From Glaucostegus cemiculus (Eukaryota), in assembly GCA_976551045.1 (NCBI GenBank), contig CDPCPM010000054.1, positions 38,068,001 to 38,132,000 on the forward strand: DNA of 64,000 nt, in the 5' to 3' direction. The notes beneath the pieces are model-generated. The model saw nothing but the letters and a program-made list of their open reading frames with translations, was not told where the DNA came from and did no database searches. Positions 1 through 64,000 of this stretch are shown here, piece by piece (within the stretch, counting starts at the first letter, position 1; every line of letters begins with the position of its first letter). The translations under genes and the position numbers were made by a program.

Positions 1-189
1 GTGAAATTCTATCACAAAAGCCCCAGAATAATCTGATGTGACGATCTCCAGAAGAACCCTCCAATGACAGCTCTAAGCAAACTCTGGCTCACATGTCGAA
101 GTGGATGGGAATGAAAGCCGATAACACTAATTGCGTAGTATTGACTGCAGTCATAAAATGATTGCCCACTATCCATTTTGGCTTGGATA

Positions 190-1295
190 ACACATGTCTT
201 TGGGGGCCGTGCTGAGGGTTTGAAACGATTGTCAGATGGGCGTTGGCAGTTCATTTTGATGAGGGGTGACAATGACATTCAGGAGAGGTTTTGGGTTCAG
301 GTGTCCAAAGGAGCAGCTGAGCACAAAGGGGCTTTGTCTATGGCGAGTCATAAATATTAATGTTTTGGATAAGAATGTTGTTGATATAATTAGTCAGTTT
401 GCAGATGGCGCCAGAATTGCCAGTATATTGGACAGTGTTGTCGAAGTTTACAAAGGGATATTAATCAATTGGGAAAGTGGACAGAGGAATGGCAAATGGA
501 ATTTAACTCAGACGAGTGCAAAGTGCTGCATTTTGGGAAGTTAAACCAAGGCAGGACATACACAGTGAATGGCAGGGCTCTGGGACACATTATTGTATTG
601 CAAGACCTTGGGGGACAAGTGATATTACCCTGCGAGGAGACACAGGTAGACAGGGTGGTTGAAGAAGCCATATGGCATGCTTGCCTTCATTGGATGGGGC
701 ACTGAGTATAAGAATTGAGACTCATGTTACAGTTGTACAAGATATTAGTAAGACCACACTTACTGTGTGCAGTTCTGGTCACTACGCTATGGGAAGGACA
801 TGGTTAAGCTGAGAGGGTGGCAAAAAGATTCGCAAGGATGTTGCCTGGACTGGAGGGCTTGAGTTGTAAGGAGAGATCGGATAGGCTGGGACTGTTTTCC
901 CTGGAGTGAAGGAAACTGAAGGGTGACCCTGAGAGGTTCATAAAATCATGAGGGCATAGATAGAATAGATAATCACAATCTTTTTTCCCAGGTTAGGGGA
1001 GTCTAAGACTAGAAGGTATAGGTTTAAGGTGTGAGGGGAAAGATTTAAAGGGGATCTGAGGGGCAAGTTTTCCACACAGAGGCTGGTAGATATGTGGAAT
1101 AAGCTGCCAGAGGAAGTAGCAGAGGCAGGTAAAATTACAATGGTTAAAAGGTACTTGGACAGGTGCATGGATAGGAAAGGTTTAAAGGGATATGGGCCAA
1201 CCTCAGGCAAGTGGTACTAACTCAGACATCTTGGTCAACATGGATGAGATGGGCCAAAGGGCCTGTTTCTGTGATGTACAACTCTATTACTGTAT
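190..1295 (+). mobile_element. CR1-clade LINE, 5'-truncated and decayed (RT C-terminus + 3' UTR)
   Basis: ORF 469..705 WQMEFNSDECKVLHFG is typical of CR1 ORF2; ends in the CR1 tail gggccaaagggcctgtttctgtgatgtacaactct. Confidence 0.9.
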
Positions 1296-2834
1296 GTGGG
1301 GTGAGGGCTTGAATTGGAACATGGTTAAGGGTTGGCAGTGGGGATCAGCTGTTGCCTGGGCGTGGGGATCAAGTGAAGACTTTATTCGGGACACAGCTTA
1401 GAGCTGGTTCAGGTGGTAATGTTCAGCAATAGGCTGATTATGGTCTTAAATAAGATTGTGGTTGGAAGACTAATGATAGGGTAACAATACCCATTGGTAA
1501 AAAGTTGAGAATATCTGTAAAATATTTTCTGCTGGCACTGATATTTCATTGCATATTACTGTACCACAGGAATAACAAAAGCCTTTCTCTACACTCAGGA
1601 AATACTTACAAGGAATTAAAGAAAAGTGATGTCAGAAAAATGATAATGTTGCCTTAATTGGCTGTCTTCTACCACTTGTGCAAAAAAAGACTTGAACCTG
1701 ACAAGTGTTAATAAATAAAAGTAGATTTTGACCTATGGGCAGTATGTTCCTTCAACTTTTTAATATAAAATATAAATTCTTTTGAAAAAAAATTGTGTAC
1801 TGAAATGTAGCCAAAAAGATTATTTGAGTAAATTCTATATATAATCTTGCAAATGACATTAACAATTCAAACAAGTGAACCAATTCAAAAGAGTTCAAGA
1901 GGACAGAATTATATATCATCATTCTGTATGCATTGGTGACATTAATTCTAAGGCAGTACTTCAATTTACTTCTGAAGTATTGAATTTGCAATAATACTTA
2001 ATGGCCATTACTCTATTTAAGCTCTTATATGGTCTTTCTACCTCTCTAATTTTCTGCTGGTTCTCACCCGCTGCTCTACTAGTTCTTGCTATTCCACCTC
2101 ACACCCTCGCTTGCTTTGTGCTTCACGTTAAGGGGACGTCTGCCACCAGCCACGGCCACTTGTCAATGTTCTTCTCAAGCTCTCTTGTCATGCTTTACCT
2201 CTGTTTCACGTTCAAGAGCATTCCTCAAGCTTTCTTTCCCTGAACACCCTCTAGGGTCCGGCTTGGCACTCCATTCCTGGCACAGTCTTATGCTGTGCCT
2301 TTGGATCTTTACAATTGCAAGATGAGGAATTTCTCTTCTGTTCTTGAAAATTGGGGATTCTGAGCAAAACTTCCTTTTATATATCAAATCCTAATTTGGT
2401 TTGAGTACCTTGGAGGTTTGCATTCTTATCACTCACAGATAATTCAATATGATAAATATGAAAGCTAAAAATGAAAATAAAATCACTTCAATTAATGTAG
2501 AACCTTGGCACCTTTTATATGCCTCTAATATAGAACATTTGGCATTGTAAAAGATCTCAGGGCACTGTGGTGTTGGGAATGTGTTGTCAATCAATATTGA
2601 CAAATATGGTGGTTGGGGAAAGTAATTTTGAGTAATATTTTTGAAAGTGGGCAGAGAAAAGAATGGACAGGCAGCTTGAGAAGACATTGGCATGTGTATG
2701 TACCTTGATTGATTTTTTGTATCAGAGGAACAATTACACAAAAGAAAAACATGGCTTTAAATTACCCTATACATCTATCAATCAACCAGTTAAAAGACCT
2801 TGCAACAGCATTACCACCCTTATACCAAAGCAAG

Positions 2835-3065
2835 ATGCCTCAAGGCATCCCAAAGGAGCATCATCTATGAAAACTGTCATCAAACAACTTGAGATATTGG
2901 GACAGATGACAAAATTTTCATCAAAGTAGAAAGGTTTTAAGGAGAAAATACCGCTTGCAAGATGGAGAAGGTGATGCAGGAAATTCCAGAGATGAAGGTC
3001 TGAACCACTGAAGACGCCTTTCATAGGGCAATTCAATCCATTAAAGACCAAGAAGGCTAAGGTAG
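2835..3065 (-). mobile_element. L2-like LINE 3' remnant
   Basis: Resembles the decayed L2-type segments at 20450-20900 and 56925-57560 (catcccaaag, aggttttaagg, gaaattccaga). Confidence 0.45.
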
Positions 3066-4119
3066 CTCTATTCTTGCCCATTACAACAGTGATAACAATT
3101 CAGAGTTTGCCTCATTAGTTGTAACAGATCTTTGTCATATCATGAAAGGCCTGTAAAAGGCAACACATAATTTCATGTCAATAATAGAAGTGGTCATGTT
3201 GAATAAGCTGTAAGGCACAAGACTGTACAACTCAGAGCATATCAGGAACAAATTAATTGTTATTATATAAAGAATAGTTTCTGCAATGAATTTTGCAAGG
3301 AATTTTGTTACTCAAAGCATGCATACTGATGTTTTCCACAATTAATATTTTAATCACATCTCATTATCGCAGCTCTGGAAATCAAGTCTTTCTGACATGT
3401 AAGCTCCTGTTCTGTTGCTTCTGTCAAGATACATCAAACATCGTGACCGGATGACATCTTCCATAACTGTAAAGTGCAGAGCTACAGTTTCACATGTGTT
3501 AATGAGATTCGAAAAAGTATTTTAATGCATCATTTCCAATCAAGCTTTAAAGGCAAATCTGACTGAAAATTAACATTATCCTCAGTGTTGTCCTCTTCAA
3601 TTGTCAGCAGGCAATGAGAACAAATTAATTTTGTATCGTATCGACTGAAGATTATTTTTCCTTCACTCTTTCCTGAAGCCCGTGACAAGGACACCAAACA
3701 GATTATTTTCCAGCATTTTTTTTGCAAGAGCTACCTCAGCAGACAATCCTGTCTCCGATATTTCAGAATTCTGAGCTCCTCCCCCACACTGTCCCAACAA
3801 CCCCTTCCTCAGCTCAAATATTTATCAGTTTTTTCAATGTGCTACAGTGGCAAAATTTTGAATAGATTTGCTCTTTTAATGCTGAATAGTGGAGAACTGG
3901 GGATTGTCCATCTCAATCTCTGAGGAAATAGATTATGGCATACATTCTCATCAGGCAAAGCTTACACATCTTCAGTTTTGTGCAAAAAGTACACCTGTCA
4001 TAATTCTTACAACCAGGAACTAATTCACATTAATTTACAGTTTGCCTTCCCTGACAACATTAACATTCTCTGGTTTATTTAGAAGTATTCACATTGCTTT
4101 ATTTTCAGCTCTACTTGCC

Positions 4120-4412
4120 TGTCAGCGTGGCTCAGTTGATCAGAAGATTCAAGTGCCACTCCTGACTCTAACACCAAATATATAGCCTGACACTCCAATG
4201 CAGTACCAGGAGGTGTTACAGGGACTGATGCACTACCAGAGGCGGCATCTCTCAGAGGAGATGACAAATCAAGATGCTGTACTTTTAGAAAGGTTACGCA
4301 GTTGAATCTATTTTGACAATATGCAGGAACATCTTGTCCAGTGCCCAAGCTGATATTTCAAGGACAAATTAGCTGGTCATCATGACATTGCTTTTGCTGG
4401 ACCGTGCTGTGT
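4120..4412 (+). mobile_element. DeuSINE-like (SacSINE1/AmnSINE-type) SINE remnant
   Basis: ctgacactccaatgcagtacc...gcactaccagaggcggcatctctcagaggagatg...ctggtcatcatgacattgcttttgctgg matches the Deu-domain consensus as I remember it. Confidence 0.6.
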
Positions 4413-4414
4413 TT

Positions 4415-5692
4415 AGTCATAGAGTAATACAGCACGGAAATAGGCCCTTCAGCCCAACTCATCCATGCCAACCATGGTGCCCACCAAACTAGACCCAATT
4501 GACTTCATTTGGCCCTCTAAATTCCTCCTATCAATGCATTTATCCAAATGTCTTTTGAATGTTGTTACTATGCTTGCCTCAATCACTTTCTCTGGCAGCT
4601 GATTCCATACACACGCCATCCTCTGCATGAAGAAGTTGCCCCTCAAGTCTCTTTTATATCTTTCACCGCTCACCTTAAGCTCATGCCCTCTAGTAAACAT
4701 GCCCTCTAGTCTTAAGTTCCCCTTCCCTGGGAAAAAGACCATCTGCATTCACCCTTTCTATGCCCCTCATGATTTTATACACCTCTATAAGGTCACCCCT
4801 CAATCTCCTACACCCCAAAGAATTAAGTCCTAGCCTGCCCAACCTCTCCCTATATCTCAGGCTCTCAAGTCCTGGCAGTATCCTCATAAATTTTCTCTGC
4901 ACTCTTTCCAGTTTAATGATATCTTTCCTATAACAGGGTGACCAAAACTGTACATAATACTCAAAGTGTAGTGTCTTCAATGTTTATGCAACTATAAGAT
5001 AACATCCCAACTCCTATACTCAGTGAACTGACTGATGAAGGCCAGTGTGCCAAATGCCTTCTTCACTACTTTGTCTAACTGTGATGCTGCTTTCAGCAAA
5101 TGATGTACCTGTACTCCTGGTCCCTTTGTTCTACAAGACTCCCAAGGGCTCGACCATTCACTGCTTAAGTCCTAACCTAGTTTGACGTTCCCAAATACAA
5201 CACTTCACATGTATCTTGCAAGTGCCAGTTTATAACAAGATACAGCTATTACTTAGGCTGGGAAGAGATGATTTCTCAGGTGAAATGCTATGGTGTGGAA
5301 TATAGAGTATTCATTTTCAATCGAGTTGAAAACCATTTGCCAATCCTTGGCCTAATTACTTGACTGATCAAGACCCCCTGTAATTTTTGATAACCTTTTG
5401 CACCGTCTATGATGCCACCTATTTTAGTATCATCAACAAACTTACTAACCATGCCTTGTGCATGTATGTCCAAATCATTTCTATAAATAATGAACAACGA
5501 AGGTTCTAGCACCAATCCCTGTGGCACACCTTTAGTCACAGCCTCCAGTCCGAGAAACAACCTTCGACCATCACATTCTGCTTCCTACCACAGTGCCAAT
5601 TATGAATCCAGTTAGCTATCTCCCCGTGGATCCCTTGCAATCTCCCAGACTAGCCTGCTGTGCTTTGTCAAAGGTGTTGCTAAGCTCCGTTG
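4415..5692 (-). mobile_element. CR1-clade LINE, 5'-truncated, with a 117-bp foreign insertion
   Basis: ORFs 5288..5560 (GVPQGLVL, SKFVDDTKIGG), 4690..4980 (EYYVQFWSP, LERVQRK) and 4449..4748; CR1 tail at 4415-4480. Confidence 0.93.
5211..5327 (+). repeat. 117-bp direct duplicate of 6720-6836 inserted in CR1
   Basis: gtatcttgcaagtgccagttt...cattttcaatcgagtt matches 6720-6836 except for two substitutions. Confidence 0.97.
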
Positions 5693-6597
5693 TCCAAAAG
5701 TCCAGATTCTCCCATCACACGAGTGACTACAAATGTACATTATGATTTGAAAACTGCTTTAGAAACATGGGTCTTTTTGTTTTGCTGATGTGTTCAATTC
5801 AAATGTGGGAGAAACTGTGCACATTGGACCTGTCCACTAAATTGGGATCCATTACAGAAGGACTGCTGGAGATTGATTGCTACAATTAGTTCAATTGTTT
5901 AATTAGTTGACCATTGTTATGCTTGAGATGCCAAATGGCCCAATCCTGTTCCTATAATCCCAGGTTCTAAATATGAGCAAAGGAAACTAAAGATGGTCAG
6001 GTGGCAACAGTTCCAAACTATCTAGGTTCATGCAGACCCTGGAGATTTTAACTCTCAGCAGTACCTGCATCCATAGTGTCCACCTCCCACCTCAAAATAT
6101 CCAGATGAATTAATGAACGAGTTTACATTTATAAAGCAATTTACATGATAACATCCCAGATTACTTTACACCCAACATCTCTGAAGCAATGCCACAGTCT
6201 AATGAAGAAACTGCAAACTCCCATAAACAGCAAGATGACAACCTCTCTGTGGCAATGGTTTTACCTGTGGAATCAAGGGTATTGTCATTGAAGATGAATC
6301 TGCTCATTCAAAGCAGAAGCCTGCAAAAGACCCCAGGCTAAATGGCTCTGGAGGAGATAAATTCCTGCCCTGACTTTAGCTGCTGGGCAGGCAAGGTTAA
6401 GATTTATGTGATTACCCAGCTAGAAGGTGGTTATAACAGTTCAGTCTGGGTAGGATTAATAAAGGATGGCAGGTCAGTAAGAAACAAGAGTCTCCTTGTT
6501 GAATAATTGACTCCTGTCATGGTTAATATGTGCAACTGAGTAGTCCCTTTTGCTTCTATATTCAAGAAGCATAGCTTAAAAACAGTATGTTCATTAC

Positions 6598-6651
6598 CTG
6601 TCCTCTTCTAAAGATGTTGCTGGTTTCTCTTAGAATTCCAGCAGATTTGTG
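6598..6651 (-). other. Candidate 54-nt symmetric exon (HKSAGILRETSNIFRRGQ), host gene unrecognised
   Basis: Minus strand reads ctttttcatattttgacAG|cac...cag|GTaatga; only one frame is open; no homology recognised. Confidence 0.25.
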
Positions 6652-6914
6652 CTGTCAAAATATGAAAAAGCTTTTATTAGGATGATCATTTTATAGAACG
6701 TACATCAAAAATACAGGTTGTATCTTGCAAGTGCCAGTTTATAACAAGATACAGCTATTACTTAGGCTGGGAAGAAATGATTTCTCAGGTGAAATGCTAT
6801 GGTGTGGAATATAGAGTATTCATTTTCAATTGAGTTTCTTCTGAAATGCTTCAAAAATGCCTCAGTTTAATGTCTTCTCAAGGGCAAGTAAGCAGGGGCA
6901 TTTAATACCTTGGC

Positions 6915-7140
6915 TGAGATATTAAACTGAAGTCTTGCCTACATACTCAGCTGAAATTAATGGCCCACTTGATAGCAGCTCAAAAGATGAATCAATGGTT
7001 GTTCCAATGCCCTGGGTAATATCTACCTCAAAAATAACACACTTAGAAACAAAAATCATTATCTAGTCATTATTCCTTTCCTATTGAGGAGAACTTGCTC
7101 TGCACAAATTATTACCATTTTTCCTACATTGCAATTACCA
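6915..7140 (+). mobile_element. DeuSINE-like remnant
   Basis: gagatattaaactgaagtc...attatctagtcatt...gaacttgctctgcacaaatt...ttcctacattgcaa. Confidence 0.55.
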
Positions 7141-7166
7141 TATATTGGAAACGCCATGGGAAAGGA

Positions 7167-7304
7167 AGCATATGTGGAGGAAAATGGACAGTCAATGTTT
7201 CAGGTCAAGACCCTTCATCAGTCCAGATGAAGAGTCTCGATCCGAAACATTGACTGTCAATTTCCCTCCACAGATGCTGCTTGACCTATTGAGTTGCTCC
7301 AGCA
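7167..7304. mobile_element. Penelope-like terminal remnant, inverted palindrome
   Basis: 7167-7221 is the reverse complement of ~7224-7278; followed by gatgctgcttgacctattgagttgctccagc. Confidence 0.8.
7190..7222 (-). ncRNA. Minimal hammerhead ribozyme-like motif
   Basis: Minus strand reads CTGATGA-agggtcttgacct-GAAAC-attgac: conserved boxes flanking a short helix II. Confidence 0.5.
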
Positions 7305-7525
7305 TCTCACTGCCCTCTGAAGAAGAAATGTCTTCACACCTCAGTTTTAAATGACCATCACTTTACCTCGTCGCTACTGTATGTCCCTTTGTTCGAGACT
7401 CTCCCACTCGTGAAAATATTGCAACATCTACCCTGTCAACCCTCTTAAGATCTTATATTTTGAATAAGGTCACCCCTCGTTTTTCTAATCTCCAAGGAAT
7501 ACATACTCAAACTGTATAGCCTGAA
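7305..7525 (-). mobile_element. CR1 3' fragment
   Basis: cacacctcagttttaaatgacc is shared with 9461-9485; aggtcacccctc motif. Confidence 0.7.
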
Positions 7526-9117
7526 TGTGTCAGTTGGCTGCTGTCTGGTCAGTTCTGTGTCATCACACAAGTGACCAACAATAATATTACAGAACCTAGA
7601 GAATTTACAGTGAACATCCAAACAAAGACAGGCCGTGAGATGAAGGAGGTGTCAAAGGAGCTGAGGTTTAACTATCTGTTTGCTTCTCTGAGCCTCTGTG
7701 ACCTGGCAGTTGATAAGATTTACAAGTCAGTTCATGAGTAACAATCACAGTTCTGCCAAGTCTGGATTTGTGAAAAAACAGACACTTAAACAGAAGGACA
7801 TTTCCTTAATGACAATGGACATGCTAAAGATTATTATGCACAGAATGACATGCAGAGTCCCCAATGTATCTTGTGATATGAAATGTAAGTTAATTGCAAA
7901 TTTATTGAAATTGTACTGAGATAAATGTAAGGCCGACACAAACAAGATAACATAGTTTGATCTCAGTTTCTGCGTGTTTTGAGGAGGTGGGATGAGCAAG
8001 ATTTGCAGCCTGTGGTTAAGGGGCAATTGGAAACTGCAGCAATGTCATACAAAGAACAGATCCTCGACAATGAATACACTGCAAACTGGAAGGGGCGATC
8101 CCTTCAGTCAACAGAAGACAATTAAGACAGGCACTGTAATGAGGAAGGGTGTTCTGGTTAATCAGCAGGAGATGAGAGTCATTGGGTCATTGGCCAGTTG
8201 ACAACCGGGACAACCATCATTACATGGGATTAGGCACATAATTTGAAGAGAAAGGGTATCAGAGGCTGCAATGTTAGCCATCACATTAAGTTATTGTAAT
8301 CCGTCAACTCAAGTAAAGGTCTGCCATCAAAGGATAATAAATTCTGGTCTGCTGTCATTTGTTAAATTCCTCCATCAGATTCTTGTACAGCCAGCAATGG
8401 ATTAACCCCTGCTTCTTGGTTGAGAAATATGTCTCACACCAAGTTGTAAACCACTGAGGCCCCGATACAACTTGATGCAACCAAACCTGCAGCAAGAATG
8501 CATTTAATCAAACCTACAATGTAGCTGTTAATTAGCTGCACTATAAAGGCACACATGGTGTGTGGATGCCTGCCAACTGCATTCAATGCCAGGCTCCATG
8601 ACTGCACCTGGTCACACTTGGAAAACTCTTATTGATTTAGAAAACATGTAAATGCTAAATAAATGAATAAATTAACGATTGATAATGTGTTGTTGGGCAA
8701 GCTGGCATCCCAGCTGTTGAAAGTTTGAGTCTTTCTGGATAAGATGAATTAGATGGCATATCTACAACATTTGTTGAAGCTAATGGAACTTTAAACTACA
8801 TTTTGAACACTGTTCCCATACATGTGCACAACTTTGCTATTCAGGCAGGACATGTGCTACTTAGCCACATGTTGTCTCTTTTAGCGTCATGTCATAATCT
8901 CTGCATTTGTGTAAAATTCCATTTACATGAAACAAATTCACAAGCATTTTAGTTGCAGACCAATTTATTTGAGAACTTGAAAACTGGAATTAAAACTGCT
9001 TTCTCCTAATAAACTGGGAAATCTTCATCTGTTACTAGTAGCAACAATACTCATTAGCAATACTCATGATTGTGAAGGATTGTGAGCTTGTTTCAACCTT
9101 TTTGACAGTGCTGGTTT

Positions 9118-10010
9118 CAGAGTCCTAGAGTCATAACGTCACAAAGCCCCAAAACAGGTCTGTTGGCTCACATTAGAGCACAAGAAAACAGGAACAAGAG
9201 TCGGCCCCTTGGCTTCTCAAGCCTACCCCACCATTCATTAAGATCATGGCTGAACAATACCGACCTCAACTTCCCTTGTGCCAGTTCCCCACCACACTTA
9301 ATTCCTCGATCTGGCAAGTACCTATCTATCTCCACCTTAAATATATCTAATGATCTATCTAAATATAATATAATGATATATCTAAATATATCTAATGATC
9401 CACCACCCGCGGGGCAGAGAATTCCAGAGATTCACCATCCCCTGAGAGAAGACATTTCTACACACCTCAGTTTTAAATGACCACCCTCTTATTTTGTACC
9501 TATATCTATGCTGACTGTTAAGCACCCACCAGTATCAATCCCATTTATTAGCACGTCCATATCCTTCCATGTCTTGGCAATTCAACTGGAACATAGAACA
9601 GTACAGCACAGGAACGGGCCCTTCGGCCCACAATGCTGTGCCAAACTAATTAAACACCTAACTAAACCAATCCCTTCTGCCAACACAATATCCATATTCC
9701 TCCATTTTCCACACATTCATGTGCCTATCTGAGAACCTTTCAAACGCCTTTATCGTATTTGCCTCCACTACCACTTCTGACAGCGCATTCCAGGCACCCA
9801 CCACTCTCTGTGTAAAAACCTTGCCCTGTAAATCTAATTGTTCAACTAGATATGTCTTAAACATTGTGAGAGTACCTGACCCTTCAAGGCAGTGCATCCT
9901 AGATCCCAAATAAAAATTCTTCCTTCGATCCTTTCTAAACTTCACCCTCTAGTTTCAGACATCTGTGCTGTGGGGAAAAGATTCCTTGTATCTACCTTAT
10001 CTAATGTTAT
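9118..10010 (-). mobile_element. Cluster of CR1 3'-end fragments
   Basis: ORF 9658..9945 FTQRVVGAWNALSEVVVEANTI; tails gaacatagaacagtacagcacagg and ggaacaagagtcggcc. Confidence 0.85.
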
Positions 10011-10857
10011 TGTAGAGAATCAAACCAGTGTTAATTTAGATATGCCTCACTTTAGACTAACAGTCTTCAAACTCACTGCTGCTGAAGAAATGATGATAAT
10101 TTGCTCCTTGCAGTCTTCTGGGCATTGAAGCTAGTGTGTGTTTTGTACCTGTTCTGTGACAGTGATATTCATATCAGACCTCAGGACACATTTTACTTTA
10201 CTTGTAATCTTTAAAACATTCGATTAGGACTTAAAAACAAACAGATGCTCTGTTTAGGATCGTTCACACAGTTAGGGCAGCAGGGACACAAGACTCCAAA
10301 CTGAGTCAGTGATTGCATGAATCCTTGTGGAGATAATGATGGTCCTCAAGAAACTGGTGAAACAGGACTGCTGTGAAGGCATTATTTAAGGTTTTGTATT
10401 TGCACACTGCTTGTTAGAAGCTGATTTATTCTTCCTTTTATTGTGTATTGCAAGGCATCATTCACAGGATGCTGGATTGATGCAGGCTTCCAATGACTGA
10501 ATACAAAGGTGCTTTTGCAAAGTACCTGATTCCAATAGTATTCACTTCAGGGAAGACAATGCAATGTAAACACAGGATACAGTTTCTCTTAATAATATAC
10601 ACATTCAGAGCTCAACACTGAAACCGAATGGAAGTAATCATAAAATGAGTGATTCTTTCTGCATTTGCCTTTGATGATCATTAATATTTACATATGCACT
10701 GGGTGAATGAGACCAATATCTGCATCTTTCTCTGATATGGTAGAATATCACCAAGTGACATTATTTTTCAGTTTCTTTTGTCCCTCTGTTGCTAATCTCT
10801 GAGGAAGATTTTCCTCAGATGAATGGACACAAAGCATTTAATTAGCTCCATCCATAA

Positions 10858-11403
10858 ATCTTGGAGTATTGTGCATAGTTTTGGTCATCCTGTTAAAGGA
10901 AAGATGTCATTAAGCTGTAAAGAGTGGAAGATGTAGGAGAATGTTGCCAGGACTTGAGGGCCTGAGTTATAGGCTGAGGTTGGGCAGACTGAGATTTTAT
11001 TCCTTAGAGTGTAAGAGACTGAGGGGTGACCTTATAGAGCTGTATAAAATCATGTATAAAATAGATGGGCCGAAGGCACACAGTTTTTTTCTCAGGAAAA
11101 GGGAAGCAAAGATTAGAGGGCATAGGGTTGTGAAAGGGAAAAGATTTAAATGAGACCTGAGGGGCAACATCTTCACACAGAAGGCAGTGCGCATATGCTA
11201 TGAGCTGCCAGAGAAAGTGGTTGAGGCAGATACAATAATAACATTTAAAAGGTTTTTGGATAAGTACATGGATTGGAAAGATTTAGAGGGAAATGGGCCA
11301 AACACGGGCAAATGGGACTAGTTAAGGTGGGCACCTTGGTCACCATGAATGGCCAAGCCATACATCCAGTCTGTTTCTGTGCTGTATAATTATTTGACCC
11401 CAT
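10858..11403 (+). mobile_element. CR1 3' fragment
   Basis: ORF 10941..11153 MLPGLEGLSY...RLRGDLIELYKIM; CR1 tail. Confidence 0.9.
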
Positions 11404-13871
11404 AAATCTTGGTGAAAACAAAAACACAGATTATTCTGTGCAGCTTTGTTGCCATTAATTACCATTCCAAACTGCACCAAGTGTTAGTATTATAAAGAGG
11501 GAGGAAACCTTCTTCCTTTTTTGCTTTCTGTGATGGCAGATAAATCAGCTTGTCCTTCAGCCCTGGACTCTGTCCCCTTGTTGCTCACACAGTGATTTAA
11601 AACATGGATGACCAATTCATGGCAATGTAACATCTCCAACAGTGCAGAAAGTCTGGTGTTCAAATATTCACCAAAGCAGTTCCTGTGTGTGGCCGTGAGA
11701 GTCAATTGGATGGTTTAGAGGCACTTCCACTTCAGAGTGGGCGTATTCCACGAAATTTAAAAAAAACAAAAATTGCAATCCAGATTTCTGTGCCTTTCCC
11801 AAAGTGTTATATTTGTAAAGATTTGTCAAAAATCAGAATATTAGCTTCAGTTGATATCAGCTCATATTTCTAAGGGTGCATTTCTGCAACCACACTTGCC
11901 CCCACTCCATTTTATCCTGATTAGATGGATAGAGGTTAGCTGTCCTTTCCTCCCAGTGGCTGGGGAGAAAGACGCTCCATTGCACGAGCCAGCTCAGTAT
12001 AACTTTGTCCAGGAATTTTACCCTCACTTGCAGAGCAAAACCAATTTACACTTTGCAAGTTTTATACATTAAACAGTGCTGAGGAAATATTAGTTGCTGA
12101 ATTGAGATTGGCTTCACACCAAATGCCCCAGGGACATTTTACCTGAACCTATCACAACAGGGAACCAACAAGATTGGATCAGCCATGCGATTTAACTTTA
12201 CGATGGAGGAAAATGTTCAAGTGACCCCTGCAGCCAGTTTCTGGGAGGTCTGTTTTGGAAAGTAGCTACTCAAAATAAACCTCTCAATATATTTATCTTG
12301 CTGCTGATTCCACTCCAAAGCATTCACATCTTGTGGGATCTGGAGGCAACATTATAATTTTCCATTAAAGACAAAAACACTTTTCAAACAACTGATCCAT
12401 TTAGCCTAAGGTTTGGTTCCTCATTTGTAGTGCGAACAATTAAACTGAGATGATTTCATTGTGCCTCAGGTTCTTCTGTGCTCGTCCACACACATTAATC
12501 TCAGTCTTAACGCGCTTCTTCCCATGGAATGAGCAGGAGAAATTGGAGTGGATGTGGTGATGTGGATATTAAATAGTTAAGATGCTAAAAAGGATCTCAA
12601 TTTGATGTGTCTGTCACCATTTTTACACTGCCACCGGTTGTACTCTGCAATTGCGGCCTACTTTAAATTTAATTATTGCTGGTTGGTTTACCCTAGGTTT
12701 GAGAAGCCCAGCAGCCAAATCCAGGAGGTTTATGCTGGTTCCAACAGCTATGTGTTAGCTATAGCACATCTTGTGAAGCAAGAGAATCTGGAGTTCTGAT
12801 ATTACCCTTCAATGAAGATTTCAGCCTTCACAATTTACTTCTTTGTCCTTTGCATCAATTATACCCCCACTACCCCATCCCCACAATCCTTAAGCTCCAA
12901 GATGCCACCTGAGGTCGCTAATACCCACCCTCCACTAACCCCCAATTTGCAACTTCCAATCCTCACATCCCTCAGCTGCCAATTGCCTTTTGCAAGGATC
13001 TCAGATTGAGACCCCCTACAGTATCACTGATTTTCCACTTGATGGAAAGACATTCAATTTGGCCAGTTGCTGTAAGTGAACAGGAAGAAAGAATTTTAAT
13101 GAAATCCTACTTGAGAAAAATCACCAGGATGTTCTCATTCTCTGCCTTGCTAGGATTTTCCAAGACTTATCTGGAAACATGGTGTGAAGATATCCATGTT
13201 ACCGAGCAACAAGAAGACTTCAATCTAGTTTCTGAAATCACTTTACTCAGTCATTGTGGAAGACTTCACCACCTCTCCCACCACCTTACCCTTAACATTA
13301 TAATCTCATTTAAATGCATATAAATAATCTCAGCTGGAGAGACTGAGTATCCACAAAAACATATTTAAGTCCCATCAGATAAAATATTTATCTAATAAGC
13401 AGTCATGAATTGTTTTCTTTCCATTTTTATCATCACATCATTCATAGCTCATTTCATTGCAAATGCCATTGAAATATTCTTTAAATATTTATTCCAAGTT
13501 GGAGACTGTGGGATGATACAATTTTGATAATGCCATATATTTCATTTTCTTTCTTTATCCTTGCATGCAATACTACTTTTTACAACAAAACAATCCATGA
13601 TTCAAATCATTAAATAACCTAGTGATAAATATCAGGACAAGAACAAACTTAAAGGGCTCTTTGCAATTTTAGCAGGCAACTAGTTTTGCCTTACCTAAGT
13701 GAATGAGGGTAGGTTTGATTAAATCATTCACTATTTTGTCATTTTAAGTTATCCACTCAGATAGTTTGAGGTAGCTTTCAGTTGCACTCTCAGTCTACGT
13801 TCCCTATCTCCTTATTTATGTCACAGAGAGTAAACTGACCAAGATGTAATATTGAATTGAAGCTTAAATCC

Positions 13872-13985
13872 AGTTCTGATGAAGGGTTTTCAAACCTGAA
13901 ATGTTAGCTCTACTTCTCTTTCCAGAAAAGCTGCCTGATCTGCTGGGAGTTTGCAGAATTTCTTTGCTTTTATTTCAAATCCATC
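13872..13985 (+). mobile_element. Penelope-like remnant with hammerhead core
   Basis: CTGATGA (13876-13882)-agggttttcaaacct-GAAA, then gctgcctgatctgctg. Confidence 0.65.
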
Positions 13986-15689
13986 CCACTTTTGCTGGAC
14001 AGGTAAAATTAAAAATTGGGTCTTTGGATCTGGCACTGTGGGAAACAATTCAGCTCTCCATTTGTACAGAACTCAAGTGGCAGCCCAGTTTTTTTTCTAT
14101 TGGCCTTCTGGAGTTATAGTTGAAGGGGAAACATCTGATTCAGAATCGAAAGTGATCCAAAGAAGCTGCAGCTGACGGAACCAGGAGTTTGACTTAAATT
14201 CACCTTTTGTTAGTTTACAATTCTGGAAAATTAAACTTGAACTAAATTCTGCAATTAAAATAGAGCAATTTATTTTTAATATGGAGGAATAATGTTGGGG
14301 CGTTATTTCTCCTTCAGGTTTCTCCTAGTTCACACATCTTGATATCTATAAATCATCTTCACTTTATTGTTGCTAGTGATCCAAAAAAAATAAGAGCATA
14401 GTGATAACAACATCTCTAGCAGCACTTGTGCACCACAGTTTACAAGCATTTTATCAAGGCACCAAAGAATGGCAAGAACCACAAAATCATTGATAGCCAA
14501 GGAAAAAGTGTATTTAAGAAAAAGTGTCAGACAATTATTGGCAAACATTAAAATTGAATGATTAAAAAGAGGATCCTATATATTATTTCTTAGCTTTCCT
14601 CATGGCCATTCAGAAACATTTTTGTAAACAAGAAAGTGAAGCAACCACAAGTTGTTCTACAATAAATTACAAAATTAAAGATTTCCAGAAAAAAAATGGA
14701 ATAAAAATGTAAGAGAAAAATACTTATAATGTTGAACATTAAAATTGAATCATGACTAACATTCAGTAATTAAAGGGGAGACCAAAGCTGGAAAAACAAT
14801 GCTTCTGAAGACTGCAACTAAGGAAAAACAGACCTGAGACAAAAGCTGAAACATTTGCGGGGAAGAAAACCATGCTGCAGTCAACATTAATGAACATTAG
14901 AAAATTAGAACATTTGGGAGGTAAAATGAGCAAAGGAATGGCAGATGGATAAAGTTAATCTCATCTGAACCGGGAAACACAAAGCATATGGGTGTTAGAA
15001 ATGGATCATATTTGAGGTAAACAGGGATGAAATGTATGAGCAACTAATTTTTAGGCGGGAGTATTTACTGGGAGGAAGGATCGCCAGGAGACTCAGAAAA
15101 TTTCAGTGCTGATGTCGCTGATTTTGCAGTGCATAAAATGGCTTCTGTGCTTGCTTGCAAAATTTCATTTGAGAAACATCTCTGGATGTTTCTTATATAA
15201 ATTAAAGTTTATCTGTTTTTCTTTCCTGTAATATGAGATCTTAAGCATTGATCTAACTGAACAGAAGGACATTGTAATTCAAGGTCTGTAGTTTGTTAAG
15301 GTGGTGAAAGAAATATCAACCATGATTGCCACACAAGAGGATATTTTTCATGTGTTATTTAACCGCAATCAAAAGATAGCTCAATCTGACCTTGTGCATG
15401 TCACCAAGGAATAAAGTTCAAAATATTGTTTGTAGTTTTTGAAATTGTATTTTCAACACAATATCAATACAAGGAAGAATTAAGGAGATAAATCAAGGCT
15501 TTCAAATCCTGAAGAATCCTGAAAGGTTTTTATCAATTCATTATATTGAAAATGCTCGCAAGTTAAACTTCTTTGCGCTCAAGGGAACTTAACTAACAAC
15601 ATGAAGAAAAATCAGTCGGGGTCAAAAATTAAAGTGAGATGGGGAAATGTGGGTTAACTCTTGGACCAGAGAGATTTCAGTAATTGAGT

Positions 15690-16060
15690 CTCCATATATA
15701 TGTGTTGGCACTTCTTTACTCCCTGATTTACATAAATGACTTGGATCCAAGTCCAAGAGGGATAATTACAGAATTTGCCAATTATATCAAACTGGGGATC
15801 ATAAATAATGCGGAAGAATGCAGGAAAAACAGGTAGAATAGTGAAGTTGATGGATGGATGTTAACAGCAGAAATACTGTAAAATCCTGAATATATTGCAG
15901 GAATTCACTTTTATCTGGGACGCAGGTGCAAATACTATGCTCAGGCCACTGTATTTTGTATTTAGGCTTAGAATATGATATTTTTCATTTCTCAGAACAG
16001 AAAAAGTTAAAAGGTACCTAAATGGGGTTTATAAAATTATTAAAAAGATTCTGACAACAT
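15690..16060 (+). mobile_element. Highly decayed CR1 fragment
   Basis: tttacataaatgacttggat...aatttgccaattatatcaaactgggg resembles IYINDLD...KFADDTKLG. Confidence 0.55.
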
Positions 16061-16862
16061 CTGGGCCAACATTCATCTCTCTCAATCAAAACAAGAAAGA
16101 TTGGACAAGAAATTCCATCAAGTAGCAGAGATAAGTTTTGCATGACACATTAGAATTTTATCATAAAATCATTTATCAGATGCTATTCAGTTCTCACTGT
16201 CTCAGTTCAAGAAATTGCTTTCAGGTACAGTGTGCAGGTGATACCTCAGCCCACAAAGGTGTCCAGACATGCCCAATGACATTCATTGGCACATTTGGAT
16301 GCCACTCCCAAGGAAATTCCTTTAAACAAGCTTGGCCTGCAGATGGTTCAGGGACAGTTATGTAAAGCGAACCTTCAGGATGAAGGTGAGGCTTATCCCT
16401 ACCACATTAAAGGGCAACTGACCACAAGGACCCAGCATGTGGAACTGCTGCAGAAGGGTATACTTTAAAGTTATCAATGTTGCCTTTATGAAAGATCACC
16501 GTCAGGTTCTCCACTTGAGTTGTTCACAACCCTGAACATTGCACCCTCTACCACAACTACCTTAACCCTGATGAAACTAATTATAATCCTCAGAACCAAC
16601 ATGAGCAGTGTTCACCAACCCCCCCCCTCCCCAAAGAGTTGTTAGCTGACCTGCAAGGCCCTGGCTGCATTTCACCCCCTTCACAAGCGGCATCCCTAGC
16701 CTCCCCTTCCCTTAGTCTCTCTCCACTGCAATAACACTATGACTCATGTTCTGAGTTCCTCTCCTTGCCCCATAGTCCTTGTTCATGCACTTTTACACAC
16801 ATCGTGGCCTTTGTTCATTATGGAATTCCTAATTGGCAGGCCTTCAAATGAACTCTGCATTC

Positions 16863-17135
16863 AGATGAGATGAGATGAGATAAGAGACATCTTTGTAAGA
16901 GGTATCTTTCTGGGGGTAGCCCACAAGTGTCGCCACGTTTCCAGCGTTAACATAGCATGCCCATAACTTCCTAAATTGTACGTCTTTGGAATGTGGGAGG
17001 AAACCAGAGCACCCAGAGGAAACCCACACAGACATGGGGAGAAGGTACAAACTCCTTACAGACAGCGGCCGGAATTGAAACTGGGTTGCTGCCGCTGTAA
17101 CAGCATTACGCTAACCGCTACACTACTGTGCCTGC
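16863..17135 (-). mobile_element. tRNA-derived V-SINE, Rex-like-tail subfamily (A)
   Basis: Minus strand: A-box-like tagcggttagc, V-domain gggtttcctctgggtgctctggtttcctcccacattccaaagacgt, (catct)n tail. Confidence 0.9.
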
Positions 17136-17189
17136 AAGTTTGCAACACATCCATTTAATGTACCTGTCCAGTATAGAGGAATTGGTAGC

Positions 17190-17352
17190 CCTTATTTAGT
17201 TACTGTCACAATATTGTTTCTGGGAACTTGCAGTTCCAAATTTAGCTGCCACATTCTCACATTACAGCAGCATCTGGAGTTCAAAAGCACCTCATGGCTG
17301 TAAGCAGTCTGAGTGTGAAAGAAAATGTACCAAAGCACGTTTGCCTTATTTC
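17190..17352 (+). mobile_element. DeuSINE-like 3' remnant
   Basis: gggaacttgc...aaatttagctgcc...acattacagcag...ttcaaaagcacctcatggctgtaagc. Confidence 0.55.
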
Positions 17353-18142
17353 CCCCACAGTTCAACTTTCCCTTGGCACATCTTAACTAACAGAGTATTC
17401 TCACTCAGTCAAGGATAACACTTAATTGCAAAAAAAAACATTTACAAGGTCAGTTTTTCTTGCTGCACTTTGGTTGCTGGAGGAGAGGGGAATGTTTCCG
17501 ACCAATTGTGGAAGATTAACAAAGCTTGGTCAAGTACAAATTATCAAACAAATTATACATGTTCTGTGAAAATAATGGACCCGATGGGCTCAAGGACTTT
17601 AAATTTATGCTTTTTATGTCTGTAATACTGCAATGGTAATAATATAAGAAAATAAAAATGGTTAAACTCAATAACAATTAAGGAACAAAACATTAACATC
17701 GGCCTGGCTTAGTATCTCCATGCCAAAAATAATTGGCCATATAAAATAGGTGATAATGGAAGAAAATTATAAAGGAAGAGGGTGAAACATTTAGGGTCAG
17801 AGAAACATTAATAAAAACAAAGTGGCAAAGGGAAAGAATACAAATGGGAATAACACACCACTATTTAGTGTAACAATGACCATACTGACTGGGAGTAAAC
17901 TTTCAGGTAAAGTCCAGGCACACAGGCGTATGAACATCTGGGAGTTGTGGCTGAATTGAGCCACTCTGTTGTTAGTTTATCAAAATTGTGCTATTGCCTT
18001 AGCTTTCTTGTTATTTTTAGGAACTTACTGTGATTTCTTGTATATGTGCCAATTCCACTCTGCAGTGTTCCCCTCCACACTCATTGCCTATTAAACTCAC
18101 CAAACAGTGACACCAACCATTACGCCCATTTTTCATTAAGTT

Positions 18143-18495
18143 TATTTCCAAGATTTAGATGTCGCAATCAAGATCAACATTTCATGCTCATCTCTCAATG
18201 ACTCCTGAACTGAGTGGCTCTTTGGGGCAATTCGGAGAGCAGTTAAGAGTCATGCACGCTGCTGAGGGTCTGGAGTCACAAGTTGGCCAGATCCAATGAG
18301 GGAAGTAAATTTCCATCTCTACTGGGCAATTCTGAATCAGATGGCTTTTAATAATATTCTGGCAGCTTCATGGCCACTACTACTGATGCTAACTTTTAAT
18401 TCTAGATTTGTCTAATTAATTGAATTTATATTCTTCAGCTGCCATGATGGGATTTGACCTCAGATTTGCCATTCTAGTAACATAATCACTATGCT
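18143..18495 (-). mobile_element. tRNA-type SINE (second family, possibly Meta-domain type)
   Basis: Minus strand tcaaatcccatcatggcagctg...tgtgactccagacc...gactcttaactgc; homologous to the copies at 38505, 39590 and 59930. Confidence 0.7.
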
Positions 18496-18657
18496 CCCTT
18501 CCCTTCTTTTCAAAGCGATAAGTGTTAATTACTGCCAATCAACCTCTTTCGCACTGAAAATTAACTGCCGGCTGTGTGGAGTCTCATTCCTTCAGGTTAT
18601 GAATATTTTGGGGAGGTTTTAAAGAAGTTAAATCATTAATGATATGCTTTCCTTTTT

Positions 18658-18815
18658 TAGATTCATAGAGCTATACAGCATGGAAACAGGCCCTTTGGCC
18701 CAACTCACCCATACTGACCAAGGTGCCCACATAAGCTCGTCTCATTTGCTTGCATTTGGCCCATATCCCTCTAAACCTTTCCTATTCAATGCATTGATCC
18801 AGAAATCTTTTAAAA
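18658..18815 (-). mobile_element. CR1 3' tip
   Basis: tacagcatggaaacaggccctttggcccaactc. Confidence 0.8.
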
Positions 18816-19125
18816 TGTTTTTAACATTTTCTGTCCATCTATGTCATTCTTTGAGTCCAGCTTTCTCTTCTTATTTCTTGCATTTCTTCGTATTTGGTTT
18901 AACATTAATTTTTCCTTTCTGTCAATATTTCTCACCCTTTAGCTTACTTATATGCCCTGCTCAGTAAGGTCCCTGTACACTTGCCAAACCTTCAAGACTG
19001 TTCATATGTCTCCCAGAATTAAGTACAATCTCCCAGCAATAACTGACAGCAAACCAATCCCTCTGTCAGTAAGCAGGGGACAGTGCACGATCAGGCCATG
19101 GATTGAAGAGGACATGTACTTGAGC

Positions 19126-19345
19126 GAAGAACAAACTGCTGGAGGAACTCAGTGGGTCAGGCAGCATCTGCAGAGGCAGAGGGATGGTCAAAATTTCGGG
19201 TCAAGACCTTGCATCAGGACCTTCCTGGTCTTGACCTGAAACATTGACTATCCCTCTGACTTCACAAGTGCTGCCTCACTCACTGAGTTCCTCCGGCAGT
19301 TTGTTTTTTGGCTCTAAATTGTCGCATCTGCAGTCTCTTGTGCTG
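19126..19345. mobile_element. Penelope-like remnant, inverted palindrome
   Basis: ctgctggaggaactcagtgggtcaggcagcatctg...tttcgggtcaagacc / ggtcttgacctgaaac...gagttcctccggcag. Confidence 0.8.
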
Positions 19346-19504
19346 AGATATGCTTGGGGTTTGGGTCTACAATGAGATTGGTCCTTCCCATCTGACACAT
19401 GCGCCAATGTAGCAGTAGGAGCTACTGTCTCTGCTCCATTGGACTGCAGCTGAGGTGAAGCAGGGTAGATGCCTCAATAGATATTCACAGGTGCTCACAG
19501 AACT

Positions 19505-19675
19505 TTTATTCAAGACAGAGATGGATAGAGTTTTAGATATTAAGGGAACTAATGGATATGGGTTTACTGATGGAAGTGGTGCTTAGGTAAAGGGCCAGTT
19601 CACAATCTTACTGAATGGTGAAGCAGGCTCGAGCAGCTGAACTACACACATTTGCTTCTTTTTTCATATATTCTT
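19505..19675 (+). mobile_element. CR1 3' tip
   Basis: ttcaagacagagatggatag...atcttactgaatggtgaagcaggctcgag. Confidence 0.7.
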
Positions 19676-20449
19676 AAGTGAAGCCGAAACCTAATTCAAA
19701 TCGCAGGCTGGTTAGAATCTCTCTTTGACTTAGCCTGGGCTGCAAGGTTATCAGTCAATAATGAAGTGCAGAAGCAGTTTGTCATGTGGTGAAATCTTCC
19801 AGAATGGATAGCCCCGGGTCCAGATAGCCTGTATCTCTCCCTTCATAGTTATCAGCTGATGCCTATAGTAACTTGGTGTGCAAAGGTTTTTGGGGCTGAA
19901 GGGTTCAGGAAATTTTAACATCACTAATGGCAATCTCCATGAAATGACCAGTTGCATCAAATACTGGCCCTAACACTAACACCAGTTTATGGAGACATCT
20001 GAATGACAAGAATCTGACTGGCTAACAATTTGTCATAAAACCAAGGTTCCTTGCAGTTATACAAGTGAAAGATGAATAGCGCATCAGTGAAATTATTTTC
20101 AGTTCTTCTCTTTACTAACCCAATATCAATCAAATACGTCTACAAACACAGAGGCCTTGGACTTTGCTGCTACAACAATTTATCCTGATCCATTTCTCCC
20201 ACTTTCACAAATTACTGTTTCAAAAATATCTTCTCAGAAAATTGTTTTCACCTTCCAAAGTCCAGTGGCTGTTCTCTCTGCGTTTATAGAAAAGTTTTGC
20301 TTTCCTGGTCTTTCAAACCTTGACTCTGCTGACTTTGCCTGCCTAAGTTAGTTGACAAAAGGCCAGGCACACATCATGTCAACCGTGAAACTGGTTGGCA
20401 ACTTGGCACTGACCCACACTGATTCCTTCTTCCAACATACAGAACCAGC

Positions 20450-20900
20450 AACAATGTGAATTTATACAGTGTTTTCAGCAAAGTAAGATTATTGCAGACA
20501 CCCTTTAGGAGTAGTTAAAAACAACATTTCACATCAAGCCACAAGTGGAGATGTAAGGACACATGAAAAAAAAATCCTTGTTAAACAGGTCGGTTTTAAG
20601 GGGTGTTTCAGTCGAGAAAAGGAAGGTGGGAAGGCAGAGAAACTTAGAGAGGAATTCCACACATAAAGTTACATTTAGAGAAATAGAAATATGTCTGGAA
20701 CGTGTAGGGCTGGAGGAGGTACAGTGATGGGTAGGGGCAGAACCTTGAAGGTCTTTAAAAGGAAGGATGACCTTATTAAAATCAAGATATTGCTTAACTG
20801 GGAGCCGAAGTTGTTGGATGGATGGCACAATATGAGTCAGGACACAAGACAGTAGGTTTTGGGATAAGCTCATGTTTATGGAGTTGGAAAGTGAGAATGA
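20450..20900 (-). mobile_element. L2-clade LINE 3' remnant
   Basis: ORF 20529..21005 LRLPVKQYLDFNKVILPFKDLQGSAP resembles L2 LHWLPVxxRIxFKxLLLxFKxLHGLAP. Confidence 0.7.
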
Positions 20901-21510
20901 TAAGGACTGCAAAGGATTGTCAATGCTAAATATAAGAACCATATTAAAATTGAAATGAACTATTCTACAATCCCTCATGATTTTATTCCTTCCCCTTCGT
21001 TTCATCCTAAACCCTGTCTCTCACAGCGTTGATTCCATTCCTGCCTCTGCACCAATAACCCGAAGCGCAGCTTTTTCTGGATTGCCGGCTATTTTCAGAG
21101 CTGCATACTGGAAAATGTGCTTCTAATTGTCCATTGGAGAATAAAATTCATGTTAAACCAGATCTGTATCTTTCCACTCCATAACTCTGTTACATGCCAC
21201 TCCAACTGAACTTAATGCTATCAGCATTCGTAATTTGTGTAACTTAATTAACCCCATTTTCAAATTATGTTTTCCTTATATTCATACATTTATTCAATCA
21301 TTTATTAACACAAAGTACTATGTTTTGCTATATGATCAACATGTAATGTTATCAGCATGTGGTTGGTATATGACCTTTTACTAAGTTTGCCATCATATTC
21401 CATTCCCAAATAAATGTTAAGAAAAAGGAAACATCTCTGAAGAAAAAATATTTTGTACACATTTACAGCTGCCAAATGATATAATAAATACATGGTTGAA
21501 CTAAGGGTGG

Positions 21511-22025
21511 TGAGGAAGTAAAGGGTTAAAAACTGTAACCATACCTACAGCTGATAGAAAAAATACCTTGCAAGCAAGAGCATGCAAGCTGCTGACTCAG
21601 TGGCTAAGGTGGTAATTACTTTGTCCGGAACTTTGGTTTCAGTCCTGTTATGCTAGACTATAGGAGTACTGGTGCAATAAACAACGAGGGGGAAGCTTGT
21701 CCTAAACAATGATGGGCGATACCTGTCTTTGAATTTCTTGATTATAACTCAATTAAGCTGGACAATAGGTGTGATGTCTGTCTCGGGATCTCTGTGGCTT
21801 GACGGAAACTCGCGGCACCGCATGTATTAAGTGTGCGTGACGATATCTGTATAAATTTCTGTCTGCTCCCTTGAACGAAGAGACCTCGGAAAGCGACCCT
21901 TAATGAGGGCTGAAGAGACCTCTCCTTAGCAGTGCACTGCTAATAAACGAGTTTTATCGAATCGACCTCGTGGCACTGTGTTACTTTATAGCGGACAGAA
22001 GTGAGAACTTAATTTCAAGACGACA
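21511..22025 (+). mobile_element. Solo LTR (ERV-like), 515 bp, 4-bp TSD GTGG
   Basis: TG...CA ends; GTGG at 21507-21510 and 22026-22029; TATAAA 21850-21855; AATAAA 21942-21947; about 19 CpGs; the flanks rejoin into a SINE head. Confidence 0.85.
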
Positions 22026-22061
22026 GTGGTACAATGGCACTGCTGGTAGAGATGTAACTTT

Positions 22062-22317
22062 TATAAATTTTTAAAGTTTTTATTTACAGCGTGGTAACAG
22101 GCCCTTTCAGCCCAATGAGTCCACACCGCTCATTTCAAACCCCCAAATTAACCTACCCATACGTCTTTAGAATGTGGGAGAAAACCGGAGCACCCGGAGG
22201 AAACCCATGCAGACACGGGAGAATGTACTTCACTCCTTACAGTCAGCAACGGGAATCGAACCCCGATCGCTGGCGCTGTAACAGCGTCGTGCTAACCGCT
22301 ACGCTATCGTGCTGCCC
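22062..22317 (-). mobile_element. V-SINE, short CR1-like-tail subfamily (B), TSD AACTTT
   Basis: aacttt at 22056-22061 and 22318-22323; tRNA head gggcagcacgatagcgtagcggttagc and ggggttcgattccc; CpGs retained. Confidence 0.92.
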
Positions 22318-23566
22318 AACTTTGCAGCGCCAGAGACTCAAGTTCAGGCCTGACCTGCTTTAGATGGGTTCAGACAGGTGCTGTCTGCATGGCGTTTGCA
22401 CGTTTTCCCTGTGACTATGTGAGTTTTCTCTGGGTGCTCCAGTTTCCTCCCACATCCCAAAGATGTGTGGATTCATAGGTTAAATGGCTACTGTAAATTG
22501 CCCCAAGTGTACTTGTGAGTGGTAAAATCTGGGTGGCGTTGATAGGAATGTGTGAAGAACAAAAAAATGGGATTAACATAAGATTAGTGTAAATGGGTGG
22601 TTGATCTTTAAAGGTCCTTTTACAGTTCTGTATCATGCTCCACCATAATAAAATGAAGTGCTCAAAGAAATAAAAGTTAAAGTTCCGAAATTGGAGTCTT
22701 GCAAAAATCGGCAATGAGAATTACTCCTCATTGGAAACCACTTCAATACTTATTGGAGGAACAAAGTCTTTAAATTCAAGGTAGCTACAAGGTATTGCAT
22801 AAAGATTGTGATCCAAAATTTACCTTTCAGACAATAGTAGCTCCCTTCAGTGTTGACTTCCAGGGACTTGATCTGTGAATCGGTTAGGTTAATCTTATTG
22901 ACTAAATGTGGCTAGCACTGGATGGCAAACCACAGAAGAAGCACGGACAGGCTTGGTAATGTATTGTTGTTGAATATAGTTTCATTATGATACCATTCCG
23001 GTGGCAATATGTTCAAAAGGCAGATTAATCTCTTGAATTAGACGCTGTATCCACTGTGTATACCAGTTTGTCTCTTGCATTATCCTGCTAATAATTGTTC
23101 AATTTTCAGTTCCAGCTCGACACTTTTTTTTAGTGCTTTTAAGTAGCAACTTCAGTTCTTTAAATGACAAGGGTAATAATTGGAACCATGTTCCTCATCA
23201 GGATGTAATGTTAAAATAGAATCATTTAATTTATTCCACCATTAGTTCAATGTCCTTCAGTTTGACAAACACCAAAGTGGCTGAATTGGAAGTGAACTTC
23301 TTTAAGTTCAACAGTCAGAGGTACAGACATGGATTCAAACGTAATGTGATCACAGCTGGCAATTTTGGAATGCTTCACAAACCTGGGGCTAAGATTCCTG
23401 CCCATCTAAATTTATGATATAAAAGGGCAAAAAACTGCAAGACAGTTTTATTTGCATAAAAAAGGCTAAGCATTTAAAATTCTTTTGGCACGTGTTTCTA
23501 TTAAAATGGCTGGAGAGAGATAGGAAACATGAGGATAGGAAAATGGCTGACAGGGAACTTTCCTTT

Positions 23567-23862
23567 CCTATCAGGTTCCATCATCTGCAGCCCTCTGCTG
23601 CCTCCACCTATCACCTCCCAGCCTCTGTCGCTATTTCCACCCTTCCCTCCTCCATTTTCCTATCACCCCTCCTCACCTGTAACTACTTATCACTTGCCAG
23701 TTCTGGATCTACCGCTTCCCTTCACCATCTTATACTAGCTACCTCCCTGTCTCTCAGCCCAGATGAGGAGTCTTGACTTGAAACATCGATTGTCTATTTT
23801 CCTCCGCAGATGCTGCCTGACCCACTGGGTTCCTCAGCAGTTTGTCTTTTGTTCCAAATTCC
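23567..23862 (+). mobile_element. Penelope-like 3' remnant with degenerate hammerhead core
   Basis: Pyrimidine-rich segment, then cagatgaggagtcttgacttgaaacatcga...gatgctgcctgacccactgggttcctc. Confidence 0.7.
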
Positions 23863-23921
23863 AATTCCAATACCAATTCCATTGCCATTGATGAGTCCTC
23901 CACCATCAACATCCATGGATA

Positions 23922-24609
23922 ACTGGTTTATGATTGTCACATGTACCAAGATACAGTAAAAAACTTTGTTCTGCATGCCATCAATACGGATCATTTCAAA
24001 ACTTAAGTACTTTGAGGGAGTACATGTGAAGAGCAATAACAGAATGCAAAGTATAGTGTAACAGTTACAGAGAAAGTGCATTGCAGGTAGACAATATGGT
24101 GCAAGGCGATAATGAGGTAGACTGTGAGAAAAGTTCATCTTTATCGTACAAAATGTCCCTTCAAGAGTCTTATAACAGCAGGATAGAAGCTGTCCTTGAG
24201 ACTAGTGGTGCATGTTTTCAAGCTTTTGTACCTTCTGTCTAATGGAAGGATGGAGAAGAGAGAATGACCTGGAAAGGAGGGGTCTTTGATTATATTGGCT
24301 GCTTTCCCAAGGCAGCAGGAAGTGTAAACAAATTCCGTGGAGGGGAGGCTGGTTTTTGTGATGGACTGAACTGCGTCCACAACTCTCAGCAATTTCTTGT
24401 CTTGGGCACAGCATTTGCCAAACAAAGCTGTAATGCATCTGGATAGGATGCCTTCTATGGTGCATCTATTAAAACTCATGAGGGTCAATGCAGACATGCC
24501 GAATTTCCTTAGCTTTTTGAGGAAGTAGAGGCGCTGATGTATTTTCTCGGCCATAGTGTCTACATGGTTGATCGAGGACAAACTATTGGTGATACTTTCA
24601 TCTAGGAAC
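23922..24609 (-). mobile_element. Rex1/Babar-type LINE 3' fragment
   Basis: ORF 24141..24638 RLYFLKKLRKFGMS...IIKDPSFPGHSLFSILP...SFYPAVIRLL is the C-terminal region typical of this clade. Confidence 0.85.
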
Positions 24610-26680
24610 AAAGGGACACGAGAAGGTCTTGGGCACATAAGAAGGCCTTGGCAAGCCGGGTTAAGGAAAACCCTAAGGTGTTCTGTACATATATGAGGAA
24701 CAAGAGGATGATTAGGATGAGGGTAGGACTGCTCAAGGATAAGTGGGGAAAATGTATCTGGGGGTGAAGGAGGTAGTGGAGGTCTTAAATGAATATTTTG
24801 CTGAAGTGTTCACCAGGGAGAGGGACTTAGATGAATGTGAGGTTAGCGTAGAACAGGCAAATGTGTTGGAACATGTCGAGGTTAAGAAGGAAGCAGGTTT
24901 GGAGCTACTAAAAATCATTAGGATAGTTAAGTTCCCGTAGTCGGACAGGATGTACCCCAGGTTACTATGGTAAGCAAGGGAAGGGATTGCTGGAGCATTA
25001 ACGATGATCCTTGAGTCCTCCCTGGCCACAGGAGTGGTACCAGAGGATTGGAAAATGGCAAATGTTCCATTGTTCAAGAAAGGTAAAAGGGATAATTGTG
25101 GGAATTATAGAACAGTGAGTCTTACATCAGTGGTGGGCAAACTATTGGAGAGGATTCTTGGGGACAGGACTTATGAACATTTGGAGAAGCATAGTCTTAT
25201 TAGGAATAATCAAAATGGCTTATGTGAATGGCAGGTCATGCCTTACGAGCCTAATAGAATCTTTTGAGGAAGAAACAAGACAAAGTGATGAAGGTGGTGT
25301 GGTGGATGTGGTAAATATGGATTTTAGCAAGGCATTTAACAAGGATCAAGGTTCCCCATGGTAGGCTCATCCAGAAAGTCATGAGGTATGGGATCTATGG
25401 AAAATTGGCTGTGTGGATTCAAAATTGGCTTGCCCACAGAAGGCAGAAGGTGGTTGTAGAAGGGGAGTATTCAATCTGGTGGTGGGTGTCCAGTGGTGTT
25501 CCACAGGGATCTATTATGGAACCCCTGCTCTCTGTGATTTTTATAAGTGATTTGGATGAGGAAGTGGAAGTATGGCTTGGTAAGTGTGCAGGTGACACGA
25601 AGGATGGTGGTGCAGTAGATCGTGAAGAAGGTTGTCTTAGGTTGCAATGGGATTTAGACAGAGCTGGGTGAAGAAGTGCCAGATAGATTTCAATCTGGAG
25701 AAGTGTGAAGTGATACACTTTGGAAGAATGAACTAAAAGGCAGAGTACATGGTTAATAGTAGGACTCTTAGCAGTGTGGAGGAACAGAGAAACCTTGGGG
25801 TCCAGGTACATTGATCCCTCAAAGTTACCGCACAAGTTAATGGGGCAGTTAAGAAGACGTATGGTGTGCTGGCCTTCATTAGCCGGGGGATTGAGTTCTA
25901 GAGCTGAGAGGTAATATTGCAGTTCTATAAGACTTTGGTTAGACCACACTTGGAATATTGTGTTCAGTTCTGGTCACCACATTATAGGAAGCACATGGAA
26001 ACTTTGGAGAGGGTGCAGAAGAGATTTACAAGGATGCTACTTGAGTTGGAGAACATGTATGAGGTTGAGCAAGTTAGGTCTTTTCTGTTTGGAGTGATGG
26101 AGGATGAGAGGAGACTTGATAGAAGTATATAAGATTATGAGAGGCATAGATAAGATAAGAAGATAAGATATATCTTTATTAGTCACATGTACATTGAAAA
26201 CATCTTTTGCATAGAGTGTTCTAGGGGCAGCTCACAAGTGTCGCCACACTTCCGGCGCCAATGTGGCATGCCCACAACTTCTTAACCTGTACGTCTTTGG
26301 AATGCGGGCACATCCGGAGGAAACCCATTCAGACACGGGGAAAACATACAAACACCTTACAGACAGCGGCCAGAATTCAACCTGGGTCTCTGGGGTCATA
26401 ATAGTGTTACTCTAACTGCTACACTACTGTGCCTGCCCTAGACAGAGAGGACAGCCAGCATCTATTCCCCAAGGTGGCAATGGCCAATACTTGATGTCAC
26501 CCATTTAAAATGTGTGGAGGAAAGTTCAGGGGAGATGTCAGAGGTAGGTTTGTTACACAGAGAGTGGTGGGTGCCTGGAATGCATCGCCAGAGGTGGTGG
26601 TGGAGGCTGATATGACAGGGTAATTTAAGAGACTATTGAATAGGTACATGGATGAAAGAAAAATGGAGAGTTACAAGTGA
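24610..26680 (+). mobile_element. CR1 LINE, 5'-truncated ORF2 with stops and frameshifts
   Basis: ORFs 25004 (VPEDWKMANVPLFKKG, NYRTVSLTS), 25158 (DFSKAFNK), 25381 (GVPQGS), 25917 (RPHLEYCVQFWSP). Confidence 0.95.
26150..26438 (-). mobile_element. V-SINE subfamily A nested in CR1
   Basis: (agata)n tail, tttattagtcacatgtaca, V-domain; possible TSD taga. Confidence 0.9.
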
Positions 26681-26682
26681 GG

Positions 26683-27385
26683 AACATACTGCAGCCACTG
26701 CACACTGGTGTGGAGGGAATGAATGCATAGGGTCGTTGTGGGGTGCTAATCAAGTGGTCTGCTTTGTCCTAGATGTTAGAACATAGAATAGTACAGCATA
26801 GAACAGGCCCTTCAGCCCACAATGTTGTGCCAACAGAGCTATTCCCTCCAACTTCAGAATGCCCATATCCCTCTAGTTCCCTTTCATTCATGTACTCATC
26901 CAAATCCCACTTAAAAGCCCACAATGAATTTGCCTCCACCACCCTATCAGGCAATGCATTCCAGGCATCTACCACTCTCTCAGTAAAAAACATACCCCTC
27001 ACGTCTGTTTGGAACCTACCCCCTCTCACCTTAAATGCATGTTGTTGAGCTTCTTGAGAGTTGTTAGCCTTGCACTCATCAAGGCCAGTGGAGAGTGGCA
27101 CACCATGCTCTTAACTTCTGCTCTGTAAATGGAGGATAGGCCTTGAGGTGTCAGATGAGTCACTCACTGCAGATAGACAGGCTCTGAATTGGTCTCATGG
27201 GCAGTCCAGTTAAATTTGTGGTCATTGATGATGTCCTACCACAACGTGCCCAGTACATTGATGGTGGGGGTCTTGGCAATGGATGTGCCATTGAATGTCA
27301 AGGATAGGTGATTAGACTCGCTGTTATCATCTGGCATTTCTGTGACATCAGGGTTATCCCAGGTACCAACCTGCCAATCACTTCA
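26683..27385 (-). mobile_element. Second divergent CR1/L2-type LINE fragment, interrupted by a CR1 tip
   Basis: gctttgtcctagatg...gagcttcttgag...gcactcatc is homologous to 48260-48560 and, in reverse, to 31000-31737. Confidence 0.7.
26778..27040 (-). mobile_element. CR1 3' end
   Basis: ORF 26769..27101 FFTERVVDAWNALPDRVVEA; gaacatagaa tail. Confidence 0.9.
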
Positions 27386-27958
27386 CCGAAGCCAGTTGGG
27401 CCTGTGATTGATAACCCTGGCCTATGGAGAGGAGTACCAGTCAGTACATTTAAGGTGCATGAGATTTCCAGGCCCCAGATTTCATTAACAAATCGGTTCC
27501 AGATTGTTGCACATTTAAGCCAGGAGGTAAAACAAAATTAAATTAAAAATGAACTGACAGCTTTATGCTTGTCCTAAAAATCCTCCCAATTAATGCCAGG
27601 ACACGCAGCTCAGCAACAGAATGTTATAATCCACACAAGCAATCTCAAATTGAAATATGCATTCAGACAACTTAATTCAATTTAGGGCTTAAGTGATCAG
27701 ACATAGTGATTTTTTTTTAAATGAGTATTTCAGGCTTGATCTAGTAGGCTTGTGGGCAAACTATCACCAACAACTAACTCGAAAATCCACAACAATCAAT
27801 GTACAGAAATGGAGTGCTGTGTTTCCAGTGTTGAAGTAAGGCTCAGGCTTGTTACAACTGGGTCAGTAGTATTTGTACTCTGAAATAAAAAATATAGGCT
27901 TGACTGAAATATCAGGGTGCTGGACTTTTCAGAAAGAACACTGGGGATGGGAAATATG

Positions 27959-28010
27959 GTGTGTGTGTGTGTGTGTGCGCGCGTGCGTGCGTGCGTGCGT
28001 GCGCGCGTAT
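27959..28010. repeat. Compound (GT)n(GC)n(GTGC)n microsatellite
   Basis: About 50 bp of uninterrupted purine-pyrimidine alternation. Confidence 0.95.
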
Positions 28011-28121
28011 TGTAGTTTGCTTCTGAAATTCAATTACAATGCAATCTCTGTCACAGAATTTTGAATGTAATGTACAGCGTGCATACATTACTCAATTATG
28101 CATTCATCACATGCAACCTTT

Positions 28122-29000
28122 ATAGATTTCATAGATTTTCCATCACTTTCATAGATTTATACAGCATGGAAGCAAGCCCTTCGGCCCAACTCATCCATAC
28201 TGACCAAGCTGTCCTATCTCAGCCAATCCCATTTGCCTGTGTTTGGCCCATATCCTTATAAACCTTTCCTGTCCATGTACCTGTCCAAAGGTTTTTTGAA
28301 CAGTATAATTGTACCACATCTACCACTTCCACTGGCAGCTCATTCCATATACCCATCACTCTCTGGGTGAAAGACTTGCTGCTCAGATCCCCTTTAAGTC
28401 TTTCCCCTTTCATCTTAAACCTTTACGCTGCAGTTTTAGACTCCTCCACCCTGGGTAAAATACTGTGACTATCTGCTCTACCTACGCCCCTCATAGTTTT
28501 ATAAACCTCTGAGCGTCACCTCTCAGTCTCCTTCACTCCAGGGAAAACACTCTCAGACTATCCACTCTCTCCTTATCGCTCAAGCCCACTTGTCCTGGCA
28601 ACATTCTTGTGATTTTTTTTTCTGCACCCTCTCCAGCTTAATTACATCCTTCCTACAGAATGGAGGCCAGAACTGCACACAATATTCCTAGTGCGGTTTT
28701 CTCCAACATCTTGTAAAGCTGTAAAATGTGGCATCCAGCTCTTGTGCTTAATGCCCCAACCAATGAAGGCAAGCACGCCATCTGCCTGTTCACCATCCTG
28801 TCTACCTGTGTTACAACTTTCAGGGAATGATGTACCTGTATCCCTCGGTCTCTCTGTACAACAACACCCTGCCATTTACTGTACAAAGTCCTGCCCTGGA
28901 TTAATTTCCCAAAATTTATCACTTCACACTTGTCTCAGTTAAATTCCATCTGTCTTTCCTTTGCACACTTTTCCGTTTGATCTATATCCCATTGTAAATT
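28122..29000 (-). mobile_element. CR1 3' fragment
   Basis: ORFs 28219..28413 and 28653..28922 are CR1-like; CR1 tail. Confidence 0.9.
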
Positions 29001-30024
29001 TATGTTGGTAAGCCATCGGTAAATTTCTACCCTGCATTATTTGGAAGCTAAACTGTCCCAGAATGCTTTTGGTGGAGGAGGAGACAATTTGGCTCATCAT
29101 CCATTCCAGCAAAGCTCATTCTAGTTTTAGCTGGGAATGGACAGGGTAATGGGATTGTGCTCAAGACATCCATCCACCTGATGGGGCAGATGGATATTGG
29201 AGTCACATTTGTACTTCAAGTTGGAGCCCTGTAACGTTGGGTGTGAGAGCTTTTTGCTGCCATGATGAAATCTCTGGTTTCGGTTAGCTTCCACTGGTCC
29301 TCATCATATCAACAGGAAGTGGGTTGGGTCCTTTTTGCAGCAAGTAAATTTGCCACAAGTGGGATAAGTAAACTAAGTAAGTTAGACATTTGGTCATCAA
29401 TTCAGATTTTTGGCCTGGTAAATTGAGCCATATTAGGTCCGAATCTAGAGATCACTGGGTTACCTTGGTTACAGAGACAGGGCAAGAGACATGAAGATAA
29501 GGGTAGGTTTTAAGGAAGGTCTTAAGGAAGGTTAGAAAAAGATAAATATTGAGGGTATTTATGCTGAAACAAATTGCAGTATTTCATCAACCTAACATTA
29601 AATCTAACTTTTGAAATTCAGTTGCTTCCTTTGATAATTTGGATCCATATGTTTTACATGAGCCTGTTTCCACAGACTCCCACATCCTCAAACAGATATC
29701 CAGTTACTTACAATTTCTGTCTCCAATGCCTCCGAGGCAGCACATTCCACATGTTCACAAAACTCTGAGTGAAGTTAATTTAATTTGTCTGTTAACTTTT
29801 CATCTGCTACTTGGACATGTTAATTCTTCACCTAGAATATGCGGCAATGTTAAAAATATTGTTCAAGGTTTGGATTACTCAGAGATCACAGTAAAAAGTC
29901 TTTGGTTTGTCTACCATTGCATGACTGCCTGGGATGTGGCATTATTTCCAATATCACAGAATGAAACAGCAAACTAAACACATCTGAACTGAAGTTACTG
30001 TTATATAACCGGAAGTGGCCACTT

Positions 30025-30900
30025 TCATTGGCCGTGGCACAGAATATAAGACCAGTGATGTCATGTTGCAGCATTATGAAACATTGGTCAGGTCACACCT
30101 GGAGGACTTGGTTCTGGTCACCAAATAACATGAGGGATGTGATTGCAATGGAGAGGGTACAGAGTAAGTTGTGGGCGGCACGATAGCACGTGGGCGGCAC
30201 AATAGCGTAGCGGTTAGTGTGACGCTGTTACAGCGCCACCGATCGGGGTTCAATTCTCATCGCTGACTGTAAGGAGTTTGTATGTTCTCCCGTGTCTGCG
30301 TGGGTCTCCTCCGGGTGCCCCAGTTTCCTCCCACGTTCTAAAAGACGTATGGGTAGGTTAATTTGGGGGTTTAAAAAATGGGCAGAGTGGACTTGTTGGG
30401 CCAAAAGGGCCTGTTACCACGCTGTAAATAAATAAATAAATAAATAGATAAATAAAATCACCAGAATGTTGCTTGGATTGGAACATTACATTCTTAAGAA
30501 GAGACTAGGTAGGCTAGGTTTGTTTCCCCTGGAGCAGAGGAGGCTGAAGGGTGAATAGAGGCAGACAAAATTATGAGGGAGTTAGTTTGGGTAAATATTT
30601 CCCATGGTGGGTTGTCTGAGACAAGAGGGAATAGGTTTAAAGTGTGAGGTAGGAGGTTTAGAGGGAGGCTGAGAGGGAAATATTTCAGCAAGAACATGGT
30701 TGCAATCTGGAGCACACTAGTTGGGGAGGTGGTAGAGGCAAGTACTCCTTTTAAAAAAACATCTGGACATGTAGTTGAATTGCCAAGGCATAAAAGGTTG
30801 TGGACCTAAAGCAGGTAAGTGGAATCAGTGTAGATTGGGGTAACTGGTGGCATAGACATACTGGGCCAAAGGACTTGTTTCTTTGTTGTACAAACTCTGT
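30025..30900 (+). mobile_element. CR1 3' fragment interrupted by a SINE
   Basis: ggtcaggtcacacctggag...gagagggtacagag | tcaccagaatgttgcttggattgg...gggccaaaggacttgtttc. Confidence 0.85.
30171..30457 (+). mobile_element. V-SINE subfamily B with duplicated 5' end
   Basis: gtgggcggcac(g/a)atagc occurs twice; V-domain; gggccaaaagggcctgttaccacgctg(taaa)n. Confidence 0.92.
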
Positions 30901-30999
30901 GGATTAGTGTAAAATTAGGGCAAATGGGTACTTGACGGTTGGTGTGGACTCACAGGTCAAAAGGACGTTTCTGTGCTGTATGCTTCTCTGACTCTAATA

Positions 31000-31737
31000 G
31001 TAAGTCACAGACTGATAAGTGCCAGGTAATACTTGTCACAAAGGTGGAACACAATGGCAATCTCAAAAAAAAACACATAGCCTCCTAACCTTGACATTCC
31101 ATGGCATTACTGCCACTGAACCTTACTACCATCATCACCCTGAAGGTCACCATTGACCAGAAGCTTAACTAGACCAGATGCATAAATACCATGATTACAA
31201 AAGCTATTCAGAAGTTGGGTATCCTGAAGTGACTGACTCCCCTCTTGACACTTCAAAGCCTTTCTATCATCTCCGAGTCACCAGAGTGTGATGGAATACC
31301 CTCCCTTTATGAATACAGATACAATTACTCTCAAGCTCAACACCATCCAGGATGAAGCAGCCTGTTTGATTAGTATCCCATCATCACCCTCAAAGTTTGT
31401 TCCCTCTACCACCCATGCACAGTGGGTCAGTGTGTATCATCTACAAAATGCACTGCAGTTATCAAACAGCATCCCAAACCTATGACCTCTCCCACCAAGA
31501 AGGACAAGGGCAGTGGGTGTAGGGGAAAACCACCATCTGCACCTTTCCTCCCAATTGACACAGCATCCGGGTAGATATATATCCTTAGTCCTTTATCATC
31601 ACCAGATCTATATCCTGGAACTCCCTGCCCAACAGTGGTCCAAGGAGGCAGTTAACCAGCATCTTCTCAAAGGTCATTAGAACTGGGTGATAAATGATGG
31701 CCCTGCAGTAATGCCCAGAATCTTTAATGTGAATAAA
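31000..31737 (+). mobile_element. Second divergent CR1/L2-type LINE, 3' fragment
   Basis: ORF 31288 MEY...KLNTIQDEAACLI; reverse complement of the family at 47995-48975. Confidence 0.75.
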
Positions 31738-32904
31738 GGTCAACTAATTTAAAGTACTTGGATTCTCAGCATCATTTCTATGAAGCTGTCAATATTTGTG
31801 AGGAATAAACAGAGCCACTGGTGGTATAATTCTGTCAAAGGAGGTACCAATGCCAGAAAAGATACATAGTTTTGCTTGCGATCCATTTCACAAAGAATTG
31901 TCAGGGGTTACAGTGTCAGTGGGAGACAATAACTTATGCAGAAGTCTTTTGATCTTAGCATAATATAAAATGGAGCAGCTCCATTTCTACTGTTCCTGGT
32001 GATTCACTATTTTAACACCATTGCCATAACTGGGAGAGGGATAAGCCCCAAAGATGTATTAATTTGCTTGCACCTGGAACAACAGCCACCCCATCCTCTT
32101 GGCCTCACTGAACAAAACCTTTCAACTCAACCTCAGATGCACTTGCTGGTTTTCAGACTGCTATTCCTGGCAGGTTAAAATAACACTGGGCACAATGTAC
32201 ATCATAAATCATTGAATAATCCTGGCCTTCAGAGAGACAGCTGAGCACAATTCTTCTCTGCCTCTACCAACTTCAAGACCGGAGATCGAATCAGCCCTGT
32301 TGGCTCAATAAGTTCCAGATGGTCAAAACCATTTTAGACAAGGATACATGACACAGATCCTCTGATGTCATCAACACAAACTGACAAAGATCGAGTTATT
32401 TCAAAAAGAAAATGCAAAGACTCTTGAGTGTGCTCGGAATGAGAATGTGCCACAGGAACAGTAGGGGTTGAAGAGGATGAATCACTCACGATTGCTCATT
32501 CTCAGCATGATGCCAACATCTCAATATTAACTGAATTCTTGGGCTAATTTCCTTCATGCGATAGAACTTGGTGCCTTGGGGCTTTGGGACCAGACATGCT
32601 CACATGATGTTGCTGCTCTGCGAAAAACCAGAAGCCTTAAAAATATAATGACATGGAAGCTGCTTTCATTCTGCCCTCACGTGGTCGATTCAACCTCCTG
32701 CTTCAGAGTTGGTTAACAATTGCCTCTTCGATTAAAAACATGAGGATCGATTTTCTGCTGTCAGTGGGAAGGAGGGCAATTGCAAGGGTCCCATTTGCCA
32801 GTTCAGCCTGAGTCTAATGGCACTGCATTCCAAGGTTAGATTATTTTACATATATACTCGGCATCATTGTTTAGTTTGTGCCAATAGATAGAAGCTCACT
32901 GAAT

Positions 32905-33345
32905 CTGGCTATCTAGGCAGGGAATCTATAAGGAGAGTAAAACAAACTTGGGTTGTTTTTTCTGAAGTGTCGGAGGCTGAGGTGACACCTAATCAAAGTT
33001 TATAAAATTATGAGAGGCATAGATAATGTAGACAGTCAGAATCTTTTTTCCAGAGTAGAAATGTCAAATACTAGAGGACATGGGTTTAGGGTGAGGGGGG
33101 GGAAGTTTAAAGGAGGTGCCTGGGACAATTTTTTTTTACAGAGAATGGTAAGTGCCTGGAACACATTGCCAGGGTAGTGGTGGAAGCAGATACAATAATG
33201 ATGTTTAAGAGGTTTGTAGGTAGGCACATGAATATGCACAGAATGAAGGAATATAGATCATGTGCAGGTGGAAGAGATTTAGTTTAATTTGACATCATGT
33301 TTGGCACAGACATCATGGACCTGTACTGTGTTGTACTGTTTTCTG
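32905..33345 (+). mobile_element. CR1 3' fragment
   Basis: tataaaattatgagaggcatagat...tgcctggaacacattgccagg; CR1 tail. Confidence 0.85.
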
Positions 33346-36292
33346 TAGATAGAGAGGCTTTGCGGAAGGAGAAGCAGAGTACAGGCTATAAAAGTAGTAA
33401 AGTGGATGGACTAAAGTGTGTTTACTTTAATGTGAGAAGCATCAGGAAAAAGGGAGATGAACTGAGGGCTTGGTTAAGTATGGGGGACTATGATATTGTG
33501 GCTATTACTGAGACATGGTTGACGTCAGGGCAAGAATGGATATTGAACATTCCTGGCTTTCAGTGTTTTAAAAGGGATGGGGGGGGGGGGAGAAGTGGAG
33601 GAGGGGTGGTGATATTGGTCAGAGACGCTGTTACGGCTGCGGAAAGGGTGGATTTTGCAGAAAGATCCTCTCTAGAGTCAGTATGGGTGGAAGTGAGGAA
33701 CAAGAAAGGAGCGGTTACACTACTGGGAGTATACTATAGGCCCCCGGTAGCAGTAGAGATATAGAGGAGCAGATTGGCAGGCAGTGTTTGGACAGAAGCA
33801 AAAATAATAGGGTTGTTATAATGGGAGATTTCAACTTCCCAGATATAGACTGGGACATGCTTAGTACCAAAGGTTTAGAAGGGAACGAGTTTGTTAAATG
33901 TGTCCAGGATAGATTCCTGATGCAATATGTTGACAGGCCGACTAGAGGGTATGCCATGTTGGATCCAGTTTTAGGAAATAAACCAGGACAGGTGAGGGAT
34001 CTACTGGTGCGTGGACATTTGGGGGACAGTGATCATTGCTCCATAACCTTTAGAATTATCATTCACAGGGATGGGTGCAGAGAGGACAGGAAGATATTTA
34101 ATTGGGGAAGGGCGGACTATGAGGCTATAAGGAGAGAACTGGAGTGTAAATCGGTAAGTCCTTTTTGAAGGGAAATGTACTATGGAGATGTGGACGATGT
34201 TCAGGGATCTTTTACAGGATGCTAGGGATAAATATGTCTCAGCGAGGCAGAGAAGGAATGGCAGGGTGAAGGAACCGTGGGTGACGAGAGAGGTGGAATG
34301 ACTGGTTAGGAGGTAGAAGGCGGCGTACATAAGGTGTAAGCAGCAAGGCTCAGACAGGGCCCATGAGGAATATAGTGTAGCAAAGAAGGAACTTAAGAAA
34401 GGGCTGAGGAGAGCTAGAAGGGGACATGAATAGGCGTTGGCTAGTAGGGTTAAGGAAAATCTCAAGGCTTTTTTCTCGTATGTGAAGGACAGAAGGATGG
34501 CTAGGGTGAAGGTAGGTCCGATTAAAGACAAAGGTGGGAGGATGTGCCTGGTGGCGGCGGAAGTGGGAGAGGTTCAAAATGAATACTTCTCTTCGGTATT
34601 CACCAAGGAGAGGGGTCTTGATGACATGGTAGAGAGTGCTGGTAAGAGTAATGTTCTCGAGTATGTAGATATCAAGAGGGAGGATGTGTTGAAGTTGTTA
34701 AATAATATCAAGACAGATAAGTCTCAGGGGCCTGACAGTATATTCCCCAGGCTGCTTCGAGAGGCGAGGGAGAGATTGTTGATCCACTGGTGAGGATCTT
34801 TGAGTCCTCGTTGTCCACAGGGATGGTACCGGAGGATTGGAGGGTGGCGAATGTTGTCCCCTTGTTCAAGAAAGGTAGTAGGGATAGTCCAGGGAATTAC
34901 AGACTGGTGAGTCTCACGTCTGTGGTGGGTAAGCTGTCAGAAAGGATTCTAAGGGACAGGATCTATGAACACCTGGAGAGTCATGGACTGATTAGGGACA
35001 GTCAGCATGGCTTTGTGAAGGGAAGATCCTGCCTCACGAGCCTCAAATTCTTTGAGGAGGTGACGAGGAAGATTGATGAGGGCAGTACGGTGGATGTGGT
35101 CTATGTGGATTTTAGTAAGGCATTCGATAAGGTTCCTCATGGAAGGCTTCTTCAAAAGGTTAGAGGTCAAGGGATCCAGGGAAGATTGGCTGTGTGGATC
35201 AGGAATTGGCTTGCCTGTAGAAAGCAGAGGGTTGTGGTGGAGGGAGTGCCCTCAGATTGGAGGGCTGTGACTAGTGGTGTCCCGCAGGGATCAGTTCTGG
35301 GACCTCTACTCTTTGTTATATTTATAGATGACTTAGATGAAGGGATGGAAGGATGGGTTAGTAAGTTTGCGGATAACACCAAGATTGGCGGTGTAGTGGA
35401 TAGTGTGGAGGGCCATCGGAGCTTACAGAGGGATATTGATAGGATGCAGAGCTGGTCGGACAAGTGGCAGATGGAGTTTAATCCAGTGAAGTGTGAGGTG
35501 TTGCACTTTGGTAGGACAAACTCCAGGGCAGCGTACAAGGTAAAGGTCAAGGTACTTGGCAGTATAGAGGAGCAGATGGATCTGGGGGTTCATATCCACA
35601 ATTCACTCAAAGTTGCCTTGCAGGTGGATAGGGCAGTTAAGAAGGCCTATGGGATGTTAGCTTTTATAAATCGTGGGATTGAATTTGAGAGCCGCGAAGT
35701 GGTAATGCAGCTTTACAAAACTCTAGTAAGACTTCACTTAGAGTGCTGTGTTCAGTTCTGGTTGCCGCATTATAGGAAGGATGTGGAGGCGTTGGAGAGG
35801 GTACAGAGGCGATTTACCAGGATGATGCCTGGATTAGAGTGTATGGAATATAAGGAGAGGCTTAAGGAGCTAGGGCTTTACTTATTGGAGAGGAGGAGGA
35901 TGAGAGGAGACTTGATAGAGGTGTATAAAATTTTGAGAGGAATAGATAGAGTTGACAGCCAGTGCCTCTTTCCCAGGGCACAGATGCTCAAGACGAGAGG
36001 GCATGGCTTTAAGATATTGGGTGGAAAGTTTAGGTGAGATGTCAGAGGGAGGTTTTTCACCCAGAGAGTGATTGGTGCATGGAATGTGCTGCTTGGGGTG
36101 GTGGTGGAGGCAGATATGTTGGACAGGTTCACGAGATTGTTGGATAGGCATATGGAGGAATGTGGGATAGAGGGATACGTGGGAGGAAAGAGTTAGCTCG
36201 TGTGAGGTTTGATGGATGGCACAACACGGTGGGCTGAAGGGCCTGTATTATGCTGCAGTGTTCTATGGTTTTTGGTTATGTTCTATGTTCTA
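33345..36292 (+). mobile_element. Young CR1 LINE with near-complete but disabled ORF2 (APE endonuclease + RT) and 3' UTR
   Basis: APE motifs YFNVRSI, VAITETW, GVYYRPP, IMGDFNFP, LGDSDH; RT motifs DFSKAFDKV, GVPQGSVLGP, KFADNTK; (ttctatg)-like tail. Confidence 0.97.
33400..36037 (+). pseudogene. CR1 ORF2 pseudogene
   Basis: Split over ORFs 33297, 33788, 34437 and 34790 by frameshifts; in-frame TGA at 34299 and nearby TAG stops; catalytic FADD reads FADN. Confidence 0.92.
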
Positions 36293-37321
36293 ATAAACCG
36301 GTCGCCTAACAGTGAAAGGGAACACACAATGCTGGACCTATTGACAGAAAATTTATTTAAGCCTTTTGTTAAAGTGCAAATCATTTCAAAATATTTACCA
36401 GCCATATGATGATGTTACTGGGGGACCAAGGAACAGTCTATGATATTCAGTAGGAAGGCAGAGTGCAGCAGGAGCAACTGGGAAACTGGTGGCATCACAG
36501 CCAAGTATGAAGACTGGGTGGAGGTCCTCTTGTATGGAATGGGTGTGATCTGCCTCATAGGCCAGTCATATGTATATTGCAGGTGGTTTCAGCAGGAAAC
36601 CAAATGGCCACTGGGAGTTCAACATGTGGGAAAGTTACTTTGGGTAAAAGGCAGGAGGTCTTGCCACTGGTGTAAGAGAGGCACAGGATCTTTGAATGCT
36701 TAATGCTTTGAGTGCCACAGAAGAAGGCTTATTGCAAATATGTGAAAATCCCTAAAGGAGATATCTGCTGGCAAACGCAGAAGTCCCCATTTTCCTCAGA
36801 TCCAAGAGCACAAAGACATAGAACTCTTCCTTTGAGGTACCATCTGTGCACTGAAGCCAGAGACTGAAGATTTGGAGAGAAGCACATTGAATGAAATGGG
36901 AACTGTCCATTGCAGGGAATCACAGCACTGGACAGTGAAGAGATTCAGGAGCTGTAGGTACACTGACCTGCACAAATAGACCACTGGTCAGGTGGACTTG
37001 TGAGGGACCAGGAAGTCTACAGCCCACAGGCACAATCAGACCAGGGTCACTGGGCATGGAGAAAGACAATTTGATGACTATTTTTCCACTATCTGAGAAA
37101 ATCAGAGAAAGTACAATTTGGGAGCCCAGTGAAGACAGGGAGCTCTCTCCTTAGACATTGGTGCAGTGATTGAGATACTGGTGGTGATGTACCAGCACCA
37201 TTGCAGATGGAGTTTGAGAAAAGGCCATTGGGAAATGAAGGTGAAGCTTGGGGTAAAGGCGAGCTGAGCAGCTAAATACAAGATCCTTCCTGAGAGGATG
37301 TCAGAAACGGCCAATTCAAAT

Positions 37322-37895
37322 GACTTCCTGACTTTTATTCTCAACACCCCAAATGATGAAGGCAAGCATGTAATATGGCTTCTTTACCACTCTATCTACT
37401 CTATCTACTTGTGTTGCCACATTCAGGGAGCTATGGACTTGCACCCCAAGATCTCTCTGTTCATCAATGCTTCTCACATTCCTGCCATTTTCTGTATGTT
37501 GTCCCCTTATATTTGACCTTCCAAAGTGCAACATCTCACATTTGTCCCAATTAAACACCATATGCCATTTCTCTGCCGACATTTTCAACTGGTTAATATC
37601 ATTTGAATCTTCTGCACTGTCCACAATTCTGCCAATTTTTGTGCCCTCTGTAGATTTACTAATCAGTCCACATGCATTTTAATTTAAATCATTTATATTT
37701 ACCACAAACAACAGAGGTACCACCACTGAGCATCGCAGAACACCACTGGTCACAGACCACCAGTCAGAATAACATCCCTCCTCTACTACACTCTGTTATC
37801 TGTAGCCAAGACAATTTTGAATCCAGTCTACCAAGTCTCCATAAATCTATATGCCTTAATGTTCTGGATCAGGCTACCTTGTCAAAAGCTTTACG
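37322..37895 (-). mobile_element. CR1 internal fragment
   Basis: ORF 37316..37624 KWHMVFNWDKCEMLHFG...QRDLGVQVHSSL. Confidence 0.88.
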
Positions 37896-38504
37896 AAAGC
37901 CCTCATCAAGAGACATTAGGATCTTTGACATATGTAGCCATCACCGTAACTGGTGTGGGTCCTTCTATAATATGGACATAGATCAGATAGGCTCCTCATC
38001 CCTCACTAAAAGTTGCAAGCAGAAAGAGCACAATGCAGGAAAGTTTGTGCGCTCTTCCCTGCCTCTCATTTTCTTGCTTGAGCCCATTCTGCTAGTCTAG
38101 TCAATGTAAATGTTCCACATGCAGTTTATTTTCTACTAATGCTTTGGGCAATAATTAGCTTTGCACGGGACGTGTCTTAATTATCCATCATTATGAAATT
38201 TATACTCGAAAAACATGCTAATCAGACCCACATGAGTCTTCGCTATTAAAATGTGAGAAAAGTAATAAAATGAATGAAGATCAATAACAGGCTTAAGTCA
38301 TTCAACCAATCAATGCTGTATCGAGAGTCTGTGTATGATTATTCCGTCACGGATTCCATCCCCACTCCCCCTTCAACTCCATCTGTCAACCACTGCTTTA
38401 GGGAGCACTAATTCCATCAATTATTGCCCATTAAAAAACAATCTAGTACAGAAAAGTGCAAATGGAACTATAAATATGACTGAAAAGCTTCTGCTTCTTT
38501 TCAG

Positions 38505-38870
38505 GCTGGCAGCATTGTTATCAAACTACTGGACTAGTAACCCGAGCCCTGGGATATTAATCCAGGGGTGTTAGTTCAAATTCCACTATGACAACTAATT
38601 CAAGTAATTACAAAAATCTAGAATTAAAAAGCTGGTCACTAATAGTGACTGCAAAACTACAGGATTGTCATTAAAAAATCCATCTGTTCCACTAATGTCC
38701 TTGAGAGAAGGAAATGTAGATTTTCTTCTCTCAGTTTTACTGTAGACAAACCTGCAGCAAGAATGTATTTAACTAAACACATTAAAGGGTCGGTTGCCTG
38801 TACTGTAGTCTCGTGACCTTCACATATAAAATTGACCATGGTTAATGTCCCAACATCCTGTGAGGCTCAA
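38505..38870 (+). mobile_element. tRNA-type SINE (second family)
   Basis: ctactggactagtaacccgag...gttcaaattccac...ggattgtcattaaaaaatccatctgttccactaatgtccttgagagaaggaaa. Confidence 0.7.
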
Positions 38871-38929
38871 ATGGGCTCTATAATGAATCTATTAAACACT
38901 TTTTAAAGAAATTAGCATGAGTAAAAAAA

Positions 38930-39510
38930 ATAGTATTGGAGATCTTAATGACAGCAAATCTCTGGGACCTGACACCCTGCACCCTAGGGTTTTAAAGGAG
39001 GTGGTTTTGGAAACAATGGATGCACTCGTTGTCACCTTCCAATATTCCATAGGTACAAAAATGGTTTCCAAAAATTGAAAGGGGGATTTACTTAAGGAAG
39101 CAGGACGAGAGAAAACTGAGAACTGAAGACCTGTTTGCTTGAGATCTGTTAGAGAGAAAATCCTGGAATCTATCATGTGATAAGAGCAGATTTTTAAATT
39201 ACTATTTGCCAATATTTTGGAATTTATTGAGGCTGTAACTAGCATTATAGATAAGAGTGAAGCAAATGATGTATATTAGGACTTGAAGACTGTCACAGGG
39301 GTCAGAGCTGGGGCCTGAGGTGTTCACTGATTTGAATGAAAGGATCAAGTGCAATATTTCAGCTTTGTTGATGACACAACACTGAGTGGCAGTATGGGCT
39401 GTGAAAAGGATGCAGAGAGCTTCAGGGAAGTATAGAAAAGTTAATTGAAGGGGCAAGAAAATGGTAAGTGGAATATAATGTGGAATACATGAGGTCATCC
39501 ACTAAGCTAG
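38930..39510 (+). mobile_element. Decayed, internally deleted CR1 fragment
   Basis: aaatctctgggacctgacaccctgcaccctagggttttaaaggag (KSxGPDxLHPRVLKE); tttgttgatgacaca. Confidence 0.7.
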
Positions 39511-39589
39511 AAAAATTGGAAAGGCAGGACATTTTTTGTTTTGATGCTGAGTGTCCAAAAAGTAATTTAAGTAATTGAACAAAATCTGG

Positions 39590-39824
39590 AAAAAAAAGGA
39601 CCGGCATCACAACGGTGACCTTGAAACTACTGAACCATCTTAAAAATCTGGTTCACTGATTTCCTGCTGTCATATATGGGCAAGATATGACCTCACAGTC
39701 ATCAATGTAAATATCTTTCTGAATGGTCTGTCAGCCCATTCAGTTCAGGGGACAATTAGGGATGGACAATACACTCTGATCTTGCTAATGATGTTCACTG
39801 TGCATGAGTGAATATTAAAAAAAA
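39590..39824 (+). mobile_element. tRNA-type SINE (second family), 3' part
   Basis: ggtgaccttgaaactactg...ctggttcactgat...cagttcaggggacaattagggatggacaata, A-rich end. Confidence 0.65.
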
Positions 39825-40054
39825 GTATACTGGTTGAACAGATAGAAAGGCAGATTATCTTTGAAATGAAGAAAGGTGAAAGTGTGTTGGTGTTTGGGGA
39901 CACGAGATTACTTGCAGACAAATCATCATTTGAGGAGAAGAATTTAGATGTCATGCTCCAATCATGTGGAGCCCGGAGCATCCTCTCTGCTGTTAGTCTC
40001 TGCTCTGCAGCTGGGCTCAATATGGAGTCCAACAATAGAGCAAAGGGTCAAATT

Positions 40055-40503
40055 TGCTTGGATTAGAGAGTATTTGCTCTGTTGGACAAATCTGGATTGT
40101 TTTCTCTGGAGCATCAGAATCTGAGGGGCAACCAGATAGCAGTACATAAAATTATAAGAGGCATAGATAGGGTAGACAGTCAGTGTTCTTCCTAGGGTGG
40201 AAGTGTCAAATACCAGGGGACATAGCCTTGAGGTGAGAGGAGGAAAGTTTAAAGGAGATTTATTTGGCAAGTCTTTTTTTAACACTGAGAGTGACAGGTG
40301 CCTGGAATGTGCTGCCAGGGGAGGTGGTGGAAACAGATATGACAGTAACATTTAAGAGACATTTAGATGAACGGGTAGGGAATGGAGGGATATTGACCAA
40401 GTGCAGGCCAATAGGATTAGTATAAGTCAGCATTATGGTCAGTGCAGACATTGTGGGCTGGAGGGACTGCTCCTGTGCTGTACTGTTCCATGTTCTATAT
40501 TCT
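40055..40503 (+). mobile_element. CR1 3' fragment
   Basis: aggtgcctggaatgtgctgccaggggaggtggtggaa; tgtgctgtactgttccatgttctat tail. Confidence 0.88.
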
Positions 40504-41350
40504 ACACTTTTCAGCATGCCTGTACAGAAGGCCAAGATATCCAGTTGGTGCAGTCTGGGTCAAGAAACTTTCCACATTCCCTGTCAACTTGTCATTAATA
40601 TGGATTTCAGCACTTTGCTGATAACTAATGTCATGCAGACATCGCTTCAAACTTTCTCTCTCTTCTTTCCTATCGTTCAGAATTTTCACAGCTGTGTGAT
40701 CCTGGAGAGCCAAGGAAGAGGGGAGAGGTTGAAAAACTGAACCGTGCAGAACAGCCCCAATGCAATTTGCAGGATCTGGGAATCATTCACACTAGGCTCG
40801 GGATGAAACTTAACTCTTGTACTGAATTACATAGCTTTCTGAAGATTACTTGATTTTATAAAAGGATGGTCTCAGTTATTGCTATTAGAGACACGACTGG
40901 AAGCTTCTCCTGTTACTGCTCTCAGCAATGAATGTGTACAAAGCTGAGATGGAGTCCAGTCTCGCAATGTTTTCCAGTCATGGTTTTCGATGAAATGTGA
41001 AATGAAGGTCCAAAAATGAATGATCGGACTGTAGTAGAAAGACCTCTACTTGGCAGCATAGTTTCATTGAATCTGATTGGCCTCAAGCATAGATTGAAAG
41101 AGTACAGTTCCAGCATGAATGTGCTACAGAACCGCAGAAGAGATTTATCAGTCGGGTGGCAACTAGTTTGGTTTTCAGTTCAATTTTAACATATCAGCTT
41201 ATCAAATATTTGCTGATCTCCTGGTTCCTGCTGAAATACGATGTAAAATTTTACTTAACAGAGCTTCCTTATTGCTTACCATGACACAACTGCTAAGCTT
41301 TTTACTTCAACCAGGGAGAAAAATCAAACTCAAGTGACCAATAAATATGC

Positions 41351-41546
41351 ACAAGCCTAAGTTTTATTCATTAAAGCAGAATTCAGCTCCCAATTTCCCT
41401 CTTTGCAATGCCTGCTCTCTTATTCACTGCTTCCATAAATAAAAAGCAATACATTTTCTAAAGAACGGCAGCTCTTGCATCAGTGTAGAAAGCAATATAT
41501 TGAACAGGGCAAAATAGTCATTGGATAATTACACCAAGGCATTTAA
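41351..41546 (+). repeat. Left arm of diverged inverted repeat (partner 43210-43385)
   Basis: acaagcc..tttattcattaaagcagaat.cagctcccaatttc..cttattcactgctt recurs as reverse complement at 43295-43385. Confidence 0.85.
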
Positions 41547-41734
41547 CCCTGGTCATAGGGTTAACTTTCTCCCATCTTTCACACAATCTGCAATTGAAAA
41601 AAGATGGATCTGTGAGCAAATGCCCACAAATCATTGTTTTAGAAAGGCAGATAAGGTGATTGAGAAGATACACAGGATACCTGCAATTATTGGACAAGGA
41701 ATAAAAGACAAGAGCAGAGAAGTCATGACAAACT

Positions 41735-41885
41735 GTATATGGTTTTGTATTGTTTTCTTTTTGTCAATATACTGAGATACAGTGAAAAACTTTGTTCACA
41801 GCCATCTAGGCAGTTGGTGCTACAGATAAGTACATTAAGGTAGTAAAAAGAAAACAGAATGCAGAATATGACAACATGGGGCAGA
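41735..41885 (-). mobile_element. Rex1/Babar 3' UTR remnant
   Basis: tactgagatacagtgaaaaactttgtt...aacagaatgcagaatat matches 23940-24060. Confidence 0.65.
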
Positions 41886-41889
41886 CTTA

Positions 41890-42222
41890 TCCACATATGT
41901 GGATAGTCAGAGGCTTTTTCCCAGGGCTGAAATGGTTGCCACAAGAGGACACAGATTTAAGGTGCTGGGGAGTAGGTACAGAGGAGATGTAAGGGGTAAG
42001 TTTTTTACTCAGAGAGTGATGAGTGCGTGGAATAGGCTACTGGCAACGGTGGTGGAAGTGGATATGATAGGATCTTTTAAGAGACTTTTGGATAGGTACA
42101 TGTGGCTTAGAAAAGTAGAGGGCTGTGGACAAGCCTAGTAATTTCTAAGGTAGGGACATGTTCAGCACAACTTTGTGGGCCGTAGGGCCTGAATTGTGCT
42201 GTTGATTTTCTATGTTTCTATA
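41890..42222 (+). mobile_element. CR1 3' end
   Basis: ORF 41899..42138 TRGHRFKV...FFTQRVMSAWNRL; tail. Confidence 0.92.
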
Positions 42223-42894
42223 TCCCTTCCTAAGTTGTGGTGTTCAATTAAATTGGCAGTGGTATCTTCCATCTTGCTGTTTTTGCTGCTGTTGTGAATC
42301 CTCATGCACACACATGGACATTCTCATTTGTCAGCTCTTGGGCTTGAAATCTGCTTCTGAACTCATGCCAGGTCAAACTCAGTGTAGCCTGCTCATCCCT
42401 ATCCAAATTAATGGGAGCGATTGGCTCTCAGGAGAAACATAGTCATGCTTGTGTTCGTTATCTTTGTTGGTTTTAACTGAATTTTAGTGAGCAGATGAAC
42501 ATTTCAGCATTAGAAAAAATAACATTATTAATTTTTTATCAATGTTTTTACTTTTTATGTGTCCCAAGTGTTAATGTTTTTGAATGTCAATAGGCGTTGG
42601 TGGGTTGGTGTAATGCTGAGATTCATCAGCTGTCAATGTGGTTCTGAGGGTTCAACTGACTGCGTGTGGTGAGACAGCCCATCTGCTGTGTTGTGTCACC
42701 CCCGAATTGCGGGGCGTGGCTCCCAGCGGTGGACTGCACTTGGAGGCTATGTTGAAACAAATAACATGATGCAAGGGCAGAAGCTCCGAGGTTTTAAAGA
42801 AGCTTTTCCCTTTTCCTTAGGCCATTGCTGGAGTACTATGTACCTCAAAGGACCGTGAGGATGCACGGGAGGTTTATGAGGATGGTGCCCCCAT

Positions 42895-43193
42895 AGGCTT
42901 GCAGCGGTTAGCAGAATGTTATTACAGCACCAGAGACCTGGGTTCAATTCAGCCACTGTCTGTAATGAGTTTGTACGTTCTCCCCGTATCTGCATGGGTT
43001 TCCTCCAGGTGCTCCAATTTACTCCCACACTCCAAAGATGTATGGATTAGGAATTTGTGGGCATGCTATGTTGGCGTCGGAAGCGTGATGACACTTGCAG
43101 GCTGTCCCCAGAACACTCTACACAAAAGATGTATTTCACTGTGTGTTTTGATGTACATGTGACTAATAAAGACATCTTATCTTACAGAATGAT
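42895..43193 (+). mobile_element. V-SINE subfamily A
   Basis: gcagcggttagc, gggttcaattc, V-domain, tttcactgtgtgttttgatgtacatgtgactaataaag tail. Confidence 0.9.
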
Positions 43194-43209
43194 CAAGAAA
43201 AGCAGTATC

Positions 43210-43385
43210 GTAAGTACCTTTGTGTAATTATCTAATTACAATTCCTCCCTGCACTGATACAAGAACTGTCAAACTGTTTATGTTGTTTTTTTTCTATTTC
43301 TGTAAGCAGTGAATAAGGGAACAGGAATGGCAGAGAGAGAAATTGGGAGCTGCATTCTGCTTTAATGAATAAAGCTGAGGCTTGT
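43210..43385 (-). repeat. Right arm of diverged inverted repeat
   Basis: Reverse complement aligns to 41351-41546 with one gap. Confidence 0.85.
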
Positions 43386-43742
43386 AGAAATAATGCTTCC
43401 CAATCATCGTCACCTCCAACAGGCTTTCCACCGGAGGGGAGCTCATCTATTGGAGTAATGGGAAACTGTTCAACTTCTGTTGTCCATGTTCCAACCCAAG
43501 GTCACTCCAACCCAAGGTCAATCCTAGCTCGGTCTAATCTCAGTCATTGAGCTACAGAATGCAGATGGCACTGGTATATGTGCACACCTAGAGGTCAAGT
43601 TGACTCATTCACTTGAAGTGTATGAGGGGAAAAAGCTGTACACAAAATATCTGTAGAAGAAATAATCTTCACCCACAAAATATGTCCACCCCTAAACCTG
43701 AACTATTTCCCAAATCTCAGATACCACCTCTTAGTGAAGAAG

Positions 43743-45072
43743 TGTGGTTGTTATAATGGGAGATTTCAACTTCCCAAATATAGACTGGAACCTGCTTAGT
43801 GCCAAAGGTTTAGCAGGAACAGAGTTTGATAAATGTGTCCAGGATGGATTCCTGACGTAGTATGTCGACAGGCTGACTAGTGGGAATGCAATGTTAGATC
43901 TAGTTTTTGGAAATGAACCGGGACAGGTGAAGGATCTGTTGGTGGGTGAGCATTTGGGGGACAGTGACCATTGCTCCATAACCTTTAAAATTGTTATGGA
44001 CAGGGATAGGTGCAGAGAGGACAGGAAGATATTTAATTGGGGAAGGGCGGACTATGAGGCTATAAGGGGAGAACTTGGGAGTGTAAATTGGGATGTCATT
44101 GGGAAAATGTACTATGGAGATGTGGATGATGTTCAGGGATCTTTTACAGGTTGTTAGGGATAAACATGTCCCGGCGAGGCAAAGAAGGAATGGCAGGGTC
44201 AAGGAACCGTGGGTGATGAGAGAAGTGGAATGACTGGTTAGGAAGAAGAAGGCAGCATTCATAAGGTGTAAGCAGCAAGACTCAGACAGGGCCCATGAGG
44301 AATATAGTATAGTAAGAAAGGACTGAGGAGAGCTAGAAGGGGACATGAAAAGGCTTTGGCTAGTAGGGTTAAGGAAAATCTCAAGGCTTTTTTCACATAC
44401 GTGAAGGACAGAAGAATGGCTAGGGTAAAGGCAGGTCTGATTAAAGACGAAGGTGGGAGGATGTGCCTGGAGGCGGCAGAAGTGGGAGAGGTTCTAAATG
44501 AATACTTCTCTTCGGTATTCATCAAGGAGAGGGGTCTTGATGACATGGTAGAGAGTGCTGGTAAGAGTAATGTTCTCGAGTATGTAGATATCAAGAGGGA
44601 GGATGTGTTGAAGTTGTTAAATAATATCAAGACAGATAAGTCTCCAGGGCTTGACAGTATATTCCCCAGGCTGCTTCGAGAGGAAAGTGAGGAGATTGTT
44701 GAACCGCTGGTGAGGATCTTTGAGTCCTCGTTGTCCACGGGGATAGTACTGAAGGATTGGAGGGTAGTGAATGTTGTCCCCTTGTTTAAAAAAGGTAGTA
44801 GCGAAAGTCCAGGGAATTACAGACCAGTGAGTCTCACGTCTGTGGTGGGTAAACTGTTAGAAAGGATTCTAAAGGATAGGATCTATGATCACCTAGAGAA
44901 TCACAGACTGATTAGGGACAGCCAGCATGGGCTTGTGAAGGGAAGACCTTGCCTTACAAGCCTTAGAGAGTTCGTTGAGGAGGTGACGAGGAGACGAGGA
45001 AGATTGATGAAGGCAGTGCGGTGGATGTGGGCCTGTTTCTGTGCTGTATTACTCTGTGATTACATGACTCTA
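43743..45072 (+). mobile_element. CR1 ORF2 segment (APE C-terminus to RT start), same subfamily as 33345-36292, joined to a CR1 tail
   Basis: ORF 44356 is nearly identical to ORFs 34437/34790; at ~45030 it jumps to ggcctgtttctgtgctgtattactct. Confidence 0.95.
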
Positions 45073-45074
45073 CG

Positions 45075-45930
45075 GTTGGAAAGGGGACAGAAGAGTGTTA
45101 TGAGAATGTTGTCAAGACTGGTAAAATGGGTTGAAAAAAGATGGGGCTTAATCCAGACAAATGTTAGATGATGCACTTTGGTAGTGCTAATGAGGCTAGG
45201 ACATTCACCCTGAATGGTATGGTATTGAGGAGCAGAGGGACCTTGGAGTGCAAATCCAGAGATCCTTGAAGGTGGCAATACAGGCAGATAATATGGTTAG
45301 GAAGGCATATGGAATATCAGCCCTCATTACTATGGGCAATGAATACAGAAGTAAAGAGGTTATGCACCAACCTTATATAACCTTGGTCAGATCTCAGCCG
45401 AAGTATTGTGTAGGAGTTCTGATCGCCATGCTATTGGAAGGATATGATAGTGCTGGAGAGGGTGCAGAGGAGATTCACCAGGATGTTGCCTGGAATGGAG
45501 CATTTTAGTTATGAGGAGAGACTGGAGGAGCCAGGTCTGTTCTCCCTGGAGTGGTTAAAATGAGACATAATTGAGAGATATAAAATTATGAAGGGTATAG
45601 ATAAGTAGACTGCAGGAAACCTTTCCCCATATCAGGCATAGGTAAAACTAGAGGATATAGATTTAGAGTAAGGAGGAAGAGATTCAGAGGGATATGAGGT
45701 GAACTTTCTTCACCCAGAGAGTGGTAAGTACCTGGGGTGCACTGTTACAGAGAGTGATGGAACCAGTGTCGCTAACAGCATTTAAGAAGTGCCTGGAGGA
45801 GCACTGGAATTGCCCAGGCATAAAGGGCTACAGACCAAATGCTGGGAAATGGGATTAATATACAAGGGTACCAACTTGTCAGTATGGACATGTTTGGCCA
45901 ACTGGCCTGTTACCATGGTATGACCCCATG
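45075..45930 (+). mobile_element. Older CR1 3' fragment
   Basis: ORF 45248; ctggagagggtgcagaggagattcaccaggatgttgcctgga. Confidence 0.88.
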
Positions 45931-45947
45931 ATTTCAAAGTTAAATCT

Positions 45948-46163
45948 TGCCTTCACCCCAAAAGTTTGTGGAGGCTAGATCACTGGGGTTATTTCAAGAG
46001 GAAGTAGACAGGAAACATTAGGGAATTGAAGGCTATGCATAACTGGCAGAGAAAAGGAGTTGAGACCTGGGGCAGATCGACCATAATGATATTGAATGGC
46101 AGGGCAGGTTTGAGGGGCTGAGTGGCCTACTTCTGCTCCTATCTTCTCATGTTCTTATGTTCC
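45948..46163 (+). mobile_element. CR1 3' tip
   Basis: attgaatggcagggcaggtttgaggggctgagtggcctacttctgctcctat...tgttcttatgttc. Confidence 0.8.
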
Positions 46164-47642
46164 AAGTTATATTTTAACCAATACATGGAATATAGAGTCT
46201 CAGTCCTGGATTTGAAGATGTTTGAATGTCAAATTTAAGGTTAATTTTCAATGTTTCTTTCACATCCCTCTTAATCTTTCTGCTTAACTGATTGTTCTTT
46301 CCCTCTCTGTGTCTCTTCCTGTACCAGATGTGATATTGAGTTCAACTACTCTGATGGATATTTGGACAAAATACATTTACCTGTATTGGGTCAATATATC
46401 TCAGGTGTTTTCTGCTTACATCAGTGGATATAACTAAAGCTAATGAACATAAAGACAAATAAGCTAGAATGATAAATTTATGTTTGATATTTGTAAATAT
46501 CACCACTGTTCATCCTTAATGAATCACAATTAAAGCATGAAGTTCAAGTAAAAGCTCATTTTGCAAGTGTCAATAGAACTGAATGAACAGTGGGGACACT
46601 GGATAGAGAATTGATTTGTAGAAGGGTTTAGATGTGTTATTCAATTAGGCAGACAAATGGCACATACAATTTAATTTTGAAAAATGTGAGATATTCTGCA
46701 TGGGATGAAACAGTGAGAAACAGTGAGATGTGGAATCATACGATCGGAATAATAAAAAGAAAAATGGATTTATGTAATATGATGCATTTCTTTTCAGGAC
46801 AATCCAAAACAGTACAGTCCTCTGAAGTATGGTCACTGTAGTAATGTAGAAGGCAACTATAATGTGTGAATCTTGTGGCTCTAAAATAGATATATGAAAC
46901 AGATAAGAAAGTATGTTATACTAGAAAGAAATAAGTCACTGTCCAGGCCTCAGAGTACTGAGTCGAAATCCAGGCACCGCACTTCATGTCCCAACAAAGA
47001 ATTTGCGAGCACAAAGTATTTCAGCACTTGACTTTACAGTTGCTGTCAGCTCTTTCCAACATTTTTCATTATTAATCTGACAGAACTTTGGGTCAATTTA
47101 GTTAAAGATTATCTCTAATTGAGATATAAGAAAGCAAGGGATTACAGCAATGTCATTGATTTTTAGATATCATGTTGTTTCTTTCACCTTAGGTGGCTCA
47201 GTATGATACTTCCATATGTAAAATAATTTAGTTCATTAGATGTACAGAATGAATCCATAATGTGGCTTCCCACAGTCAAGACAAGAGGGAATATTTTAAC
47301 ACTATCCCTTATGTCCTCTTCTCCTGCCCTTTTCAAGTGAAAGAAAAATTTATATGATCTTCAATCCAACAAACAGGTGCAACTTCACTGCAGCTGGTTG
47401 ATCAAAATACAAATGGGGATTTAAAATATGAGATGCTGCTCTGGAGCTGGGCAGAAATATTTTGCTCACTGTTGAGATAGTGTGCAAAATTTTGTTTGAT
47501 AATTGCGCATGTGAAGCACCTTGGGATATTTTACAACAGCAAAGCCGCCATATAAATGTGAATGCTGTTCTGAGAGCTTCATAGTTATTTCTTTTTGGGA
47601 TGGGGCAATCCCATCATGATCTCCAATCCCCCAACTGAGAAC

Positions 47643-47992
47643 AGATGGACAATGGTGCAGCCAATATAGGGCTGCTGCCTCATAGCTTCAGGGACACCAA
47701 TTCAATCCTGATCTCTGATGCTGTCTGTGTGGAGTTTCTACATTCTCTCTATAACCATGTGAGCTTTCTCCAGGTGTTCCGGTTTCCTCTCACATCGCAA
47801 AGATGTGCTTGCAGGTTAGTTGGTCACTTTAAGTTGCCTCTCAAGTGCAGATAATTGGAAGAATCGCTGGGGACTTGATAAGATGATGGGGAGAATTCAT
47901 TATGTCATTTGTGTAGCAGTAAAATAAATGGGAGCTTGATGGTTGGCATAGACTTGGTGGGCTGAAGGGCTTTTCCATGCTGTATGACTCAG
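47643..47992 (+). mobile_element. HE1-type V-SINE (subfamily C) with CR1 tail
   Basis: gctgctgcctcatagc, ttcaatcctga, V-domain, ggtgggctgaagggc...gctgtatgactc. Confidence 0.8.
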
Positions 47993-47994
47993 CA

Positions 47995-49240
47995 GCTCTC
48001 TGTGACATTTTGAGAAGGTGGTTGAACTGCTGCAGTCCTTCTGGTGCCTCCGCTTTGTTAGGAAGTTCAAAGAGTTAGACTATTTGATGATAAAGGAATG
48101 GCGATAGAGCTCCTAAGTAGAAATGACAGTGCCAGGTGCCTGCTGCACTTATCCTTCCCCTTCAGTTCGGGAGTTGTTGTCAGAGCAACTGAACCGAGTA
48201 AATGTGGTGCATTTTGTTGATTGTAAACAGTGCATTCACAGTACACTGATGAATAATAAAGTGCTAATCAAGCAGGCTGCTTTGTCCTGGCTGGTGTTAG
48301 GTTGCATAGAGTCATTGCTCTGCACTCATCCAAAGGAAGGATATTGAATCACATTTCTGACTTGAGCCTTGCCATTGGTAAAAAGGTTTTGGATGTCAGG
48401 AGGTGAGTCACTTGCTAGAGGGTAGCAAGCTTGTGACTGCTCTTGTAGCCACAGTATCTATGTGGCTGATTCAGTTGAGTTTCTGGTCAACCGTGATTTA
48501 GATGGTACAGGATTCATTGAATGCAATGGCATTGATTATCAAAGTTAACTCATTAGATCCTCTTTCATTGGAGGAAGTCAATGCCTGGCACTTACATGGC
48601 ACAAGTGTTTCTTGTCATTTAGCAGCCCATACCTGAATGTTATCTTGGTGTTGGAGCATGCAGGCATAGACCATATTGTTTTGCAAATGGAAGTGAACAC
48701 TGTGCCATCATCAGTGAATATGCCAGTTCTGATCTTATGATGAATGGAAGGCTATTGATAAAGCAGTGGAAGGTGGATAGGCCGAGGGCATTGCTCTGAG
48801 GCACTCCTGCAATGATGTGCTGGGGCTAACATGAATGACCTTCATTCCCCTTTGTGCAAAGTAGGGGTACTTTGCCACTGGAGTGTTTTCCTCTTGCTAC
48901 CCATTGACTTCAGTTTTACCTGGTGTCTTTGTCGCCATTCTCACCCAAATGCTGCATTGATATCATGGTCAGTCTGAAGATTTGCGCTCTAATATAACAC
49001 TTGCATCTACCTGACAATATGGATAATGGCCCAAGTCTGTCCTGTTCACAAAAAGCATGACAAATCCAATCTGACCAATTATAAACTTATCAGTCAATCA
49101 TCAGCAAAGTGAAGCACTCCTACAGTGATGTGATGGGGATAGGATAGTTTACCCCTAATAACCACAACCATTTCCCTTTACGCAAAGCATGTCTCCGGCC
49201 ACTGGAGTATTTTCCCCTTGATACCCATTAACTTCAGAAT
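47995..49240 (-). mobile_element. Second divergent CR1/L2-type LINE, rearranged
   Basis: Minus strand to ~48975 (DINAAF RT motif, caggagtgcctcagagc ~ GVPQ); plus-strand piece 48990-49110 (VCPVHKKHDKSNLTNY); 49112-49240 repeats 48800-48915. Confidence 0.75.
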
Positions 49241-50477
49241 TCCAGCACCAGTTGCAATTTGCACTTCACTGGGGACTCCCAAACTTTGTTCCAACAGAGT
49301 ACATCAGTGGAATATGCAATTACAGAAACTAACAGAATAATATGCAGGGAATCTGTCCACTGAATCTGTACCAGGTGAAACCTGGTGCATGAAGGAATAA
49401 GAATGGCTGTGAAGATCAAAGGTATTGTCATTTATATTTTTGAAGCATTTGAGTTTATTTAAGAGAGTTTAAAAAAAAATATTTACAATGTTCCAAATTG
49501 TTCTTAAAAGTTTTAGTTTGGGGGTTTATAAAAATATTTTTGTAATTTAATTTGTTAAATTAATTTTTGATTGTTTTTGAATGTTGCTGAACTTCAGAGA
49601 TTGCAGTAAGATCCACCAATGTAATCAGGCTGACTTGTGAGCAAGGTAGGATTCATAAAGGTCAGTTTGTTCTGCCACAAACATGAGAAGCTTATCATTG
49701 GCTGGAGATTTGGCACAGTATATCAGTCTTCTAATGAGAAGTTGACTGCTGGCTGGAAGTTAGGTCCATTACTAGCTAATGAGAAAATGTTTTGCTTTGA
49801 AAATTCATACAGGTTGCAAACAACTTACTAACAGTCTTTGGGTTAATTAACTAATTGTACATATTTTCACTCCTTGCCACTTCTATTATCCTTGTTGTTT
49901 GACAATAATTTTCTTCTTTAATGTTTAGCTCATCCATAACTTGCTTTAAAAGTGGATTCATTGCAGAACAGATAATATTGAAATACAAGGTCAAATGAAG
50001 TCAGACATTTGCAAATGTGATACACAAGACTTCCTTTTTTTCTTCTTCTTCTACATATCAGCAATTTGAAATGTATTTAAGTCACTCCTTTAATTCAAAA
50101 CAAAGCCTATCTCAGCTTATGCGATAAGGTAATGTAATTGTCACCCAAAGGGAATCCAATTACCAAAAGCCTAAACCTAAGGCAACCGGGGCAGCTTGTA
50201 GCTGGAAACTCTGCTTTGAGACTCTGCAAACCTACACATGATGTATCTCTTTGTAATTTTGCTCTTTTTCTTCCTTGCTCTCAATGAGAAAGATAACAAA
50301 ATACACCAAAGAGTAGATTAATATAATCTACTGACTGCACAGTCAGTCACTCACACCACAACTGGCAGTTATCAACAACCTTATATGGATTGTTTAAATT
50401 ATTTCACTTACATAAATCTTAAATAGTAAGCTTTTCTGAGCTAATATAAAAATATAATGTTTTGTTTTTTCTATATA

Positions 50478-50782
50478 GGGCAGGCACAATAGTGTAGCGG
50501 TTAGCGTAACGTTATTACAGCGCCAGCGACCCGGGTTCAATTCCGGCCACTGTCTGCAAGGAGTTTGTACATTCTCCCAGTGACTGTGTGGGTTTCCTAC
50601 GGGTGCTCCGGTTTCCTCCCGCATTCCAAAAATGTACGGTTTAGGAAGATGTAGTCATGCTATGTTGGCACCGGAAAGCATGGCGACATTTGTGGGCTTC
50701 CCCCAGAAGACTCTACGCAAAAGATGGATTTCACAGTGTGTTTCCATGTACATGTGACTAATAAAGATATTTTACATTATCT
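50478..50782 (+). mobile_element. V-SINE subfamily A
   Basis: gggcaggcacaatagtgtagcggttagcgtaacg...gacccgggttcaattccggcc...gtacatgtgactaataaagata. Confidence 0.93.
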
Positions 50783-50783
50783 T

Positions 50784-51625
50784 TAGAGTCATAGAGCCCT
50801 TCATCCCATTTTGCCCATGCCAATCAAGGTGCTCATCCGAACTAGTCTCATTTGCCTGCACTAGCCCATATCCTCTGCACCTTTCTTATCCACGTACTTA
50901 TCCAAATGTCTTTTAAATGTTGTTTTTGTTCCTGCCTCAACCATTACCTCCGGTAGCTTATTCCGCGTACACACAACCCTCTTTTAAATCTTTCCCCTCT
51001 CACCTTAGACCCACGCCCTCTAGTTTTTGATTCCCTGTTCCTGGGAGAAAGACTGTATGCACTGACCCTATCTATGCCCCTCATGATTTTATACACCCCT
51101 ATAAGGTCACACCTCATTCTCCCACCCTGCAATAAAAAAAGTCCTAACTGCTCAAACTTACTCTGTCACTCAATCCTTCAAGTCGCAACAACGTCCTCGT
51201 AAATCTCCTCTGCACTCTTTCCAGCTTAATGACATTCTTCCTGTAGTAGTGTGATCAAAACTGAACACAGTCTTCCAAATGCAGCCTCACCGATGTCTTG
51301 TACAACTATAGTGTCCGTGCTCCTGAACTCATTGCCCTGATTGATGAAAGCCAGCATGCCAAATGTCTTCTTCACCACCCAAAGTACCTGTGATGCCATT
51401 TTCAGGAACTATGCACAGGTCCCTCTGTTTGACAATGCTTCCCAGGATCCTGCCATTCACTGTGAAAGCCCTACCTTGATTTGACTAACCAAACTGCAAT
51501 ACCTCGCACTTATCTAAATTGAATGACATTTGCCATTCTTCAGCCCATTCACTTAGCTGATTAAGATCCCCCTGTGATGTTTGATAACCTTCTTCGCTGC
51601 CTGCAATACCACCCAACATACACCT
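50784..51625 (-). mobile_element. CR1 3' fragment
   Basis: ORFs 50944..51132 and 51485..51766 (WAEEWQMSFNLDKCEVLQFG). Confidence 0.9.
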
Positions 51626-51704
51626 GTGATCCATGGTGCTTTCAGAAGACCTCCACTGCACTTTCTTGAAAATGCAAAAAGTCACCAGTTTTACCAACAG
51701 CACA

Positions 51705-52830
51705 CACTTACATGGAATATATGGTGACGAAAAAAGCCACTTGGTCCAATTAGTCCTTGATGGCAATTATCCTCCACAGAAAGCCTCCTCCTATGCTTCA
51801 CTAGAATCTCCTCCCTATTCCCTCAGTTAAATCTATCAGTACAGTCCTCTGCTCTCTTCTCTCCAACAATGCTTTCTCAGCCTCCTCTTAAATGAATGCA
51901 TACTCTGTACTTCAACCACACTCTGTGGTAGCAAATTCTGCATCGTCAACACTAATAGGGTAAGAAAGTTACCTTTGAATTCTCTATTGGATTTCTTGGT
52001 GACTATCAATATAAGCAAGGAACAAACTGCAGGAGGAAGCCAGCAGATCAGACAGCTTCTGTGGAGAGAAAAATATAGTTGATATTTCGGGTTGAGACCC
52101 CTTATCTAGTCCAGATGAAGGGTCTCAACCTGAACTGTTGACTGTCCATTTCCCTCCAAAGATGCTGCCTGACCTATTGAGTTCCTCCAGCAGTCTTTTA
52201 TTTTGCCCCAGATTCTAGCACCTGCAGTCTCTTGTGTCTCCATCAATAGACTGTGAGCATCTAGTTATGCTTTTTTTCAGAACATTCCATCAAAACCTTT
52301 CATAATTTTAAATGCCTCTATTAAATCATTCCTCAGGTCTTTTTTCCACTGTCTGTTCATCCTTTCCTGAAACATATACTGTCACACTTTTGATATCATC
52401 CTTCTAAATCTCCTCTGCATACTCTCCAATGCCTCTTTGCTCGTTTTAAGATAGTGTGACCAGAGTGACATGCAGTATTCAAAATGCACCCTGACCAAGG
52501 ATCAAAGCAGGTTATGGATTATTTCCCTGCTGCCATTTCTTTCTGTCTGGAAATAAACTGAGTACTGAGGTTGATTTCTTCTGAAGGCCTTGCTAACTTG
52601 TGGTGGAAATTTTAGTGATTGGTGCATTTGTACTCCAAGATCTCTTTGTTCCTCAATCCCACCTAATTGCTCATTTTCCAGGTAATGTGGCCTCTTTATT
52701 GCCTTTACAAAATGTACTACTTCACATTTATCCTATTGAACTACAGCTACCAATTTTCTTCCCATTCTGCATCTATCTGAGAGATCTTTGCCAGTCTCTG
52801 GTATTTTCTATGTTCATTGTACAATTATAG
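51705..52830 (-). mobile_element. Old CR1 fragment interrupted by a Penelope-like palindrome
   Basis: ORF 51836 LPQSVVEVQSMHSFKRRL; ctctgcatactctccaatgcc, gtgaccagagtgacatgcagtattcaa. Confidence 0.7.
52018..52241. mobile_element. Penelope-like remnant, inverted palindrome
   Basis: tttcgggttgagacccc.tatct / cagatgaagggtctcaacctgaa, centred at ~52110; ends ctgcagtctcttgtgtctcc. Confidence 0.8.
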
Positions 52831-52939
52831 GTGTCCATGCCTTCAGCTGTCTTGGCTCTAAATGCTGGAATTCCATCTCTAAACCCCTCCATCTCCATTC
52901 TTTCCTTTAGACACACCTCAAAGGCTCCTGTTTCGATCT

Positions 52940-53106
52940 CTCGACTTTATACTGGCCATCTCCTGTCTCCACTCTCAGTCCTGATGCAGGGTTTCGACCC
53001 AAAATGTCGATGATTCCTTTCCTGCCACAGATGCTGCTCAACCCACTGAGTTCCTCCAGCAGATAATTACCCCAGATTCCACCATCTGCAGTCTATTGTA
53101 TCTCCT
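52940..53106 (+). mobile_element. Penelope-like remnant with hammerhead-like core
   Basis: ctcagtcCTGATGcagggtttcgacccaaaatgtcga...gatgctgctcaacccactgagttcctccagc. Confidence 0.78.
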
Positions 53107-53244
53107 TAAAATGAGCCTTGACCTCTGTCAATATCTACTTCCATGTCTTAAACCAAATTTTAATCAATACTGCTTCTGTGAAGATCTTGGGATATTTTCA
53201 TACATTAAAGGCACGGTGTAAGTGTTAATTGTCAATTAAATGTT

Positions 53245-53411
53245 AATTGTCGACGTTTCGGGTTGAAACCCTGCATCAGGACCTGATGCAGAGTTTCAGC
53301 CTGAAACATTGACAATTCCTTTCCTCCCATAGATGCTGCATGACCCACTAAGTTCCACCAGCAGATTGTTTGTTGCTCCAGATACAGCCTCTGCAGTCTC
53401 TTGTGTCTCCA
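53245..53411. mobile_element. Penelope-like remnant, inverted palindrome centred at 53281
   Basis: aattgtcgacgtttcgggttgaaaccctgcatcagg|a|cctgatgcagagtttcagcctgaaacattgacaatt. Confidence 0.85.
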
Positions 53412-53556
53412 GAGAAATAAAAGGACCTTTAAAAGCAAAACAATAAACAGAAAGCAATACACATCCTTGGGATCAAGAAACAGAACACAATTAATACATA
53501 ATTAGACTACTGCTGAAAACTAGTCCACTTCTGCTGGAAACCAATATAAAAAAAGG

Positions 53557-53728
53557 CCGTGTCTGCGTGGGTTTCCTCCAGGTGCTCCGGTTTCCTCCCA
53601 CATTCTGAAAGACATATGGGTAGGTTAATTTGGGGGTTTAAAATGGGCGGCGTGGACTCAGAGAGCCGAAAGGGCCTGTTACCACGCTGTAAAATAAAAT
53701 AAATAAATAATAAAATAAATAAAATGAA
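53557..53728 (+). mobile_element. 5'-truncated V-SINE subfamily B
   Basis: V-domain, gccgaaagggcctgttaccacgctg, (taaaa)n. Confidence 0.88.
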
Positions 53729-54792
53729 ATAGGCTAGTGAATGAAAGTATTAAGAAAGGGGAATTCACATAGGCTGAGGTATAACCTCTGAACCTTACAA
53801 TGTCGGACGTTTTGCCATGTTATTGTACTGGGTCCATAGGAAGTTGGTTGACATCTGCCAGTGGATGTACTCTCTTATCAATGCTTAATGGATAATATAA
53901 ATCCATTTTAATTTTATATGGACAAAAACTATCTTCTCTTACCAACATAAATGTAAAGCTGATTTACTGCTCTTTATAAAATCTTCCAATCTTTTGCTAA
54001 ATCTGCAGCACATTTCACATTGTCTCCCTTGATGTTTCCCACTTCCTTTCTAAATTTGCGAAGTGGCAGAAAGTTAGAAGCAAGAAACAAAATTCTTCCA
54101 TAATGATTTGGTCCTTTTTACAAACGGAGGGACAAAAGTCACACTGTTCATTATATAGCATGACATTGTAAGTGCATACCTTAAGAACATTGTGCTATAA
54201 ATTTGCATAGATCTTCCCCTTCAATAGTAACAAATATAGTTGCATAAAACATTCCGTCAACTCTCTCAGTATGTGTGAAGGAAAAGAATAATATGTCATA
54301 TGTAAACCCAAAACAATCACCAGTTTTTCTCTTTACACACACTGACAGATCTGATGCATATTTCCGGCATTTGCAATTTTTTAATATTCTGGTATTGTCA
54401 GTACGACAGGAGCTGTGGAAGAAACTATGGAAAGCTACTTTAATATTTCAGGACCAACTGCTGACAAGTGAATTTAATTTTGAAGCAAGGAAATGATATG
54501 CTTAATGCAGAAAATTATTAAAAAGTTGGGGTGAAAAGTACTGAGAAGATCTAGAACACTCTTGCCTGCACATACTGATCATGGAAGAGAATTCCTTCAG
54601 GAACTCACAAGAAGCAAGAGAAGCAGGGGTACGCCAAAGACCAATGCCAATATTGGGAGTCTCGACTCTTAAACAGCTGGTTAAACCAAATCAGCCAATG
54701 TATCCAAAAGGAGCAGCAGCCCTGACATTGGTGGAATTGTGGCCTTTCTTGGGGCATAGACCTGTGTCCTTTCAAGCACACTTTTGTTTTTA

Positions 54793-56297
54793 ACATAGTA
54801 CGTAGAACAGCACAGTAGAAGCTCACAATGTTGTGCCGACATTTTATCCTGTTCTAAGATCTACCTAACCCTTCCATCCCACATAGCCCTCCACTTTTCT
54901 ATCATTCATGTGTCTATCTCTCTTATTGGTATTGCTTTATTATTGTTACTTGTACTGCGATACAGTTCAAAACTTGTCTTGCATACTGATCATACAGGTC
55001 AATTCATTACACAGTGCAGTTACACTGAGTTAGTACAAAGTGCATTGAGGTAGCATAGGGAAAAACAATAACAGTACAGAGTAAAGTGTCACAGCTACAG
55101 AGAAAGTGCAGTGCAGGTAGACAATAAGGTGCAAGGTCACAAGGTAGATCGTGAGGTCAGAGTCCATCTCATTGTATAAGGGAACCGTTTAAAAGTCTTA
55201 TCACAGTGGGATAGAAGCTGTCCTTAAGTCTGGTGGTATGTGCCCTCAGGCTCCTGTATCTTCTACCTGATTGAAGAGGAGAGAAGAGAGGATGACCCCA
55301 GAGGATGGGGTCTTTGATTATGCCGGCTGCTTCATCAAGGCAGCAAGTGGTAAAGACAGAGTCCAAGGAGGGGAGGTTGGTGTCCGTGATGTGCTGAGCT
55401 GTGTCCACAACTCTCTGCAGTTTCTTGCAGTCCCAGGTAAGCAGTTGGCACACCAAGCAGTGATGCATCCAGATAGGATGCTTTCTGTGGTGCATCAACA
55501 AAAGTTGGTGAGTGTCAAAGAGGACAAACCAAATTTCTTTAGCCTCCTGAGGAAGTAGAGGTGCTGGTGAGCATTCGTGGTCATGGCATCTATGGGATTT
55601 GACCAGGACAGGCAGCTGGTGATGTTCACAGTGATACAACGGTGGTATCATCTGCAGACTTGCAGATGGAGTTAGAGCAGAATTTGGCCACAACAGTCAT
55701 GAGTTATAGGGAGTAGAGAGCTGAGTATGCAGCCTTGTCCTTTGTCTTAAATAGCCCTAATGTATCTACCTCCACCACCTCTGCCGGCAGTGTGTTCCAC
55801 GCACCCACCACTCTCTGTGTAAAAAACTTACCTCCAACATCCCCCCATACCTTCCTCCAATCACCTTAAAATTATGTCCCCTTGTGTTAGCCATTGTCGC
55901 CCTGGAAAGAAGTCTCTGACTGTCCACTCGATCTATGCCTCTTGTCATCTTGTACACCTCTGTCAAAGAGAAAAACCCCAGCTCGCTCAGCCTACCCTCA
56001 GAAGACATGCTCTCCAATCCAGGCAGCATCCTGGTAAATCTCCTCTGCACCCTCTCTAAAGCTTCCACATCCTTCCTATAATGAGGTGACCAGAACTGAA
56101 CACAATAGTCCAAGTGTGGTCTAACCAGAGTTTTATAGAGCTGCAACGTTACCTTACAGCTCTTGAACTCAATACCCTGACTAATGAAGGCCAACACACC
56201 ATACACTTTCTTAACAATCCTATCGACCTGCGCGTCAACCTTGAGGGATCTATGGACATGGACCCCAAGATCCCTCTGTTCCTCCACACTGCCAACA
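54793..56297 (-). mobile_element. CR1 3' fragment split by a Rex1/Babar insertion
   Basis: ORF 55766..56314 (RPHLDYCVQFWSPHYRKDV); its tail lies at 54793-54920. Confidence 0.92.
54924..55737 (-). mobile_element. Rex1/Babar-type LINE 3' fragment
   Basis: ORF 55169..55693 KKLQRVVDTAQHIT...IIKDP..GHPLFSPLQSGRRYRSL...SFYPTVIRLLN. Confidence 0.88.
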
Positions 56298-56334
56298 AAT
56301 GAAGGCCAACACATCTTCCTTTGTTAACACTAAG

Positions 56335-56639
56335 AGATGCTAGGTGCACAGAAATGCACCAGCACTTTAAATGCCTGACACCAGCCCGTTCACTTTAATA
56401 ACTATTTATTTACCGTCCATTTTTAATTTAATCTGCTTACTAATTTAATTTTAACTTCCGTAGCTTTTAATGTCTAATATTTTGTAATGTTTATTCTGTC
56501 AAGTGTGTATGTGTGTCTCTGTTGGTTGTTATGTTATTTTATGGGACGAGCACCTGAGGAGGACGGTATCTCGTTCCTATGCATACTATGTATGTATATG
56601 GTTGTGACAATAAAAACTGATTCTGATTCTGATTCTGAT
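56335..56639 (+). mobile_element. Unclassified retroposon 3' end with (TTCTGA)n tail, inserted in a CR1 fragment
   Basis: gtgacaataaaaactgattctgattctgattctga; CR1 sequence on both sides (56298-56315, 56640-56745). Confidence 0.55.
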
Positions 56640-56924
56640 ATGCCTTCTTAACAACCCTAACAATCTGCGTGGCAGCTTTGAGGGATCTATGGACGAGGAG
56701 CCCAAGATCCTTCTGTTCCATCACACTGTTAAGAGTCCTGCCTTTAACCTTTTTACTTTAAAATTAAGAGCAAAGAGGAAGAGACAAAGGTGTAGAGGAA
56801 GACTCAACCTTCCAGGTGCTGTAGGTACCAGATATTCATTGCAGGGTGCCAGCACAGGAGCTTTCCAGAGCTATTGAGCAGCTTTTTATCTGCAGTGCCT
56901 AAGTAGTAATCTGATGGTGCATAT

Positions 56925-57560
56925 AGGATTTTCATTTATCTCTTTTAAGGTAGAAGATGTCCCTAGGTGCCTCACAGAAGCATAATTGGGCAAAGATTGA
57001 CATTGAACCAAAAATGTAAACATTAGGTAGGCTGAGTAAAGCTAGGACAAAGCACCACATTTCAAGGAGCATTTTAAAGGCAGTATAAAGACATTTCAAG
57101 AAGAAATTCCACAGCAGGGTCGAAAGAAAAAACTGCTTGAAGTGATGTTTTAAGAAATGTAGAATGTGCAAGGTTCAGGGTGGGTAGGTAAGATTTCTTC
57201 ATGGGATGTAGCATCGTAGAAGGTGGGAAATATGTCAGGCAAGGAAGGGACTGAAAACAATGAGGAAAATTTTGAAATGAATGCATTAATCGAGGAGCCG
57301 TCAATGCAGAGGAGCAAGAAAGAGGACAGAGTGGGTCCGATGGCTTTGCTGCTGACCAGGAAGTATGTGCAGAATCATCAAAGAATTGTAGTTTCTGCAG
57401 GGGGAAGATGAGAGATAAGATGCAAGCACTTGAAAAAGTCAGTGATGGGAAAAAAAACAAAAACAGAGATGAGAGTTTCTGCCTCAGGTGGGCTGAAGCT
57501 GGGCAGAGACTGTAATATTACAGAGCAGGAAGCTGGCAGTCTTTTTGATGGAGAATGAAT
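56925..57560 (-). mobile_element. L2-like LINE 3' remnant
   Basis: gatgtccctaggtgcctcacag...gaaattccacagc; similar to 20450-20900. Confidence 0.55.
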
Positions 57561-57699
57561 GGATTCAGAAACAAAAAAACACAAATAGGAAATGCCAGAG
57601 AAGCTCAGTAGGTCAGGCAGCATAAGGAGTCAAAAGCTCAGCTCAGGGTCTGCCAAGCCACTGAACCATTGTGTCTCAGTGGTGAGATTATGAACTTTG

Positions 57700-58040
57700 T
57701 TGCACTATGGTGCAGCAGGGAGGCATATCGGTGCAATAGTTAATGTTGTTGCCCCAGGGACTCAGGCAGCACCTGAGGTGAGGATTAAACCTATGTGGAG
57801 TTTGCATGTTCTCCCTTGCGAGTGCACAGGTTTATGCCAGGCACTCCCACATCCCAAAGATGTGCTGGTAGGTCAATTGGCTACTGTAAATTACCCCTAA
57901 TGTACGTAAGTGGCAAAAAGAAAAGGGGAATTGATGGACACGTGAGAGAGAATTAAGTTGCATGGGTGGTGGGAAATAAGGACAAGGGAAATGCTTGTTT
58001 GTTGGAAGTTGGCATGGGCCAAATGGCCTCCTTATGAGTT
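57700..58040 (+). mobile_element. Decayed HE1-type V-SINE (subfamily C)
   Basis: tgtggagtttgcatgttctccc...ctcccacatcccaaagatgtg...attggctactgtaaattacccct. Confidence 0.75.
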
Positions 58041-59179
58041 ATAATAAAGACAGGTGAAGACTGTAGATGGACAGTGCTTAAACTAGTGTACAATAACCTC
58101 TTGAACTAAATGGAGGACTCTGCCACATTGTTCAATATATGATAGGAATTTCATTATTTGAGAACAACATTCTGAGACCAGCAAGGTTCCATGGAGACCC
58201 TTTAACTTGCATTGGAGGTCAAATAAATATTTCTTGGGAAGTTTAACTTACTTGGTAGCGTTCCATAAAATGCGCTCTGGCCACCCCAAGGAAGTTTCTA
58301 AGAATCTCCTAAGTTTGCTCTGAAAATGTTTCACATTCATTTAAATCCTCTGCAGTAATTCATATATCTACCAAGAACATTTGTGCTTGTCTTAGGATTG
58401 CTCAAGGACTTGGATGGATTTGCACAATTGAGTGAATTGTCACAGTACATCTCTTCTTTTACATTTGGATTTGTTACAGTTTGATACTGACTTAACAGTG
58501 TTTAGTTTTGTCAGAATCCACAACCAGCTATTGTGTGAAAAGGCATTTTTGACAATGATTCTTTTTTGTTTTTGGTATTACAAGCACTGGAACTACTAAG
58601 AAATTATGTTGACTATAATAGAATATATTGAGTTACCTGTGCACATATTTAATGCAACAGCAAAAGTCAATCAGTAGCCTTAAACTAATTATGAAGCTCA
58701 AGTGTGTGTGATTGACTGGAGAGTTTTTACATTTTAATTTCTGTTCCTCCATATCTTGCACACAATCATGGTGGAGACATATGGGTAGAGACAGAACAAT
58801 GAGGGTTAAAACTTAATGGTGCACAACAGGCTAGCATTCACATTGTTTGAAGACTAAGTTATTGTAAATCACTGAACTGATCTTGCATGAGGAAAGACAT
58901 TATCTTCACTATTGTGGAGCACATAAAGGAAATCAGATAAGCTCTGGGTTGGCTTCAGGAGGAAGGGAGTCCAGGTTTTGGTGGAGAGTTGAAGGCTGGA
59001 AGAGGCAGGGTATGGTCGGCATGACATTTGTCCGCAAGAGATTGTGGAGGTGGTTGAATGGCAGCTTGTCACCCAAGAGAGAAGGGCAGCGGATCAGCAA
59101 CTGGAAGTGTAGATGCCAGATCAGAATTGTCAGGGTGGGAACTGGCTATTAAGGTCAGGGAATTGGGATGGGTAAAAGT

Positions 59180-59745
59180 TATAGACCAGAATCAGGCCAT
59201 TCGGCCCATCGAATCTGCTCCACCGTGCAATCATGACTGATTTTTTTTTTCTCAACCCCACTCTCCCACCTTCTGCCCGTAACCCTTAACCCCCTTACCA
59301 TTCAAGGACTGATCAACCTCTGCCTTAATATACTTCCAATGACTTGATCGCCACAGATAAGATAAGATAGATAAGATCTTTATTAGTCACATGTATATCA
59401 AAACACAATGAAATACATCTTTTGCATAGTGATTTTTGGGGGGCAGCCTGCAAGTGTCGCCACGCTTCTGGTGCCAACATAGCATGCCCATAACTTCCTA
59501 ACCTGTATGTCTTTGGAAAGTGGGAGCAAACAGGAACCCACACAGACACGGGGAGAACGTACAAACTCCTTACAGACAGTGGCCGGATTTGAACCCAGCT
59601 TGCTGGCTCTGTAGAGCATTGTGCTAACTCTATGCTACCATGCCATCCTCATGGCAATGAATTCGACAGATTCACCATCCTCTGGCTGAAGAAATTTCTC
59701 CTTATCTCAGTTCTAAAGGGATGTCCCTTTATTCTGAGGCTGTTC
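59180..59745 (-). mobile_element. CR1 3' end interrupted by a SINE
   Basis: aggccattcggcccatcgaatctgctccacc...; ttcaccatcctctggctgaagaaatttctcc. Confidence 0.85.
59355..59645 (-). mobile_element. V-SINE subfamily A
   Basis: (agata)n tail, tttattagtcacatgta, acaaactccttacagacagtggccgga. Confidence 0.9.
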
Positions 59746-59929
59746 CCTGGATCTGGAATTGGTGAGCATGTGGGGTCACGACCCAGGGAAGGCGGTGAGA
59801 GGCTAGAGAGAGAGTTGAGTAAGTGTAATACAGGTTCTCTGTACAGGGTCAGGAACTACAGAGGCAGGACTCTTTTAGTTAACGCTTAATCAGGTCTCAG
59901 GCTTCACTGAAGCTGGGTGGTCCATCTGC

Positions 59930-60275
59930 TTTTATTCTTCTTCTTATTTTTTTGTGGTTGTTTAATGCAACCATTAATCTGCTGTGCCACATCGGAGAAA
60001 AATTAGTTTTCAACCACATTGCTACTCTCTGGAGTCACATTTATGCCACTCTGGGTAATGATGGCAGACACCTTTCCCCAAAGGACGACTGGGAACAAAC
60101 TCAGTTTTCACTAGAATCCAGTAGTTTCATGATTACGTTACTGTTATTAGCTATTTAATTTATTTAGTTCAAGGAATTTAAATTCTTCATTTGCCTTGGT
60201 GGGATTTGAAACCTTGTCTCTGGATCATTAGTCTAAGCACTACATTTCTAGTGCAGTACCATAACGGCAATGCAA
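59930..60275 (-). mobile_element. tRNA-type SINE (second family)
   Basis: ctggagtcacat...gtagtttcatg...ggtgggatttgaacc...ctggatcattagtc. Confidence 0.7.
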
Positions 60276-60283
60276 CTATTCCC

Positions 60284-60393
60284 TAATCCCATTGGGTGTT
60301 GAGGCCTTGAATGGATCAGCCATGATCTTATTGAATGGTGAAGAGGTCTCGAGGGACACATTGACCTCCTCCTGCTCCTGTCTCTTATGTCCT
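60284..60393 (+). mobile_element. CR1 3' tip
   Basis: gatcagccatgatcttattgaatggtg...cctcctcctgctcct. Confidence 0.75.
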
Positions 60394-60784
60394 AATCCAA
60401 TTAGAGCAAAGCCTGTTTGGGAAATGCTGATATAAGGACTCAGTGACCAATTACTGTCCTTATATGGCATCCTCAAATCTAACACTTAGACCTGACATAG
60501 GAAAGGATGTCTGAATTAATTGTTCTCATTACCCAATCAAATAACCAAAAATACAGCGCCATTCCAGTTCAAAATAGTTGACACATCTGTGAAAAAAACA
60601 GCTCAGCTTTCCTGATGCCTGGAAAGAGGCAGTTTCTTTTTCCAATAGAATTCAAAGTTAATTCAAATTTTTGAAGATTAATTTATACTAAGTCAAGGAG
60701 TGTGTGCGGGGGGAGATAGTCATCAAATTATCCAATGAGCAGGAACTATTGTCTTTTAATTTCAAACAAGCAATTCAAACGAGA

Positions 60785-62032
60785 GCATAGAACATAGACC
60801 AGTACCGCACTGGAACTGACCTTTTGGCCCACAATGTCTGTGCTGACCATAATGCCAATTTGGACTAATCTCACCTGCCTGCTCATGGTCTGTATCCCTC
60901 CCTTCCCCGTCTGTTCATTCTAAATGCCTCTTGAACATTGCTATTGCATCTGCTTTCATCATCTGCAGACACTGCAGAGAGTTGTGGACTCAGCCCAGCA
61001 TGCCACAGAAACCAGCCTCCCCTCCATGGACTCTTTCTATACCTCCTGCTGCCTTGGCAAAGAAGCCAGCACAATCAAAGGCCCCTTCCACCTGGGTCAT
61101 TCTCTCTTCTCTCCTCTTCCATCAGGTAGAAGACATAGGAGCCTGAGGGCTCGTACCACCAGACCTAAGGACAGCTTCTACCCCATTGTGATAAGACTAT
61201 TCAATGGTTCCCTTATATGATGAGGTGGACTCTGATCGCACGATCTACCTTGTTGTGACCTTGCACCGTACTGCACTGCACTTTCTCTGTAGCTGTGACA
61301 CTTTACTCTGTACTGTTACTGTTTTTACCTGTACTACCTCAAAGCACTCTGTACTAACTCAATGTGACTGCACTGTGTAATGAATTGACCTGTACGATCG
61401 GTATGCAAGACAAGTTTTTCATTGTACCTTGGTACAAGTGACAATAATAAACCAAAACCAATATCAATGCCTCCCCCGGCAGTGTGTTCCAAGCACCTAC
61501 CACACTATGCATAAAATACTTTCCTCACAAATTTACTTTAAGCCCCTCTCACTTAATGTTTATGTCCTCTGACAATCTACCTCATCTATTTCCCTCATAA
61601 TTTTATATACTACCAGGTCACTCCTCAGCCTCCGACACTCCAGAGGAAACAATCCAAGTCTGCCCAATCTCTTCTTATGGCTAATACTTTCCAATCCAGG
61701 TAGCATCCTGGTGAATATCTTCTCCATTCTCTCCAAAGCCTCAACATCCTTCGTGTAATGCGGAGACCAGAACTGCACACAATACTCCAAATGTTGCCAA
61801 ACCAAAATCTTATACAGCTGCAATGTGACCTGTCAACTTTTATACTCAGTGCTCTGACCGATAAAAGCAAATATGCTATCGGTCTTCTATGCCACTTCTG
61901 CTGCCTCTTTCGGGGAGCTATGGACTTCCACCCCAAGATCCCTCTGTCCATCAGTGTTCCTAAGGGTCCTGCTATTTACCGTAGGCTTTCCTCTTGCAGT
62001 GGACCTCCCAAAGTGTAACACCTCACACTTGA
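60785..62032 (-). mobile_element. CR1 3' fragment split by a Rex1/Babar insertion
   Basis: ORF 61560..61823 QHLEYCVQFWSPHYTKDVEALER; tail at 60785-60850. Confidence 0.92.
60961..61466 (+). mobile_element. Rex1/Babar-type LINE 3' fragment
   Basis: ORF 60924 LQRVVDSAQH...GHSLFSPLPSGRRHRSL...SFYPIVIRLFN; ends gtacaagtgacaataataaacc. Confidence 0.88.
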
Positions 62033-63747
62033 GAAGACTGAATGTGTTACAAAACCTCCAGACTGATCAAGTCAAAACAAGCAGCAGTGTGGGCTGAAAT
62101 CCAGCTGTTTAATAGATAAAGTTCTTAACCCACTCACCTTTGAGGCTTGGGTTCCAGGCTCTCAGCTTACACACTGATGGAAGAATCGAATAGCTTGTGG
62201 CCCAGTGGCATGGACCTACCACTTCAATCAGAGAGCCTCTAAAAATATATATTTATCAGCTGAAGCTCAAAGCTGGGATACTTAGGAAAGACAGATAGGT
62301 TGTGTCTGATGAAATCTACTCAATGTGGCCTCAGTATATGAAATCTGCAGATGCTGTTCAGATCTAAGCATGTCAGGAATCTCAATACCTTACATCAGTT
62401 GGAAAAGTTATGGCTATGCTTATTGACACTCTCAGCCTGCTGTGTTTTAGTAAATTCTCCATGTCTGTCATGTTAAAACATCCCTAAAACTGATAGAAAA
62501 CAGGAATTGAACATATGGGTACTTAGCTTTGGTAATGGACAAGGCAGCTCTGGAGCAGAGCAGAAAATTAATTCCTATCCCTAAGGGCAATTTCTTGGAA
62601 ATGTTTCCCACTGCACTGCAGTTTTCTTTATAATCTGTTTTTAAACTGCACTCTTTCAGCAGATGATAATGTAGTTTGCCTTGCAAAGGTGAAATTGAGA
62701 GCCATCACATGGATATTGATCGCATCCATTTTATTATCTCTGTTACGGATGTGGTGTACTCTAAGGGTTAAACTAACAGCACAAGGATAGTCATGTAACT
62801 TGAGCTGCACTTAAGTGGCAAATGATTTCATTTTAATATGTCTGAGCTGGTTATGATATCAAATTTAGTAAACATATAGTGGCTTAAAGTACATTAATAC
62901 TCGTGCAATTCATATTTTCATCGGGCAGCTTGAAGGATTCTATTTCACTGCGTCATAAACCTCTCAAGAGAATAAGCAGCAAATTCCTTGTGTTCTGAAA
63001 ATGTCATTACAATCTTGCATAAAATATATTGCAGCAAATTAAATAATAATTCCTATAAAGTGGATTTTGTCTAATTTATAGAGAGCTATTTTTATAACAT
63101 GCATACATGAGAATCTACTCAGGCCTGGCTCACAAACTCAGTGAGCCATTCATTTCCTGTTTGGCTGTAATATAATTATGATGAATACCTCTACCGAGTA
63201 CATCAGGTGGTGTTCCCTGTGTCTGAGACTAGTGCCAACAACTGCTGAATTCCAATTACTTTCCTTGGCAGTGAGTCACAGCCATGACCTTAACAAGCTA
63301 TCCCTTGTCGCATCACTATGCCATTGCCGCTGCCATGGCCTCATGAAGTGAAAATATTTTGCGCTAGATTTTGTTCATTATAGAATCCTTAACCTTGTCT
63401 TCTAAAGCCCTGTGATAATTATCGTTAAAACTCAGTGCTGGAGAAAAATGGGTGTGCGTCATTTTTAATGACTCTAACCTCAATGAAGATGCTTGTTGGT
63501 CTGCATCAGCCTGACCCCTATTATTTCCATTAAGTGAAAATAAGCTTTTCATTTTCATCCAATGGCTCTATTGCAGCAGACCCTGGAGAAGAAAGAGGAA
63601 TATCCGAACTCAATCCATTGACCACATAGTCTCCCAAAGTTATGGTTTCCTCATGTCCAGTACATTTTTTTTGTTCCCTGGCTACGTCAGAGTCAGACAG
63701 ATGTTACAGCCATCAAATATTCTAAAAAAAGATGCAGTGGCATCTTC

Positions 63748-63805
63748 TTACTCTATTATTACTCTATTTACTCTATTAATTCTCTATTAATTTACTCTAT
63801 TAATT
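63748..63805. repeat. Short degenerate tandem repeat, unit ~TACTCTATTA
   Basis: Five ctctatt cores in 58 bp. Confidence 0.85.
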
Positions 63806-64000
63806 CAACCTAGCAACAATTGATTTATGGTCATGACGAGAGCTGATATTTTACTAGCTCCAAACAGCATCCTTGTTCAGTATTCAAAATGATGTGCAAT
63901 AAGTTGTTTCAATGATTTTCCACTGCTGATGTTCTTCTATCTTTTCCTTTCTCTGAACTTGGACTTGTTATGAAGCCTTACCTTGAGTTATAACCAAAAA

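What the first reader, a model, noticed from the sequence alone, without database searches (positions are those of the whole stretch)
7167..53411. Family of seven hammerhead-ribozyme-like motifs in Penelope-type remnants
Seen: loci at 7167, 13872, 19126, 23567, 52018, 52940 and 53245 share the consensus CTGATG(A/C)A-GGGT(ctcg)ACCC-GAAAC(G/A)T(C/T)GAC followed by gatgctgcctgacc.ctgagttcctccagc. Established: CUGANGA + helix II + GAAA + NUH is the hammerhead core, and Penelope-like elements carry minimal hammerheads with almost no helix III that are thought to act as dimers. Inference: these are non-coding Penelope pseudo-LTR remnants, about one per 9 kb here, invisible to the ORF track. Most copies carry core mutations and are probably inactive.
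Basis: partly seen in the sequence, partly recalled or inferred. Interest (0 to 1): 0.7.

Follow-up and report, generated by a model that had tools for sequence, protein, structure and literature searches.

The report
Penelope transposon stubs with decayed hammerheads
The seven motifs are real, worn end-pieces of a very abundant jumping gene of a known kind (Penelope-like), each carrying a damaged copy of a small self-cutting RNA motif that is likely inactive here; the one less ordinary point is that two changes in the motif's core were inherited from parent lineages that spread anyway.

Summary
Confirmed and mostly ordinary. The seven loci (12 arms at 8 loci; four loci are head-to-head inverted pairs) are end fragments of Neptune-type Penelope-like retrotransposons. 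They carry the minimal type I hammerhead described by Cervera and de la Pena 2014. The motif lies downstream of a GIY-YIG gene end in 30 of 32 endonuclease-selected loci, and RT, endonuclease and motif are collinear in 13 of 24 RT-selected loci. Density is 147 arms per 800 kb sampled (roughly 5x10^5 per genome), so this window is typical. No arm in the window is intact. Two additions: (1) most short copies begin at the first A of helix I, about 30 nt behind an AT-rich box, likely the element's transcription start, not the cleavage site; (2) the core changes U4A and A9C, carried by six of the seven loci, are fixed in subfamilies with their own endonuclease lineages (4,522 and 4,439 exact copies), so these elements likely spread without a canonical ribozyme. 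Cleavage and transcription are untested. This scan noted the same family, the start-site pile-up and a core-altered lineage before, in this and other genomes.

The parts
7150..7225 (-). Left (inverted) arm of a head-to-head pair; core letters intact, helix I 5' strand lost at the junction, 15.2-16.2 decayed to C-A
7219..7308 (+). Right arm, subfamily S3 (U4A); helix II 3 of 4 pairs, 15.2-16.2 C-A
13872..13980 (+). Solo stub of the oldest subfamily S4; begins at the A of helix I; best preserved copy in the window (11 core letters intact, 15.2-16.2 U-G); possible 7-bp target duplication 13866-13872 / 13977-13983
   Evidence: S4 assigned by eye from diagnostic letters; a duplication of this length is only suggestive
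19123..19221 (-). Left arm of an inverted pair, subfamily S6 (A9C), short 3' end without tail
19227..19342 (+). Right arm, S6, starts inside helix II (core 5' half missing), long 3' end with tail
23557..23866 (+). S3 (U4A) copy with about 200 nt of the element's pyrimidine-rich 3' non-coding region upstream of the motif (motif from 23755)
52012..52111 (-). Left arm of an inverted pair, S3, core broken (C3, U4, G8 changed), no tail
52108..52241 (+). Right arm, S3 (U4A, A15.1C), with tail; possible 9-bp target duplication with one mismatch around the whole pair (52005-52013 / 52242-52250)
52939..53105 (+). S5 (A9C, also G12A) copy with about 35 nt upstream, including the AT-rich box; motif from 52976, with tail
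53245..53283 (-). Short left arm of an inverted pair, S5 (A9C), otherwise undecayed motif
53280..53410 (+). Right arm, S5 (A9C), with tail
57585..57623 (-).

Best explanation
These are decayed pseudo-LTR end fragments of Neptune-type Penelope-like retrotransposons, each carrying a minimal type I hammerhead motif that is likely inactive where it now sits. Shown: in longer copies elsewhere in the genome the order is reverse transcriptase, Zn-finger-like linker, GIY-YIG endonuclease, 220-720 nt of non-coding DNA, hammerhead, then 3' ends near +100 or +130. Inferred mechanism: the element's RNA would begin at the A in the 5' strand of helix I (initiator-like TCAGT, AT-rich box at -28 to -31). The element's protein would nick target DNA and start reverse transcription inside the RNA about 100 or 130 nt downstream, as shown in vitro for the anole element. 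Copying to the RNA's 5' end gives a 100-135 nt stub that begins at the hammerhead; extension of both nicked strands, joined at their 5' edges, would give the inverted pairs with a tail on one arm. The template was likely uncleaved RNA. After insertion, CpG decay hits 11.1/G12, 15.2/16.2 and 17/1.1. Three of six subfamilies already carried U4A or A9C in their source elements.
For: ORF link: 30 of 32 distinct endonuclease-selected loci have a same-strand family hit downstream, 27 of 32 at 245-430 nt (about 0.6 expected from the density); 13 of 24 RT-selected loci show RT, endonuclease, motif in order. RT, linker CX4CX2C and CCHH/GIY-YIG motifs are read; the CX2-5CxxC linker marks Neptune/Nematis. 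5' edge: 25 of 38 unselected copies that end between -146 and +8 end at -4..+8 (13 of 155 positions, p 2e-18; 55 copies scored, 13 run past -147, 4 start after +8). No pile-up at the cleavage site. Exact counts rise at the edge: purine at -2 1,625; non-C at -1 4,743; non-A at +1 6,226. 15 of 19 copies with a purine at -1 have no upstream homology. 5 of 40 solo copies have a strong target duplication (control 0.3%), 4 of the 5 ending at 0 to +2. AT box at -28..-31 in five subfamilies. Two 3' end peaks near +100 and +130 match the tail and the two RT starts. CpG core positions differ in 26-44% of cells against 4-16% at other core positions. The endonuclease tree follows the hammerhead subfamilies with 5 changes, the least possible (shuffled mean 15.6, 0 of 200).
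Against: No RNA evidence of any kind: start site and lack of cleavage are read from DNA ends only. The sequence at the edge is also a good splice acceptor (pyrimidine tract, CAG; branch-like CTAAC in some S4 copies), and in D. virilis the intron ends at helix I and the promoter is internal and TATA-less. Only S2 has a canonical TATATA; the others have TTTAT-type boxes, measured on copies picked for pyrimidine-rich upstream DNA. The edge is ragged (0 to +8), and the excess of G at -1 is modest (40 of 100, p 0.0015). Pfam gave only a weak RVT_1 match (E 0.0015, below cut-off; 1 of 9 fragments), so the clade call rests on motifs. No full-length element or intact ORF was found (longest frame over an RT or endonuclease match 312 aa), so the 5' half of the element was not seen. 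Helix II shows no covariation.
Confidence: 0.8

Rival explanations
1. Same elements, but the shared 5' edge marks a splice acceptor: copies come from spliced RNA or from templates arrested at the intron-exon junction, as the D. virilis intron ends at helix I.
For: Pyrimidine tract and CAG right at the edge in all subfamilies, branch-like CTAAC in some S4 copies; D. virilis precedent.
Against: Short copies share no upstream exon; target duplications end at 0 to +2 in 4 of the 5 strongest cases; many copies keep the A and G that splicing would remove.
Confidence: 0.1
2. The A9C subfamilies (S5, S6) still encode a working ribozyme: the C is an extra, bulged nucleotide between G8 and A9, and the following invariant A is the true A9.
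For: The 'extra' position is A in the majority sequence of all six subfamilies (40 of 40 and 35 of 36 filled cells in S6 and S5), while the position before it varies; some core insertions are tolerated in natural hammerheads.
Against: Helix I is also shortened to three pairs in S5 and about half of S6; other insertions near the core impair cleavage; no paper testing this insertion was found. It does not help the U4A subfamily.
Confidence: 0.3
3. The short and palindromic units are a non-autonomous element of their own (a MITE- or retrozyme-like family) copied as a unit.
For: They are short, very many, some with target duplications, and the inverted pairs fold as long hairpins (z -9.9 and -15.3).
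Against: Junctions differ from copy to copy (45 pairs); stubs fall in the same subfamilies as ORF-linked copies; no tandem array of the unit in the window, which retrozymes require.
Confidence: 0.05
4. Inverted pairs and the shared edge arise because the cDNA folds back on the short quasi-palindrome formed by helix I and the core.
For: Several junctions are centred on it (7219/7225, L003, L004, L007); self-priming was proposed for PLE palindromes.
Against: 17 of 27 unselected copies with this edge have no inverted arm; the U4A subfamily lacks the perfect palindrome yet forms pairs there. It may still act as the joining step.
Confidence: 0.15

Closest known systems
Minimal type I hammerheads (min-HHR) in pLTRs of metazoan Penelope-like elements (Cervera and de la Pena 2014, PMC4209133)
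   Same: Type I order, extra nucleotide before G10.1, G10.1-C11.1, palindromic 15.2-16.2 with no loop III, mostly single dispersed motifs, some close pairs on opposite strands.
   Different: Helix II is only 4 bp; copy number is far higher (28,624 exact half-motifs against about 4,000-9,000 motifs in coelacanth and Xenopus, different search methods); three subfamilies carry U4A or A9C, not mentioned in the parts read (supplements not seen).
EN+ Penelope-like elements of the Neptune clade (Craig et al. 2021, PMC8557442)
   Same: RT then CX2-5CxxC linker then GIY-YIG with CCHH; heavy 5' truncation; inverted 5' copy; 30-40 bp tail on one end.
   Different: No intact or full-length copy found; Neptune versus Nematis not separated by an RT tree; no microsatellite targeting seen in the flanks read.
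Poseidon_Ac of the green anole (Frangieh et al. 2024, PMC11167929)
   Same: Hammerhead upstream of two internal RT start sites that bound the tail; both strands extended in vitro; hammerhead mutants still insert in vitro; no ends at the cleavage site.
   Different: Different clade; there the ORF starts at stem II, here the ORF start was not found; here whole lineages with a changed core left thousands of copies.
Adineta vaga Pen2a (Arkhipova et al. 2013, PMC3846280)
   Same: pLTR with putative TATA box and initiator-like sequence, inverted pLTR, tail, target duplication, palindrome at the junction.
   Different: Here the initiator-like sequence is the 5' strand of hammerhead helix I and most short copies begin at it.
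Non-LTR retrozymes (bioRxiv 10.64898/2026.07.22.740005)
   Same: Non-coding, type I hammerhead, derived from PLE pLTRs, reported in one chondrichthyan.
   Different: Retrozymes are head-to-tail tandem arrays; these are dispersed solos and head-to-head pairs.

Membership tests
min-HHR (type I) | Core CUGANGA / GAAA / UH in type I order with helices I and II | tested here: met
   Majority sequences of S1, S2, S4; 170 exact copies. Not met at U4 in S3 or at A9 in S5/S6.
min-HHR (type I) | Extra nucleotide before G10.1, G10.1-C11.1 pair, palindromic 15.2-16.2 | tested here: met
   S4 majority has G-U at 10.1-11.1.
min-HHR (type I) | Covariation in the helices | tested here: inconclusive
   Helix II invariant between subfamilies while loop II, N7 and H17 vary; one compensatory change in helix I (C-G 183 copies, U-A 22, one lineage).
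min-HHR (type I) | Intact motif in the window's own copies | tested here: not met
   0 of 10 arms that cover the core; 1 of 73 core-covering arms in the 800-kb sample.
min-HHR (type I) | Self-cleavage as dimer or with protein help | not testable with these tools
   Needs an in vitro assay.
Rfam hammerhead families | Match to a covariance model | tested here: not met
   No match in the window nor in four loci with intact or near-intact motifs; the models do not detect this minimal form.
EN+ Penelope-like elements | RT followed by C-terminal GIY-YIG upstream of the pLTR | tested here: met
   in other copies; no ORF remnant in the window itself. Pfam RVT_1 weak.
EN+ Penelope-like elements | Inverted pLTR arrangement and one-sided 30-40 bp tail | tested here: met
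EN+ Penelope-like elements | Full pLTR-ORF-pLTR unit or partial tandem | tested here: not met
   Longest element pieces about 2.9 kb, all 5'-truncated and broken; searches score only the best 150 candidates.
Neptune clade | CX2-5CxxC linker between RT and endonuclease; CCHH in the endonuclease | tested here: met
   Linker motif readable in 10 of 32 endonuclease loci, the endonuclease CxxC in 19 of 32; the rest are truncated or decayed.
Neptune clade | Placement in an RT phylogeny with reference elements | not tested
   No reference PLE proteins were fetched.
Non-LTR retrozyme | Head-to-tail tandem units each with a hammerhead | tested here: not met
   (no such array).

The most novel reading that the evidence does not exclude
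Autonomous Penelope-like lineages in this genome spread to many thousands of copies with a hammerhead core changed at the source (U4A once, A9C once, each with its own endonuclease lineage; 40 of 75 classified unselected copies), while the oldest and the younger lineages keep the canonical core. Either self-cleavage is dispensable for retrotransposition in vivo and the motif is kept for another role at the very 5' end of the RNA, where its helix I doubles as the transcription initiator, or A9C is an untested functional core variant.
Probability: 0.55. Interest if true: 0.45.

Novelty: new member of a known kind. Interest (0 to 1): 0.27.

Why it matters
The window itself is ordinary transposon debris. 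The family is useful as a fossil record of a poorly understood replication cycle: hundreds of thousands of ends map where the RNA template began and where reverse transcription started, and natural lineages with changed cores give ready constructs to test whether Penelope hammerheads must cleave in vivo, a question left open by Cervera 2014 and Frangieh 2024. For annotation, such motifs should be filed as repeat remnants, not as host ribozymes.

Tried and rejected
Rfam scans: no hammerhead match in the window or in four loci with good motifs, uninformative. Pfam on nine ORF fragments: one weak RVT_1 and one chance SAM_PNT match. PDB sequence search: chance matches only. ESM Atlas gave no result for two fragments. 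RNA runs: no RNA holder listed, no evidence either way. Search for an intact ORF: none among the best 150 candidates of each of two searches. Tandem arrays of the unit: none in the window. Folding three monomer copies: no hammerhead fold, z -0.58, -0.36, +1.40. Selection on individual copies: in the two subfamilies least biased by my pattern searches core and flank differ equally (S2 0.042 vs 0.040, S4 0.160 vs 0.163); the lower core rates in the others are confounded by sampling on the core. A young-looking group with long shared flanks (L011-L015, L035-L037) is a duplicated host region, not an active element; 7 of the 8 and seven other duplicate or self loci were left out of later counts. 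Target duplications at five of the seven window loci: none above chance. PMC544870 held nothing on insertions at position 9.
Full report
Observation. The seven loci carry the motif. A profile built from window and genome copies finds 12 arms at 8 loci in the window and none in reversed sequence. Four loci (7150-7308, 19123-19342, 52012-52241, 53245-53410) are head-to-head pairs joined at the motif's 5' edge; two of them were folded and form long hairpins (z -9.9 and -15.3), so a transcript through them would likely bury the motif. The window is G000:C54:38068001-38132000 of a 2.85-Gb genome; its long frames are mostly LINE-type RT pieces by my reading. That the host is a ray or shark is inferred from recall and from earlier AI notes; no call names it.

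Abundance. Exact patterns give 170 matches for 31 nt (control 0) and 28,624 for an 18-nt degenerate half (control 10). Eighty 10-kb stretches taken at round coordinates on large contigs hold 147 arms (reversed control 0), 1.84 per 10 kb (bootstrap 1.49-2.23), about 5x10^5 if the rest of the genome is alike. The window's 12 arms in 64 kb match that average.

Link to a Penelope ORF. Upstream of many copies lies the end of a GIY-YIG frame. Selecting loci by that protein piece alone (41,717 first-look candidates), 30 of 32 distinct loci have a same-strand family hit downstream, 27 of them at 245-430 nt. Selecting by an RT piece, 13 of 24 loci show RT, endonuclease and motif in order. Broken frames show RT motifs, a DKG-like motif, a CX4CX2C linker and the CCHH endonuclease; motif names other than those are recalled. 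The linker marks Neptune or Nematis. Pfam gave only RVT_1 at E 0.0015 for 1 of 9 fragments. No intact ORF or full-length element was found, and the window holds no ORF remnant.

The ribozyme motif. The canonical subfamily reads as a type I minimal hammerhead: 5-bp helix I, CUGAUGA, an extra A, 4-bp helix II, GAAA, palindromic CG, UC cleavage triplet. This matches the features listed by Cervera and de la Pena. Mixture clustering of 294 arms gives six subfamilies. S1 is canonical. S2 has A7, U17, a changed loop II and a mismatch in helix I. S4, the most diverged (0.18 at non-CpG sites), has a compensatory U-A for C-G in helix I. S3 has U4A; S5 and S6 have A9C and a shortened helix I. Helix II does not covary; it is invariant. 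Rfam detects none of these forms.

Core changes are lineage-fixed. U4A has 4,522 and A9C 4,439 exact matches. In the first 100 matches of the degenerate pattern, U4A outnumbers U4C and U4G on the U7 background (11, 3, 1) and A9C outnumbers A9G and A9U (16, 1, 1) (counted by hand). A tree of 42 endonuclease segments, independent of the motif, needs only 5 label changes for six subfamilies, the least possible (shuffled mean 15.6, 0 of 200); S5 and S6 group together (96/77), and S3 is not resolved as one group (bootstrap not fully settled, S4 has one row, S5 two). In the unselected sample 40 of 75 classified copies belong to S3, S5 or S6, as do six of the seven window loci. Mean divergences are S4 0.18, S6 0.14, S3 0.13, S5 0.095, S1 0.091, S2 0.079, so S5 is not clearly older than S1. 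Core mutations mostly cause drastic loss of activity; that U4A and A9C do so here is inferred. In the anole element hammerhead mutants still insert in vitro.

Decay. CpG positions in the core differ in 26-44% of cells against 4-16% at other core positions. Of 73 core-covering arms in the sample, 8 keep the 11 core letters, 3 also the 15.2-16.2 pair, 1 also both helices. In the window none of 10 core-covering arms is whole; 13872 is closest.

Ends. 5' ends pile up at -4..+8 around the A of TCAGT (25 of 38 copies ending between -146 and +8, p 2e-18; copies scoring under 90, mostly S4, were dropped). There is no pile-up at the cleavage site. An AT-rich box sits at -28..-31 in five subfamilies. 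Target duplications are strong in 5 of 40 solo copies (control 0.3%) and 4 of the 5 end at 0 to +2, with no shared upstream exon. I read this as the transcription start. A TATA plus initiator-like pair in a pLTR was already proposed for Adineta; D. virilis differs, and the splice-acceptor reading remains a rival. 3' ends peak near +100 and +130, the tail known from PLEs. Junctions of 45 pairs vary, so pairs are likely separate events; 10 of 27 unselected copies with this edge have an inverted arm.

Literature seen. PMC4209133 parts 1-2 of 4; PMC11167929 parts 1-2 of 4; bioRxiv 10.64898/2026.07.22.740005 part 1 of 5 and passages; passages of PMC8557442, PMC6155905, PMC2377424, PMC3846280, PMC544870; PMC3088659 passages and section 8. 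No supplements were read; Cervera's supplementary alignments and the preprint's tables may list chondrichthyan motifs or these core variants. Searches found no paper on hammerheads in shark or ray PLEs or on U4A/A9C lineages; the library lacks most subscription papers, and Repbase and Dfam were not available.

Earlier notes of this scan describe the same family in this and other genomes, the start-site pile-up, and a lineage with A6C in another genome. I had written down my reading before looking; the notes gave me PMC3846280.

Verdict. Real, correctly interpreted, a new member of a known kind; interest 0.27.

Noticed in passing
L011-L015, L035-L037 (G000 C3, C4, C31, C32): An S1-type copy sits inside a multi-kb unit duplicated many times (about 68-99% identity over the flanks); L035 ends in an open frame that looks like a 7-transmembrane receptor (by eye), so this is likely an expanded receptor gene family carrying the stub along.
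   Followed up: partly
window 34420-36267, 43746-45171, 24631-26152, 28149-29001 and others: Many fragments of LINE-type elements (endonuclease and RT frames, longest 433 aa at 34736-36037); 33811-35099 and 43746-45030 are 89% alike. CR1/L2 identity is from recall.
   Followed up: no
window 24141-24809, 55169-55696, 60963-61463: A second LINE-like family (frames on the minus strand at the first two places), 70-85% alike between copies.
   Followed up: no
window 16887-17144, 22059-22326, 26145-26446, 30191-30458, 42900-43182, 50470-50778, 53557-53725, 59352-59643: A dispersed family of about 250-300 bp, 75-87% alike, possibly a SINE.
   Followed up: no
window 5210-5327 and 6719-6836: A 118-bp direct duplication at 98% identity, much younger than the other repeats.
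   Followed up: no
all subfamily majority sequences, about +50 to +88 after the motif start: The stretch downstream of the hammerhead is nearly as constant across the six subfamilies as the ribozyme core; it may be the protein-binding or RT-start signal.
   Followed up: no
L210:2700-2760 region: An endonuclease end runs directly into the RT-side part of the ORF on the same strand without a pLTR between them, a possible partial tandem with a deletion.
   Followed up: no
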